The translations under genes and the position numbers were made by a program. A stretch of 64,000 nt of DNA from contig CM120649.1 in assembly GCA_051362555.1 (NCBI GenBank), positions 3,472,001 to 3,536,000 of the forward strand. The letters run 5' to 3'. Source of the DNA: Lingula anatina. Its lineage: Eukaryota > Animalia > Brachiopoda. This document shows, piece by piece, positions 1 through 64,000 of the stretch (position 1 is the first letter of the stretch; the number at the start of each line of letters is the position of its first letter). The notes under the pieces were generated by a model. It was not told the DNA's origin. It was given only the letters and a program-made list of their open reading frames with translations, and did no database searches.

Positions 1-233
1 AACGTCAGTAGTCTTTCCTTCAACAACACATAAGTAAAGATACCAACATTTACATAATCTTCCTTACGTTCTGTTGTGCATATGTCATCTCTCTGAAGCA
101 CTGTTTTTTAAAGATGAAAATAGTTTTGATACATTTAATTAACAGTGCACCCCGTTTTATAATGATCCATTTACATTTCATAAAACTTGTCTGTCTGGTA
201 TGTCACTTCATTGAGAGCATTGTGTATCTTCAG

Positions 234-332
234 GATGGCAGGACGCCTCTTCATTGCGCTGTTATATGTGGTCACTACGATGTAGCAGCTCTCCTCATCC
301 AGCACGGAGCTGATCTTTCCAGTACAGACGAA
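234..332 (+). CDS. Gene A ankyrin repeat exon (99 bp, phase 0): DGRTPLHCAVICGHYDVAALLIQHGADLSSTDE
   Basis: cag|gat...gaa|gtatgt; TPLH..A..GH...LL..GAD ankyrin consensus. Confidence 0.93.
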
Positions 333-750
333 GTATGTATATGTGTGTTATACTTGAAATATACCACCCCTTCATTAGTTTGTCTGTGTTTTATACGAAG
401 TAATTGAATATCTTTAAAATACCGATAACTAAAAACTGCTAATATTTACTGCTAACATTACACACGGTCTTAATATTAATAAAGTATTTTAATGCTTATC
501 CCTTAAAAGGGATAAACGCTAGCAGCCTTTCCTTTGACAACACATTAGTATAGATACCAACATCTACATAATCTTCCTTACGTGTTTGCGTATATGTCAT
601 CTTCCTTAAGCACTGTTTTTTAAAGATGAAAATAGTTTTGATACATTTAATTAAAAGTGACCCCCCCTGTTTTATAATGATCCATTTACATTTCATACAA
701 TATGTGTCTGTCTGGTATGTCACTTCATTAAAAATATTGTGTATCTCCAG

Positions 751-849
751 TATGGCTGGACGCCTCTTCATTACGCTGCTGAGGGTGGTCACTGCGATGT
801 AGTAACTCTCCTCATCCAGCACGGAGCTGATCCCTCCAGTACTAACAAG
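751..849 (+). CDS. Gene A ankyrin repeat exon: YGWTPLHYAAEGGHCDVVTLLIQHGADPSSTNK
   Basis: cag|tat...aag|gtatgt; 99 bp. Confidence 0.93.
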
Positions 850-1254
850 GTATGTATATGTGTGTTATACTTGAAATATACCACCCCTTCTTTAGTTTGT
901 CTGTGTTTTATACGAAGTAATTGAATATCTTTAAAATACTGATAACTAAAAACTGCTAATATTTCATCAACATTACACACGGTCTTAATATTAATAAAGC
1001 ATTAAGGGATAAACGCTAGCAGCCTTTCCTTTAACAACACATTAGTATAGATACCAACATCTACATAATCTTCCTTACGTGCTTGCGTATATGTCATCTT
1101 CCTTAAGCACTGTTTTTTAAAGATGAAAATAGTTTTGATACATTTAATTAAAAGTGCCCCCCCCCCCTCCCCGTTTTATAATGATCCATTTACATTTCAT
1201 ACAATATGTGTCTGTCTGGTATGTCACTTCATTGAAAACATTGTGTATCTTCAG

Positions 1255-1353
1255 CTTGGCAGGACGCCTCTTCATTGCGCTGCTAGAGTTGGTCACTGCA
1301 ATGCAGTAACTCTCCTCATCCAGCACGGAGCTGATCCCCGCCGTGAAGACATT
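1255..1353 (+). CDS. Gene A ankyrin repeat exon: LGRTPLHCAARVGHCNAVTLLIQHGADPRREDI
   Basis: cag|ctt...att|gtaggt; 99 bp. Confidence 0.93.
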
Positions 1354-1901
1354 GTAGGTATATGTGCGGTGCTTGAAAAAACAACCCAATCATCAGTGTC
1401 TATTTTTTATATACGCAGAAATTAAATATATTTAATTTATATTTTTCATTAACATATTGTGTATTTTAAATATTATTATCATTGATACATTTATAAAGTA
1501 ATTGCGGTATTTAATTAATCTTTGATACTCTAAAATAATCTCAAATTGAGAAATCGAAAGAATCTCTACTCGAGGCCCAGTCCTTAAACCCAAATATCGA
1601 ATCCTTTATGAAGTTTCAAAATAAAGAACAATACAGTTGGATTTACGCTTTAAATTGCTGAAAATATTCCTTAAAAAATGCTATATCACATAAGTTTAAA
1701 TATCTACAGGTACATCATCTCCCTTACCTGCTGTGATATACTAGTATGTTATCTCTTTGAGGCACTGCTGTTTGAAGGTCAAATAATTTTGATTGATTCA
1801 ATCAACAGTGCATCCCATTTTATTAAAAATCCACTTACATTTCATACAATATGTGTGTGTCTGGTATGTCACTTCATTAAAAGCATTGTGTATATCTCCA
1901 G

Positions 1902-1949
1902 GATGGCGGGACGCCTCTTCATTACGCTGCTCATTTTGGTGACTACGAT
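1902..1949 (+). pseudogene. Truncated ankyrin pseudo-exon (DGGTPLHYAAHFGDYD); 3' half and donor deleted
   Basis: Acceptor intact; sequence then jumps into the conserved intron motif tcaaattgagaaatcaaaagaatc. Confidence 0.85.
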
Positions 1950-2342
1950 TTCAAATTGAGAAATCAAAAGAATCTCAGTTCGAGGCCCAGTCCTTAAACC
2001 CGAATATCTAATCCGTTGTGAATTTTGAAAATAATTTTGCTGAAAATATTCTTTAAAAATGTAACCCGAAAACCAAAGATCCCGTACAAAGAAGAAAATG
2101 TGAAACGTATGCAAGTTTTAAGAAAGACTCCTCAGGCTGTTGATCATGTCGAAAAGTTACAACGTGCTGTTTGCGTCCTCCAAAAGCCGCACTGTATTCC
2201 ATGAAATTATTTTGTTTAATGAAATTAATATTATCTATCCTTTATTTGTATCATCACACTAAGAAATATTCAGAAAATGGATGAAAAGCTTGTAACTTTG
2301 TACTCTTTACTTTATATTTGTATATAAATATATATATTCTTC

Positions 2343-2401
2343 GGGGGGAATCGTCCGGGGGGAATTGTCCTTGGGGGGAATTGTCCGGGGGGGAATTGTC
2401 C
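2343..2401. repeat. Short tandem array of GGGGGGAATTGTCC (4 copies)
   Basis: Directly visible; probably the end of an interspersed non-autonomous element. Confidence 0.8.
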
Positions 2402-2775
2402 TGATACCAAATATTCCATATTAAATGTCAAGTCTGTATCTACATCATTTCTTAGCAGCAGTTATGTACTAGTGTTACACGTATTTTAGACAGTCTTGTT
2501 TGTAAAGGAAAATGGGAATGGTATAATTCCTTTCCCTCCCACATTGGTAACAGTCATTCAATCAAAATATCTAATCAATATGTTTGAAAATACTTAATTT
2601 ATGGCTGTTTTAGGAGGTGTCAAGGCCAGGATGAACAGCAAAATAGGTCAATCTACACATAATTATTAAAAATATAAAATAACGCTATTATCTGACTAGT
2701 TTTAATGTTCTGTTATTCTCAACAGAGCGGGAATTGTATGACACATGTTGAATAAATCAGTTTATTTGATTTCAG

Positions 2776-2865
2776 TTCGGTATAAAGCCCAGTTATTGTG
2801 CACGGTGTCATGGTAATGGTGATATAGACACGCTGCTGAGGAGGTTTGAAAGTGATCATATCCAG
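2776..2865 (+). CDS. Gene A C-terminal capping ankyrin-like exon: FGIKPSYCARCHGNGDIDTLLRRFESDHIQ
   Basis: ttcag|...cag|gtaagt; 90 bp, phase 0; homologous to 28442-28531. Confidence 0.8.
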
Positions 2866-4626
2866 GTAAGTTTATGCACAGCATACAAATACCTAGCACA
2901 TGAGTTAAATATCATAACAGTTGTGTAGCATACAAGAAACGCCAGTCAAATCTACACTAAGCATGATCATGATTTAATTTTTTACATTTTTCTTACTTAC
3001 CATCTGAACTGATAGGTTTGATTGTAAACCTGATGCTGTATGTGTGACCATGGTAGCTACAGTACTCATCCGACGACTTTAAAACCTCCCTGCCTTAGAA
3101 CATTTCTGTAATATGGACGATATTGCAGGACTTTATTTCCAATACCAGTCAATGTTTTTTTTACTTATCATCCAGTGAGGGCACGCCCAATTAATCACAT
3201 TTAAATTTCGCTATAATAATTGTTTCATTTAGATTGACCCGGTTCCTGTTAATGGTGATATATCTATAATAATATGTAGTAATTTCAAGTCTGACGTATT
3301 ATCTTTTGCTGAAGTTTTTTTTTTTTTTTTTCTGTATATAAGAAAAGGTACCATCTCAAAAGGTGACCAAAGCTTTTTAATGCTAGAACATTCGGTACAA
3401 TATAATATTCTTTTTGCTGTATATAAGAAAAGTAACCATCTCAAAAGGTGACCAAAGCTTTTCAATGCTAAAACATTCAGTACATCCGTATTACATTATC
3501 GGGATGGTATTCCTTAACGATATCTGTATTAAAGTTGAACGTTTATCAAAGAAAAGAAAGGCGGAACCGGGGAGTATCACAATAGGACACGTGCTTCCAT
3601 TTCTCGTCCTTTATCTACTGTGTACATAAGAAAGCACGCATTGTAAAAACCAGCCATTGGTCTTTAAGGTTTTTTGTTGTTAATTTTTTAACCAAAAGTC
3701 AACTGAGAATGCCAGATACAGTTTTCCGCTACATAGTTTATTTAAGGCTAAAAGTCAAGTCTAAATAACTGTAAAGCTCTCTCTATCTGTCCGTCCCTCG
3801 AGTCTCAGTCCCTCCCTCCATCTCGATATCCCTTTATTCAACTGCATTTTAAATAGACCTTATCTAATATGCAACCAGCAACATATTCTATGTTACTGGC
3901 CTGAATATATTAAAGCTGAATCGTTGGTGCATTTCGCATAACATGTAACTTGTCTGAACAAATATAAAAATCACATTCAAACTATCAATACTAATTTTTC
4001 ATGCAGCTTGCCACATACACAGCTTGCCACATCACAATTTACCTGTCTGAACAGATATGCAAATCACTTTCAAACTGTAACTGCCACCATTTGTTCACTA
4101 CAACTTCTTCTTATAACTGTCCAGAACCAGTCTCCCTCCCACGTTGTGTCCTCATGGTACATTGTACAGACGGATAGATCTAAAATCCCCGGCGTTGTTA
4201 AATTTGTTCGTTGCTTCCTTTGCCTCTGCTAGCCACTTTCATGGATATGCCACTTGTGTTAAAGCTTTTAATAAGCTCTTAAGACAATCTCAGGACGCAG
4301 ACGATAGTATACGAGGAGCAATTTTTTTCAGTCACGGCTGCATCTCGCATATAAATGATTCCACGGCACTTTTGATCTGTGAGCACAAGTATATCTTCGC
4401 TCATTTTACTTACGAGTCAATTATCAAGAAATATCACCAACCCAGCTGCCATTTCTCCACGAAATGTTACAATTTGATTTTGAATAAGACATTATCCACG
4501 GCCCGACGTTGGGTATTCCGAGGCATTTTGCAAGACATGCTGTATATGCAAATGTTTGATGTTTATTAGAAAAAATATACAACATTTTATTTATTTATTT
4601 TTATTTATTATTTTTTTTTTTTTTAG

Positions 4627-4840
4627 GAATTCATGATAACGAGAACGTTGGAGCATGTCTCTGCCGAGATGAGCCTTGATGACTTTTTCCTTCCCACCGA
4701 TGGGATCAATAATAATTTTCCTGGTGAGGTTGAAAAGCAAAAGGTCCAGCGGTTGAAGCAATGGGCAAATTCAAATAATTTCAAAACTATCCAAGGATTA
4801 AAAGCTGGCCTTACAGCTCAAGGACGCGAGGAGCTTTGCG
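4627..4840 (+). CDS. Gene A death-fold-like exon
   Basis: tag|gaa...g|gtgagt; LEHVSAEM...KVQRLKQW...TIQGLKAGLTAQGREELC resembles the death-domain L..W....T...L..AL....R.DL pattern; same 214-bp length as 32794-33007. Confidence 0.75.
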
Positions 4841-5198
4841 GTGAGTTTACTCAGAATAAAAAAAAACGTGAATAATTTTGCAACTTTCTCTACTTTTTAA
4901 ACAAAATCCATGTCAATGTTTTGAACGCCATTTCATTCATTATTTATTTAAACACTGACTGTGCTAGATTGGATACTCCGTTACTCTGTAAATAAATTAG
5001 TTTTGAAGTATTAATAACTGGTTCACTTTATTCACAAAGTCAGGAAATTGGGTATGATATATACCAAACTGTATTATTCTTTTCACTTATAGCAGGGAAA
5101 TATATAATTCACTTTCATGGTAATTAAGCGAATTGCAATTTATAAGAATATATATATATATACATATATATAACCAATACCTATTATACCATTATCCT

Positions 5199-5202
<4 letters not shown>

Positions 5203-5254
<52 letters not shown>
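5203..5254. repeat. (TA)n microsatellite
   Basis: Directly visible. Confidence 0.95.
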
Positions 5255-5256
<2 letters not shown>

Positions 5257-5720
5257 ACTGTATATATATATAAATATATAAAGTGCCAATACCTGTATAC
5301 CATCGCCTTAAAACAATATCTTTGTTTGAGTGCCTTTATGTCAAAAATAATGTTTTAATGCATACAAATGGTAATACACATGTACATTCAAGAGACGGGT
5401 AATACATTTGCACTTCTTCATTGATGCTGATTAGCAAATACTCTACCAAAAGCTTCAGATCCCATGCGACTTGTCAGCCACGTGCATTTCATTTTCAAGC
5501 TTCTACATATTCATCCAGATTATGTGTTACATGTACCCCAAGGCACAGTTGATGTAGACGAGACACGTTTGTGATAAGCGCGGTAATTAAACCTTAATAT
5601 TGCCCGCTGATGTTCTAATTCGACAAGTGGCCATGTGTATTGTATGAAAATGCCAAATAAAGCAATGACACTCTGAAACTTGCCTACAAATTTTCTAATT
5701 TACACTTTTCAATTTCCTAG

Positions 5721-6098
5721 CATGGAAGTTGAATCCTGCCATTACGATGCATACCTGATCCACGGCAGTACTGAAGGCAGTTGAGTCACACAAAATACGC
5801 TGCTGCTATGCACCTCGTGATTTCAAGTCTACAGAATCAACCGAGGCAAACATCAATGAAGCGGTGGCATTGTCCAGATGCGCTGTGGATTTCCTGTCTC
5901 GGAACTCCATAAGAGAGAACTGGTGTAAACACGCAAGAGAATTGGCCGTGGTCAAGTCAATTGAGGTCGAAGACTTTGTGGTGATCCCAGCGATTTTGGA
6001 CGTGAAATGGTCGGATTTGCCTTACGGTTACAAAGCCAGAAAAACCATCCAAATGGATAGCCAAGATTTTATCCCCACTCTTGTCAAAGCTATTAAAG
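5721..6098 (+). pseudogene. Gene A TIR exon with 26-nt frameshifting deletion (TGA at 5782-5784)
   Basis: YDAYLIH (box 1), then a frame switch to IRCCYAPRDF...WCKHARE...VIPAIL; 378 bp versus 404 bp in gene B. Confidence 0.88.
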
Positions 6099-7213
6099 GT
6101 ATTTTTTCTTTTAGCTCATGTACTGTGTTAACAGTAATTTTATATTTACAGCATTTTATATTAAACTTTTTGTTACCCACGCCTATGTTTTAAAGGCAGA
6201 CGGAGTGTTTCAGACAGAATTAATCATTCTCAGAGTGAAAGTGTTGATCCATACAGTTGTATTATTTTAAAATAATAAAAATGATTCTAATACTGGATTC
6301 TAATACGTTAAGACGGAATCACGCCGTTTATCATAACACTTAACAAAATGAAAAGTTTGCTGCAAAATCTGCTGCAAACTTAACAGTTCGCATGAAACCG
6401 TTTACAGGTTGTTGCAAGAAAATAACTGTTGCTACTAAGTTGCAAAGGCATCTTGAATTTACGGCAATTTTGCAACGCGTATTTATATCCACTCAAATGT
6501 AATACTGCGTCAGTTTCATGGTAAAAATTCATTTTTGCAAATTTGCAGCACATTTGCGGGAACAGTTTGCAAGAAGCCTAAAACTTTGCTTAGGGGATGT
6601 CTTCGGCATGTGAATTGGGTTGTCACTGGTGATAACGTTCCAATGTATTAGAATCATTTTCATTATTTTAGCATGAGGAATTATTTATACATATGAGGTG
6701 ATTTGTTTTGCGCCATATAGCGGTCTGCTACCTCAACTGGAAAAGACCATCTCTTGAGAGGACTGCTTGCAACGTAACAAATAAATAATGAAAACTGTGA
6801 TTAATAATTTAAAATCCCATACTGTGTACGTGCATAGAGCTAATTATAGGAGCTCTGTCTGAATAAGCCGATGCCATACTTTCTGTAGCACTGATTTTTT
6901 TCCGTATGAGATTTGATTATCATTTATATTAATTTTATTTGAATCCCTTTTATTTTTCAATCTTTATTATTGAAGCGACTGGCTGAATCAATATATTGGT
7001 ACACTTTACACACGCAGAATAAGCTTCAATATCTGTGTTCGCGATAATATTTTTCTCTGTGAATATCCTATATCCATATGATAAAATTAACAAAGATAAA
7101 TTATGCAATTTTCATTTCTTGAAAATTTAACATATACAGTATTAGATACAATTGAAGTGTTTAAATTGACCACCACTTTGATTAAATATCAATTCAGATA
7201 TTTTTCATTGAAG

Positions 7214-7407
7214 GTCCGACAGCTGATCCATGCTATGGCGAGCTCCGCAGCGAGAACGAAAACGTAAAACAAGAGAATAATCTACTCCGCAGTGAGAATG
7301 AAAACTTGAAAGCAGAGCTACAAGAAATGAGACAACAACTAGAAGATTCGAATGCGTTGATCAGGCAACAGAAGGCAGATATGCAGAAAGAAGTGACCTT
7401 TAACTAA
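7214..7407 (+). CDS. Gene A terminal coiled-coil exon (PTADPCYGELRSENENVKQENNLLRSENENLKAELQEMRQQLEDSNALIRQQKADMQKEVTFN*)
   Basis: aag|gt, phase 1; heptad-rich with an internal LRSENEN duplication; homologous to 36994-37166. Confidence 0.82.
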
Positions 7408-7690
7408 CTGTAATGTAGATGATGCATCTTGTTAAAGGAAGGAACTTTTTTGTATTTATGTGACTTAATTCTGCGGGGTTGGACGGAATGAGCTTTGCCT
7501 GTAGTTTAAGTCACTATTATCTATATAGCATGGCCCAAGGCTGGACCTTTTGACATCGCTCCTTGCTGAAAATTGCGGGAGGAAGAAAGCTAGTGTTTTC
7601 AATGCTGCGTTGTATGCATCTCCCTATTATGACTCTAATATTAGACGGGGGTAGGGGGGCATTGTCTGGGTAATACGTAATACGTATCTA

Positions 7691-8156
7691 CCCTCTACCA
7701 GGGCGACTGATAGATTTTTTCACAGATTTTCACAGATATGTCTCTAGATAGATGGATGGTCATTTTGGTTCAAACTCACTTTGTTCAGAAATTCCATGTG
7801 GAAACAAAATTATCTCTGCGCGCGCGCCTAAGGCTTTGTACTTGCTCTGCATGAGCTGAGCTTCACAACGATGTGATATCTGCTCGTTACGCAACCAGTC
7901 TAAGGCTTTTTTATCTGTCACAGAAGAGCAAGTGATTAAAGTCAGAGCAATAAACTGTCTTCATTGCTGTCACGCAGTCTTAGACTGGACCTGCTAAGTG
8001 ACAGTGCCTGAGCAGTTATGCAAACAATTACCAGCCATGTAATCAGCCTCGAGATTTCTCAACAGGGTGAGTTTGAACCAAAATGACCATCTATCTATCT
8101 ATCTAGAGACATATCTGTGAATATCTGTGAAAAATCTATGTCGCCCTGGTAGAGCG
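7691..8156. mobile_element. MITE with ~90-bp terminal inverted repeats, flanked by TA
   Basis: ta|ccctctaccagggcgac...ggttcaaactcac is mirrored by gtgagtttgaacc...gtcgccctggtagagcg|ta. Confidence 0.85.
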
Positions 8157-8766
8157 TAATACGTATCTGTCTGTATACATACAGGTAATGTACATGTAAT
8201 AAACATGTATATACGGTATTTACACCGTTGGTCCAAAACGTTAGGCATATTTTCCAGAAAATTAAACCCATAAAGTTATTTTACGAGCCAGGATTCATGG
8301 TTTATGTTTATTTTGATAACTTATGTGCTTATTGAAGGAATTCGGTGGGATTTGACAGTTTACTTAATACTATGAGATATTTATGTATGACACAAGTGCT
8401 GAAGGGGGTCTTTGATCAATTTATAAATAATGGTGTAAGAGATAAAAAAATCTCACTATTTAATAGGTTTGCTAGATATCAATACAGTTTAGTTTATAGT
8501 TTATTTCACTGTAACATATGCATCCACTTGTGTGGATGAAAATGGCAATATGAATACAATTTTTGTGAACATGCTATTAAACAATCACAATGAGTAATTT
8601 ACTTATTTACTAAAAAAACAGTACCTGTAGGTTATGAAAATGTCGTAAACATTGATAGCATGGTTTGCCCTTGGATATGAACCAGTTATAACAGGAGAAG
8701 CTGATGTATTTTCCCCTCGAAGCATGATAAAAGGCGCCACTGTTTCATACCTTGACAAAGGGTCAG

Positions 8767-9008
8767 GGTTCCGTAACTCGAAAGCATTGCGAATTGCGAC
8801 ACCATGTAATGTGATATCGCTATCGCAATATGCGATGCTTTCGAGTTACGGAGCCTATGCAGGGCCCCATAACTCGAAAGCATTGCGCATTGCGACTGAG
8901 CGCAAGCGTCTCGATTTCATAACCCGCCCATACTCGCCCCGTTAATACATTGTAGCCTCTATGTGATAATGTTATTTGCAATACGCGATGCTTTCGAGTT
9001 ACGGGGTC
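8767..9008. mobile_element. Tandem dimer of small palindromic MITEs (ccgtaactcgaaagcat...atgctttcgagttacgg)
   Basis: Interrupts the motif gacaaagggtcagatctg, which is intact near 9600, 40091 and 40712; flanked by CAG/TAG. Confidence 0.75.
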
Positions 9009-10871
9009 TAGGTCTGCAGACTTATTACCTCGGATTTCTCACAATACACTCATTTTTTATGAAAGAAGAACTGCACTGGTCGCATTTTTATTCTTGAGTA
9101 ATTGGAAATGATTTCGAGAAAGTTATCCGTTTTCTCTGGCATCTTTAGCAAATGGCAATTACGTTCAATCTCCTAAAACAGATTTTTTTGAAAACAGATG
9201 TCCGTCCGTAAGAAGCAGATCTACAGTACTTTGACAAGGTCCGTGAAGGAGTTCTTTTGGCAAACGTCACCCCTTATTTTAAGACCCAAGTAGGGACATA
9301 CATTTAGAATAACTGTTTGTGGTGATGGATATTGCAATGAATTTTAAAACAGCATAGTATATTCTAGTATATGCTCTTCAAAAGAGCTGAAAGTACACAC
9401 ACACACACACAAATAATTTTCATAATAATGATAACGCCCCCCCCCCCCCAACTTCATCGTAATTGCCTGTTTTAACACCGTAAACAGGTACCGGTAGGTT
9501 AAAAAATGTCGTAAACATTGATAACATTGAAGCCGCTATATACTTTCACCTGGAAACATGACAAAGGACGCCACTGGTTCTTTAAATAGATTATAATTGG
9601 ACAAAGGGTCAGATCTGAAGACTTGATTCGTCTCCGTCCGTCTGTTGTGATGATGTAGACATGTGTACCGGTAGTGATGATTTGAATCACACCAATAAAT
9701 GATTAAAGGAATGGAATTGGCAAAGAATAAAGGGGCCATTCAGAATGAGCAAATCCGAGTGCTAACTGGGGCACGACCTACATATGGCGGACCTACATGA
9801 AAGGAAGACCTCTACATCTTGTAATGGTCTCCCCGCCTCTCACACACCTCTCCAAACACTGTGCCCCTGCAGGGATCTTTAAAGGAATGTCAATATAATA
9901 GTATTCATGTATATGCTGAAAAGTAACATTTCACGCCTTTGACATTTTCATATAACAGCAAGTATTAATCTCTCAGTATTCAATTTTCTAACCCAATCTA
10001 AGAAAACGGGCAAATTGTTATTTTACCACTTAAATAATTTTACGAAAATGTATTACCGTGTTTATCCGTAATATATTCCAAGGTGAATGCTTATAGCTTT
10101 CCATTTAATTCAATTTTATTTTTGCTTATTTTTCTTCTATTTATTTTATTCAATTTCATTTCTCTTAATTGTTTCAAATTTTATTATTCTATTTTATTTT
10201 ATTTAACATGGCATATTATAAATATCTCATATATCAATAATCGATCACAATACGTTATCTAAGAAAACTATACATTGGTGTCCTACGGCTGCACAAAGAA
10301 GCAGCGGTGATAACATTAAATAAAACGTAATGTGACACCACAGCATTACTTCAGAGCAGAAAACCATCCATATTGAAATATAGCGAATCAATCAGTCTTT
10401 TGACATAATCTAAAACTTACTTGAAAATCCCGATAAAAAACCCCACCGTTCTCAAAACAAGGAAACGACGAAAAAAATCAAGTCTATTTTAACATCAGGA
10501 AAATGTTTGGTTCAATGGGTTTTCCCCTGTTACGTCATTCTTAACGAACCAGGAAGGTGAGTGGCACCTCAAAATTTTTCTTATATTTCAGATAATTATA
10601 TGATATGGCTCTGACCATAATGGTGGTTAAATTAATAACTTTATTTAATAGATATAAGGACAGGACTCGCAATGTTAATTGCAACACTATTTACTAACTA
10701 TATAAAGCTGTGATGAAATATATTAAGTTCGATCTTAGGCAAAACGGCGGCATACCGCGGTAGTGGATAAACACGCCAGTGAAAACTGGAAATGAAAACG
10801 ATAACAAGCTTATCTATCAATCAAACCATAAAGAGTTCTCTTTCAATGACTGTCTACATATGAACACATAA

Positions 10872-13526
10872 AGGCCGGGTCACACTGCGCTTGCGACCTT
10901 TTTGCAACCTTTTTGCAACCACAAAATCTGGCGGTCGCTTGCGATCACTTTGCAAGCTAATTAAGGAGCTGTGGCCAATTTTGATCAGCAAGCAGTCGCA
11001 AACCGGTTGCAACAAGCTAATTAAGGTTGCAGTATGGTATCTGCAGCCTCTTAAACCCCCTTTACACTGGACGGCGTCCTTTCTGCGTCCTTTGTGCGAC
11101 CATGAATCTGGCCAGGACGCCGTCGGACGCTCAAAGAACGCACAGTGATCGCCAAGGTCGCACAAAGAACGTTCAAGCATCGCCGAGGACGCCATGGACG
11201 CCGCGAAGTTTTGAGCATGTTCAAAACAATCGCAGAGAGAACGCGATGGAGGATGGTCGCTCAATGGACGCAGAAAGGACGCACAAGCATCGCCGTGGTC
11301 GCAGAGAGAACGCACAAGCACCGCCGAGGTCGCAGAGAGGACGCACAAGCATCGCCGCGGTCGTAGAAAGGAGGCACAAGCATCGCTTTGGTTGCAGAAT
11401 GAAAACTCAAAGATCGTCCAGTGTTCGACACGTAGAACGTTATTTTTTTTCACTCTCAAACGGGGCCGTGCTGAGGTATTTTTCACCAGACAGGAATTCT
11501 AATGGCAACAGTGGTCTCATATCAGTCTCCGATTGTTTTTTCCCCTAAAATTCATGAAACGATCCTTTTTTTTTTTTTGAGGTTATTATAAAACGAATAT
11601 TTTGCCTTTTTTACAAGATGCATTAATTGTCAGAACTTTTTGCTGAATGCTTCATTTGAAAACGGATTCAAGCATTCTATGTCGTGTCAGTCATACTTTC
11701 TCGTTTTCGGCGCCTGTCCATCCTTCTTATAAGGAAAACAATGAGCATCTGGCTGATTATCAGTCCATGCAGACCTTGCATCACTATAGTTTAAAGCGTT
11801 TATTCCCATTTATTTGTTTTGTGTGCTGGAAATGTTCTTTATTGGATGACCTGGTTAGAACCGATGAAAAAATATGAGTTAGAATATAGAGAAGGACGCC
11901 CAAACAACGCTCATCGGTCAAGCAGGATGCAGAATGATCGTAGAATGGACGCCACTGATCGCCGATGAAGGTACAGAGAACGCAGCAAGAATGCTCAATG
12001 GTCGCTCAAACATCGCAATGGATGCCTTGGGTTGCACAGGGGACGTACAGTGGAGGCAGGCAGGTTGCTCGCAGTTTTACAGGTAAAATCAAGATTCGGT
12101 CGTTCAAAGGACGCACAAGGGACGCAGACGCCTTTACACTGAGACACGATTTAATAGATTTGGCGACCGTTGAGCGTCCTGACCACATTTTTGAACGCAG
12201 AAGGGACGCAGAAAGGACGTCGTCCAGTGTAAAGGGGCCCTTATAGACCATCTTCAAGTTATAGGTTACCAGTCGCACACTGTTTGCCGAGCGATACACA
12301 ACCTGTCTGCAACCACTTGGTGACCGAAAACCGGTTGCAGGACTGTAGCAATCGCTTGTCAACTGGCAGCAGCAAGGTCGCACAGAATATATATGTTGCC
12401 AACTTGTGACAGTAGCTGCTTTCCCATAAATTCCCCTCTCAAAAGACAAAAAATGTTCTAGTAAAACGACTCCTTTTCAAAAAGACGGGACTGCTATAAT
12501 CATTGACTTTGTTTACCTAAGAAGTTAAACGAGTTAAAAAAACTCGAAAATACTGGGTGAACCCGTGGATTGCAAGACGTCCCTTGTAAGGCGATTACAA
12601 AGATTTGATGAAAGAACTTCCGACTTGAAAATTAGGAAGTTTTCATTTCCTTCCTAAAAATTGAACCAACAATGTTTTGTGAACTTTTGAAAAGGCTACA
12701 CCCTCACCTAACGAAACCAGTGCTGTAATAAAAAACATAAACTTGCATACGTTTTAATCCTATTAATCTCATAATGCTCTTTAATATTTTCTTGTTCAAA
12801 TACTTGGTCTTTGAGGTCGCAAGGCCTGTGCAGTAACGGTCACACTGGACAAAAAACCTCTTTGCGACTTGCAACTGTCACCGGTTGCAAAAAGGTCGGC
12901 GACCGGTTGCAACAACTCGCAAAGTGGTTTCCAAATGAACGCTGGGTTAATATCCAGTTGCGCCGGTTTTCGGTGCAGCACCGATAACCTCCTGGCGACC
13001 GAAAAACCTTCTTGTGGTATCCAACCGGTTACTAACAGGTCGCCGACTGCTTTGCAACTGATTTGCAACCGAATGTGTGGTTTTGCCTTTGTCTTTTTAA
13101 CCCTAGGCGTTTGGCACTTACAATACAACGTAATTAAATCGTGACAAGTCATGCGCATCGTGTACTTTTTACACTCCCATCCTTGTAGTGAGGATACCAA
13201 GCACTGGGAAGATGTTAAATTGTTTGTGTTGAAACTATTTTTATTTAAGTCTATTGGACACATTTTACGATTTGTTCAATTATTTGTGGATAATTTTGAT
13301 TGTTGAAATTATGATATTAAGTAGCAGTTATACCTTGCTGATTAAATTGCTTTTATTTTTCGTTTTCTCTGCATTCGTGTATTTGTTTCATTGTTTACTC
13401 TGATAATATGGCTTTGCAAATTTTAATTAACATACAGCGATATATTATTAAGGTTTTCGGCATTTTACCTATGATTTTCGCAAAATGATAAAATAAATAA
13501 ACGTAGCGTCAAAAAATCGTACATTG

Positions 13527-13579
<53 letters not shown>

Positions 13580-14228
13580 GTTTCGTAAGTGTGAAATACC
13601 TGCTATATGAAAGCCTTGGCAATTGGTATAAAATATTGCCAACAAATGCAATTTATGTTTTCTTTTTCTAAAACATTATAATTTACTACCTTGATATTTA
13701 GAAGGCTTACATAACAAATTATGAAAAAGTATTTGCCCAAATAGACCACCATTCTACGCCTATTTTATTGCAGTCGCTTGCAACCTTCCTGCGACATATT
13801 TTCGAACGCCTGCGATCGGTAAAAAACCTGTTAGCGACCAAGATACTAAAGACCGTCAATCGACCATGCAGTTACAACTGCAACCTTCTGGCGACCTGCT
13901 GCCGACTACTTGCTACTGGTAAAAAACTTGTAAGCGACCAGTCGAATAAATACGGTCAATCGACCGTGCAGTTGCAAATGGTATGCTACTGGTTATAGCA
14001 ACCTACTGACAACCAAGAAGAGACCGATAGGCAACCTTTAGGATACCGATAATTTTCATCTTTAGTCGCACTGGTTGTCGGTGCACAAAAAATGGCCTTC
14101 ATGTGTCAACGATCGCAGGCGACCTGTTAACAACCTTATGCGACCACTTTAAAACCTATGGCAACCTCCTTGCGACTGAGGTTGCAAAGAGGTTGCCAAA
14201 AGGTTGCAAGCGCAGTGTGACTCAGGCT
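10872..14228. mobile_element. Non-autonomous DNA transposon, PIF/Harbinger-like (TAA target duplication)
   Basis: taa|aggccgggtcacactgcgcttgcgacc ... ggttgcaagcgcagtgtgactcaggct|taa; many internal gtcgc/ttgcaac motifs; no transposase ORF. Confidence 0.8.
11054..12240. mobile_element. Second Harbinger-like non-autonomous element nested in the first (TTA duplication)
   Basis: tta|aaccccctttacactggacggcgtcctttctgcgtcc ... ggacgcagaaaggacgtcgtccagtgtaaaggggccc|tta; internal acgcacaagcatcgcc repeats. Confidence 0.82.
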
Positions 14229-14231
14229 TAA

Positions 14232-14860
14232 AGTCATAATAACTCTTCGTTTTGGCCAAAAATTGGATTTTCCTGGAAAAAACGGCAATTTTCCCGTACT
14301 TACCAATGGCCAACGACCCCATTCCTGCATTCAAAGTTAATCCAGGTTTTTTTTCCTAAACGTACGGTTTTTTGTTAAAATCTCTTAAGAGATTTTAACT
14401 GACGGAGCTCTCTCTGACATTGCAAAGTCACTGGTGACCTACTTAAAACCGCGGGAAAAGCAGACAACAACAACACTATATAAGATTCATGAGATATATT
14501 CGTCTTTTTGTTAAAAATGCATTTATATCCGCAATGTGTGCCATTCTGGGCTTTTCGTTATCCGACGCACTGTACAAAAACTCGCAACTTACGTCTGCGT
14601 CTGCACTAATGCGTTTGGCGCCATGTTATTTTGGTCTCGAATGAACGCGAGAATCCGCGTGACACCATTACGTCATTAGCAACGAATGCACTTGTCGACC
14701 GGAAAAAAGGCATCGTAAGCCCTATTGACAAGCACAGATTTTAGTTTTCCTACAATAACGGCCGTTTTAGTGGTAAAATACAATAGAATATATTTCCATG
14801 CGTTTTTTACAATGTATTTCATGCGGATTTTTTAATCTCAAAGGAAGAGTTATTATTGCT
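14232..14860. mobile_element. TTAA-flanked MITE (Kolobok-like)
   Basis: ttaa|agtcataataactcttcgt ... aggaagagttattattgct|ttaa; same TIR core as 21968-28213. Confidence 0.75.
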
Positions 14861-15673
14861 TTAAGGTAATGTAGGTAAGGTGCCTTAATTGAGCTCTGGT
14901 GTTGTCTTTAAAAGACTAGTGAATATACAAATCATTTAGGATGCAAAGATTGGACTTCCCCATTTTCAGCCTGAGGCAAACATTCTCACGTTGTCATCAC
15001 AACATTAATAATGATGTAAGTAATAATTCATACGCGATTAAGATAAATGGACCTTAATCGGAGCCTTTTATCAACCCCAAATCAAGCCGTTTTTAAATCT
15101 AATTTTAAACCAGGAAATTTCCAGTTTGATGGGGATTGCCCTTGCCGTGCATCTATATCGATACTGAAAGAGGAAGGTAGGTAGGGACTCAAGACAATTG
15201 TTCTCCCAGTGTTTTAAATAATTATATGATATCACGTTTAATTAAATAATACTGTAAATAAATAAAACGCAGTATTCCATAGATTGAAAGGACGTAACAC
15301 ATAGCTAGGCATATTGCACACTATTACATGCTTCGCTAACATAGAAGCCGTAAAGACATCTATTTAGTCCGAGCATCTACAAAATGGCGATGTAGATTAT
15401 TGAGGCCCATGACCTTAAACGACCTACTGGACAGTAGTTTACCTAGTCAGGCCATTGCACACGGAGCTATTTCAAAGCGTTTTACTATATTGGCGGGATC
15501 TAGAGTAGCGTACAAGATCACCTGCTACAGTGTAGCATTACCGGTAGCTACCAGTACATGTTAAAAACAGGATGATACTAGTAAGTACACTGAGATGCAT
15601 ATTTTAATATTTTGGAATTTTTTAAAGAAAATCGTATAAACAAATACCCAGTAAAATGAAGAAGAAGTGTGTC

Positions 15674-15693
15674 GGAATTCCCCACTTTCAGTT
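15674..15693 (-). promoter_or_regulatory. NF-kB consensus site (GGGGAATTCC on the minus strand) next to an IRF-like GAACTGAAAGT, ~0.9 kb upstream of the gene B ATG
   Basis: Exact GGGRNWYYCC match; weaker kB-like sites at 15113-15122 and 15131-15141; function is inferred only. Confidence 0.35.
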
Positions 15694-16591
15694 CAGAGTC
15701 GATTCCCGAGAGCGATGCATTACAGTCACGACAGTTTACGGAAATTCAGTACAAGGATACGAGGGGAGAAAGACTAATATACAAACCACAGACTGTACGT
15801 ACTATATCACGCCTTTGTAAAGTTATCAGATGATATTTGGGTGGGTGTATTGTGTTAACAATTGAACTTATACGGACTGTATTCAAATCCAGCAATCACA
15901 AATATCACCTTCGAATTCGAATTAACGACGAGAAGCACTATCTTTTATTCAGACGAAAAAAGGAAGAAAAATAGTATTAACTTTTTTTTCGAACTTATCC
16001 AACATCAGCAAAATTCCCAGTTGTTTGGTATTCCCCTTTACAACAAGAAAAAACGAGGTGAGTTGAGTCAATCAATTACCCTGTTTTACCTTATTCTAAA
16101 ATGTATATCCAGTTATTTTGTAGTAGGAATTTAGAGCGTGCATAATGAATTCGTTGATATTTACTAGAAGACGTTTACTCTTGAATTTCCTAATTTTGAC
16201 CACCCTAAGAGGATGTTGACTTAAATTATTGTCTATCCTGTAATATTTGCCAGGGCATACCACGTACATGTACCAGAGGCAGTGCGTATGCTGTCAAAGG
16301 TCCATTCTAAAATGAAACTGTTTCTACACAAATGATGTTTAGTATACAAAACCACTTATTTACTATTTTACTTGCAATAGGATGTGATAAGCGACGCCAA
16401 AAATGTATAATAAAACATAACAGTGTGTTTCAGTGGTGATTATATTAAATCATTTTCATATTTGTAGAATTTTGCAACACAAAATTCTTGCTATGCGAAA
16501 AAAAATCATTATAAATGTAAACTGAAGGTGTACAAACGTATAACTCCAGGTCTGCTGAACAAATTTCATTTCCGGTGAATAGTCCTTCCCA

Positions 16592-16741
16592 ATGGCTGCA
16601 TATCGTTCATTCAATGCCACGTTCAAGAACAGTCTCCAAAAAGCTGCAGAGATCGGAGATATCGAAACAGTGCGTCAACTGCTAGAAAGTAAAATATGCG
16701 ATGCCAACGAGAGGACAGACACAGTTGGATTGGGCTTACTT
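16592..16741 (+). CDS. Gene B first coding exon, N-cap ankyrin (MAAYRSFNATFKNSLQKAAEIGDIETVRQLLESKICDANERTDTVGLGLL)
   Basis: L..AA..GD.E.VR.LL N-cap pattern; donor gtaagc at 16742; no signal peptide. Confidence 0.8.
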
Positions 16742-17743
16742 GTAAGCATTGCCAAAAATGAACATGCAAAGCATATTTAGAATTTGCTACTCATATGAAT
16801 AAAAAGGAATTTGAGAATAGTTGATAGTAGTTACACAGTAACATGACTCGCAAACAGTGTACAGAATAGGTACAGCACGGAACTGATCCCTACAGTGAGA
16901 ACGAAGTAAGTATATTTTCTTGTAAATATAAATGTGTGGTGCTTGAAATATACATGTACCTGCTCTTCCTTAGTTTGCTTGCGCTACACAAGCAGTTTTT
17001 AATTGTTTAAAATGCATTTTCGTTCTTGAACAAGTGGGTTTTTAATATTATCATTGATACTTGTGTAAACCGATTCTGGCATGTAATTAATACTTCATAC
17101 TTAAAAATAATCTCAAGTTGAGAAATCAAAATAATCTTAATTGAAAGTCCGGTCCTTAAATCCGTGTATCAAATCATTCGTGAATTATCAAAATAAACCA
17201 CTTAAAAGTTCGTTTTGATACATTAATTGCTGAAAATATTTTTAAAAATAAAACCCGAAGACCAAAGAACTCATACAGAGGTGGAAATTTAAACGTGTTT
17301 TCTTAACAGACGTCTCAGATGTGGCTTGGGCTTAATTGGAATAAAAGTAGTGTTCCCTCATTGAGGCACTGTTGTTTAAAGATGGAAATAGTTTTGATAC
17401 ATTCGATTTACAGTGCACCCCGTTTTGTAATGATCCATTAACATGTGATAAAATACCTTTGGTCGGGGATGTCATTTCATCGAAAAATTTATGTATCTTC
17501 AGGATTGCCAGACTCCTCTTCATTACGCTGCTAGTGGTGGCCACAGCGATGTAGATCAAAGTTGTATTTTTAGGACATAAAGCACACTTATCTTTAAAAA
17601 ATCTAAAAAGTTTTAGTATTATATCTACCTTACACACGGTCTTCATGGAATATTAACAGATAAACGTTAGCAGTCTTCCCTTCAACAACGCATTGTATTA
17701 CATCTACATGTAAATTATCTCCCGTACCTGCTGTTGCGGCAGT

Positions 17744-17788
<45 letters not shown>

Positions 17789-20700
17789 ATGACGAAAAAA
17801 GTTTTGATTCATTCAGTTTACAGTGCACCCTTATTTGTATTGTCCACTTACACGGTATACAATATGTCTGTCTGGTGCGTCACCTCTATGATAACATTTT
17901 GTAGGTACCGGTTGACAGGACGCCTCTTCATTACGCTGCTACGGGTGGTCACTGCGATATAGCGGCTCTCCTCATCCAGCACGGAGCTGATCCCTGCAGA
18001 GTGACCTGGGTAGGTATTTGTGTGGTCATTGGTCTCTCTTCGTTACATACGTAGAAATCAAATATGTTTTATGTATTTTTGCATTAACATATAATGTGCT
18101 TTTAAATATTATTATTGATACGTGAATAAACCAATTGGGGTATGTAATTAATCTTTAATATTCTAAAATTATCTCAAATGTAGAAATCAAAAGAAACTTA
18201 ATTTGAGGTCCGGTCCTTAAATCCGTATATCGAATCATTTGTGAATTTTCAAATTGAAGAACTGTACAGTTGGATGTAACACTTAAATTGCTGAAAATAA
18301 ATTGCTGGTATGTCACTTCACTGAAAGCAGTGTGTTTTCTTAGGATGGCCAGACACCTCTTCATTTCGCTGCTACTGCTGGCCACTGCGATATAGCAGCA
18401 TTCCTCATCCAGCACGGAGCTGATCCCTGCAGAGTGACCTGGGTAGGTATATGTGTGGTACTTGGAATATACCACCCCTTCATTGGTCTCTCTTCGTTAC
18501 ATACGTAGTAATCAAATGTATTTTATGTATTTTTGCATTAACATATTATGTGCTTTTAAATATTATTATTAATACGTGAATAAACCAATTGGGGTATGTA
18601 ATTAATCTTTAATATTCTAAAATAATCTCAAATTGAGAAATCAAAAGAAACTTAATTTGAGGTCCGGTCCTTAAATCCGTATATCGAATCATTTGTGAAT
18701 TTTCAAATTGAAAAACTGTACAGTTAGATTTATCACTTAAATTGCTGAAAATATTCCTTAAAAGATGTAACCCGAAAACCAAAGAAGCCGTACAAAGGAG
18801 GAAATTTGAAATGCATATGAGTTTTAAGAAAGACACTTCAGATGTCTTTGAAATAACTAAAAACCTAATATTTTCCCAACATTAGACACGGCGTTACTGG
18901 ATTATTAACGGATAAACGTTAGCAGACTTTCCTTCAATAGCACAATATTATAAATATCAACATGTAAATAAATCCCCTTTACCTAGTTTTTCATCTCTTT
19001 GAGGCAATATTGTTTAAATATGAAAATAGTTTTGATTCGTTCAATTTACAGTGCACCAATTTATTATAATGCTCCATTTACATGTCATTAAATACCTGTC
19101 TGTCTGGTATGTCACTTCATTGAAAGCAGTGTGTTTTCTTAGGATGGCCAGACACCTCTTCATTTCGCTGCTACTGCTGGCCACTGCGACATAGCGGCTC
19201 TCCTCATCCAGCACGGAGCTGATCCCTCCGGTGCAAACAAGGTATGTACATGTGTGGTACTTGAAATATATGCCGCCTCTTCATTAGTCTGTCTTTGTTA
19301 TATACATATTAATTGAATATCTTTATTGCATTTTTGTTTACGAAAATGCAGTAGTATCGAAGCAGTATCGAAGCATCAACGCAGTAGTGGTGTGGAGCAT
19401 ATTTTCAGTAGAAATAGCCTACTACAATTCTACTCCAAAAAGAACATATGTCTACTCCAAAAAGAACATATACAGAGACGAGCATTAATGCAGTAGATTA
19501 GCAGCATGATAGAAGCATGTTTCAAATATGCTAATTAGATACCATATCGAAGCAGATTTGAAGCATGTTTGCAGTATGATTGCAGTAGTCTACTGCGCTG
19601 GAGTATCTACTGCGTTTTCGTGCTCATGAGCTGTAATATTTTTATGTATTATTATTGATACGTGTGTAAACCGATTGTGTCATGTAATTAATCTTTAATA
19701 TTTATAATAATATCAAATTAAGAACAGAAAAAATCTAGTCCGGTCCTTTCATCCGTTTGTCAAAACATTTCTGAATTTCTATGAAATGCTCAAAATCTTC
19801 CTTGAAAATGTTAACCGAAAACTATAGAACAAAGTTGGAAATCTGAAATACATGTATGCTTTATGACAGACACCTCAGGTGTTTTTGAAATAATGATAAC
19901 TAAAAACTGTTAATATTTTTCCAACATTACACACGGTCTTAATATTAATGGAATATTTTAACGGATAAACATAAGCAGTCTTCCCTTTAACAACACATTA
20001 GTGTTGTTGGTGTAGGCTTCATGAAAATCATCTCCCTTACCTGCTGCTGTGTACTAATATGTCATCTTTTTGAGGCACTGTTGTTTAAAGATGATAATAG
20101 TTTTGATTCTTTCAATTTTGAGTGCACCCCGTTTTATAATAAGCCATTTACATTGCGTGAAATATCGTAATATATTATAATGGATGGGTGTATAAACCAA
20201 ATGTGACACATATGTTATCAATATTAATACGATATAACCTCAAATAAAAAAAAGAAATCAAAAGAATCTTAATTCAAAGTCCAGACCATAAGTTTGTTTA
20301 TCAAAAAAATTGTGAATTTTAAAAATTGAGGTACTGTTGTTTGAAGTGGAAAATAATTTTGATTCATTCAGTTTACAGTGCACCCCGTTTTATAGTGATT
20401 TATTTGCATGATATTGTATATCTTCAGGGGGGTCAGACGCCCCTTCATAGCGCTGCTTTTGGTGGTCACAGTGATGTAGCAGCTCTTCTCATTCAGCACG
20501 GAGCTGATCCCAGCAGGTACAGTGTGGTAGGTATACCGTACTTGTAGTACTTGAAGTAAACCATCCCTTCACTGTTCTCTCTTTGTTATATACGTAGTGA
20601 TTGAATATATTTAATGTATTTTCGGTATGTAATTAATCTTTAATACTTTATAATAATCTCAGTTTGAGGAAGTGAAATAATCTTATCTCAAGGTTCAGTC

Positions 20701-23700
20701 CTTAAATTCGATTATCAAATTAATTGTGAATTTTCAAAATAAAGAACTATACAGTTTAATTCAAGGCTTTTAATTGCTGAAAATCGTCCTTGAAGATATA
20801 ACCAGAAAACAAAAGAAGTCGTGCAAAGGTGTAAACCAAAAATGCATTACACACGCTCTTAATATTTATAAAACATTAACGGATAAACATAAGCAGTCTT
20901 CCCTGAAGAAACACATTAGTATTGTTCATGTAGCTTCATGTACTTCATCCCCTTACCTGCTGCTCTGTACTAATATGTCATCTCTTTGAGGGACTGTTGT
21001 TTAGAGATGACAATAGTTTTGATTCGTTCAATTTAGAGTGCACCCCGTTTTATAATAATTCATTCTGATACTTACGTCATTTCATTGAAAAAATTGTTCA
21101 TTTTCAGGATGCTCGGAGTCCTCTTTTTGACGCTGCTATGGGTGGTCACTGCGATGTAGTAACTCTCCTCATCCAGCACGGAGCTGATCCCTGCAGTATG
21201 AACTGGGTAGGTACGTGTGGTAATTGGTGAAATCGTCTCTTAAATGACTACGTCTTGGGTTGGCTCCATTCAAGTAGCTGTGACCTGGTGCATGGATACG
21301 AGCTGTCTTTGTTATATACGCAGTAATTGGATATCTTTATTGTATTTTCGTACATGAGTATACGTTTTTATGATTATTATTAGTGATACGTGTATAAACC
21401 GCTTTTGCCATGTAATTATTTTTAAACATTTATAATAATCTCAAATTTAGAAATTAAAATAATCTAGTGCGGTCCTTTGTTCCACTTATCAAAACAATTG
21501 AGAATTTTTAAAATCAAGAACTATAAGTTCGTTGTTATACTATTAACTGCTGAAAATCTTCCTTGAAAATGTTACTGAAAGCCAAAGGACTCGTACAAAC
21601 ATATGCATGTGTGTTTTATGACAGACACCTCAGATGCCTTTGATTATAATAATAATTCATTTACATGGCATGATATATTAATTTTTTGTTTGTCTGGTAT
21701 GTCAGTTCATTGACAACATTGTGCATCTTCAGATGAGAGTGACGCCTCTTCATGACGCCGCTATGGGAGGTCACCGCGATGTAGCAGCTCTTCTCATTCA
21801 GCACGGAGCTGATCCTTGCAGTGAGGACTGGGTAGGTATATGTATGGTACTAGAAATAAATAATTTGTATTATTATCGATTTATGTATAAACCGGATGTG
21901 GCGTGTAATTTTTACTTAATATGCCACAATGACCTCAAATTGAGAAATCAAAAGAATCTTAATTCAAAGGGGTAATAACTCTTCGTGTGACGAAGCTGTT
22001 GGCTTGTCTTCTTCATGTTACGCGAGGTAGCAAATACAACTCAGATATTATCTTTTTTATTATTTATTGAACTACTGTCCAGTTATTACCCGCGCCGCTT
22101 CCTTCATTTCTATTCCTACCTCATACAATCTCTAGCGGCCTTCTCTCTGTTTACACTAAGCGTAGTTGTATAAATACCATAAGAGCATGTCAATCAACCT
22201 AAGTTACTCTACTAAACACTCCCCGCTCTTATTCACTGCATGCTGTCACTTACTAACGTTCCATTCGTATAATTGAGATCTATATTTCACAATAAAAACA
22301 TTGTGAACAACTCATAGAAATACAAAATGTTCTGTTGTACTGCAAAAAGGACAGTTATGGGGAAAGGAGACAAGATGGCGTAGAGGATGACACGAACTCT
22401 AGGACACGGGACATAAATTGGTCTTTCTTGACATAGACAAGTGAACACAACGTCTGATGTGGTACATTCTGAACAAGTGTACATCCGTGAACGAGCTGAT
22501 CGGGTGGAGAAAGCACAAATAAGGTGAATAACTGATATTTTTTAACCTCATCACATAGACATAGTCTGCGCGAACGTCGCATAGTGGATGATACACACTG
22601 ACTACATTAAATTTCACGCAGTGCTGTCAACCTTTCAGCATGTCATCCAAACACACAAAAAACACTAAAAAGGGTGAGCCTACACCCAAACGTACGCACA
22701 GCGAAGTCTCCAATACAAGTGCTGAAGAAAATAGCAGCATTATCTTAGCGGAACTAGAAGAAATAAAATCTTATATGAAAGACATGATAAACAAAGACGA
22801 ACTGAAAGAACTAGTAACCACCTTAGTTACAGAAATGTTAAAAGAAATGAAAAAAGAAATGGGTTCACAAATCAACAATATGCGAGAGAAATTAGACTTC
22901 CTGGAATTTGAAAATAAAAACCTTACAGAAAACATTGCAAGGAAAGACAAAGATTTACTTAAATTGAAAGAGGAGATAAAAGATTGAGGCGGACAAACGA
23001 TCAAACTACAACGAACAGTATTCACGTAAGAACAATATTAAAATCTACGGGATAAAGGAAGAGACAAAGGAGAACACCAAGTCCGTCGTACGCGACACAT
23101 TGAAGGAAGTAGCACAGATAACACTCCGGGATGATGACATTCTAGCAGTACATCGTATACCTGGGGCAAAAACACAACAACCGAGACCTATAATTTTACG
23201 AGTGAATAACACGGAGACAAAAGCTAAATTCATGAGGTGCAGAAGGGCAATGAAAACCTCGAGGCAAAACTTGAGACTGGCAGATGACGTCACAAAAAAG
23301 AACGCGCAACTTATCCAGCGCCTCGTTAACCACCCTGAAATTGATCAAGCATGGTACTTTAATGGGTCAGTTTATGGTCGGCCGAAAGACAGCACAAAAA
23401 GGGTGAAATTTGACCTGCACGATGATATTAATTTAAAGATAAGAAACGCTTGAGCATGAACTTTATTCCTCCTTTTTCCATTTTCCTCTTGCTTTAATTT
23501 TGCACATAAAACCAATTGTCGCACAAAACTGAACGCTCTCCCATGTACGTTTTCTTATATGTAGTATATTGTGTGAGTGTATGTTTGTGTTTAAATGAGG
23601 TGAGTAAGTGGATAATGGCCGTGCGTAAGACTGAGATTGTGTGCGAAAGTAAAAGTGTGCACGTGATACATGTCTGTTTGTCAAGCGATGAAAAGAATGG

Positions 23701-26700
23701 TGAGGCTCATTGTCGTACATACATGTATATCAACGAAAACGTTATGTCTGTCAATACATTAAAATGCTATTATGAGTTTTGATTTTAGTATATTATCCTT
23801 AAATGTCCGGGGGCTAAATAATTTTAAGAAAAGAAAGGGAGTATTTAGGTGGTTACATAAAAGGCCTGAAAATGTTTTCCTCCTACAAGAAACCTACAGC
23901 TCGCAGAAAGTCGAAAAATTATGGCGCGCTCAGTGGGGTGGAAAGGTTTGGTATAATCATGGTACTGGGCATAGCAAAGGGGTGATGATTTTATTTAAAA
24001 ATAACATAGAATATGACATTATAGACACAGTTACAGACCCGGATGGTCGTCTTTTAGGCGTGAAAATTAAAATTGGTACGAGCACTTTTCTTATGTGAAA
24101 TATATATGCCCCAAATCAAATAAATGAACAAGTTGAATTTTATAGATTTCTCTATAAAGCACTAGCTAAATATGAATCTGATTATGTAATTATAGGGGGT
24201 GACTTCAACTGCACATTGTCCAAGCTAGATAAACATGGTGGACTGTCCACACACATTAAAGATAAAGTTATACATGAAATACAAACTATTATGGAAAAAT
24301 ATCATTTAAATGACACATGGAGAAAGTTCCATGGTGCAGAAAGAAGATACACATGGAAAAACTCCGAATCAAACATCTCCTGCAGACTAGACTACTGGAT
24401 AACATCTAACGAACTTATAGAAAATTGTTTTATAGAAAAGGCGGAGATATTGTACGCACCTTACACTGATCATGATGCAATATCTTTGTTTTTAAAGACA
24501 AAAGATGTGACAGTTAGAGGGCGAGGGTTTTGGAAACACAATAATACTCTACTAGGAGACGAAAGATATATTAACGAAATGAAAACTGTAATTAATGAAG
24601 CAAAAAACAGATACAATTACTTAGAGGACCGTGGTTTAGCATTTGATATGATAACAATGGAAATACGGCAGTTTTCAATAAAATTTTCAAAGCAAAAATC
24701 TAAACAACATAGAGAAAATGAAAGAGACATTTGGAAAAAAATCAACGTGCTACAAGCCGAGATAGACAATCAATTTAATAAAGAAAAAGCTAAAGAATTA
24801 GAAAAACTTAAGACTGAACATGATTTAATCTTAGAAGCTAAAACTGAAGGTGCAATAATGCGTAGTAAAGTGAGATGGTACGAAAAGGGCGAACGCAATA
24901 CAAATTACTTTATCAACTTGGAAAAACGGAATCGAGTCAGAAATACAATAACAAAACTAGAAATTAATGATACACTAACAGTAACTAACGATAAAGATAT
25001 TCTACAAGAACAGGGAAAGTTTTACGAAAATTTGTACACCTCACAGAACACTACCATTAACGAGAGAATCTCAAACAAATTTTTCAATGTACAAAATATA
25101 CCCCAAATTCCAAACGACCTAAAAATCGCATGTGAAGGAAAGCTAACCATCAACGAGTGCAAAAACGCACTCAAAGAACTTACAAAAAAGAAGAAGAAAA
25201 CCCCGGGTGTTGATGGGCTCTCCGCAGAATTTTACATGAAATTCTGGGAAGAATTAGGAGAGGAAATTGCAGACTGTTTAAATTTTGCTTTTGAAACTGG
25301 TCAGTTAAATATTAGCCAACGACAGGGCATAATAACACTAATTCCCAAAAAAGACAAGGATAGACACCGTTTGGAAAACTGGCGACCTATTTCTTTGCTA
25401 AGCGTAAGCTACAAAATAGCCGCAAAGGCACTTGCAAAACGAATGGAAACGACTTTACCAACCATTATCAACAAAAACCAAACCGGGTACGTTAAAAAAA
25501 GATATATCGGTGAAAATATAAGACTCATCTGGGATCTTATGTACTCAACAAAAAGGCAAAATAAAGAAGGGATGGCGATTTTCTTAGATTTTAAAAAAGC
25601 GTTCGATTGCATTGAATGGGAATTTATAAAAAAATGCCTGAAAATATTTAACTTTGGCCCTGACTTCATTCAGTGGTTTGACATTATGTACGCCAATGCT
25701 TTCAGTTGTATTACAAACAACGGATATTCCTCGCGATTCTTTTCAATTACAAGAGGTGTAAGACAAGGGTGCCCACTGTCCGGCCCTCTATTCGTGCTGG
25801 CCGTAGAAATACTAGCCTGCGCAATACGCGCAGATCCATCCATACGGGGAATCACTATTGATCGTCATGAACACAAATTATGCCAATATGCCGACGATAC
25901 AACGCTATTTCTAAATGATGTTAGGTCCGCTAAAAACGCATTGAAATTAATATCTGAATTCAAACAAAGTTCTGGTTTAGAACTAAACTTGAGCAAGTCC
26001 GAAGCCCTGTGGCTTGGAAGTAATAGATTCAACAACGAAAAGCCCCTCGGGTTGCTATGGCCAGATAGACCAATAAAAGCTCTCGGAATTCATTTCTCTT
26101 ATGATTACGAAAGCTGTAGGTTTCTAGACTTCGATGGTAAAGTTGATCAAATTGAAAGCTGCTTAACCTTTGGTCCAGCAGAGACCTCACATGGATTGGA
26201 AAGATACAAATACTAAAAACATTGGGTCTGGCTAAACTGGTTTATGCTAATACAGTTCTTGAGACCCCAAATGATATTATTTTGAGGATAGATGCTTTAT
26301 TCAAAAAATTTCTATGGAATGATAAAAAACCAAATTTAAAGCAGAATACATTAATAGCCCCAAAGAGTAAAGGTGGTTTAAATTTGACGCATGTGCCATC
26401 GCACGTGCGGTCTCTGAAGGCCTCAATGGTTAAGCGCATAATGTTAGCTGACAACGATGATCCGTGGGTAATAAACATACTGAAATATTTAAGAAGTGTG
26501 GGAGGAAAACTCATTTTCAGTTGTAATTATGAACTTAAGAATATTAACATTTCGGACATGCCACCTTTTACGTAGCCATGCTAGATGCATGGAGTGATTT
26601 AATACAAACAGACCCTAATAATGCCTCCGATATAAAGAAACAGATAATATGGAATAATAGATTCATACTTGTAAACAAAAAGTCAATATATCTAAGGCAT

Positions 26701-29700
26701 TGGTCAAAAGCCGGAGTTAATTATATTCAAGATATCATAAATATTAATGGTGAATTTATATCATTAGAAGAAATAATAAATCAACACAACTTCGATATTA
26801 AGCTACCGAATTTTCTAGAATACGAAAAAGTAAAAAAATCAATTCCGATATTATGGTTACGTAAACTTCGGGAAAATGCAGAATCAGTTGACAACACAGA
26901 CTCAGATGAGATAGTATGGACTCTTGCCTCTACAAAAAACATTTACGATAAGCTAATAGAAAGAAATGTAATAAATTTACCCACAGCAAGTTTGCATCTT
27001 ATCAAATCAGGCATAAGTGAAAATGATTGGCAGAGAGTTTTCTTGATACCATTTGAGTCTGTCAAAGAAACTCAACTACAAGTAATGCAATACAGAATAA
27101 TTCACAATGTGCTGTACACAAATTCTACACTGTTCAAAATGAAAATAGTTACTAGCCCAGGATGTACTAACTGCCATATGAAAGAAACAATAATACATCG
27201 TTTTGTGGAATGTGTACGTGCAAGAAATTTTTGGATTGTATTTGAAAACTGTTGGAACATTCCGAATAATACCATACACTTCAGAAAAAATGAAAAAACT
27301 ATAATGTACGGGTGTCTGTCAAGCGACCAGCGCGTAAAAGCTTTAAATTTCTGTATTATTGTGGCTAAACAATTCATAAACAAAAATTCAGAAAATCCAT
27401 CAGTCTATGATTTTGAACTGTTTCTGCATTTTCTTAGCCAGAAGAAGAAAATAGAAAAATACATTGCTATAAAGACAGGAAAAGAAGATAGGTTTAATAC
27501 AAAATGGAAACGCATTCCTACCATAACGTGTTAAAATTTTCACCTCTAGTACGCTATAGTTGCCGTTATGTAGTTCACAACAAGCATGTATACGTGTAGT
27601 ATGTATGGATGGATGAGTGAGTGAAAGTATGTCTATATATTTATGTTCTTTTTTATTTTTCAGTATTTAATTACCGTAATTGCCATCAGTATTATATGCA
27701 TTTAATCTTTGATTATCTGTCTAAACATTTCATTAAATATGTTATAGTTGCCGATATGTAGCTCACGCGTAGTATGCATGGATGGATGAGTGAGTGAGAG
27801 TATTTCTATATATTTACGCTCTTTTTATTTATCTATTAGTATTTAATTACCGTAATTATCATCAGCTTTGTTTTACATGCATTCAATCTTTGATTATCTG
27901 TTTAAATATTTCATTATATATGTATATTTTCTTTTTTTTTTTTCTTTGAGTGAATAAACGCATTAAAAAAAATAAATAAAAAAAATAAAAAAAGGACAGT
28001 TATAGCTGTTATTCTGATATCTGAGCTTGTCTTTAAACCAAGTGACCTCCATTGATAGCTATACTTAAGAGATTATAACAAAAAGACTTTTTAGAAAAAT
28101 AAAAACATGGGCTAACTTTGAATGTAAAAATGGATTCATTAACCATTGGTAATTATGGGGAAATCGTTGTTTACTCCAGTATTTTTTTTCCAAAACGAAG
28201 AGTTATTATCCCTTTAATTAAAATATTAAATCAATATGTTTGAAAAAGATAAGTTGTGGTTCTTTTAGGAGGTGTCAATAAAGTTCGGATGAATAACTAA
28301 AATAGTCCCATTTACACCCAATTATGAAAAGGATAAATAATGGTATTATCATACTAATGTTGATGCTCTGTTGTACTGTTATTCTTAACGCAATGGCCAT
28401 TGAATAAAACGTGTTGAATAAATCAGTTTCTTTGGTTTTAGTTCGGCTTGAAGCCCAGTGATCTTGCACAGGAAGCTGGTTATGATGTTCTATGCTTGCT
28501 GTTAAGGAAATTTGAAAGTGATCAAATCCGGGTAGGCTAACGCACAGCATACAATTAAGTATATAACATTAAATATAATAATGGTTATGTAACATCATTA
28601 AATCGACACATATCGTAAATTAATATTTGTATTTGTCTTGCTAACCATTTGAATTGGTAGGTTCGTTTGGGCGTTTAATACTGCATGTGTAACCATACGA
28701 CCTACATGTAACCGCCTTGACTGCCATCCAACGGGTCTAAAACCTCACTGGCTTAGAACATTTCTGTAATATGGATGATATTACAAGGCTTTATTTCTAA
28801 TATCAATCCAATTTTTTGTCTTATCATCTAGTGAGGGCACACCTAGTCAATCCCATTTATATCCCGCTAAAATAATTATGCTTCCTTCAGATTGATCCGG
28901 TTCCTTTTAATTGTGATATATGTATTAAGAAATAAAGTCATTATCCACGGTCCGAGGTTGTGTATTCTGGGAAGAATTAGGAGAGGAAATTGCAGACTGT
29001 TTAAATTTTGCTTTTGAAACTGGTCAGTTAAATATTAGCCAACGACAGGGCATAATAACACTAATTCCCAAAAAAGACAAGGATAGACACCGTTTGGAAA
29101 ACTGGCGACCTATTTCTTTGCTAAGCGTAAGCTACAAAATAGCCGCAAAGGCACTTGCAAAACGAATGGAAACGACTTTACCAACCATTATCAACAAAAA
29201 CCAAACCGGGTACGTTAAAAAAAGATATATCGGTGAAAATATAAGACTCATCTGGGATCTTATGTACTCAACAAAAAGGCAAAATAAAGAAGGGATGGCG
29301 ATTTTCTTAGATTTTAAAAAAGCGTTCGATTGCATTGAATGGGAATTTATAAAAAAATGCCTGAAAATATTTAACTTTGGCCCTGACTTCATTCAGTGGT
29401 TTGACATTATGTACGCCAATGCTTTCAGTTGTATTACAAACAACGGATATTCCTCGCGATTCTTTTCAATTACAAGAGGTGTAAGACAAGGGTGCCCACT
29501 GTCCGGCCCTCTATTCGTGCTGGCCGTAGAAATACTAGCCTGCGCAATACGCGCAGATCCATCCATACGGGGAATCACTATTGATCGTCATGAACACAAA
29601 TTATGCCAATATGCCGACGATACAACGCTATTTCTAAATGATGTTAGGTCCGCTAAAAACGCATTGAAATTAATATCTGAATTCAAACAAAGTTCTGGTT

Positions 29701-32700
29701 TAGAACTAAACTTGAGCAAGTCCGAAGCCCTGTGGCTTGGAAGTAATAGATTCAACAACGAAAAGCCCCTCGGGTTGCTATGGCCAGATAGACCAATAAA
29801 AGCTCTCGGAATTCATTTCTCTTATGATTACGAAAGCTGTAGGTTTCTAGACTTCGATGGTAAAGTTGATCAAATTGAAAGCTGCTTAACCTTTGGTCCA
29901 GCAGAGACCTCACATGGATTGGAAAGATACAAATACTAAAAACATTGGGTCTGGCTAAACTGGTTTATGCTAATACAGTTCTTGAGACCCCAAATGATAT
30001 TATTTTGAGGATAGATGCTTTATTCAAAAAATTTCTATGGAATGATAAAAAACCAAATTTAAAGCAGAATACATTAATAGCCCCAAAGAGTAAAGGTGGT
30101 TTAAATTTGACGCATGTGCCATCGCACGTGCGGTCTCTGAAGGCCTCAATGGTTAAGCGCATAATGTTAGCTGACAACGATGATCCGTGGGTAATAAACA
30201 TACTGAAATATTTAAGAAGTGTGGGAGGAAAACTCATTTTCAGTTGTAATTATGAACTTAAGAATATTAACATTTCGGACATGCCACCTTTTACGTAGCC
30301 ATGCTAGATGCATGGAGTGATTTAATACAAACAGACCCTAATAATGCCTCCGATATAAAGAAACAGATAATATGGAATAATAGATTCATACTTGTAAACA
30401 AAAAGTCAATATATCTAAGGCATTGGTCAAAAGCCGGAGTTAATTATATTCAAGATATCATAAATATTAATGGTGAATTTATATCATTAGAAGAAATAAT
30501 AAATCAACACAACTTCGATATTAAGCTACCGAATTTTCTAGAATACGAAAAAGTAAAAAAATCAATTCCGATATTATGGTTACGTAAACTTCGGGAAAAT
30601 GCAGAATCAGTTGACAACACAGACTCAGATGAGATAGTATGGACTCTTGCCTCTACAAAAAACATTTACGATAAGCTAATAGAAAGAAATGTAATAAATT
30701 TACCCACAGCAAGTTTGCATCTTATCAAATCAGGCATAAGTGAAAATGATTGGCAGAGAGTTTTCTTGATACCATTTGAGTCTGTCAAAGAAACTCAACT
30801 ACAAGTAATGCAATACAGAATAATTCACAATGTGCTGTACACAAATTCTACACTGTTCAAAATGAAAATAGTTACTAGCCCAGGATGTACTAACTGCCAT
30901 ATGAAAGAAACAATAATACATCGTTTTGTGGAATGTGTACGTGCAAGAAATTTTTGGATTGTATTTGAAAACTGTTGGAACATTCCGAATAATACCATAC
31001 ACTTCAGAAAAAATGAAAAAACTATAATGTACGGGTGTCTGTCAAGCGACCAGCGCGTAAAAGCTTTAAATTTCTGTATTATTGTGGCTAAACAATTCAT
31101 AAACAAAAATTCAGAAAATCCATCAGTCTATGATTTTGAACTGTTTCTGCATTTTCTTAGCCAGAAGAAGAAAATAGAAAAATACATTGCTATAAAGACA
31201 GGAAAAGAAGATAGGTTTAATACAAAATGGAAACGCATTCCTACCATAACGTGTTAAAATTTTCACCTCTAGTACGCTATAGTTGCCGTTATGTAGTTCA
31301 CAACAAGCATGTATACGTGTAGTATGTATGGATGGATGAGTGAGTGAAAGTATGTCTATATATTTATGTTCTTTTTTATTTTTCAGTATTTAATTACCGT
31401 AATTGCCATCAGTATTATATGCATTTAATCTTTGATTATCTGTCTAAACATTTCATTAAATATGTTATAGTTGCCGATATGTAGCTCACGCGTAGTATGC
31501 ATGGATGGATGAGTGAGTGAGAGTATTTCTATATATTTACGCTCTTTTTATTTATCTATTAGTATTTAATTACCGTAATTATCATCAGCTTTGTTTTACA
31601 TGCATTCAATCTTTGATTATCTGTTTAAATATTTCATTATATATGTATATTTTCTTTTTTTTTTTCTTTGAGTGAATAAACGCATTAAAAAAAATAAATA
31701 AAAAAAATAAAAAAAGGACAGTTATAGCTGTTATTCTGATATCTGAGCTTGTCTTTAAACCAAGTGACCTCCATTGATAGCTATACTTAAGAGATTATAA
31801 CAAAAAGACTTTTTAGAAAAATAAAAACATGGGCTAACTTTGAATGTAAAAATGGATTCATTAACCATTGGTAATTATGGGGAAATCGTTGTTTACTCCA
31901 GTATTTTTTTTCCAAAACGAAGAGTTATTATCCCTTTAATTAAAATATTAAATCAATATGTTTGAAAAAGATAAGTTGTGGTTCTTTTAGGAGGTGTCAA
32001 TAAAGTTCGGATGAATAACTAAAATAGTCCCATTTACACCCAATTATGAAAAGGATAAATAATGGTATTATCATACTAATGTTGATGCTCTGTTGTACTG
32101 TTATTCTTAACGCAATGGCCATTGAATAAAACGTGTTGAATAAATCAGTTTCTTTGGTTTTAGTTCGGCTTGAAGCCCAGTGATCTTGCACAGGAAGCTG
32201 GTTATGATGTTCTATGCTTGCTGTTAAGGAAATTTGAAAGTGATCAAATCCGGGTAGGCTAACGCACAGCATACAATTAAGTATATAACATTAAATATAA
32301 TAATGGTTATGTAACATCATTAAATCGACACATATCGTAAATTAATATTTGTATTTGTCTTGCTAACCATTTGAATTGGTAGGTTCGTTTGGGCGTTTAA
32401 TACTGCATGTGTAACCATACGACCTACATGTAACCGCCTTGACTGCCATCCAACGGGTCTAAAACCTCACTGGCTTAGAACATTTCTGTAATATGGATGA
32501 TATTACAAGGCTTTATTTCTAATATCAATCCAATTTTTTGTCTTATCATCTAGTGAGGGCACACCTAGTCAATCCCATTTATATCCCGCTAAAATAATTA
32601 TGCTTCCTTCAGATTGATCCGGTTCCTTTTAATTGTGATATATGTATTAAGAAATAAAGTCATTATCCACGGTCCGAGGTTGTGTATTCCGAGGCATTTT

Positions 32701-35700
32701 TCAAGACATTAATAAAAAAACAATTCAAAGAAATAAATAAGCAAATGTTTGACGTTTATAAGACAAAAATTATGCAACATTTTGTTTTTTCAGAAATTCA
32801 TGATAACTAGGACGTTGGAGCATGTCTCTGCCGAGATGAGCCTTGATGACTTTTTTCTGCCCACCGATAGGATTATTAATATTTTTCCTGTTGAAGTTCA
32901 AAAGCAAAAAATGCAGCGGTTGAAAAAATGGGCACATTCAAAAAAATTCAAAACTATTCAAGGAATAAAAGCTGGACTTACAGCTCAAGGACGAGAGAAG
33001 CTTTGTGGTGAGTTTACTCTGAATAAATACAAATTATGTATGAATAACTTTGCGACTTTGTCTTCTTTTTTGTTTGTTCTGTGAATCTTATTTCAATGTT
33101 TTGAACGGTATTTCAGCAATTATTTATATATTCAAACACCGACTGTGCTTATTTCGATACTCCGTTACGCTGGCATGTTTATGGTCATCAGAGTAATATT
33201 GTACCTAAAGAAAAGTTTAGTTTATATATAACTAGTTCTTTTTCTTCCGCCAACTACATATTTATCTTGTTAATTTTTGACAGTAAAAGCGCTGTTGGTG
33301 GACGTGGGGTTCTTCATTATAATGACTCGACATGTAAACGCAATAAAAACTTCCAATTATATTTCAGTTATTGCTGCAGAACGTTATGCTAACGTTGCCA
33401 AGGTGATCACAGATATGTCTTGGAAACGATACGAAAGTCTCCGTGAAGATCTTTCAACAGCCCAGTTTATGTTCCAAGAGCTTCCAATACCTGCGTTAGA
33501 AGCACAGAGCCAGGAAATCAGGTATGCTATAAACCATACTTAGCATTTAATATGTTCCACATTTCTACAGCAGAGAAGAATTTTGGCGTATGTGATATAC
33601 ATCTCTCACATCTGAGAGTAAGTAAGTCTTCATGAAATATTTATAGCGGGTAAGTTCATATCTTACAAGCGAATACTGAAGTAAAAAAAACTGGCCAACC
33701 TCAGCTGTGACACTTATTATTTCATTAAAACTTATTTTATTACCCTAGCATGGAGCATGAATCCTTCCAATATGATGCGTTCCTGATTCACAGCGGTGAG
33801 GATAAACCTAAAGTCGAAGAAGTTTTGGAGCTGCTCGAGTCACGTGATATCCGTTGTTGTTATGCACCACGTGATTTCCTACCCGGAAGAAGCATATTAT
33901 CTTGCATAGAAGACGCCGTGGAATTGTCCAGGTGTACTGTAGTCATGGTGTCTGAGAACTTTATGAAAAGCACGTGGTGCCAGCATGAACGAGATGTGGC
34001 CGAGGTCAAGGCAAAAGACACGGAAGGTTATTCGGTGATCCCTGTTCTTTTGGGCTTCAAACCGTCAGATCTGCCAAGTGCTTACAAAGTCAAAAAGTTT
34101 ATCCTTGCTGATAGCCAAGATTTTATTCCCACATTGGTCAAAGCTATTGAAGGTATTTTTCTCTCTAGAAGTCTTTATCTCATGGGTTTTATTTCCCTAC
34201 ATTATTAATTGAAACAGCAACTAAACAAATCAAACTTTGTTAACGCTAAAATGCTGCAATGCTTCTATTGAGGGGCCTCTTGTACTAGAAATGCACCATG
34301 TTCCATAATTTACCACCTGACTATCATTCTAATAACGATGCGCGCGTTATACGTCACAGGTCTTGCATAACTACCCACGTGCTACGATTTTTCCCTTGGG
34401 GGGGCAACAAGCGGCCATTTTGTACAGGAGCAATGCATAGATGGGTGAAAACGATACGTTGTTTTTAACCGAAAACGATGTCCCCGGGATGAAACTGCCA
34501 ACACCAAAAGTAAAGGAGAATACCAACGTTGTTTTGAAACGATGTGGTTAGCCTGTCAGTGGCGAGTTGGGGAGAAAAGAGCAGCACTGATTGCAAGGTA
34601 CTGTTTACACGTGAACCGGCAAAGTTAATGATAATTTCATGTTGCAAAAGCAAAATTAAATCAGTTAGTTATTTTCCAAACGATATTATTTGAATAGCAG
34701 ATACATAGATCAAACTAACAACAATAAAATTTTTGATGACATTGATTGAAACCTGCGGTGCACGATAGGTTGAGGAGGACACTGCCACAGCAAGTAATGC
34801 ATGAATTTTGTTACATAACACCGTATGCTTGTGTCATTGTTAACTCTGCGGTATTATTACTCAATTTACTGCTTAAATTAATACCTGATACTATTTCTCA
34901 GGCTACCAAGTACAAATCACCTTATTTTGTGGCAGTTGACCTCCATGTTCCATCTTGTGTGCAGGTTGTTTATTATTATTTTCATTATTATTATTATTAT
35001 TTGTTCAAGCCCATTTTGATAAAGTGGCTATGCTTTAACAAGAGAAATTTATGCTAAGTTTAAAAGATTAAATCATCAGTAGTATATACAATTAAAGCTA
35101 TTTGATTATGCATTATTTGATTTTCAATTATCTTGATTATGATATGAGGTTTCTGCCTTTTTCTCTTGCCCTCAAATCAATATCTAACAAGTAAATTGAT
35201 AGTGCTTTATTACAATTTTTGCTTTATACTTTCAGATGTAAAAACTGTGTAGCAGTTGGTAAAGCTGTAGAGATTGATGTGAGCATAGATCAGGGGAAAT
35301 GGTATTAGAGAAACCAGGAGGACAAGACATAGATAATGTACTAGTAGATCCATCATCACAGCAAGGATAGATGGTGTGATCTTGTCCCTGAAGCTGTGCC
35401 TCAAGTTTTCAACAGGTTGAGTCCTTACTAAGACAAGCTGCTGCGGTGTGAATTGCAATATGTACATTCAGGTTATACGTGGCAGATTTATGACAAAAGA
35501 GACCTTCACAATATACTTCAAAGGAGTTATTCTTGCATCTATGCCTCATCAAAAGTACACAGTTACAGTGACTAGAACATTGTTTGCAAATAGTGAAGCA
35601 GTGGAGGCTGCAAAGTGCCATTGTTTTTCAGTATTAAGAATGACAGTATCTGTTTTTTTATTTATTTTTATTTTTCATTTTTAATGGGAAGGAGACTCAT

Positions 35701-37166
35701 TTTGTTCTTTCTATGCCCATTCAGTTAAGGGTTGGTGGCAATATATGGTAAATCTGTCATGCCTGTATGTAGAATTTCTCTGGCTCAAATTTCCACATTT
35801 ATTGGGTGCATTATGAGGTTGCCTGACTGATTAATGAGGTTACTTGTAGAAATATCTTGCTTACACATTTCTTGTGATTTTTTTACTGCTATATACAGAT
35901 GATTATTCACATCTAAACAGTGGTGTGTGAAAGGAACATGTACTTGGTATTTGCATTTTAGAACTGTAGAATGTGTACCAGCAGGGTTATATTTCATAGT
36001 ATATCTGCGAATGTTTCTAAAAATAAGCTTCATGTTTGATAATTAATTGGTTTGAAATAAATAACCCAAATAAAATCAATTCATTTTATATTTCACATAA
36101 TCTGTTTTTATTATTCTCCTAAGCATTTAATCATAACATCTCCCATCATTATACTGTTATTGTGCAATAACATTGAAAGTTTCCAAGTTTTTATTAACAG
36201 GTTGATGCTAACGTATCAACCTGTTATGTATTATAAGTGAATTTAAGCATATTTCCTTACTCAAATGTATCAAACATACCACTGTCATAATACCGGTAAA
36301 GATACAGGTAAAGATGACACCATTAATAACTGGGTTTACAGCGCTGTTAGTGCAGAATGGTTAGTGTCAGATTGTTATCTGATAAAGTTTGCTACTTGTA
36401 CCTGGGAGCAAAAGGTCTGGCACTTGACAATCAAGTTGATAAAATCACAAAACGCCTGTAGAAAATAGAGCATACCTGCCCAACATTGATTTGTTCAGAT
36501 TCTTGACTAAGGGGTGCGTTACTGGTGTCAAGGGCCAAGACTGGAACTTAGGGGTTTGGCATGTCACTGGACATTCCCCTCGATTTCTGCCCAAATCTAA
36601 TAAAGCCTCAGTTGCTTAGCTTTAACCAAATTTCCAATACCTACAGGTTGTGTTGTTTAATGCTTGGGGTCTCTTCTCTGGCGGCGGTTAATTGGGGACA
36701 CCTGTGTGGCCTGTCAACGCACCTACATTGTAGATTCACTTTTGCCGGTGCCACATTTTCCATTGCCGTAAATATCAAATTCGTGAATAGAATGAGGAAA
36801 AAATGACAATTATGAAAAAATGTTTTTTGGAAGTACCTGTCACCTTCGCCACAGTAACCATATGGGCTGTGTTGCCCCCCCCGCCACAGGCGACACCTTG
36901 CGGAGCAAGCGTGCGTAATCCAGGGTGCAACTGAAAATAACCTTGTCGCGCGACCTTATTAGGTTATAGCGTATACATATTTTATATTTCTAGGCTCAAC
37001 AGCCGACCCGCCCTATGGCAAACTTCGCACTGGGTATGAAAGTATGAAGCAAGAGGTAGAAAGACATAAGATGGAGCTCCAAAAAAAAAGTCAGCGACTT
37101 GAAGATTCAAGTGCATTAATCAGGCAACTGCGGGCAAAATTGGAGGCCACATCACTTTCTGATTAA
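16592..37166 (+). CDS. Gene B: ankyrin-array - death-fold-like - linker - TIR - coiled-coil protein (putative intracellular immune receptor/adaptor)
   Basis: Exons 16592-16741, 17905-18009, 18344-18442, 19143-19241, 20428-20526, 21108-21206, 21733-21831, 28442-28531 (duplicate 32164-32253), 32794-33007, 33368-33521, 33749-34152 and 36994-37166; splice phases are compatible and the joined frame is open. Confidence 0.85.
16870..16905 (+). pseudogene. 3' remnant of an ankyrin exon (VQHGTDPYSENE); possible 36-bp in-frame mini-exon
   Basis: ag|gta...gaa|gtaagt, followed by the conserved intron unit. Confidence 0.6.
17503..17554 (+). pseudogene. Truncated ankyrin pseudo-exon (DCQTPLHYAASGGHSDV)
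   Basis: Acceptor intact; 3' half and donor missing. Confidence 0.82.
17905..18009 (+). CDS. Gene B ankyrin exon (105 bp, shifted acceptor): VPVDRTPLHYAATGGHCDIAALLIQHGADPCRVTW
   Basis: No AG at the usual position; an in-frame AG lies 6 nt upstream; donor gtaggt. Confidence 0.72.
18344..18442 (+). CDS. Gene B ankyrin exon: DGQTPLHFAATAGHCDIAAFLIQHGADPCRVTW
   Basis: tag|gat...tgg|gtaggt; 99 bp. Confidence 0.9.
19143..19241 (+). CDS. Gene B ankyrin exon: DGQTPLHFAATAGHCDIAALLIQHGADPSGANK
   Basis: tag|gat...aag|gtatgt; 99 bp. Confidence 0.92.
19339..19622. mobile_element. Small MITE inserted in an ankyrin-unit intron
   Basis: Inverted ends tacgaaaatgcagtag / ctactgcgttttcgtg; absent from the sibling introns. 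Confidence 0.7.
20428..20526 (+). CDS. Gene B ankyrin exon: GGQTPLHSAAFGGHSDVAALLIQHGADPSRYSV
   Basis: cag|ggg...gtg|gtaggt; 99 bp. Confidence 0.92.
21108..21206 (+). CDS. Gene B ankyrin exon: DARSPLFDAAMGGHCDVVTLLIQHGADPCSMNW
   Basis: cag|gat...tgg|gtaggt; 99 bp. Confidence 0.88.
21733..21831 (+). CDS. Gene B ankyrin exon: MRVTPLHDAAMGGHRDVAALLIQHGADPCSEDW
   Basis: cag|atg...tgg|gtaggt; 99 bp. Confidence 0.9.
22640..23453 (+). pseudogene. LINE ORF1 (coiled coil + RRM-like + CTD), frameshifted near 22985
   Basis: Coiled coil, then EQYSRKNNIKIYG...AVHRIP...PRPIILR...LADDVT in a second frame. Confidence 0.88.
23772..27534 (+). pseudogene. LINE ORF2 (APE endonuclease, reverse transcriptase, C-terminal CCHC) with frameshifts near 24095, 26170 and 26570
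   Basis: SLNVRGL, LQET, GGDFN, RLDY, TDH, WRPISLL, LDFKKAFD, GVRQGCPLS, QYADD, CTNC...H...C. Confidence 0.95.
28442..28531 (+). CDS. Gene B C-cap ankyrin-like exon: FGLKPSDLAQEAGYDVLCLLLRKFESDQIR
   Basis: tag|ttc...cgg|gtaggc; homologous to 2776-2865. Confidence 0.82.
28964..32685 (+). repeat. Tandem duplicate of 25241-28963 (3' half of the LINE, MITE end, C-cap exon)
   Basis: Identical ORF translations at an offset of 3723/3722; ATTC microhomology at the junction. Confidence 0.95.
32164..32253 (+). CDS. Duplicate of the gene B C-cap exon
   Basis: Identical to 28442-28531, with splice sites intact. Confidence 0.7.
32794..33007 (+). CDS. Gene B death-fold-like exon
   Basis: cag|aaa...g|gtgagt; KMQRLKKW...TIQGIKAGLTAQGREKLC. 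Confidence 0.8.
33368..33521 (+). CDS. Gene B linker exon (VIAAERYANVAKVITDMSWKRYESLREDLSTAQFMFQELPIPALEAQSQEI)
   Basis: cag|tt...ag|gtatgc; phase 1 to 2, which bridges the death-fold and TIR exons. Confidence 0.82.
33749..34152 (+). CDS. Gene B TIR domain exon
   Basis: YDAFLIHSGED (box 1), CYAPRDFLPG (BB loop), VSENFMKSTWCQHE, VIPVLL. Confidence 0.95.
36994..37166 (+). CDS. Gene B terminal coiled-coil exon (STADPPYGKLRTGYESMKQEVERHKMELQKKSQRLEDSSALIRQLRAKLEATSLSD*)
   Basis: tag|gc, phase 1; homologous to 7214-7407. Confidence 0.82.
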
Positions 37167-39161
37167 CTCTAACATAGAATATGTATCTTGCTATTGCTTG
37201 CTGGAAGAAATTTGAATTTTGAAGAATATTGTAATTCTGATGAGGCGTGTTTTAAATTTGTGTTTCTAATGAACAATGTACACTGTAAGCACCACGCCCA
37301 TTTTGGGATAATATTTTTGTCATTATGGCTCTTTCACATTTGGCGTAAAGCCCTACCTATGAGTATCGTATGGGACATAGATTATACGCACATCTTGGAA
37401 CGTCTGTTTCCGCTGTATTAATATGACGATACAGGCTGCATGATGAAATTGCATGTTATTGAACATGCACAAAACAGTTTGTTTTTCTACGGGTATGTGA
37501 ATGTACGCCAACGATTGCCGGCATATGCGACCTAAGTGTTACGAACCTATTGCGCTTGTCTGAGTATGCGTATTTTTCTTCTCCGTTAGTGCTATGCACT
37601 ATGTGTGACAGTGCCTGTACTTTTTATTCTAAGTAAGCAAGGTGGTTGTCTCTCCGATTTTTTTAATCTAGACTGTTGTTATAGTGTTATAGGATGTCAC
37701 AAGTGTGTTTTGATTCATTACACTCATAAAAATTGTTAGATGTGGAAGACAAATACATATTTAGGAAGATGTTGACGATTGACAAGAAAATCCAAAAGAG
37801 ATTTCAAAGAATGAAACTGCACCAACTGGACTAACATATCCTCAGATATACGGCGAAGAAAGAGACAATCATATTACCTATATATATGCAGATGAAGATT
37901 GAATGGTAATTTTAAAAAAAATATTATACTGTATCAGTTTAAGAATCAGTCTATCTGTACGGTGGATGTAGCACAAATTTGTTTTTTTTTTTTTTTTTTC
38001 AAATGCTGTGTCCTTTTAGGACATTTAAAGGCATTTCATTATATAGATAAGTTTCATATAATACGTTTTTTTCTGTTTTAGTTGAAACCTACTTACACAT
38101 GTTTTAATTGAAACCTACTTACACATGTACCTATACGCAATTCACTTTATTTATTTGAACATATTTATTTAATGTCTGCAGATGTGCCATATCTTCGATG
38201 TCTTCGATATGACATCAATAATATTCCTATGTTTTATATTATATCGGATGTCTCTTGTTCTGATTAATCATAAAAACGAACCTACATGTAGCAAGAAGGT
38301 ACTCACAGTTGATAGTTTGGTGGAAAACGTATATAATTCAATCCTTGATATGTTTCACGATCTCACGCCCTCCAGCTCGGCCTTCCCCCCCCCCCCCCCC
38401 CCTTTTGCACACGTAATGTTATCTTTTTCTAAGCGTCGTGAATGGGTACATGAAAGGCAGCAATATTAGTAAACCTTGACGACCTTTGACCAGATCTGGA
38501 CATGGAAATACTGCTACGTTTCGCTCTTGACGGATGGCGAAAGACGAAACAAGTCAGTTTGTTTATTTTTTAAATCTTGTTTCTCCCCTTTTTTGTTTCT
38601 CCAATTTTTGATTGTACATTTGGAAAAATAAAATTGCGTTGCAAATGTTGTGGCTTTTGGTGTTTATTGGGATTTTTACTATCTTTAGTCCAAAATCTCT
38701 ACAGTGTACAAATATCGTACAGGTACCGTCAGAACCTAGTTCCGCCTGGGCGCTGTAACAGTAAAAAAAGTTCGGTGTATACGCAATTGGCTCTAGACCA
38801 ATATTGTGGCTATTGGTATTTATACGCGCTGGTAACCACCAAAATTCCAGAACCTCTACGGTCTATAAATATCGAATACGTCCCAGATACCGCCAGTGCC
38901 GAGTAGAGCCGGGAGACTGTTACAGTAACGTTAGGTGTACTGGGTATACACAATTGTCTCTGGACCAAAGAAAAAGCGGCCAAGCCAAATAGTCGCTGTG
39001 CGCAGGAATAGTTCCCAAATAGAGACGCGATGTAATTTTGCAGAATACCGTTGACATGAATTCTCTTGACAGGAATTGTTTTCAGCTATAAACGTCATTT
39101 TATTTACCTTAGTGCCATTTACTTGGCCGTTTTTCATAAAACAGTAGAACTGACCACCCTT

Positions 39162-39579
39162 ATAAAAATTACCCTTGTGATCTTCCCGTAGGATAACCAT
39201 GTATCCGTCAGTGTTCAATGCACGAATTGGTGATTTGTAGTTATTTGTCGCTTGTTTGTATCTTTTATTAAGCAACATGTTTTTAAAGCAAAGAGAAACT
39301 GTACTAGTCGCACGTTATTCATGAGAAAGGAAAATGATTTCGAGAAAATTATCAGTTTTCTTTTACATCATAAAAATTACCCTTGTGATCTTCCCGTAGG
39401 ATAACCATGTATCCGTCAGTGTTCAATGCACGAATTGGTGATTTGTAGTTATTTGTCGCTTGTTTGTATCTTTTATTAAGCAACATGTTTTTTAAAGCAA
39501 AGAGAAACTGTACTAGTCGCACGTTATTCATGAGAAAGGAAAATGATTTCGAGAAAATTATCAGTTTTCTTTTACATCA
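39162..39579. repeat. Near-perfect ~208-bp tandem duplication
   Basis: ataaaaattacccttgtgatc...tttacatc begins at 39162 and again at 39370. Confidence 0.92.
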
Positions 39580-40140
39580 TTAGCAAATGACCGGCGTTTT
39601 CATTGATCTGATAAATCAGTTTTTTTAAACAGGTATTCGTTCATAAGTAGCATATAGATCTACTTTGACAATATCCGTGAAGGATTTCTTCTTCTTCCTA
39701 TTTTGACGAACGACACATCTTATTTTAGACCCAAATCTTAGACAAATAATTTTTTAATGAATAGCTGTTTGTAGCGATTGATATTGCGATGATTTCTTAA
39801 ACTATGCAATATATCAATGTCTGTTTCTTCAAAAGGAATGAAAGTATATACACACACACACAAATTAATTTAAAAAAATAAATAAAAACACCATACCCCC
39901 CTCTGCACCTCCCGAGGCTAAATACCTGTCTAAACACCGTAAACGAGTACCGGCAGGTTATAAAAATATCGTAAACAGTGATAACATCGTCTGCCTTTGG
40001 GTATGAACAAGTTGTAACAAGAGAAGCCTTGTACTTTCGCCTGGAAACATGACAGAAGACGCCACTGGTCCTTTTAATGGGTTATAGTTTGACAAAGGGT
40101 CAGATCTGTTGACATGCCTCTACTTTCTCACAATACACTC

Positions 40141-40185
<45 letters not shown>

Positions 40186-40840
40186 AAAGCTAGAACAGCG
40201 CAAATTTATTCATACGTAAGGGGAAATGATTTCAAGCAAGTTATCCGTTTTCTTTGGCATCTTTAGCAAATGATCATTACGTTTATCAATCTGCTAATAA
40301 AGAACTTAAAAAAGATTCCCCTCCATGAGAAGCAGAACTACTTTGACAAGGTCCGTGAAAGAGTTCATTTTTCTTCCTTTGGCGAACGACGCCCCTCATT
40401 TTCAGACCCAAGTAAAGAAATTAGGAATAACTGATTGAAACGACCGATATTGCGATTATATTTTAAAAATTAGAGTATAGTATATGTTTTTTTCTAAAAA
40501 AAAAACGCAAGTAAATCTTTTTAATCAAACGCCCCCCACCCCCACCCCACCCCCCAACTGTGTTATGCACAGCCAGGTTATTAATATGTCGTAAACAGTG
40601 ATAACATCGTCCGCCCTAGGGTATGAACAAGTTATAACAGGAGAATCCGCTGTGTTTTCACCTTGAAGTATAACAAAAGACGCCACTGGTTCTTTTAATA
40701 GATTATAGTTTAACAAAGGGTCAGATCTGTAGACTTGTCTCGTCTCCCTCAGTCTGTTGTGATGATGTAGACATGTGAAGTGTTTTACCTGAAGCACACC
40801 AATAAATAACTGAAGGAATGGAATTGGCAAAAGAATAAAT
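39450..40840. repeat. Diverged ~600-bp tandem units, paralogous to 8620-9740
   Basis: Shared motifs ggaaatgatttcgag, ctttgacaaggtccgtgaa, gtcgtaaacagtgataacat, gacgccactggt, acaaagggtcagatctg, ggaatggaattggcaaa. Confidence 0.85.
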
Positions 40841-41512
40841 ACGGCGGCTTAGCATAAGCAAAATAAACTACGACGTAAATCGATGAAAGTTTAAAAAGAA
40901 ATAGCCAGCGTACATGTATACAGAGTGAAATAGAGAGACATTGAATTCAAGAGGGTAGACATCCGAAAGAGAGAGTGAATATTTTTGAAGATCAGAAGGC
41001 ACTGACTAAGTTGGAACTATAAGCACATATTTCCTTCTCAAATAATATATTTCTTTATCAACATTTCGGAGGAACTTTTATTACGACTTGTCGGGGACCA
41101 TTAAAGCAGAAAAACCAACACCGACAAAACATGACCACCTGCATTGGCGTAGGACAGCATATAAATGTACATGATCTCCATACGTATACACGCACCTGCA
41201 ATGAAAACTAACAAGTATTTTCGAGTAATTTTGTCTTCAATGCAGCCCATGGTATAGGCTTAACTTTTTATGCTGTTACGAACATGTACTCTTGAACTGT
41301 TGGGAATTTTACTTGGACTCATGGTCATATGCCAATTTCTAATTAGTCTTTCATTTCTATTCATAGTGCAGTTCAATTTCTCATTTTAACCATGTTGCGA
41401 ACATTGCTTAAGGCAATCTTAATTTGTACCCAAGACAATTAACATTCTGATAACGCTGTGCTCGGCCAGTTTCAGACCGTGGACAGAATAGCAAAGTGGA
41501 CGCAACGACTGG

Positions 41513-41519
41513 TATAAAT
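41513..41519 (+). promoter_or_regulatory. TATA box of Ly6-like gene C
   Basis: TATAAAT ~50 nt before the ATG; paralogue D has TATAAAA at an equivalent position. Confidence 0.6.
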
Positions 41520-41564
41520 TCCCGGCAATAAAATCTACCCCCATTCACGGTCAGTTCATCAACC

Positions 41565-41855
41565 ATGATGCTACGTGTTCTCATCGGCGTGTGCCTTGTT
41601 GCTCTGGCAGTATGTTTGGTACCAGATGTGTATAGAAGAAAACCGGCTCTCACATGTTATTCCTGTAACTACAAGAATACTGCATATGGCAACGGTAAGT
41701 GTTTAATCAGCCACTTTTGTACTCCGATTCTTTTTGCAGTTTGTTAATCACTGGTAGGTACTTGTATGCAGATGATTAGATAGATCGTGTCGGTAATTAA
41801 GTGTCAATGGCGTTTTCATGAAGACCTAAATCGTTTATAAATGCATGGCGGTTTC

Positions 41856-41905
<50 letters not shown>

Positions 41906-42567
41906 ATGTTTCAATTCTTAAAGTATATAACCGTGCGTTGATGCGTTTTCTTTCTCTCATTTAATCGAAATATTTCTAAAATAATGCACAATTCCAAGAT
42001 AAAATCGCAGGTGCGATTCCGTTCACTTTCGTAACTTGAAAATTGTTAACTTGTCAATATTGCAAGCCAGCAAAATTAAAGTTTTTTCCCCTTTTTTTTC
42101 ACAGTGAACTTTAAAACAATAATTTTATCTCTAATTTCCGAAACATTTCATCATTTTAAGCAAGAGTGTCTAAATTCCGTGCACCATGCTTCCGGTTCGC
42201 TGTCAGACACCTGGGTTGCAAAGAAAGTCGCCTTTATATATGATTTTTTTGTTAATTCGATTGTACATGACAAGTCACAAGTCACCATAAGAAATTTTAT
42301 CTTTCATGGCTGATTATAACTATTCTTTCTCCGACTTAATCAAATCGTTTGCCTTCATCTTCAAGAAAATCATGTCTAATTTTGTGTAATTTTAGTGGCA
42401 TGAACCTTATAGAATAATTATGTTGATGTGGAATTTTTCTTCTTAAAGAGATACATACGTGTGTGTCTTGTTTATGAGCCGGAGAAAACAGTAACACGGT
42501 CAGAGAAACGGCAGTTTAAATTTCCACTCCACACTGGATCGGCTTGTCTTTGATATGGTTACATTCG

Positions 42568-42609
<42 letters not shown>

Positions 42610-43290
42610 ACGCTCGCGCGCGCCCACATAAGTGTTTTTGTTAAGCTTCATGAAATTATTTTCAATTTATCTCTGAAATTGTATACACAGGTAAATATAG
42701 CACCACCTTCAGGGCGTGTGAGGATCCGGCTAGATTTGGTTATCTGCTGGCAAAGGTGGAGTGCCACACGGCCTGCTTTGCAAGACACGACAAAAACGGA
42801 TGTGAGTATTCAAACTTTATCTTAGAATACAATTATAATAATTATTATAATAATTATAATAATAATAATAAAGAATACCGACCCAACAGCCCAATTTTTG
42901 AAGGTGGTTAAAGTGGACAAAAGTCAATCCCCCGACGGTCGTAAGGCCGATGTAGCTTGAATAGCTGCAAAATTAGAACGAATCGTTTGGAATCTACATA
43001 TTCTATTTAGTAGAAATCATATAAGGTCTACTTGAAGTCACTCTCTCTCTCTCTCTATTCTAGTCATCTACCGAGGCTGTTTTGGCGGGAATCACGGAGT
43101 TGATGCCAGCCTTGATGGCTGCGGTAACCAGGCCGGTGCTAACTGGTGTTTTTGCCGCAGTCGTTTGTGCAACGACGAGATCCCACACCCTACCTGTCCC
43201 TTGGCGGGAATAGGTAGACGTCATAAGCGTTGTATGACGAAGCCACCTGTTTGCAGTGGTGTTCTATGTTTGCTTGCCCTTGCAAAGTGA
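41565..43290 (+). CDS. Gene C: secreted Ly6/uPAR (three-finger, quiver-like) protein, 3 exons
   Basis: Exons 41565-41694, 42691-42801 and 43064-43290 (phase 1); signal peptide, LTCYSC...RGC...CFC....CN 10-Cys pattern, tail TCPLAGIGRRHKRCMTKPPVCSGVLCLLALAK. Confidence 0.88.
41858..41904. repeat. (ATT)n microsatellite
   Basis: Directly visible. Confidence 0.95.
42570..42608. repeat. (GT)n microsatellite
   Basis: Directly visible. Confidence 0.95.
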
Positions 43291-43537
43291 TTGCCCTCAC
43301 CCTGCGTCGCGACTTTTCTCGTTCTTCGGCTTGCAGAATGTTCCACGTAAATTTGGTTTTAATCCCAATTGTCGATGACTGAATTTTGATTGTTACGATT
43401 TGAATTTTGGTGCAAACAAAAGTAAAGAAACAAAATGCAAGATTCTGTGTTGCCTTTTTTATCTGTGAACTCTTCTTCAGTAAATATTTGGGGTGTTTAT
43501 TTCATCAAAGACATGTACTAACATTGCAAATACAGAG

Positions 43538-43577
<40 letters not shown>

Positions 43578-45429
43578 TTGAAAATCGGCCTTGATCAAAT
43601 TGTCTCCGTGTTATCTCGATCACACTCAAAGTTGCGATATTGTCAAGATGGTAGAATCACTATCTAACACCAATTTTTAAAGCAATGAAATTAACAGTTA
43701 ACGCTTGGCCATCCTTTTCGCATAAACAAGCAGGTTTATAAATTAAACGACTAATGTGTTTATTTATTTATTTGTTTTTTTTTTTACCAATATTAAAATT
43801 AGCCTTTCACAAAAAAGAAACGGGAACAAGATTTTCTGCAACATGTTCGTAGGCCTTTCTAACGTATCAAACCCCCTTATACTTCTTAACTTAAAAATTA
43901 AAAACTTTAAAATTTATTGAATGGATCACCAGATTGAACATTGTCTAGCAATAGCACCCGCTTAAGGTTAGAAAGCACAGTGTTTTGATGAATTATATAT
44001 ATATTCCTTCAAAGATTTTGCATTTTCTTCAGTGCAATGTAAATTTTTACCATGCAAAATTATTCTTATAGTTGTAGACTCGATCACTTGAGTGTGGCCT
44101 GTCTCGGTGTTACCTGAGCACCTTTGGGGAAATTCCTCAGTAAGAACGTTGATCGACTCAATCCATCAAATAATCAAGAATTCATCTTAATGATCAATTA
44201 AAAAATTAAGATAATGACCTGCTGATCTGTTATTGACAAATTGATTGTAGCAATGCCTCTTTACAATCCTTTTTATCCGCCTTATTACGATGATTTGGAA
44301 AATAAATCATTTAAAATGTTGTTATTTTTTCAATCAAAACAATACTAAATCAAAATTGTTTGACGATATATCTTTCCTTGGAAAAACAAAGCATACAAAT
44401 ACAATAAATTATTCTTTTAATCTAAAAAAAAGGACTTACATTATTCGCATTAGCCATGTTGGGATACCTTATCGGAAACAAGTGCCGTCGCGCTATATTA
44501 CACTAGGTCAAATGAAGAATGCAGCTGGAACTTATCTCAACCTTCTTGCACTGATCGTCTGCGCTGACGATTTTCTAATCACCCTGTCCCCTGTACTGGC
44601 GCTTTAAAGAGTAACCTCCCCCACCACCCACCCCACCACCATCCTCCCCCCCCCCCCCCCTTTATCCTCTCATGTAGCCGCACCTTCACATCCTTTCTAA
44701 GACATTCAGTTTCTAGGATAATGCCCCCCCCCTCTCCCAAAAAAAAAAGTGACGGTCACTCAATGCAGATGTATCTCTATAGTTAACTGCTCGATATAAA
44801 AAATAATCTTAGTAAGGCTACTCCGTGTGATCCTCGGTGGAGCATCTGAAATCATCGCAGTGGGATGGCAAAGTCGTCAGCTTCCCTGAAAAGTTCAGTA
44901 GAAGGTCCATTCTTTATTTTAACCACGACTCGGTAGGTTATGTAGACAATATGATATGAATACAATGATGCCTTTTTGTTTTATTTCTTTTTTAATCTGA
45001 TATACTGATATACATATACATTAGTTTGGTGAGTAATGAATTTTACGTTTTTCGTGAAGGTTATCGCTTATCTGTTTCCTTGTTATGACACTAGATTTTG
45101 ATTTATTTTTGTGTTCTGGCATTTGTGAGGACATTTCTTAATCTTCGTCTGGTGATCTTCAATGACGCCATTATTCTACTTGGCGACCGTTTCCGTTAAA
45201 TCTTTTATAACATGCCACTTTTTATGGAGGATTGTATGACAGTGTGTCTTTTCTTGGAAAGGGAAAACGCATTAATATAATAAATAGTTTTTCAGCTATA
45301 CGTAGCTATTTTACATTGAAACCTGAAAGACATAATTCTGATAAATGATTTTTACGTATTTCATTTATCTTTTACCTCCTCATGACATTAAGAATTGATT
45401 ATTATGGCAGTCTGGCGTTTGTGGCGACG

Positions 45430-45462
<33 letters not shown>

Positions 45463-45912
45463 ATGATCTTCAATGTCACTATTACTCTACTTCTTTGACC
45501 GCGCCAGATTTATCGTCTTTAGAAACCCCACTATTTGCAAGTTCCGTTTGACAAATAAGAAATTACGGAGTATATGTCACTGAAGCTGGCATTGAGCATT
45601 TGTCGCACGCGCATTTTATTTCTGGTGACTGAAAATGTAACATTTCCGATGACTTCCACCTGTAAATCACTTGCTACGGAAGAATTACGGATGGTTATGA
45701 TCCTACTGTAAAGACGAGGAGATGGAGATGGAGAACAGATAAAGAGTCATTTGGAGATGTGGTTTTTAATTAATTATCTTTTTAATAATTTTACTGCCAC
45801 GCGTAAAAAATAACTAGTTCCTATGTCTTTTTTCGAGAGTGACGCAGAGATTACAGTGTAGTTACTTAGATCTCAAAAACACAAAACAAACGCAAACGCT
45901 CACTCAGCCATT

Positions 45913-45963
<51 letters not shown>

Positions 45964-46611
45964 TTATCAAAATGTTTATTTATTTAATCTTATAAAATGA
46001 TTTATTTATTCATTTATTTAAAAGGTTGAGTTATGCACCCCACCTTGTATTAGCCTTTATAAAGTAAAAACAAAATATCCTACGTCGGAAAACTTGAGAC
46101 ACCTTTTTCTATAAATGGTGTACGCCTTACGTTTGTCTTTTAGCTTACCAAATATTTCAAGGACCCTGCTGAAGTGCTGTACAAATGAGACACGAAAAAT
46201 AAATTTCCCCTTGCCACCACCGCTAATCCTTCTAAACCTACATGTATATTAATAAATCTGTCCGTCCTGGAAAAGATTGACTTGAGGTAAGGTAAAAAAA
46301 AAAGAAGGAGAAAAAACAAAAAACACAGTAATGAGTACAGTTATTTCCGCTTCCATTTTTGAAAAATGGCCTCGTCGAGAAGCGTAGACGATATTTTAGG
46401 ACTCGAAATTTCTGTCTGTCCCTTTCCCTCTCAAAATTCTCTCGTAGAATACCATTCAGGTCAACTTTTCACTCCCTGGCAGCCCTGACATGGGGTCACC
46501 AAACAAAATGAACAGGGAAATATAAAAATCTAACAACAAGCCCATTTTCTCCTCTCCAATTTATTCAAAACGCACGTGTTGGAATTTGCCGACGACAAGT
46601 AGGCCCACATG

Positions 46612-46618
46612 TATAAAA
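46612..46618 (+). promoter_or_regulatory. TATA box of Ly6-like gene D
   Basis: TATAAAA ~40 nt before the ATG at 46656. Confidence 0.6.
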
Positions 46619-46655
46619 CGCACGCGGAGAAGGTTGCAAATCATACGCCTTCAAA

Positions 46656-48607
46656 ATGGTGATGCCAAGCGTTATCGTCTGCTTTCTCCTTTTGGGCGCT
46701 GCTGCTGCTGCTAATTTTCGGGAAGTCGACTTACTTCCTAGAGAAGAAGGTAGGATCATTTTGGAGTCTAGTGCAATTTAAAGAACAAAGGGGTGAATTT
46801 AAGGCGCAAAATCATAATCATCATAATTTGTGTTGGTTGCAATTTCGATATTTTTTTCGTAGTACAAGACTTTAAATTCACTTTTCTCATTTACGACAGA
46901 GAATGTACCTTAACTTGTACTTTTAATGTATATACATATATATATTTTTTTAATATGCTTAAACTGTAATGCACAATAATATTGGTATTGTGAAATTGTG
47001 TTTCTATAAAGTGAGAGCGAGATTTTTAAGGTTGCTAATGTTTATTATTAATTCGACGGACTTTTAATTTAAGTTTTCTTTATCGTAGGGTTTCTTTGCT
47101 ATTCCTGCAACTATGCTGCCTACGGCATAAGTAAGTACATGAATACACACGTTTCGTTTGGTTTATTATTCTTTTCTCATCTTGAAAAAGACAGATAAAC
47201 CTCAGAATGTACAATAAATAAATAAATAAGAACTAAAAAGTCATTTCTGATTTTAGTTGGATATTGCATGATGTAAATTTCATTTTTTCTTTATTATATT
47301 ATTTATTTACCAATTTATTTATTTTATTGTATCGTATTTTCATTTTATTATATACTGTATGTATAGTTTTGATATGCTTTGCCAGTTTAATATGGACGCT
47401 CCCTCAAGTAGATCTTGACTTTTTTACTATGTATGGTGACATTGAAGAATCTCAACAACAACATGTATTAAAATCGGAACACAGAATATGTATTAAAATC
47501 GGAACATATGGCATAATGCTTTGGTAAAGCAGGATATTTGGTAATTTTTGAAATTGTAGAAAGTAATATAGAATTAAAATTAGCTGGAAACCGATAAGTG
47601 CTGAAGTTGTGTGCAGTTTAAAGGTGGCAAGAGGTTAAGATAACATTTTCTGTCAGTATTCGGAATCGTTTTACTAGGGTAAAACGTTTTACTAAGGTTT
47701 TACGTTTACTAAATCCACTTGTTATAATCAAAATAACTCTAAAACGACTGACTCTGTTTTTGATTCTAAGTTTCACGGACTTCAAAAAAGTAACTAAGGA
47801 ACAAGGAGTATACAGAACTCTCGTTCAACCACGCGAGACGTCATTCAGGAATTCACATCTCGCGTGAGACGACGAAAACTCCACACGACTTCAGGTGTCA
47901 ATCCTTTACACGTTCATCTTCTTTTCCAGCAACTTATTTCAACACTTTCAAGGAGTGTTCCGACCCATACAGAAACAGTCACGTGGTGTCAACAGTAAGA
48001 TGTTCCACTGCTTGCTTCTCACGCCATGACAAGAACGGATGTAAGCAATACATTTTTATCTTTTCTTCAATATAATTTCAATTATGAATATATGTACATT
48101 TTCAATGCAGAAAAATTGCTAATCGAAATCACAGTTTATTAAAACAGAGGAAGGGTTTTGTGGAGGGGATAGGCACAAGGTACATTTAAAGGAATTTTAT
48201 TTACAGTGACAGTATAAATTTTCACGAGCGCTTTGGTGAATAAAAAGTTAAATTCGTCCGCGATTGGCATAAAAATGAGAACGCCAATTTTCTTCCAAAG
48301 GTCTATTTGTACACAAGGAACAGAACGTTTTTGAATAATTCAAGTCTTGCTCAGCCAGTTTCCTCATACTATCTTCACCGAAACTATTTCAGTTATCTAC
48401 CGAGGCTGTTTCGCTGGTAACCTGAACGTCGACGCCAGTCAAGATGGCTGCGGAAGCCAAGAAGGAGCCAACTGGTGCTTCTGTCGTGGCAACCTCTGCA
48501 ATGACGTCATCCCCCATGCCACCTGTCCTTTCAAGGGGATTGGTCACCGCCACAAGCGCTGTGTTTGTGAACCCCCCAGAATTGCTGGGGCAGCACCGGC
48601 GTGTTAG
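46656..48607 (+). CDS. Gene D: secreted Ly6/uPAR (three-finger) protein, 4 exons, paralogue of gene C
   Basis: Exons 46656-46749, 47089-47130, 47930-48040 and 48393-48607; signal peptide MVMPSVIVCFLLLGAAAA, FLCYSCNY...CSTACFSRHDKNG...IYRGC...WCFCRGNLCN. Confidence 0.88.
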
Positions 48608-48916
48608 ATTCAAGCATTGAAATTTGAGTTACATTCCCTCCGACATGGTTTTACCTTTTGTGCCGCGCGTAACGCCTGAGTGTCACTTAGTGTAAAAGAG
48701 TTGGAAGAGTTGGAAATTGGAATATAGATAAATAGAAAAAACCAATGTAGGCAAAATAATGGAGAGAAATGAATAAACTCTTAATCAAAGTATTTGCTTA
48801 TTTCTTTGTTTGTCTTAGTACTTGGTATAGTAAGTACATTTTTCTATCGTATCAAAATCCCTCGCCAATTTTTAAGGAAACATTATGTAAGACAATGACC
48901 TCAATAACCTTTCTCA

Positions 48917-48979
48917 GAGAGAGAGAGAGAGAGAGCTTGAGAGAGAGAGAGAGAGCTTGAGAGAGAGAGAGAGAGAGAG

Positions 48980-49066
<87 letters not shown>
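48917..49066. repeat. (GA)n microsatellite with interruptions
   Basis: Directly visible. Confidence 0.95.
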
Positions 49067-49069
<3 letters not shown>

Positions 49070-49714
49070 TTCATCAAAAGACAAAAAAATCTGCTGATCC
49101 AATACATTAAGCCAGACTGTAATCAACGGACAATCAACTTTTAAGGATAAAACCAACATACAGATATTATATTTATTGGAATTTTGTTAATTATCTTTTA
49201 ATGAATGTAGATGAATGTAGTCCATGGATTTTCCGTAGGTTAGTTTAAACTGTGTTTTCCTTCTCCGTTTTTTTTTTATTAACAATGGAACTATACACAC
49301 CCTTTTATTCTTCCTTAGAATGTAACTCACAGGAAGTACAGACTTGACATTTAATATGGAATATTTCAGTTTTAAAGGTATACCTAGGTAAAAATGCCTT
49401 CTTTTTTCAAAAAACTCAGATCTCACATAAGATATCTGACTGGAGAAGTATGAAGTCAGGTGTGTCGCTACCAATTAACTGACTACCAAGTCTGTTGCAC
49501 TGCTGCATTGTGTAATATGCAGTGATTTAATTGTCTGGTGCTCCTTTGGGCTGGTCAAAGCTTGGCTTTGATGAAGCATGGTTCTGTCAAAAAAGTATCC
49601 ATATGTCGGCAACTACTGTATCGAAGAATTTGAAATTTTGCATGCAAACGGTCTGTTTTGCAGTGCGTAAAATGAATTAAGCAGTGTTTTTTAAAATTGT
49701 TAAGCTGTGCCAGA

Positions 49715-50600
49715 ATGGCGCGAAAAAGACAGACATTGCCAGACAGATTATTGTGTCAAACGGAATGGTCTGCACAATCTTATAGGGTTATGCCCAGACT
49801 GATGCACCTACACAGAGACCACGCCCAATGTATCGACATCTTACCACCAGGTTACAGGACTCACTGTCCTTCAGGATATGCTGCTGCAATTAAACAGAAA
49901 CCATCCACTCCGTTTTGAATGAGGGGCAAATTGTCACCAAAACGCGTTTTTTCAAGGCTCTTAGCGAACACCAAAATGGTTTCAGCAGGTTAGGATATCA
50001 GGCGACCTCTGAGGAAGCCACTGTAAACAGCTAAACAGCGTAGTCTGTTTCTCTAATGAATTGGGGACCCTGACCATTTTTGGGTAGAACACTGAAATCG
50101 CGTGCCTTTCTTTATTGAAGTCAGATTTCACCCGTACCGCTAAAATGGTCAAAACAGAGTTTACAGACATCCTGAAGAGGCCTACGACAAGACGTGTGCC
50201 ACTTTTTAAGTGACTAGGGTCATTGGAAGCATCACTATTTGGAGTGGATACCACATTGGTGCCAAAACACTAATGGAAGTCATCGATGAAAACCTGAACC
50301 AGATCAAATAGAGGAATTCTCTGGGAACCACTTGACCATCATTTGATAGGGGGCACCTTAGGAACAATTTTAGGTTGCACGATGAGATTGCCGGTTCACA
50401 CAGAGCACTTTTAATAGCAGATAACTTACAGAACCAAGGGAATGAGCAGCTACCTTGGTCATCAAAATCGCCGTATTTGAACCACAGAGACAATATGTGG
50501 CTAGGTCATTACTCGCTGTATCAACGGCCTGTATGTCCTACAACAAAACTGAACCAAACTGGCCAAGTCTTAACCGTTGCCTGAAATTTTATTCCAGATT
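49715..50600 (+). mobile_element. Decayed Tc1/mariner transposase remnant
   Basis: HDEIAGSHRA...LPWSSKSPYLNHRDNMW resembles the Tc1 QDNA..H...LPWP..SPDLNPIEN.W motif; many stops and frameshifts; boundaries approximate. Confidence 0.7.
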
Positions 50601-51909
50601 AAACTCTAAAACCCATTCTAAGGAATGCCTTGTCGCTTGAAAGCTCTGGTAGCGGCAAGATGAGGTCCGACGTAACAGCGACCACTGCTGTGACTAGACA
50701 CCCACACGAGGGGCCTTTGTGGGGCGTGTAACTCTTTTAAAGACGATAATTAGGAAAATATGGAGATCGAAAATATCGCTTTCAATGGTTGTCGTATGAC
50801 TTAAAATAGGCAATGTATTTTTGTTTGCTTCACTGGCGAATTCAATTAATGGACTCATGTCACAATAACATCGAACAGATTATCAAAAGTTTTTAAAACA
50901 CGATTTTAATCCTTATTTTCATTTATCAGTCAGCAAAATAGGAAAAAAACTGATTAATTATGATTTGGAAAAAATATTCCATATTAAATGTCAAGTCTGT
51001 AAATTGAAATTGTTACATGTTCTGTCATCAGAAATGAAATGCGCGTGCGACAAACGCTTAATGCTAATTTGAGTGACATATACTTCGTAACTTCAAATTT
51101 ATCAAACGGAGCTTGTAAACAATGGAGTTTTATAAAAGATGAATCGGGAATATTCAACTAGTAGACTAAATTGTCAGAGATGATCACCTGAAAGAAGTTT
51201 AAGTAACGTCCTCACGAACGCCAAAACGCCAAATTCAATCAAAATTTAATGCTATAACAAGGAAGAGATGAGAGATAACCTTCACCAAAAAGCGTAAAAA
51301 CCAACATGCATAACCCTTCATTTATTGATGTCATTCAAAATTAAATAGTAAAAAAAATGAAAGGCATCATTGAAATAATATCGCACCTTGTAAATAAGTC
51401 ATCTATTTTCAACAGGAAAAATTATTTTTAAACCAGTGGTCATACATTATTTGAGTACACGACGCTGCGCCTTTTTCGCGCCGTCTTTGTGGGTCCACTG
51501 AGAATTTTACGGCATAATTTGAGGAGATAAAACAATCCCTGAAGAGCCGCGTGTACCAAAACACAAAGCCACACAAGCTATGTCGGTGTTATGATTCTGC
51601 TGTGTTCAGACAGTCCCATTCCATTGATGCTGCCTTCTCTATGTGAGACCCCATCATCATGGACATTGTAAAAGATTGGTTTAGGGTAGTGAAAAAAGCC
51701 ATGAGAGTAGAACAGCCGAACATTAACAAACGGTGGAGGGGGGTGGGCGGGGAAGGGGGGTCCAAATATCCGTGCCAGGTCATGGGACAGGGTGATCAAA
51801 GCTGTTCAGCGCAGATTATTTAACGAGACTGAGAATAGTTCTAAATGCATTCTTTATTTGATCCAGTGTAATAGCGGGACGGCTATTTCGAATAATGTAA
51901 GTCCAAGTC

Positions 51910-52696
51910 CCGGTGTAACAGGAATGGAAGTCCCACTAGGAACCGTAGTCCGTAGTCCGTAGTTACTTTGCACAGGTGACATTCGTACTATATACTAACC
52001 CCAATACTCCAACTAACCCTAACCCAGTGGCGGATTTAGAGGGGGGGGGGGGGGTCAAGGGGGTCCTGCCCCCCCCTTCCCGCCTTTCGGTTTCTGAAAA
52101 ATATATCATACCAATATTTCTCTCTTGAAATTAGAATTTTGACTAGCTAAATCATAGTTCTAAACCGCACCAAAGGGCACTGTTTGCTCTCCAAAACACA
52201 GAGCGATGTTGTATTGATCACACATTTTTTTTACTTTGATACCATTCTTTCTAAATATTATGTAGGCTTTAAAAGACAGAGGTTCGTTGAAAGATTACAT
52301 GATTACATGGCCATTTTAACACTTTTTCCCGAAAATGATATATTGGAAAATGGTCTTTGCCTACTGTTTTTTTTCTGTTTTTTAAGAACGAAAGCCTGCA
52401 ATCAGTGGCAGATTTAGTGGGGGTTCTGAAAAAAAATCACATCAATGGTCCCCTCTTGAAATTTGAATTTTGACTAGCTGAATCATAGTTCTCAACCGTA
52501 CCAAATAGCACCGTTCGCCCTTTACTAAATTTTGGGGGGCACTTCAGCGGGCCCCGAACCCCACGCCAAGGGGGGGGGGGGGCTTCGCATCCGCGGACCC
52601 CCCTTCTGATAATCCTGGATCCGCCCCTGCTAACCTGTACTTATCATATGGGAGCCCCGACTTCCATTCCCAGGACTTCTATTCCTGTTACACCGG
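51910..52696. mobile_element. Non-autonomous element with inverted ends ccggtgtaacaggaat(g/a)gaagtcc
   Basis: Inverted termini are visible; a related end occurs near 63626. Confidence 0.7.
52025..52629. mobile_element. hAT-like MITE (CAGTGGCGGAT...ATCCGCCCCTG) nested in the previous element, 6-bp duplication CTAACC
   Basis: ctaacc at 52019-52024 and 52630-52635; partial internal copy of the left end near 52402. Confidence 0.72.
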
Positions 52697-53244
52697 CTTA
52701 GATTTAAAGAATAATTCATTGTCTTTACATGCTTTGTTTTTCTCCAAGGCAAGATATATCGTGGAGCAATCATGTGTAAAGGGAACTTTTGCGACTTAGC
52801 TAAAACTGTTTCTGAACTTGGACATCCGACTTCCGTCTACATAAAGTCGACTAAGCTATGCTACTAACAATTGACGCACAGTGAATAAAACAGACATTTC
52901 TTAGTGGGCTATTGTCGTTCCTTGGAGTACAAAAATAGTTAGGACAATCACAATCGGGTAAAGTAAAAAGACCAATGACAAAAACGATTAAAGAAGTATT
53001 TATTCTTGATGAAATGCAACTTAGTCGGCTAAGATCCCAAGCTTTCTTGGCTAAGACCGATTCCCACACTTTCCCGCGCTTTAAACGTATAAGCAGACTC
53101 CAAGGCTAAGTCCAAGTCCCAACTACTGCTAACAATAACACTCAAAAGTCTAACACGTCCTTTTACGTTGACCCTTAACGGCGAAGACGATGACGACAAT
53201 GATGATAACCATGAAATTAATGATCAAATTCTCTAAACAATTCT

Positions 53245-56200
53245 TTATATAGATATCAAAATATGTGTGTAGAGTTTTTCGTCCGTCACTGCTTCCACGT
53301 GATATGGTATGGTGGACACGCCGTCGGAACTTTTTTTGCGTTTTGCGCTTTTCAACAGTGCCATTCTTGAAGTGAAAACGAAAAAAAAAAAAACATGGAT
53401 TATCTCAATAAGTATATCTATAATTGATTATTTACTTAAAATGTTCAGTGTACACTCTGCTTATACAGCGGCAGATGTAATTTTTTCCACTTCCATATAC
53501 AGATAGATAATTAAGGATAGAGGAATATATTATTTGATATTGCGCTGACCCATATATATACTCCACCCTGAGAACCAGAGGCAGATCAATGACTTGTCAA
53601 AGCAAAGTACAATAGTCTGTTATGGCTGATATGCAGGGTGCTATACCACCCATTGAAAACAAGCCTGCCAAGATTACTTCCCTTTACTCAATATAAGAAA
53701 ATTACAAGAAAAACAACGAAGAAATAATTATCTGTCACTCATTTAATTGACTGATCTACTCATACAGAAATTAATCAATTGACTACAGTTAAGAAGCAGA
53801 CAGTTAAGTCATAGTCTTGGGTCTCACCTGCGAGGATTTTTATCCCTGTTTGCGTGGGTTAAAGATGTATATCGTCCCAGCGCGGGATCCACGCGCTCAA
53901 ATCCCAACACGGATGCTTTTAGCCTGGAATGAGAATTTCGCCTTTAAGGAACTTGACAAATGTGAATATTATAGTTTTTACAACTGCATTTAAAGTATGT
54001 ACAACAAAGAGTAGGACTGAAATTTTCAATTTTTATGCTAAAGAATTTTTTCACTTCAGTGATCAGATATTTTGGTTGTACTATAATTTCTTCACAACAA
54101 AAGCAAAAATAAGTTTTTAGCTTTCTTATTTAATTTACATATCTATTTAATTATCTGTCTCTTTTTCACTTTAATATTGAGCCTAATCCCTGGCACCGAA
54201 ATATTTGCGAGAAAAGACTTGAAGAAGTTTCTGGTGACGTAAGCTGACAAAAAATACATATATATTTCAAATATTAAAAAAATTAATTTACAAATAAAAA
54301 ACTTAAAAAATTAGTAATAATAATAAAAAGTTGGGTTCAACTGACCTCAGGGCCATGTCGTCGTCCTCTCCGCCCCACCCCCAGTACTCGTTGGAGTAAC
54401 CGTTGACCTTCAGAAAATGTTCACGGGGAAATTTTAGCACACCACCAACAAGTGACTTGTACAGGGTTCTGGGATATGGAAAGAAAAGAAATAAGCTAGT
54501 CAACGTATGATATACAAGTGTAATGGAATTATCTTTAACGTGAGATGAAACCTTTTAAAATTGAAAATGTAAAGCGAGATATAGCAATACGAATAAAACT
54601 GCATTACTGCATTTACTATAGGTATACAACAAACGTACTTGTAAATGTATTAGCCACATAATGGTTGAGAGGGGAATGGGATGTGAGAAAGATATGGAAC
54701 GAGAGACAGAGACAGAAAGAGAGAGAGTGAGAGTGAGAGTGTGAAAGAGAGAATGGGAGAGAGTGGTTCTTATTCTGTATCATTCATAGATGATAAATTC
54801 ATCAAAATAGAGAACAGATATAAAATATTAGATATATTAAAATAACACATGCGAAATATGTATTTAATCCAAAGGTACTTCACAGTCATCAACATATTTC
54901 GTTTAAATATCTACAATGAATAAGTTTTTCCTCAGTCATATCACAGTCTTCAAAACAGAAAGAAAGATGAAATAAGAAGAAAACAACAGCCATCGAATTT
55001 TTAATTTCCGTTTTAAAGGAATTAGAAAAATATATCAAAATATTTTTTTTACTTTAAGATGACCGGATTACTCCACTCTCACTCTCAAAGGCCGAGAAGT
55101 AACTCTCTTTAATACCAGTATACTTTCGTACTCTGTGGGCACGTTCACAATGGCATTATCGTTCTATGTAGATCGATCCAACTCTGCCGGGACTCTCGCC
55201 GAATGCAATCAGCTTTAGGATGTGAATGTCTTACGCCTGCTTCTCCAGAAGGCGTGTCATTCGGTTATGATTACATTCAGCGAGAGTCCCTGCAAAGTAG
55301 AACGAAGAACGATAGTTTCACTGTGAGCGTGCCCTGAGATATTGGGTACCTGAACGATAGGCTGAAAGAAACCAAACTGAAACAAACAAAAAAACAACTA
55401 TACACACTTGTACTTATCTTGACTCGGAGCAGACGACATATGAAGAGGAGTGTCATGACAGCCGTAACTGTTCCGATCGTCTTCCGGCACTAGATCCACG
55501 TCATGGAAGATGACGCACTGGAAGTCGAACAATTTGGCGGCTTCGAGATATCCAGCGTTCATGACGCGACCCTTGTTCCAAGTGCCTACACCTGCCTGAT
55601 ACATGTAAATATATAATTTGATTTAGTTATTTTTATAATGGTAATCATAATATAATATTTTCCTGAAAATGTCAGCACTTTTTCCCCAAATCACCTACGC
55701 ATACCATATCCAAAAGTGATCACAGGCGTACAATACATATACACGCTTTCCCATATTGAAGTTTGTAGGTTTTTTGTCTCTTTTTGAATGAAAGGAGAGA
55801 ATGATGATTTCACTCGAATAGGCAAAAAAATTCATAACTTGAAATAGATGCAAACACAATCAAGAATAACAAACTGTGTTTACACAGGATAAACCTGACT
55901 TGAATAGAAAACTCGTTTACCTGTTCCACTAAAAAGATTCAGTAGTGTAACTGTTGTCGCTGCAAGAAAGGGTGAAGATAGCGTAACAACACGGAAAGGT
56001 GATGTCTGCGGTTACGATACGGGATGATGATGGCAACTCGGTGGCTGAAAAAGAAAATGAACATATTTTTTTCAATCAAAAGCGAAACTATAACAGATAA
56101 ACAGCGCAATAGCACGGGTGGATGTCACATAGGCTACACCTTGGTAACGAGCGGTGTACATGACATTTAGGCCTACCAAGAGGGCTCTCGTGAAAAATAT

Positions 56201-57031
56201 ACACACCCTACTCTCTGATATCACAGTGGTCTCCAGTGCATCTCTGAAGAAGAGATTTGACAGTTCTATATGAGGCTACTAGCGACACCTGTGGTCAAAC
56301 AGTAGACTGACCGCGTCTATATGCGTGACAGCTGTAAACAGCTTCTGCATGGGCCTGGGTGTTTTCTTTGCTTTTTTCTATTCTTCGTTGTAACGAAGAT
56401 AGATAAAGATAGAACTAATTAAAGGCACACTAATGAGTTTGAAAATCCCCAAAATGCTTATTTTTGCCACCCAGAAGTTCTTATAAAACCTTATATACAC
56501 GTTGAAAAGTTATGAAGAGACATGAAATTTCATTTCGGTTTGCTTTAACGAATTGCTTTAGATTTCCCTGTGAACTCTGTAAACAAAAATAAATAAATAA
56601 ATAAAAAGATGGCGCCGTACGTAAATCAGTTTAAACGAAGACTACCAAAGAATAAGTCGACAAAGTTGGATTTCGAAAAGACCACATAGCAAATTGTGCT
56701 TACCCTAGACCAAGTGGTAAAAATATACCTCGACATTTATACTGGACAATCGTTCTAAATGCTGATATTCTAAAGTTGACATTATTAGCCAGTACAAGGT
56801 AATCTCAGTAGGAAAAGCCAAGCTAAAATATCAAAGTATGTCTCTGCTTCGAAATAGACTACGATGGGCACTGGTCCATATCAAACTTAAGATAATTTAA
56901 TCGTTAAACTGGCCCCCAGTACTAGACTGAAGACATACTGTACTGTGAGCGAAAGACCCGTATGTGGCAACTGCCTTGAAATTTCAACTTTCCCCTTTAT
57001 CGCCAAGGCCCACCATGTTTACCAGTTATAC

Positions 57032-57089
<58 letters not shown>

Positions 57090-58945
57090 CAAACAAATAA
57101 ATAAATAAATAAATAATAGGCTGAGACCATTACTATCCAAAACCCCGTTTTCGGGTTCTAAAAGAATTATATTTTTACTATCACTAGTGAAATCTACCAA
57201 TTTTCATAAACTAAAGGATAATGACTCAAAAACTCGAATCAAAAAACTAAAAAAACGAACTTCGATTTCTCAAATCTGTGCAAGATTTGGTACCATAATA
57301 CCTTGGTGATTGGCGGCAAAATGTAGAGATTTCTAAAAGAAAAAAATTGAATAAAAATTAAAGTCTAACGCCCTCTGCAGGCCTATAAGTGTACCTTGAT
57401 TTGCAGTCTGTCGGTTGCCATTTTCCCCAAGTCATGGCAGGCATAGCGTGTTTTATGTCCTCTAGAGTACTTGTAACGTTAAAGTCTATGGTAATGCGAC
57501 CAACTGAAATAAATAAAACATGGGAATAATTAAAGACATACACTTTGTGCAGGAGCTTGATAAAACAAAATAGATTCCCCTTGAACATAAAGGGGCGTCA
57601 TTTCCAGAACCGCTGAGACATACTCGTTTATAAACTAGATAGCGTGTTCCCTATTCCTAATTTTACAATGAAATTCACCATTCTCTTTATTGCGGGAGTG
57701 TCTAAATGAGCTTGGAGTCTGTGAACAGATTTGTACATTGTTTTCCGTGACATTCACATTTTTCTTAAAAATAAAAAAAATCTGTTATAAAAATATCAAA
57801 CCTGGTGTGTCTTTAAACAAGGGGAAACGAGTTAATGTGGGAAAATGATTACATTTAGCGACAGCCCTCGCTGCATTGGAGCGATCTACGTAGACCGATA
57901 GTATTAATGGGAATGAGCCCTTAGTAAAACTGTTAGGGGGTAATTATCTTTACCCCCTAAATTCCATTTAAGCCGGTTAGTTGATAGCAATTTAGTGAGA
58001 CTCCCCAGGGAGTTAGACCGATCCAGATGGATAGATCTAGGCATGGAAACCCAGTCTTGGAACTTTTCAACACTGTCGTCCGTCACAAATGTTTTCATGT
58101 TGACTTGGCCGTACAAATTAAGGTAGGATTACAAGGAGTGATTGTGTACACTACAACTAATCGAAACTTGTAAACTGATATTCTAATTGGGACTTAAAAC
58201 ACATAAAAATATGATTAAAACAACACCATCATCAGCTTTAAAAAAGCGGAATTTCAGTAATATACCCGGGAGCTGAAAACGATGGCGATATACGTCATGG
58301 GTGCCATTCATTACGGCCATGTTAAATACAATGTTTTTTCTATGAATGAATACAGCGGAGCGTCCATTGTGCATTGATCTTTTTTCAAAAATTATTCGGG
58401 TCAAAAGTTCACCGTCTAAAACTATAAGGAAGTTAAAGTACACAGTTAAAACTTGTTATCAATGAACGTTGGTGGAATCTGGGGAACATTATTGCTTAAA
58501 ATCAGATCTCCAATTTCAGAGAGCACCTTTTCACTCATTCACAAATTCCATGTTTTCCTCACTCCCCTCTCTCTCTCCAACTTTTTTTTAGTTCACACCA
58601 TTTTTCTACCTCTTTTTTATCTTTCAGATATTAAAGTTAACCACTCACAATTAAGCAACATAACTCACCGAGCGTGTGCGGATAAGCAAGACAGGGTTCT
58701 TGAGATTCCTCCAATTCTTCAAGATTACCAGTCCTCTTTCCTCTCCTAGCGTTGTATACCGGCGCAGACTTTACTTTCCCATCTTCACACTCACGAGATG
58801 GCCTCGATAATTTTGCCAAATAAAACACATTAAGTACTACCTGGAAAACGACCAACCCGACCAGAACATGGACCACATTCACATGCATATTTCCTCGCTC
58901 TTTATGAATTGTAACAGGCCAGAGATTTTTACTAATTCTGCGCAT
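53245..58945 (-). CDS. Glycosyltransferase family 7 gene (beta-1,4-galactosyl/N-acetylgalactosaminyltransferase, bre-4-like), 7 coding exons, in-frame TGA at 55939-55941
   Basis: Exons 58669-58945, 57395-57503, 55921-56044, 55408-55595, 54346-54468, 53828-53923 and 53245-53365; type II TM segment, VAIIIPYRNR, NKGRVMN, FHDVDL, NGYSNEYWGWGGEDDD, DGV. Confidence 0.92.
57033..57085. repeat. (AAT)n microsatellite
   Basis: Directly visible. Confidence 0.95.
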
Positions 58946-59928
58946 TGTTGGTGCCGCCCCAGTATGAATTAACGGGGAGGAGAATATACGGGATCCGTCT
59001 TCGAGCTTCAGTGTCCGTAATACCAGTGCAGTCTCACGTCCGTTATTCTAGCTGCTGTTCAATAAATGGCGGCACTTCTTAATAACGCAAACGATCCTGA
59101 AAATGAGGTTTATTGATTGAATAAAAAAACTCAATTCAGTTTACAAAGTGGCGGGTAAGACTTTCCTGTGTCATTTTTGGGGTCATCTAAATGCTTAACA
59201 AGACGTTTAGAGATGGCAAAATGTATAGAGTAACCCGGAGTCGTTTAACTCTCTGCCCTTCCTATGGCAGTCTCGTCCTAACAAGACATTTAGCGAGTAC
59301 GAAATGAATGGAGTAACCCGTTTCATCTGACGTGTTTGGATGTTTAGGGAATTCTCTAGACGAGATGGCAAAAAAAAAGAAAAAACAATAACATAAGCCA
59401 TCCATTTTAAAACAAGTTACCTTAACAGAGACAAACTATTCAATGGGACTGTAATCAGAATTTTCCAAATTTGCTTTGAATTAAATGAAAAGTAACTTAC
59501 AGCTCAGTATTGGCCTATAACAACTTACTACCCAGTAGTAACGTCACGCACGAAAAATATTTATATTTTCCGTTCGTCATTCCCATGCTAAATAATTGTT
59601 GTAAGATACGTTATTCACTAATACATGTAAAAATAAGCTCAATATTGGTCTATAACAACTTACTAGTAAAACCATGCACGAACGCTTGCCCCGAACCTTT
59701 GCCTCAAAGTATGTTATTCCATGTGGATTTTCCTTTTTGTTGAAATATAGGCCTATTTTGTCTGTACAGAGCATGGAGTAATATATCGTTCACGATATAT
59801 TTTCATGGTACAGAGAGTTAATAAAAGTCCCACTGCGTGACTGCCTCTGGGACATTTTCACAGACTATATAGAATTACGTTAACTTACGTGGAATGAATC
59901 ACTGTTTGTGTTTTGAAGTCCAGACAGC

Positions 59929-60040
59929 TGATCTGAGAGAAGATCTGAGAGAAGAGATCCTGATCTCAGAGAAAATCTGAGAGAAGAGAGCGCTGATCTG
60001 AGAGAAAATCTGAGAGAAGAGAGCGCTGATCTCAGAGAAG
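59929..60040. repeat. Minisatellite of gatctgagagaa-like units
   Basis: Directly visible. Confidence 0.85.
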
Positions 60041-60109
60041 CACGGCCTTGCGACTTCCTTAATTTTACATATACACACGCCTTACCATTACTCATGCAGA
60101 ATTTGAATA

Positions 60110-60112
<3 letters not shown>

Positions 60113-60155
<43 letters not shown>

Positions 60156-60180
60156 TGAGAGAGAGAGAGAGAGAGAGAAA
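60113..60180. repeat. (GT)n(GA)n compound microsatellite
   Basis: Directly visible. Confidence 0.95.
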
Positions 60181-61426
60181 GAAAGAGGGAGGGAGAGAGA
60201 CACGGATAAAGGTAACGGGCCAAAAGAAAAGCAGAGGGGGGTATGGGAATGAGGAGAGAGGGGGAGAGGAAGGGGGATAAGTATACATTTGATCTTTATA
60301 GTATAACAGCTACAATGACAGGCATTTCCGACAACTGATGAATTTACTACATATGTAAGAACAAGGTATCTGGGTGCTTAAAATATATGACACGTGTTCA
60401 CCTCGATGTCAAATCTGCATACTTTCCGTTTGTCATTTCCATGCCAAATGATCGTTGTAAGATATGTAATTCACTGATAAAAATAAAGCGGATCAATTCT
60501 TTAACAGAATGAGCAATGCTGGTAGATAGCATTTATTTCTGCAAACTACAACACATTCTCTTAAAGAGATCCACAAGTACGCCAACAAAAGAGATTAATT
60601 CAGTCCCGTCTTCCTTTCGAAAGCATCCCACAAGCCTCGTGGAAAATTTCTGGTCATTTGGTACACCCAAAAGAAAATGCACAAAAGCCTTATTCACAAA
60701 CGACGAAAATGAAGAGATTGAAAAGCGGAAAAGTCTTTAAGTGATGACTCGATCCATGATGAATATATTAATTGAAAAAAAAGGCATGATAACCTTACCT
60801 TATTTCTTTAACAGCGAATAACTTTATCAAATTTCAACCACAATTCTTTCTGGCTATATCTCCTATCTAAATGCCTGGTCTACTCTCGAATTCGAATATA
60901 TCTATGTGTAACTAGTACCGCACAAAGCGCCATAGGTCTACAGTTTACGATGAAGTGCTTCGTGTAAAACTGGGTCTTCGATTATTTTCACCCTCACAGA
61001 TGCAATTGCTGGAGGCTAATGAAGAGCAAAAAGAGACAACTGAATACATATGTTGTTTATCACTCTGACACGAAAAAAGGAGGGCGAGGGGGGGTGATGC
61101 GGTTAACAGCGGAGGAATTTCCTGTGGCAACTAACATTTGGGACTTCATTTAGTCCCTGATTAAAAGGTTGCACCGCAAGTGGTTTGTTTTGCCAGAATT
61201 CTCAGATAAGAGAGTCAATCTTTCAAAGATTGACCTGTATGAATTCCGTAGCCGATCGCTGTAAAACAATGGTGTGGTCACGAGGAGTGTGTGGGGGGTG
61301 AGGGGTGGGGGTTGGGTGGGGTGGGGACTGCATAGTACCCTTTACTAGGGCCACAGTTTGATTTTTCACAAGATATTCACAGATAACTCTGGTTAAATTC
61401 ACAGTTATTCTCTGCACCTCAACTAA

Positions 61427-61642
61427 GACCCCATTTCCAGAGATTAGATCGATCTACTTTAGATCGACCTAACTCCCTGGGGGTTCACGCTAAATAGCTG
61501 TCAGCCGGGCGGACACGAAAGTTAATTACCCCCTTACAGCTTGTAGTAGGCGGGACGGACATTTAAGCCGGATTATCTGACAGTAATCTAGTGAGACTCC
61601 CCGAGGGGATAGATCGATCTAAAAGCTCTGGGAATACAGCCT
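61427..61642. mobile_element. Small palindromic MITE; related copies near 57920-58060 and 63520-63625
   Basis: Shared tagtgagactcccc, gatagatcgatcta, ttaattaccccc/ttaacag and atttaagccgg motifs. Confidence 0.55.
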
Positions 61643-62344
61643 AAAATGTCCAAATGATAAAAACTGTGGCCCCGGTAGAGGGTAGGTGTATAGCAGGTCC
61701 TTATCTTCAGAGATACGCACACCCCTCCGTCCTCCTATAATCTTAAAAAGTGAATAACGGCACAAATTCAAACAATTTTCCATTCCTTTGAATCACATAT
61801 TAGAACAGTTTAATTCTCCTCGTGTACATCTTTATGAACCCATTTAACATATATGGTCCCCTAGCCTGAAGCCAACTTCTGGATCCGTCAATGTATATTC
61901 CTAAGGACACCTAATTTCACCATTATATTTCTTTAAAAACCTTTTGACGAAAGTTAAAAAAAAAGTTTTTTCCTAGTTTCAGCACATGTTTCATCAATGA
62001 AACTAAGTTCATATGGGCAAATACTTAACCTGGAAGGTTGTCACTGATGAGTCGTCACTTTTTAAGAAGGACCAAGCCATCTGCTCGAATATTTACTGTC
62101 CTGTTCAGTTTCTCCAGTTTTCAATATCAATTAAAAGTCAAATTCTAGGTCATAGTAACAATGCCAATATATGACTTCTTATTAAAGTTCAAAAGTAAAT
62201 ATGGGTGTCAGTTTTGGTGATATAAAGGTCAGAACATTTGCAAAGTGCAGTTCACGATAAAATGTAGGTCAAGGTCAAATTCAAGGTCACCGGAAGATTG
62301 CTGATATATGATTGCCATTCAAGTTCAACAGTTCAACAAGTTCA

Positions 62345-63520
62345 CCAGAAAATTTTAAGAGACGTCCTCATAAACGCCATAACACCATATTTAATCAAAG
62401 CGTACTGTCATAATAAAGGAAAAAATAAGAGATAACCTTCATCCAAAAACGTAAAAAAGCATCATTCATAATCCATCATTTATTAATGTCCTTCAAATTT
62501 AATGGTGAAAAAATGAAAGCTAGCATTGTATTAATACTACATTCTGCATATAATTCATCCGTTTTTAAACAAGAAAAAATAATTTTTAACCAACTGGTCT
62601 TTCATTATTTCACTTCACGACGCTGCGTTTCTTTCGCAGATACTTGGACATTCTACTAAGAATTTCGGGGCATTAGTTGGGGAGAAACATGTAGTGCAAT
62701 CCCTGAAGAGCTGTGTGTACCAAATCACAACGCCAAACTATGGTTAGTGTTATGTTCACCCATTCCAGTACCAGTGGTCTTTCGCTCTCTATATGAGAAA
62801 ATTATTAAGTTATGCAGTTCATGGGGGGTCAATAAATACATAATAACGTCTACAGTTGGCAAAAAAAAAAGACTTTTTGTGTCTTTTATGTGAAAATTAC
62901 CAGCGTGTGAAGTGAAATCAAGTGCCAGCTTTTGGTATTTATTTATTTATTTATTTTGTTTATGAGATATGGACCCCTATTTACGATGTGCTGTTAAGCA
63001 AAGGCATAATCCCGACTCTTTACTGATAAAACCACGCTTTTCAGTACTTATTGTTATGATTAAATTGACGTTAAAACCGTGATGATAAATGTTGAGATGA
63101 GAGAGATCTGTTTGAAATCGCGATAATAGGGCCTACGTGACGGAAAATCACGGAGCAATTCTGTTGATATATAACTTTTGCAACTAGCTTAAACTGTTAC
63201 TGAACATGGACATTCGACTTCTGTCTACGTAAAGTCGACTGCGCTATATAGGTGACGTTTGACTTACGGTTGACGCCCAGTTAATGGAGCTGACCTTTTC
63301 TAGTGGGCTATTGTCGTTCCTGAGAGTAAAAAAAAAGTAGTTACTACAATCATTTATATGGGGCAAAGTAACAAGACCAATAAAAGAAACGATTAAAACA
63401 ATATTTATTCTCTGTGAAGCGCAACTTATTCTGCTAAGATTTATATCTTTCTTGGCTAAGACCGTTCCCCTCACTTTCTTGCACTTTAAACGTTATAAAG
63501 CAGATTCCAAGGCTAATTCT
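62345..63520 (+). repeat. Diverged collinear copy of 51190-51600 and 52750-53110
   Basis: Shared blocks such as gagataaccttca, cacgacgctgcg, caatccctgaagagc, aaagtcgact, tagtgggctattgtcgttcct and tttcttggctaagaccg. Confidence 0.85.
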
Positions 63521-64000
63521 AAGACTGGATTCCATGCCTAGATCTATCCATGCCTACATCGAATCAGCTAGAAGGTAAAGATAATTACTCCCTAACAGCT
63601 TTGCTAGGCGTCACAGACATTTAAGCCGGTGTGAACGGAATGCAGGTCCGCCCGGAACCGAGGTCTTACGGACCACCGTTCCTGAGGAATAGTAGTCCTA
63701 ATGGGACCTGCATTCCTGATATAATAAAGGGTAGGACTTCTATTCCTGGCGGACCTGCATTACTTTTACATTAGTCAACGGAATGGAGGTCCGCCCTATA
63801 ACTACATGTATGTCCGACCATTTAAAATAGCAACTAGTGGATAATGACTATTGGCAGTAATATTATTTATGTAGCCAAATGTTCACAAGCACAACGAAGC
63901 TCTGTTTTTGCTCCAAATTAAGTAAGATAAGTCCATATGACTGTAATTGTCATTTATTAATGACGAAAACTAATAAGATACAAAGTTACAAAACTGGGGA

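What the first reader, a model, noticed from the sequence alone, without database searches (positions are those of the whole stretch)
234..37166. Candidate variable immune receptor family: one-repeat-per-exon ankyrin array fused to death-fold, TIR and coiled-coil domains
Seen: two tandem paralogues with the layout N-cap / n x 99-bp phase-0 ankyrin exons / C-cap / death-fold-like / linker / TIR / coiled coil. Each ankyrin exon sits in its own tandemly repeated intron unit (about 0.4-1.3 kb). Gene B has no signal peptide or obvious TM segment. Established: TIR and death-fold domains are innate-immune signalling modules, and DD+TIR is the MyD88 layout. Repeat-shuffled sensors are known from fungal HET-E/NLR WD40, ANK and TPR arrays and from Ectocarpus one-repeat-per-exon LRR/TPR genes. 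Inference: this is a cytosolic sensor whose binding surface is assembled from interchangeable ankyrin cassettes and wired to a MyD88-like module, with no NACHT/NB-ARC domain. I do not recognise this architecture as a named family.
Basis: partly seen in the sequence, partly recalled or inferred. Interest (0 to 1): 0.92.

Follow-up and report, generated by a model that had tools for sequence, protein, structure and literature searches.

The report
Brachiopod fast-evolving ankyrin death-fold TIR family
This lamp-shell (Lingula anatina) DNA holds one intact and one broken copy of a multi-copy gene family whose ankyrin repeats are each a separately duplicated exon, change many times faster at their predicted binding face than the DNA beside them, and are joined to a predicted death-fold domain and a Toll-type signalling domain, which makes it a likely but untested intracellular immune sensor.

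The parts
234..332 (+). Gene A ankyrin exon A1 (99 nt, phase 0)
   Evidence: Pfam Ank 1e-11; 33/33 identical to the last repeat of RefSeq XP_013406475.1
751..849 (+). Gene A ankyrin exon A2 (99 nt)
1255..1353 (+). Gene A ankyrin exon A3 (99 nt)
   Evidence: 31/33 identical to repeat 2 of XP_013406475.1, differing at positions 8 and 12
1902..1949 (+). Broken ankyrin exon of gene A (5' half only, no donor)
2776..2865 (+). Gene A C-cap exon (90 nt)
   Evidence: with the next exon 101/101 aa identical to XP_013406475.1
4627..4840 (+). Gene A predicted death-fold exon (214 nt)
5031..5051 (+). Remnant 3' end of gene A's linker exon; the rest is missing in the window
5721..6098 (+). Gene A TIR exon with 26-nt deletion and frameshift
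   Evidence: RefSeq XP_013382850.1 and XP_013406477.1 are intact there
7215..7410 (+). Gene A coiled-coil exon
16592..16741 (+). Gene B start and N-cap exon; donor 16741 is preferred to 16723 because it is the stronger consensus and fits the paralogue's length
   Evidence: RNA coverage by diverged reads
16869..16905 (+). Broken ankyrin exon (3' piece only)
17503..17554 (+). Broken ankyrin exon (5' piece only)
17905..18009 (+). Gene B ankyrin exon B1 (105 nt; usual acceptor lost, in-frame AG 6 nt upstream)
18344..18442 (+). Gene B ankyrin exon B2
19143..19241 (+). Gene B ankyrin exon B3
20428..20526 (+). Gene B ankyrin exon B4
21108..21206 (+). Gene B ankyrin exon B5
21733..21831 (+). Gene B ankyrin exon B6
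22344..28003 (+). Intronic sense-strand LINE (ORF1, endonuclease-RT-zinc finger ORF2 with frameshifts) including its 15-bp target-site duplications
28964..32689 (+). Second copy of a 3.7-kb tandem duplication (99.97%), probably an assembly artefact; C-cap exon occurs at 28442-28531 and 32164-32253
32164..32253 (+). Gene B C-cap exon (90 nt)
32794..33007 (+). Gene B predicted death-fold exon (214 nt)
   Evidence: low RNA coverage in 2 of 4 runs
33368..33521 (+). Gene B linker exon (end of the last death-fold helix plus an extra helix)
33749..34152 (+). Gene B TIR exon (single exon, TLR-type, BB-loop Pro and alphaC Glu present)
36994..37166 (+). Gene B coiled-coil exon and stop
   Evidence: TIR-to-CC splice in 4 RNA reads

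Best explanation
These are members of a Lingula gene family of likely cytosolic immune sensors, in which an array of one-exon ankyrin cassettes with a fast-changing predicted binding groove is fused to a predicted death-fold domain, a TLR-type TIR domain and a predicted coiled coil. Shown: the architecture; tandem duplication of exon+intron units; gene birth and decay; different repeat number and order between near-identical copies; excess amino-acid change at groove codons. Inferred: unequal crossing-over between the homologous introns adds, removes and reorders cassettes without breaking the frame, exon skipping adds further variants, and selection by microbes drives the groove residues. Inferred mechanism: the groove binds a pathogen protein or altered self protein; binding clusters the receptor, helped by the coiled coil; the clustered death-fold and TIR domains nucleate a signalling assembly with death-fold adaptors (FADD/caspase-8 or IRAK/MyD88) that ends in NF-kB activation or cell death. 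Unlike NLRs it has no NTPase switch.
Confidence: 0.6

Rival explanations
1. The family are adaptors, decoys or inhibitors of the Toll/death-receptor pathways. The ankyrin groove changes fast because pathogen antagonists target it, or because each paralogue binds a different fast-evolving host receptor; it does not sense microbes itself.
For: TLR-like TIR; loss of BB-loop Pro in 11 of 18 and alphaC Glu in 8 of 18 members; TIR-less ANK-death-fold members; Lingula has 25 TLRs (PMC8609888 table passage).
Against: Change is confined to a few groove codons and repeats are gained and reordered, the pattern of specificity-determining repeats in fungal HIC NLRs (PMC13449251 passages).
Confidence: 0.2
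2. The family serves non-microbial self/non-self recognition or an internal genetic conflict (allorecognition, gamete compatibility, transmissible cancer or selfish-element surveillance) and kills cells through the death fold or a TIR NADase.
For: Same selection and shuffling signature as fungal het genes. The alphaC Glu is present in gene B and 10 of 18 members.
Against: Lingula is a solitary animal and the proteins look cytosolic, so cell-surface allorecognition is unlikely. TLR TIRs keep this Glu as well (alignments) and are not known as NADases (recalled).
Confidence: 0.12
3. Neutral repeat churn: a mostly decaying family whose arrays expand mechanically, with relaxed constraint at surface positions mistaken for selection.
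For: Gene A is broken, three exons are fragments, a LINE sits in gene B, RNA is scarce. These same positions are also the variable ones in ordinary ankyrins (alignments).
Against: Relaxed constraint cannot exceed the neutral rate, yet groove codons differ about 5-20 times more than the adjacent introns in the three youngest pairs; framework codons stay conserved and ten RefSeq models keep the whole layout.
Confidence: 0.05

Closest known systems
Fungal NLRs with high-internal-conservation (HIC) ANK/TPR/WD40 repeats, e.g. Podospora HET-E/HNWD (PMC13449251; passages read)
   Same: Near-identical repeats (similarity 0.75-0.86 here) with a few hypervariable, positively selected positions; gain, loss and shuffling of repeats; cell-death or signalling domain attached.
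   Different: No NACHT/NB-ARC domain here; the sensor is N-terminal; repeats are separate exons with duplicated introns; polymorphism between individuals and function are shown in fungi, not here.
Ectocarpus ROCO-LRR and NB-ARC-TPR genes (PMC3341825; abstract and section 17 read)
   Same: One repeat per phase-0 exon, exon shuffling, gene birth and death, diversifying selection on repeats, immune role inferred but not tested.
   Different: Brown alga, LRR/TPR repeats, GTPase or ATPase core; here ankyrin repeats with death fold and TIR in an animal, and no NTPase.
MyD88
   Same: Death-fold domain followed by a linker and a TIR domain; cytosolic.
   Different: TIR closer to TLR2/TLR1 than to MyD88; death fold closer to FADD than to MyD88; extra ankyrin array and coiled coil; multi-copy and fast-evolving rather than a conserved adaptor.
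ANKDD1A/B (ankyrin repeat and death domain proteins; Atlas rows at 0.85-0.86; search listing and abstract starts only)
   Same: Ankyrin array followed by a death-fold domain.
   Different: No TIR or coiled coil (recalled); conserved across animals; the Atlas scores are lead-level and driven by the ankyrin repeats; no ANKDD1 protein matched the helical domain.
Lineage-specific death-fold/TRADD-N expansions in sessile marine invertebrates, including Lingula (PMC8195603; passages read)
   Same: Constant death-like core with variable repeat domains, ankyrins among them, proposed as invader sensors; expanded in brachiopods.
   Different: Those proteins carry TRADD-N; the passages I saw do not describe an ANK-death-TIR-CC family or exon-level cassettes.

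Membership tests
NLR / STAND receptors (incl. fungal HIC NLRs) | Central NACHT or NB-ARC NTPase domain | tested here: not met
   No such Pfam match in P0001, P0002 or the family members scanned; the 594-aa gene B product is fully accounted for by other domains
NLR / STAND receptors (incl. fungal HIC NLRs) | Repeats with high internal conservation (similarity >= 0.7) | tested here: met
   10 of 10 arrays 0.75-0.86 by my own consensus-similarity calculation, not T-REKS
NLR / STAND receptors (incl. fungal HIC NLRs) | Diversifying selection at a few repeat positions | tested here: met
NLR / STAND receptors (incl. fungal HIC NLRs) | Repeat-number polymorphism between individuals | tested here: inconclusive
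   Differs between the window and a near-identical RefSeq model; short contigs of two DNA runs agree with gene B in the pieces listed
MyD88 | Death-fold domain N-terminal to a TIR domain | tested here: met
   Order holds; the death fold is a prediction
MyD88 | TIR and death domain closest to MyD88's; no additional sensor array | tested here: not met
Death-fold superfamily (helical domain) | Six-helix death fold | tested here: inconclusive
Toll-like receptors | LRR ectodomain and transmembrane helix | tested here: not met
ANKDD1A/B | ANK array plus C-terminal death domain, orthologous across animals, no TIR | tested here: not met
   TIR and coiled coil follow the death fold; helical-domain matches are Lingula only
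TIR NADases (SARM1/plant/bacterial type) | Catalytic Glu and NAD+ cleavage | not testable with these tools
   Glu present in gene B and 10 of 18 members, but also in TLR TIRs; activity needs an assay
ecTIR-DC families of Gerdol et al. | Conserved across invertebrate phyla | tested here: inconclusive
   No non-Lingula member found; the defining papers are not held (for the 2018 Lingula paper), so their architecture lists were not seen

The most novel reading that the evidence does not exclude
An animal immune-receptor repertoire built as a natural DARPin library: cassette exons are reshuffled between alleles and skipped in splicing so that individuals, or even cells, carry different binding surfaces, wired directly to death-fold and TIR signalling without the NTPase switch of NLRs. 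It would be a distinct class of variable cytosolic receptor in a lophotrochozoan.
Probability: 0.3. Interest if true: 0.9.

Novelty: new variant of a known kind. Interest (0 to 1): 0.72.

Why it matters
How invertebrates without adaptive immunity diversify intracellular recognition is an open question. This family gives a compact, testable case: the variable part is seven codons of a 33-residue cassette, the effector part is constant, and DARPin methods already exist for swapping cassettes and finding ligands. RefSeq hides the family under unrelated names (ankyrin-3, tankyrase-2-like, cortactin-binding protein 2-like, toll-like receptor 5), and its death-fold domain is invisible to Pfam, so domain surveys would miss it. 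It extends to an animal, without an NTPase, a design so far described mainly in fungal NLRs and brown-algal receptors.

Tried and rejected
No genome is held for this window, so paralogues were counted from protein records only. Single-sequence AlphaFold of P0001 was unusable (pLDDT 35.7). Foldseek gave no match at E<=0.001 for the helical domain, phmmer of that exon against PDB gave 0 hits at E<=10, and the Atlas structure search gave only TM<0.4 rows. The profile search with alignment A1 returned only ankyrin proteins among the 60 rows shown. A word-index search with P0002 405-725 found only itself. No RNA holder was listed among indexed runs. One contig of run X2 joins the 5' half of exon B6 in register to the 3' half of B4; the join crosses 38 identical bases, so an extra unit cannot be told from a graph artefact and I do not count it. 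Summed contig depth on ankyrin exons is far above the flanks but the tool says it is no copy number; not used. N-cap donor 16723 was first used (588 aa) and replaced by 16741. The RefSeq start of P0001 and the 1619-aa model P0003 are mis-joined to LINE ORF2. Literature: no paper holds 'ANK-TIR' or all six terms; searches listed nothing that describes this family by title or abstract start. Gerdol et al. 2018 on Lingula immunity is not held and may list these proteins; I did not look for Gerdol et al. 2017, and no supplements were read. No complex prediction was run, as no Lingula FADD, IRAK or MyD88 sequence was in hand.

Full report
Observation. A motif scan and splice-site check found eight canonical 99-nt phase-0 ankyrin exons and one 105-nt variant; the pattern gave 0 matches on the minus strand and 0 in 50 shuffles (the ninth plus-strand match, at 16021, is not an ankyrin). 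Each exon sits in a 0.4-1.3-kb unit that is homologous to the others, introns included. Gene B's twelve exons all have AG/GT ends and join to one open frame of 594 aa: N-cap, six repeats, C-cap, a 71-aa helical exon, a linker, a single-exon TIR (Pfam 7.7e-19) and a coiled-coil-like tail (weak coiled-coil Pfam matches only). There is no transmembrane-grade hydrophobic stretch. The 10-kb last ankyrin intron holds a LINE whose 15-bp target-site duplication shows that both flanks belong together. Gene A runs in from the window's edge and is broken: most of the linker exon is gone and the TIR exon has a 26-nt frameshifting deletion.

Organism and family. The TIR exon is 100% identical to Lingula anatina XP_013379346.1, and XP_013395417.1 is a 725-aa paralogue with 11 repeats and the same C-terminal layout. 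A phmmer search of 1.84 billion representatives and two word-index searches found more. An HMM of the helical region hit 21 of the 161 proteins fetched; all are Lingula RefSeq models or older versions of them, about 18 distinct models after removing one isoform and two older versions. Ten carry ANK, helical domain and TIR in one model, with 1 to 14 repeats; three more models are TIR-CC only. They lie on scaffolds of 12 different lengths, seven on one 212-kb scaffold; some may be alleles kept apart by the assembly. A tree of 17 helical domains gives well-supported subfamilies, with genes A and B and XP_013395417.1 together (P0003, P0011, P0154 and P0014 left out as duplicates or fragments). No non-Lingula member was found, but other brachiopods may be absent from these collections.

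Selection on the repeats. Across 18 repeats the variable positions are 1, 3, 8, 11, 12, 31 and 33 (mean entropy 2.5 bits against 0.64); subfamily 2 shows 1, 3, 8, 11, 12 and 33 over 49 repeats. Six of these correspond to the positions randomised in DARPins and position 8 faces the same groove (mapping recalled; PMC5777970 passages confirm 6 binding and 27 framework residues; DARPin repeats vary at 3, 8, 11, 12). Ordinary ankyrins vary there too, so entropy alone proves little. The rate does: the three gene-A units differ at 19/180, 14/173 and 6/178 upstream-intron columns and 1, 1 and 0 of 26 framework third positions, but at 7, 9 and 10 of 14 first/second positions of those codons (Fisher 6e-4 to 5e-10); over all units the groove exceeds the intron in 30 of 36 non-independent pairs. 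I chose that site set after seeing the sequences, so I also ran an unguided test: M2a beats M1a (LRT 45.8, omega 8.2 on 21% of sites) and picks 1, 3, 8, 11, 31, 33; gene B alone gives LRT 9.3, p 0.009, with a more diffuse site set (my own implementation, nine 33-codon sequences). Intron and exon trees disagree and are weakly supported, and B4 and B6 share 38 identical bases, so recombination is likely and omega may be inflated. In RefSeq paralogues, 17 of 27 differences among 9 near-duplicate repeat pairs fall on the seven positions against 5.7 expected.

Cassette variation. XP_013406475.1 is identical to gene A over 101 of 101 C-cap and helical residues, yet its repeat order is X, A3-like (31/33), X', A1 (33/33), C-cap, whereas the window has A1, A2, A3, a broken unit, C-cap. 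Two RefSeq TIR-CC models match gene A's TIR at 99-100% and lack the deletion. One locus has RefSeq isoforms with six and three repeats. These are gene models whose DNA I could not inspect, so assembly or model error remains possible. Against wide variability, contigs from two DNA runs match several gene-B units in the window's arrangement with 0-4 differences; one of them may be the window's own source.

Expression. Of four RNA runs laid on the C-terminal half (6-30% of each run read), two show low coverage of the death-fold, TIR and CC exons and four reads splice TIR to CC exactly as predicted; two show none on the death-fold and TIR exons, and the linker is uncovered in all four. In two runs laid on the array, N-cap and ankyrin exons are covered, introns only at repeats, and the loose ends read on into a next ankyrin exon or a C-cap-like sequence (consensus agreement 0.66-0.78). 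Most reads are 85-95% alike, so they come from paralogues or a diverged population. The C-cap-death fold-linker-TIR junctions were not seen.

Mechanism. Most likely (0.6) a cytosolic sensor: groove binding clusters the protein, and death-fold and TIR assemblies recruit FADD/caspase-8 or IRAK/MyD88; unequal crossing-over between homologous introns, gene turnover and exon skipping supply variants, and selection acts on groove codons. The architecture, turnover and selection are shown; ligand, partners and output are inferred. Decoy or adaptor (0.2) is supported by TIR degeneration (Glu in 10 of 18, Pro in 7 of 18). Non-microbial recognition (0.12) and neutral churn (0.05) are less likely.

Comparison and novelty. 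It works like fungal HIC NLRs (PMC13449251, passages) and Ectocarpus exon-shuffled receptors (PMC3341825, abstract and one section) but fails NLR membership for want of an NTPase, and is neither MyD88, TLR nor ANKDD1. PMC8195603 (passages) describes the general theme of death-fold expansions in sessile marine animals. Passages of PMC6321704, PMC5094078, PMC11463336 and PMC8609888 do not describe this family. Ten searches found no description of it, but the Lingula immune survey of Gerdol et al. 2018 is not held. Earlier scan notes report similar variable ankyrin arrays in sea urchin and octopus (unchecked) and nothing for this family. Verdict: a real, apparently undescribed architecture with strong diversifying selection; new variant of a known kind; interest 0.72.

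Noticed in passing
window 22344-28003 (+): Full-length young LINE with 15-bp target-site duplication, in the sense orientation in gene B's last ankyrin intron; its poly(A) end could cut transcripts short after the ankyrin array. RefSeq models P0001 and P0003 are spliced to its ORF2.
   Followed up: partly
window 25241-32689: 3,727-bp tandem duplication differing by one base, starting inside LINE ORF2; probably an assembly artefact, but if real it gives a second in-frame C-cap exon.
   Followed up: partly
window 34300-36000 (TIR-CC intron of gene B): A repeat element is transcribed and spliced (GT..AG joint about 34597 to 35236, 5-34 reads in each of 4 RNA runs, reads 90-99% alike so from other copies); no Pfam match in its frames.
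   Followed up: partly
window 54306-55622 (-): Exons of a glycosyltransferase family 7 (beta-1,4-galactosyltransferase-like) gene (Pfam 4e-19 and 1e-17).
   Followed up: no
window 43055-43233 and 48384-48562 (+): Two 69% identical segments; the second reads as a small cysteine-rich exon ending in a CxxxLCN motif reminiscent of Ly6/uPAR three-finger proteins (recalled); no Pfam match at E<=0.001.
   Followed up: no
window 10850-14250: GC-richer stretch with short internal repeats and inverted matches, probably nested non-autonomous DNA transposons; no Pfam match.
   Followed up: no
window 19340-19623 and about 21970-22290: High-copy small insertions inside gene B's ankyrin introns (very high contig depth, many loose ends).
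   Followed up: no
P0102, P0155, P0021, P0015 (RefSeq Lingula models): Family variants: ANK-death fold-coiled coil without TIR (P0102, P0155), tandem TIR-CC-TIR-CC (P0021), and a related TIR-CC fused to C-terminal TPRs (P0015).
   Followed up: no

What the first reader, a model, noticed from the sequence alone, without database searches (positions are those of the whole stretch)
234..1353. Exons diverge more than their introns, and almost only non-synonymously
Seen (counted by hand): exons 234-332 and 751-849 differ at 17 of 99 nt, changing 12 amino acids with only one purely synonymous codon change. The first ~115 nt of the following introns differ at only 2 positions. The core ctcctcatccagcacggagctgatc is almost invariant in all copies, including third positions. 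Inference: concerted evolution homogenises the units while diversifying selection, or targeted diversification, acts on selected codons.
Basis: partly seen in the sequence, partly recalled or inferred. Interest (0 to 1): 0.85.

Follow-up and report, generated by a model that had tools for sequence, protein, structure and literature searches.

The report
Hypervariable ankyrin exons in brachiopod receptors
Each 99-base exon encodes one ankyrin repeat of a lamp-shell gene that also carries a TIR signalling domain, and the repeat's likely binding-face codons change about three times faster than the flanking introns, as expected of an immune-type receptor under selection for new specificities.

Summary
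The counts are right (17/99 nt, 12 amino acids, 2 differences in 115 intron nt). The exons are single ankyrin repeats of two tandem Lingula anatina genes built as ankyrin array, predicted death-fold domain, TIR, coiled coil. Diversifying selection holds: M1a/M2a 2dlnL 32.6, omega about 5.4; 0 of 465 neutral simulations with recombination approached the partition test's value. Fast codons are 1, 3, 8, 11, 29, 31-33, and two paralogues vary at similar positions. Three claims are overstated. Exon-above-intron divergence is local: over all 36 pairs exons (0.233) equal flanks (0.225, 0.239). The quoted pair has pN 0.18, pS 0.15. The core's silent invariance is not significant (P=0.19). Units recombine, also inside exons. 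No sign of targeted mutation. Gene A is broken downstream in this window; expression is untested. It works like brown-algal ROCO/TPR exon cassettes and fungal ankyrin NLRs but is neither. The scan noted an analogous LRR case in another genome, not this family.

The parts
234..332 (+). Gene A ankyrin exon, 33 codons, phase 0-0; protein-identical to repeat 4 of RefSeq model XP_013406475.1 (P0123)
333..750 (+). Intron, 11 mismatches in 398 aligned positions to intron 850-1254 (recently homogenised)
751..849 (+). Gene A ankyrin exon, phase 0-0; no close counterpart in P0123 (9 or more differences from each of its 4 repeats)
850..1254 (+). Intron, near-copy of 333-750
1255..1353 (+). Gene A ankyrin exon, phase 0-0; differs from repeat 2 of P0123 only at positions 8 and 12
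1902..1952 (+). Truncated ankyrin exon (about 17 codons, acceptor intact, no donor)
2776..2865 (+). Gene A C-terminal capping-repeat exon, phase 0-0
4627..4840 (+). Gene A first exon of the predicted death-fold domain; 71 of 71 residues identical to P0123. The second exon of this domain survives only as a remnant near 5030-5052
5721..6098 (+). Gene A TIR exon; 26 nt shorter than in gene B, frameshift and early stop in this window; RefSeq P0128/P0271 are open here
7214..7407 (+). Gene A last coding exon (coiled-coil-like tail, inferred from sequence)
16592..16741 (+). Gene B first coding exon, N-terminal capping repeat, phase 0 donor
16873..16906 (+). Remnant of the 3' part of an ankyrin exon
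17503..17554 (+). Truncated ankyrin exon (5' half only)
17911..18009 (+). Gene B ankyrin exon; normal acceptor lost, an in-frame AG lies 6 nt upstream
18344..18442 (+). Gene B ankyrin exon; chimera, 5' part like exon 19143, 3' part and intron like exon 17911
19143..19241 (+). Gene B ankyrin exon, phase 0-0
20428..20526 (+). Gene B ankyrin exon, phase 0-0
21108..21206 (+). Gene B ankyrin exon, phase 0-0
21733..21831 (+). Gene B ankyrin exon, phase 0-0
32164..32253 (+). Gene B C-terminal capping-repeat exon (identical second copy at 28442-28531 inside a 3.7-kb duplication)
32794..33007 (+). Gene B first exon of the predicted death-fold domain
33368..33521 (+). Gene B second exon of the predicted death-fold domain and linker
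33749..34152 (+). Gene B TIR exon, open, 100% identical to XP_013379346.1 (P0001)
36994..37167 (+). Gene B last coding exon (coiled-coil-like tail, inferred from sequence)

Best explanation
The units are one-repeat-per-exon ankyrin cassettes of two tandem Lingula genes (ankyrin array, predicted death-fold domain, TIR domain) whose likely binding-face codons are under diversifying selection while recombination between units reshuffles exon halves and homogenises some introns, likely to vary what an intracellular immune-type receptor recognises. Shown: exon anatomy and phase; domain order; excess non-synonymous change at codons 1, 3, 8, 11, 29, 31-33; conserved framework; a chimeric exon; dead exons in the array. 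Inferred: unequal crossing-over or gene conversion makes new repeat combinations; a conversion or duplication tract that copied intron 333-750/850-1254 left, or was selected to leave, the neighbouring variable codons different; the ankyrin face binds a microbial or host ligand and the death-fold/TIR part signals as MyD88 does. Ligand, expression and signalling are untested, and gene A looks like a damaged allele or copy in this window.
For: Pfam Ank on 5 of 5 repeat exons scanned; TIR_2/TIR; 8 of 9 full exons have AG/GT ends, all 9 are 99 nt without stops. M1a/M2a 2dlnL 32.6, omega 5.4; M7/M8 35.8, M8a/M8 32.9. The seven-codon partition test holds on each exon half under its own tree and under the flanking-intron tree (2dlnL 17-30), without the core (29.8), and in gene B alone (omega 2.8, P=0.003). 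Tree-free: diversity 0.62 at positions 1+2 of those codons (14 columns) against 0.21-0.24 in 202 intron columns (P=4e-8), 0.17 at 11 fourfold sites, 0.13 in framework. Null simulations, neutral variable codons, 1-33 independent trees: max 2dlnL 9.98 and max omega 2.26 in 465 runs, observed 40.4 and 6.7. Control: the non-repeat exons of A against B give dN/dS 0.27 and 0.50. Per-position variability correlates with repeats of P0002 (rho 0.61) and P0124 (rho 0.56). Recombination. Linker model pLDDT 86.5; best match FADD death domain Z 9.1, rmsd 3.4, 89 aligned; 34 of 50 rows are death-fold entries by title.
Against: Codon 8 was added to the partition after seeing the data; the other six positions were recalled from DARPin design, not read in a paper (the six alone give 2dlnL 42.8). 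Codon 12 is not flagged by M2a and codons 29 and 32 are flagged though outside the recalled set. Simulations tested the partition test only, not M2a/M8; 17 of 465 exceeded 3.84. In the homogenised stretch silent exon sites also exceed the intron rate (P 0.005-0.03), so amino-acid selection alone does not explain the contrast. Gene A's TIR is frameshifted and one exon mostly lost here; RefSeq models split A in two and start B inside a LINE, without ankyrin exons. Foldseek gave no match at E<=0.001 for the linker and Z 9.1 is within the range that helical bundles reach by chance. No immune function was tested.
Confidence: 0.7

Rival explanations
1. Mosaic history without positive selection: one intron was copied recently by conversion, the exons are simply older, and surface codons are merely unconstrained (omega = 1).
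For: Explains the local intron identity, the silent excess in the exons and the family-wide equality of exon and intron divergence. Pair 234/751 has pN/pS near 1.2.
Against: Variable codons exceed both fourfold sites and introns about threefold before correction for saturation; 0 of 465 neutral simulations with recombination reached the observed statistic.
Confidence: 0.12
2. A dedicated diversifying process (templated micro-conversion from donor exons or enzymatic hypermutation, germline or somatic) writes changes into the variable codons.
For: Multi-hit codons cluster in a stretch whose introns differ by under 3%; dead exons lie in the arrays and could serve as donors; the window's exon set differs from RefSeq model P0123.
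Against: No WRC/GYW or CpG bias; no inverted exons were found in the window; ordinary recombination plus selection covers the data.
Confidence: 0.08
3. Assembly artefact: mixed haplotypes or a collapsed or expanded repeat made the near-identical introns and the extra exons.
For: The window holds a 3,727-nt duplication at 99.97% identity and frameshifts absent from RefSeq proteins; reads could not be checked.
Against: The two introns differ by 11 substitutions and several indels; exon 234 is protein-identical to a RefSeq repeat; the position pattern recurs in gene B and in RefSeq paralogues.
Confidence: 0.05
4. Selection is real but the driver is not microbes: the proteins act in self/non-self or gamete recognition, or are decoys that bind pathogen effectors.
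For: Fungal repeat receptors with this evolution act in allorecognition (PMC12222747, search listing); gene A's TIR has Ala where gene B has the Glu of the WCxxE motif, and RefSeq P0123 ends before the TIR.
Against: No signal peptide or membrane segment was evident in the models by eye (not computed); death-fold plus TIR is the MyD88 arrangement (established knowledge).
Confidence: 0.1

Closest known systems
Brown-algal ROCO LRR exons and NB-ARC-TPR exons (Ectocarpus; PMC3341825, PMC11378527; passages read)
   Same: One repeat per exon, same phase throughout, inactivated exons inside the array, tandem paralogues and pseudogenes, positive selection on the ligand face, signalling domain C-terminal of the repeats in ROCO.
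   Different: Here ankyrin (99 nt, phase 0) rather than LRR (72 nt, phase 2); TIR and predicted death fold rather than ROC-COR or NB-ARC; an animal; no inverted exons seen; alternative splicing not shown here.
Fungal NLRs with highly conserved ANK, TPR or WD repeats (Podospora; PMC4986451; passages read)
   Same: Ankyrin repeats with repeat-number variation, recombination between repeats and positive selection on inner helix and hairpin loop.
   Different: No NACHT or NB-ARC domain here; repeats are split by introns; repeat identity is 62-72% pairwise, below the paper's 85% bar; repeats are N-terminal.
MyD88 (death domain + TIR adaptor; established knowledge; structures listed)
   Same: Predicted death-fold domain directly followed by a TIR domain.
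   Different: Variable ankyrin array in front and coiled-coil-like tail behind; TIR only 24% identical to MyD88's; death fold is predicted, not matched by Pfam; orthology not tested.
DARPins (designed ankyrin libraries; PMC8229355, passages read)
   Same: N-cap, exchangeable 33-residue modules, C-cap; fixed framework with variable residues. The paper places randomised positions on the concave face; their numbering is recalled, not read.
   Different: Natural, exon-encoded, and fused to signalling domains.

Membership tests
Ankyrin repeat (PF00023) | 33-residue repeat above the Pfam gathering score | tested here: met
   5 of 5 repeat exons scanned, 39-47 bits against cut-off 21.1
TIR-domain protein (PF13676/PF01582) | TIR profile above cut-off and TIR fold | tested here: met
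   Gene B 68.2 bits, gene A fragment 33.0 bits, cut-off 28; model matches Hydra TRR-2 TIR Z 18.0, rmsd 1.6, 122 aligned
Death-fold superfamily | Helical bundle matching DD/DED/CARD/PYD | tested here: inconclusive
   Best Z 9.1, rmsd 3.4, 89 aligned to FADD DD; 34 of 50 rows death-fold; no Foldseek E<=0.001, no Pfam Death hit in 11 proteins, no usable Atlas hit
MyD88 | Orthology to MyD88 and recruitment of IRAK kinases | not tested
   No tree with MyD88 was built; binding not assayed
NLR / STAND receptors | Central NACHT or NB-ARC NTPase | tested here: not met
   No such Pfam family in 11 of 11 family proteins scanned; the tblastn-mapped exon chain leaves no room for one
ROCO | ROC-COR tandem | tested here: not met
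   None in 11 of 11 proteins scanned
Fungal high-internal-conservation repeats | At least 85% internal identity over 100 residues | tested here: not met
   Pairwise 0.62-0.72, agreement with commonest residue 0.77-0.83 in 7 repeat sets; not the paper's T-REKS program
Exon-shuffled repeat receptors (brown-algal type) | One repeat per symmetric exon, dead exons in the array | tested here: met
   9 full 99-nt phase 0-0 exons and 3 broken ones; for this window only, no DNA of other family members
Exon-shuffled repeat receptors (brown-algal type) | Positive selection on the ligand-binding face | tested here: met
   assignment of the codons to the face rests on recalled ankyrin numbering and PMC4986451, no ankyrin model was built
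Exon-shuffled repeat receptors (brown-algal type) | Alternative splicing of repeat exons | not testable with these tools
   No reads were obtained; P0123 joining exon 234 to the C-cap could be skipping or a different haplotype
NAD-cleaving TIR enzymes | Catalytic glutamate in the WCxxE-like motif and NADase activity | tested here: inconclusive
   Glu present in gene B and P0002, Ala in gene A; motif assignment is recalled; activity not assayed
ecTIR-DC families (Gerdol et al.) | Assignment to one of the numbered conserved TIR families | not testable with these tools
   The defining papers were not read; PMID 29278680 is not held

The most novel reading that the evidence does not exclude
Lingula carries a natural DARPin library: a brachiopod-specific family of cytosolic receptors in which exchangeable, positively selected ankyrin exons are recombined between haplotypes and skipped in splicing to give many binding surfaces, wired directly to a MyD88-like death-fold/TIR output, so that sensor and adaptor are one protein.
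Probability: 0.3. Interest if true: 0.8.

Novelty: new variant of a known kind. Interest (0 to 1): 0.55.

Why it matters
Invertebrates lack antibodies, and how they widen recognition is an open question. Exon-cassette repeat receptors are described in brown algae and intron-free versions in fungi; this is the same logic with ankyrin repeats in an animal, joined to a TIR domain and a predicted death fold. It names specific codons and a small gene family on which allele diversity, splicing and ligand binding can be tested. The evolutionary principle itself is known.

Tried and rejected
No genome is held, so upstream exons of gene A and other loci could not be read. No sequencing reads were obtained, so expression, splicing and assembly accuracy are open. 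The core motif found 0 matches in metagenome contigs. A whole-protein search with P0002 returned generic ankyrin proteins at 30-51% identity, no further paralogue among the 120 listed. ESM Atlas gave no usable hit for the linker. A PDB profile search with alignment A2 was filled by ankyrins and said nothing on the linker. Intron tree lengths (2.0-2.3) include non-homologous stretches and were not used; one search masks those stretches for exons 18344, 21108 and 21733. Partition omegas for the three gene A exons alone (6 and 330-500) are unstable and were dropped; its M0 omega is 3.4. The gapped count of 7/57 was replaced by the ungapped 10/57. The motif regex hit the wrong site in 4 proteins and was not used. 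Three broken exons were left out of all rate tests. The repeat regex missed repeats with indels (for example 9 of 11 in P0002). Two papers read for DARPin position numbers did not give them. Ten paper searches showed no description of this family, but the Lingula immune survey (PMID 29278680) is not held and may describe it. Rejected: pseudogene drift as the source of the pattern (12 of 33 codons invariant, no stops); a single tandem duplication; AID-like or CpG hypermutation.

Full report
What is there. The window starts inside an array of about 510-nt units. Each holds a 99-nt exon, AG...GT, phase 0 at both ends. Five of five such exons scanned match Pfam Ank above its cut-off. BLAST of one exon finds 11 places: 9 full exons, three at 234-1353 and six at 17911-21831, and 2 truncated ones; a further remnant lies at 16873. 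Downstream of each array come a capping-repeat exon, a helical domain, a TIR exon and a last exon, so the window holds two tandem paralogues, A (start outside the window) and B (16592-37167). B's TIR exon is 100% identical to Lingula anatina XP_013379346.1, and an intact 725-residue paralogue, XP_013395417.1, has the same layout. In a search of 1.84 billion representatives, 10 of the 149 other listed rows match from within the first 110 residues of the query; all 10 are named Lingula anatina. I looked up names for 22 of the 150 rows. Six of 11 family proteins scanned carry both ankyrin and TIR above cut-off. The linker folds as a helical bundle (pLDDT 86.5) whose best match is the FADD death domain (Z 9.1, rmsd 3.4, 89 aligned; 34 of 50 rows death-fold by title); Foldseek, Pfam and the Atlas did not confirm it, so the death fold is a prediction.

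The observation. The hand counts are exact. The full introns differ at 11 of 398 positions against 17 of 99 in the exons (P=1e-6), and no breakpoint of a single duplication brings the exon count below 14. But the near-identity is one tract: the intron before exon 234 differs from its counterpart at 24 of 231 positions, and the intron after exon 1255 at 12 of the first 60. Over all 36 pairs exons differ at 0.233 and 80-nt flanks at 0.225 and 0.239. 'Almost only non-synonymous' counts whole codons; by mutational paths 3.67 of 17 changes are silent, pS 0.150 against pN 0.179. The two other pairs of the trio are skewed (pS 0.06, pN 0.24-0.26). Over all pairs pS and pN are both 0.23. The core is invariant in protein across the window's exons but for one residue, yet its silent invariance is within chance (P=0.19), and RefSeq repeats of the family vary there.

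Selection. The whole-exon ratio near 1 hides two classes. With my own codon-likelihood code on the 9 exons, M2a beats M1a (2dlnL 32.6; 30% of codons at omega 5.4; posterior above 0.9 at codons 1, 3, 8, 11, 29, 31, 32, 33) and M8 beats M7 and M8a (35.8, 32.9). A partition of six positions recalled from DARPin design gives omega 8.3 against 0.86 (2dlnL 42.8); adding codon 8, chosen after seeing the data, gives 7.1 against 0.71. The result holds per exon half, under intron-derived trees, without the core and in gene B alone, where it is weaker (omega 2.8, P=0.003). Free of any tree, first and second positions of those seven codons have diversity 0.62 against 0.21-0.24 in introns and 0.17 at fourfold sites, while framework positions fall below introns (0.13, P=0.004). 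In 465 simulations with neutral variable codons and 1 to 33 independent trees the statistic never passed 9.98 (observed 40.4), though 17 passed 3.84. Non-repeat exons of A against B give dN/dS 0.27 and 0.50. Similar positions vary in P0002 and the distant P0124 (rho 0.61, 0.56); surface positions vary in any ankyrin set, so this is weak support. Window exon 1255 differs from a RefSeq repeat only at positions 8 and 12, and two RefSeq repeats differ only at 8, 11 and 17. PMC4986451 (passages) names the inner helix and hairpin loop as the ankyrin binding interface; placing these codons there is from established ankyrin numbering, not from a model built here. Multi-nucleotide mutations were not modelled.

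Recombination. Exon 18344 follows exon 19143 at its first 9 informative sites and exon 17911 at the next 11 of the remaining 12 (P=1e-4), switching between exon positions 39 and 48; incompatible column pairs are 16 of 86 at short range and 83 of 174 at long range (0 of 5000 permutations as low). In gene A silent exon sites exceed the rate of the homogenised introns (P 0.005-0.03; most of these lie in multi-hit codons), so the variable exon parts probably have an older ancestry than those introns: a conversion tract, or exchange that selection let through only where exon differences were kept. RefSeq model P0123 runs from the repeat equal to exon 234 straight to the C-cap, has an exon-1255-like repeat upstream and nothing like exon 751: exon skipping or a differently ordered haplotype; I cannot tell which. 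No mutation-motif bias points to a targeted enzyme.

Functional state. In this window gene A has lost most of one exon and has a 26-nt deletion in its TIR exon, where RefSeq P0123 and P0128 are whole. Gene B's exons are open and in phase, but a LINE lies between its ankyrin array and C-cap, and the RefSeq model starts inside that LINE. The selection signal is therefore historical and need not mean that these two copies work today.

Comparison. [quoted passage not shown] The signalling half resembles MyD88; orthology was not tested. PMC8195603, PMC6321704, PMC5549309, PMC11463336, PMC8229355 and PMC8602657 were seen as passages and do not describe this family in them; no supplements were read. 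Ten searches found no account of it, but PMID 29278680 was not available. The scan's index held one analogous note on LRR exons in another genome and nothing for this genome or sequence.

Verdict. New variant of a known kind; interest 0.55.

Noticed in passing
window 25241-32689: Head-to-tail duplication of 3,727 nt at 99.97% identity holding the 3' part of a LINE and gene B's C-cap exon; assembly artefact or very recent duplication.
   Followed up: no
window about 22500-28200: LINE (endonuclease, reverse transcriptase, zf-RVT) in sense orientation in a gene B intron, with a frame switch near 26150-26213; RefSeq model XP_013379346.1 starts in its ORF2 and splices to the C-cap exon.
   Followed up: partly
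window 5030-5052 and 5721-6098: Gene A lesions absent from RefSeq proteins: most of one exon missing and a 26-nt frameshifting deletion in the TIR exon.
   Followed up: partly
window 5721-6098 against 33749-34152: The two TIR exons are more diverged (pS 0.49) than neighbouring exons and introns of the same gene pair (0.19-0.25), and A has Ala where B has the motif Glu.
   Followed up: partly
window 8616-9731 and 39162-40839: Shared non-coding repeats about 70% identical lie downstream of both genes, consistent with whole-gene duplication.
   Followed up: no
window about 41567-41695: Read by eye: a short exon with a signal-peptide-like start followed by a cysteine motif, possibly a secreted LU/Ly6-type gene (name recalled).
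   Followed up: no
window 10857-14230: Region with inverted matches (10871-10923 with 14177-14229; 11057-11120 with 12174-12237) and a 31-nt tandem array, probably a non-autonomous transposon.
   Followed up: no
window 59927-60039: Short array of 3.5 copies of a 33-nt unit.
   Followed up: no

Follow-up and report, generated by a model that had tools for sequence, protein, structure and literature searches.

Two tandem genes, A and B, lie on the plus strand of the 64,000-nucleotide stretch of Lingula anatina DNA that was analysed here (hereafter, the window). We consider it probable, if far from assured, that they belong to a family in which one-exon ankyrin repeats are joined to a TIR domain, that its members are likely cytosolic immune sensors, and that positive selection acting on copies in the germline has likely diversified the binding groove predicted for them. 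Both genes follow a common plan, namely ankyrin repeats (one per 99-nt phase-0 exon), a helical region, a TIR domain and a coil.

Gene B opens with a coding exon for an N-cap-like repeat (16592..16741; 50 codons, phase 0), which matches residues 1-41 of the Lingula protein P0002 at 49%. A remnant of the 3' third of an ankyrin exon follows (16870..16905; nhmmer E 8e-10), then B1 (17503..17553), an ankyrin exon truncated after 17 codons. The other ankyrin exons are B2 (17905..18009), B3 (18344..18442), B4 (19143..19241), B5 (20428..20526), B6 (21108..21206) and B7 (21733..21831). The repeat of B2 starts at 17911 and its sole acceptor AG lies 6 nt upstream, which adds two in-frame residues; B3 is a mosaic, B4-like in its 5' half and B2-like in its 3' half; and B4 is a 99-nt phase-0 unit (PF00023 E 2.6e-10). 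Downstream come a C-cap exon (32164..32253), of which an identical copy at 28442-28531 is part of a 3.7-kb duplication, two exons of the helical middle region, which has no Pfam family (32794..33007 and 33368..33521), an intact TIR exon (33749..34152; TIR_2 E 7.7e-19) and a last exon encoding a predicted coil and the stop (36994..37167). Support for the coil comes from a long C-terminal helix in the structure model of P0002, at low confidence. All these exons are on the plus strand. When joined without the remnant at 16870 and the truncated exon at 17503, gene B comprises 12 exons, with GT-AG at 11/11 junctions and 594 codons free of stops or frameshifts. An intronic insertion of about 6 kb (21965..28218), an element with 21-bp inverted ends, sits between the ankyrin array and the TIR-side exons; it is itself split by an L1-type retrotransposon (about 22359-27990; RVT_1 E 6e-37) with a 15-nt target-site repeat.

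Gene A, also on the plus strand, starts to the left of the window. It contains three full ankyrin exons, A1-A3 (234-332, 751-849 and 1255-1353), an ankyrin exon truncated after 16 codons (A4, 1902..1949; the junction is also found in contigs of runs X1 and X6), a cap (2776-2865), a helical exon (4627-4840), a frameshifted TIR exon (5721-6098) and a coil exon (7214-7402). A second helical exon was looked for in the window and not found. The joined frame hits a stop at codon 213 of the codons inside the window, and gene A is likely a pseudogene.

The TIR domain of gene B scores above the profile cut-off and has a TIR fold, which makes an immune role plausible; the preliminary description of this DNA did not mention it. 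The domain is nearest to those of TLR1/2, MAL, MyD88 and oyster TIR-STING, and its structure matches Hydra TRR-2 (Z 18.4, rmsd 1.8, 122 aligned). The TLR2 TIR is not known to have NADase activity. The helix-C Glu is present in gene B (WCQHE), but TLR2 has a Glu at the aligned place too, and this residue is hence not diagnostic of an NADase. The TIR exon (33750-34151) shows 100% identity with LOC106150873 of Lingula anatina (P0001) and 80% with P0002, a Lingula protein whose 11 ankyrin repeats are accompanied by a TIR domain. The whole architecture occurs in P0002 and also in P0109, a third full-length family member from Lingula that was recovered by profile search. The same positions vary in both: rho is 0.62 for P0002 (9/11 repeats used), and P0109 gives 1.94 versus 0.59 bits. 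The middle region spans about 120 residues with five predicted helices; it has no Pfam death-domain match and its fold searches were filled by TIR; a death-domain identity was considered and not assigned. A homologue search with the middle region plus TIR returned only Lingula proteins and two weak TLR matches, in a word-based search that missed even P0109 from P0002. No Pfam match to NACHT or NB-ARC was obtained in P0001, P0002 or the gene B middle exons, nor in the precomputed domains of P0109, and these proteins thus do not display the central ATPase of NLR/STAND proteins. No membrane segment is evident in the structure models.

The window contains 11 ankyrin exon starts, all on the plus strand, four in gene A and seven in gene B. 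Nine of them are full 33-codon, 99-nt, phase-0 units ending in GT, and an AG stands directly ahead of codon 1 in 8/9 of these; vertebrate ankyrin genes likewise use 99-nt repeat exons. Their assignment to ankyrin repeats is supported by a PF00023 score of 40.4 bits (cut-off 21.1), and the ankyrin array of P0002 is modelled with a pLDDT of about 90. Window repeats are identical at 69-87 of 99 nucleotides, with a mean pairwise amino-acid identity of 63%. The second helix is nearly fixed, and variation is gathered at hairpin and first-helix codons. All variable motifs listed in the preliminary description are present at their places in the 11 exons, with some qualifications: DAR, listed as preceding TPLH, stands before SPLF; DGG (1902) and DCQ (17503) belong to the two exons truncated after 16-17 codons; and VDR belongs to the exon with no AG at the usual place.

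That description also equated the variable residues with the positions randomised in DARPins, which were reportedly introduced by Binz et al. 2003. The classic randomised set, which we take to be numbered 2, 3, 5, 13, 14 and 33, can be placed on the repeats by alignment, exon codon n corresponding to DARPin position n+2. The six positions are confirmed in the available part of PMC9611651. Over the nine full exons, they have a mean entropy of 2.22 bits, versus 0.61 bits at the other 27, a value reached by only 12 of the 1,107,568 possible six-position sets. The classic scheme holds four of the ten listed positions constant (exon codons 2, 8, 30 and 32), and the list omitted codons 15, 17 and 29, which are variable too (1.3-1.7 bits). 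DARPin positions 2 and 3 are separated by the intron, which places each exon junction in a hairpin. The proposed location of the variable codons on the concave face is supported by an assignment of faces that relies on the alignment to DARPins and on published library positions rather than on model coordinates; these codons also carry an excess of amino-acid change. According to the portion of PMC3308923 available, a later library randomised position 10, which directly follows TPLH, on the grounds that it faces the binding surface; positions 21, 22 and 25 are on the opposite face, and position 33 is described as not directly in the binding surface.

A match to DARPin positions is to be expected for any ankyrin array, a point that the preliminary description had overlooked. 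We compared the window with 65 of the 149 other proteins that ranked highest against P0002 in the profile search, namely those with at least nine distinct regular repeats (P0109 included). The six DARPin positions average 2.01 bits in these proteins, and the per-position entropy profiles correlate with a rho of 0.66. As unrelated ankyrin proteins vary at the same positions, the match alone is ordinary; the overlap is also expected because DARPin positions were themselves chosen from natural non-conserved residues. The back face behaves differently: DARPin positions 18, 21, 22, 25 and 26, a set chosen after the entropy table of the window had been seen, have 0.38 bits in the window versus 1.60 bits in the comparison proteins. 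The groove-minus-back difference, 1.73 bits for the nine window repeats pooled from genes A and B, is matched by 0/65 proteins (mean 0.42, sd 0.33), and the 18 most self-similar of them give 1.42 versus 0.71 bits. What is unusual in the window is the nearly frozen back face, together with a high codon-model omega at the groove.

Omega was estimated on the nine full exons with our own GY94 code (not PAML). On this small and non-tree-like data set (33 codons in 9 recombining sequences), a two-class test run on three trees (one of them a star) and two frequency models gave an omega of 8.4-23.6 at the six DARPin codons and 0.8-1.05 elsewhere (p < 1e-10). For gene B alone, the corresponding value is 3.1 (p 0.002), or 4.8 when the mosaic exon is left out (p 0.0002), and omega is about 0.6 at non-DARPin codons. 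A blind site model (M2a versus M1a, p 2.7e-7), which assigns an omega of 5.7 to 25% of sites, leads to similar positions: those above 0.95 are codons 1, 3, 8, 11, 31 and 33, i.e. DARPin positions 3, 5, 10, 13, 33 and 2, which are five of the six classic positions plus position 10. Finally, A1 and A2 differ at 6/12 first and second positions of the six codons and at 26/367 sites of the flanking intron (Fisher p 1.5e-4).

Positive selection on the concave face is thus seen under constant-dS models, but it is not robust to a free local rate. When groove codons are given a free higher rate, omega = 1 is rejected (p < 0.05) in 2/8 tests, and in 0/4 tests on gene B alone. Plain counting inside the six codons yields a pN of 0.57 versus a pS of 0.46, and the framework pS is about 0.2. 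According to an alternative that we judge unlikely, there is no positive selection: young, partly homogenised repeats would drift at tolerant surface positions under a locally raised mutation rate, the core being held by conversion or splicing constraint. Such a process would agree with the hot-spot null being mostly retained, with the variability of generic ankyrin arrays at the same positions, with the location of 7/10 variable codons at exon edges, and with the state of gene A, which is broken and whose inclusion lifts omega at the other codons to about 1. However, it does not account for a back face that is tolerant in other ankyrins and nearly fixed here. Codons 8 and 11 lie inside the conserved core, between fixed codons, and codons 3 and 8 encode five residues each with a third base that never changes. 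We infer that these invariant third bases and isolated variable codons favour selection over a hot spot.

Exon B3 provides further information on this alternative and on how the array changes. Twenty-four informative sites in a row match B4, followed by 11/12 sites matching B2 (0 of 100,000 permutations), and the introns flanking B3 are copies of each other (15 of 334 bases differ). Such a pattern is left by unequal crossing-over in which the B4 and B2 cores recombine. Exons A1-A3 gave no sign of a mosaic in a similar test (p 0.33). The duplicated segment begins and ends in mid-exon and thus carried the junction hairpin along without change; the B2|B3 and B3|B4 hairpins read alike. This is the opposite of new loops being made by exon re-ordering; the idea of a "natural library" generated by re-ordering or skipping exons thus finds no support in the sole rearrangement that can be reconstructed, which crossed inside an exon. 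Since the duplication, none of the 18 groove bases that it copied has changed. The probability of observing no change is 0.44 under neutrality, 0.03 under a steady 4-fold rate and 0.001 under a steady 7-fold rate, which argues against a steady hot spot of that strength. Selection has therefore not been steady either: either diversification was episodic, or neighbouring repeats were homogenised later. Repeat gain, by one unequal crossover, and repeat loss, by deletion, are both found in the window, and the array has the layout of exon-shuffled repeat receptors (ROCO type), in which exons of the same phase each hold one repeat and are duplicated or lost.

Little variation is seen between the DNA samples covered. 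Contigs of four DNA runs were mapped on 17790-21960, and X1, a possible source, was excluded from the count. The 24 pieces listed for X3, X5 and X6 carry 51 differences, 44 placeable and seven unplaced. One of the 44 is in a repeat (B2 codon 1, in X3), one is in the 6-nt extension of B2, and the rest are intronic; in the pieces listed for X5, 19/19 differences are intronic and none falls in 347 exonic bases. Overlapping pieces fit the order B5-B6-B7 among those listed, pieces breaking in the shared cores. No repeat-number polymorphism was seen in the three other samples, whose short-read contigs break in exon cores; of 1,556 contig pieces overall, 32 were listed. Variation thus lies between repeats and paralogues, with little between sampled alleles. 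The preliminary description had named a single invariant splice form and haplotype as evidence against its library. With one listed difference in 80 covered variable-codon cells, the three samples approach an invariant haplotype. Contig depth is raised over exon cores, which hints at many related exons but does not provide a copy number. Two DNA joints (21732>17912 and 17940>21935) were considered as rearrangements and rejected, being read as gene A exons A3 and A4 cross-mapped.

At the RNA level, 6-25% of each of four runs was read. Appreciable depth on ankyrin exons was found in X17 only, and its reads differ almost unanimously from the window at diagnostic sites, with other letters in 57/58 reads at 21792 and 30/30 at 17964. 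In this portion of the four runs, no read could be assigned to gene B and none at least 95% alike was tied to its exons. What the reads do establish is the expression of relatives whose consecutive repeats are spliced together; these relatives diverge from the window in codons 10-12 and in the hairpin, and DNA records of relatives also break from the window at the variable codons. "Back" or skipping joints between ankyrin exons were rejected as splicing events, since the reads involved are 90-95% alike and their hairpin letters match no window exon. Such joints would rather be paralogue transcripts placed on the best-fitting exon.

Another explanation, which we think improbable, is that both genes are relics. 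The signal of selection would then have arisen in a functional phase now past, and intronic insertions would have silenced gene B or cut off its TIR half. Besides the broken gene A and the lack of reads assignable to gene B in the portion read, 2/11 ankyrin exons are truncated, one remnant and one altered acceptor are present, and public models begin the TIR half with a retrotransposon-derived piece. Yet gene B retains its long uninterrupted frame with canonical splice sites, omega at its non-DARPin codons is about 0.6, and the X5 differences listed avoid its exons. A composite scenario, in which a brachiopod would possess a natural DARPin repertoire, germline selection tuning the groove and in-frame skipping of hairpin-splitting exons multiplying specificities per gene on infection, is quite improbable. 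Least credible, and in our opinion very improbable, is a library in the strict sense, one gene yielding many binding loops through exons skipped or re-ordered in RNA or somatic DNA: any skip would keep the frame among 99-nt phase-0 exons with junctions in the hairpin, B1 and A4 need skipping if a full protein is made, and ROCO genes have LRR splice variants (in the part of PMC11378527 available), but six usable exons in fixed order allow at most 64 subsets, no RNA joint in the portion read is assignable to gene B, the traceable DNA rearrangement kept its hairpin, and the pieces listed from other samples carry nearly the same variable codons.

Under germline diversification of a sensor family, the reading that we prefer, repeats would multiply via crossover between nearly identical cores of the exons and the intron flanks that they have in common, which would promote repeat loss as well as gain. 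Each copy would comprise helix 2, the intron, the hairpin and helix 1, such that a piece of the binding surface is transferred whole. About six groove codons would then undergo point changes that are favoured in bursts, as foreign ligands change. A ligand bound along the groove may cluster the proteins (through the coil and the helical region) and nucleate TIR assembly, leading to Toll-like signalling. The repertoire would be spread across the paralogous genes of a birth-and-death family and would shift over generations, instead of arising as splice forms of one gene.

Comparisons with known systems are in line with this reading. In fungal NLRs, ankyrin repeats show concave-face selection, according to the available part of Dyrka et al. 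2014 (PMC4986451). As far as the accessible portions of PMC4986451 and PMC13449251 describe them, HiC ANK NLRs such as Podospora Pa_3_8560 share with the Lingula genes near-identical repeat frameworks attached to a signalling domain, positive selection at sites of the inner helix and of the hairpin, and repeat gain via unequal crossover. Unlike them, the Lingula genes have no NACHT/NB-ARC found, have repeats in separate exons, have an internal identity of 63%, below the 85% cut-off (over 100 residues) of the fungal definition, and show no repeat-number polymorphism between samples (32 of 1,556 contig pieces listed). The brown-algal ROCO LRR and NB-ARC-TPR genes, in the parts available of Zambounis et al. 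2012 (PMC3341825) and Teng et al. 2024 (PMC11378527), similarly have one repeat per same-phase exon, exon duplication and loss, truncated repeat exons, selected concave-face sites and an inferred immune role. In Lingula, however, the repeats are ankyrin instead of LRR or TPR, TIR replaces ROC-COR or NB-ARC, and the host is an animal; splice variants are reported for ROCO genes, but none could be assigned to gene B in the RNA portion read, and the crossover traced in Lingula occurred within exons.

DARPins, as covered by the available parts of PMC9611651 and PMC3308923, likewise combine a fixed framework of 33 residues with variable positions, namely 2, 3, 5, 13, 14, 33, and 10. Lingula repeats differ in being natural, in varying at positions 1, 4, 17, 31 and 32 too, and in accepting Cys, Gly and Pro at variable sites. 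Cytosolic TIR adaptors and sensors (MyD88, MAL/TIRAP, oyster TIR-STING, SARM1) resemble the Lingula proteins, whose TIR fold is nearest the TLR/MAL/MyD88 group and in whose models no membrane segment is evident, but the Lingula proteins have an N-terminal ankyrin array, and their helical middle region matches no Pfam family. Our best reading of these analogies is that the Lingula family may work like fungal HiC ankyrin NLRs while being built like brown-algal ROCO genes.

We found no description of a Lingula ankyrin-TIR family in the literature searched, although the architecture may be listed in Gerdol et al. 2018, the main survey of immune genes in Lingula; the available parts of PMC8195603, PMC5094078, PMC6321704 and PMC1266365 contain nothing on it. 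Public annotation hides the family under other names ("ankyrin-3", "PP6 regulatory subunit B-like") and misses the ankyrin half of gene B, the exons of which are absent from the P0001 model. These genes would add an animal case to the pattern known from fungi and brown algae, in which the scaffold is fixed, the groove is diversified and an immune signalling domain is attached, here without the NLR ATPase switch. If ligands were found, the repeats would offer residues chosen by natural selection for use on the surface of DARPins, and ankyrins would prove to be variable pattern-recognition modules in an invertebrate.

The introns of gene B, one of two tandem plus-strand ankyrin-TIR genes (A and B), contain inserted elements. 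The first is an L1-type retrotransposon (22359-27990), which carries ORF1, endonuclease and reverse transcriptase regions and is disrupted by two frame shifts and a stop at 24098. An older public protein model, P0152, reads through the first of these frame shifts and is fused to the gene B C-cap exon (32164..32253). As P0152 thus joins the retrotransposon to this exon, the insertion is present in the reference animal too, and has misled annotation. An element with 21-bp inverted ends spans 21965-28218, and abundant copies elsewhere lack its 290-bp inner piece, as shown by RNA reads linking 21986 to about 22275. Finally, the intron between ankyrin exons B4 and B5 harbors a high-copy insertion (19330-19625), for which contig depth is thousands of times that of the flanks and which RNA reads show to be transcribed as well.

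A 3.7-kb tandem duplication (25241-28967 and 28964-32689, the copies being identical except for one base) contains the cap exon and the 3' half of the retrotransposon. This duplication is likely a very recent copy or an assembly artefact.

Between genes A and B lies a stretch richer in GC (10890-14230), probably a transposon, whose two ends carry tandem units of 11 and 31 bp. Related non-coding sequence (about 70%) is found downstream of each gene, at 8616-9731 (A) and 39162-40839 (B), so the A/B duplication extended past the coding exons.

Among the contig pieces listed, the coding difference between samples concerns ankyrin exon B2 only. In DNA run X3, the sequence at 17905 and 17911 represents either a diverged allele of this exon or a closely related paralogue, with 10 differences and one gap in 193 bases in the contig comparison.

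Six long proteins (P0015, P0017, P0007, P0127, P0092, and P0101) have ankyrin arrays with high self-similarity, and all share with the window repeats an excess of variation at DARPin-type groove positions over back-face positions. Since the name of P0015 gives the abalone Haliotis rufescens as its source, molluscs may have similar arrays.
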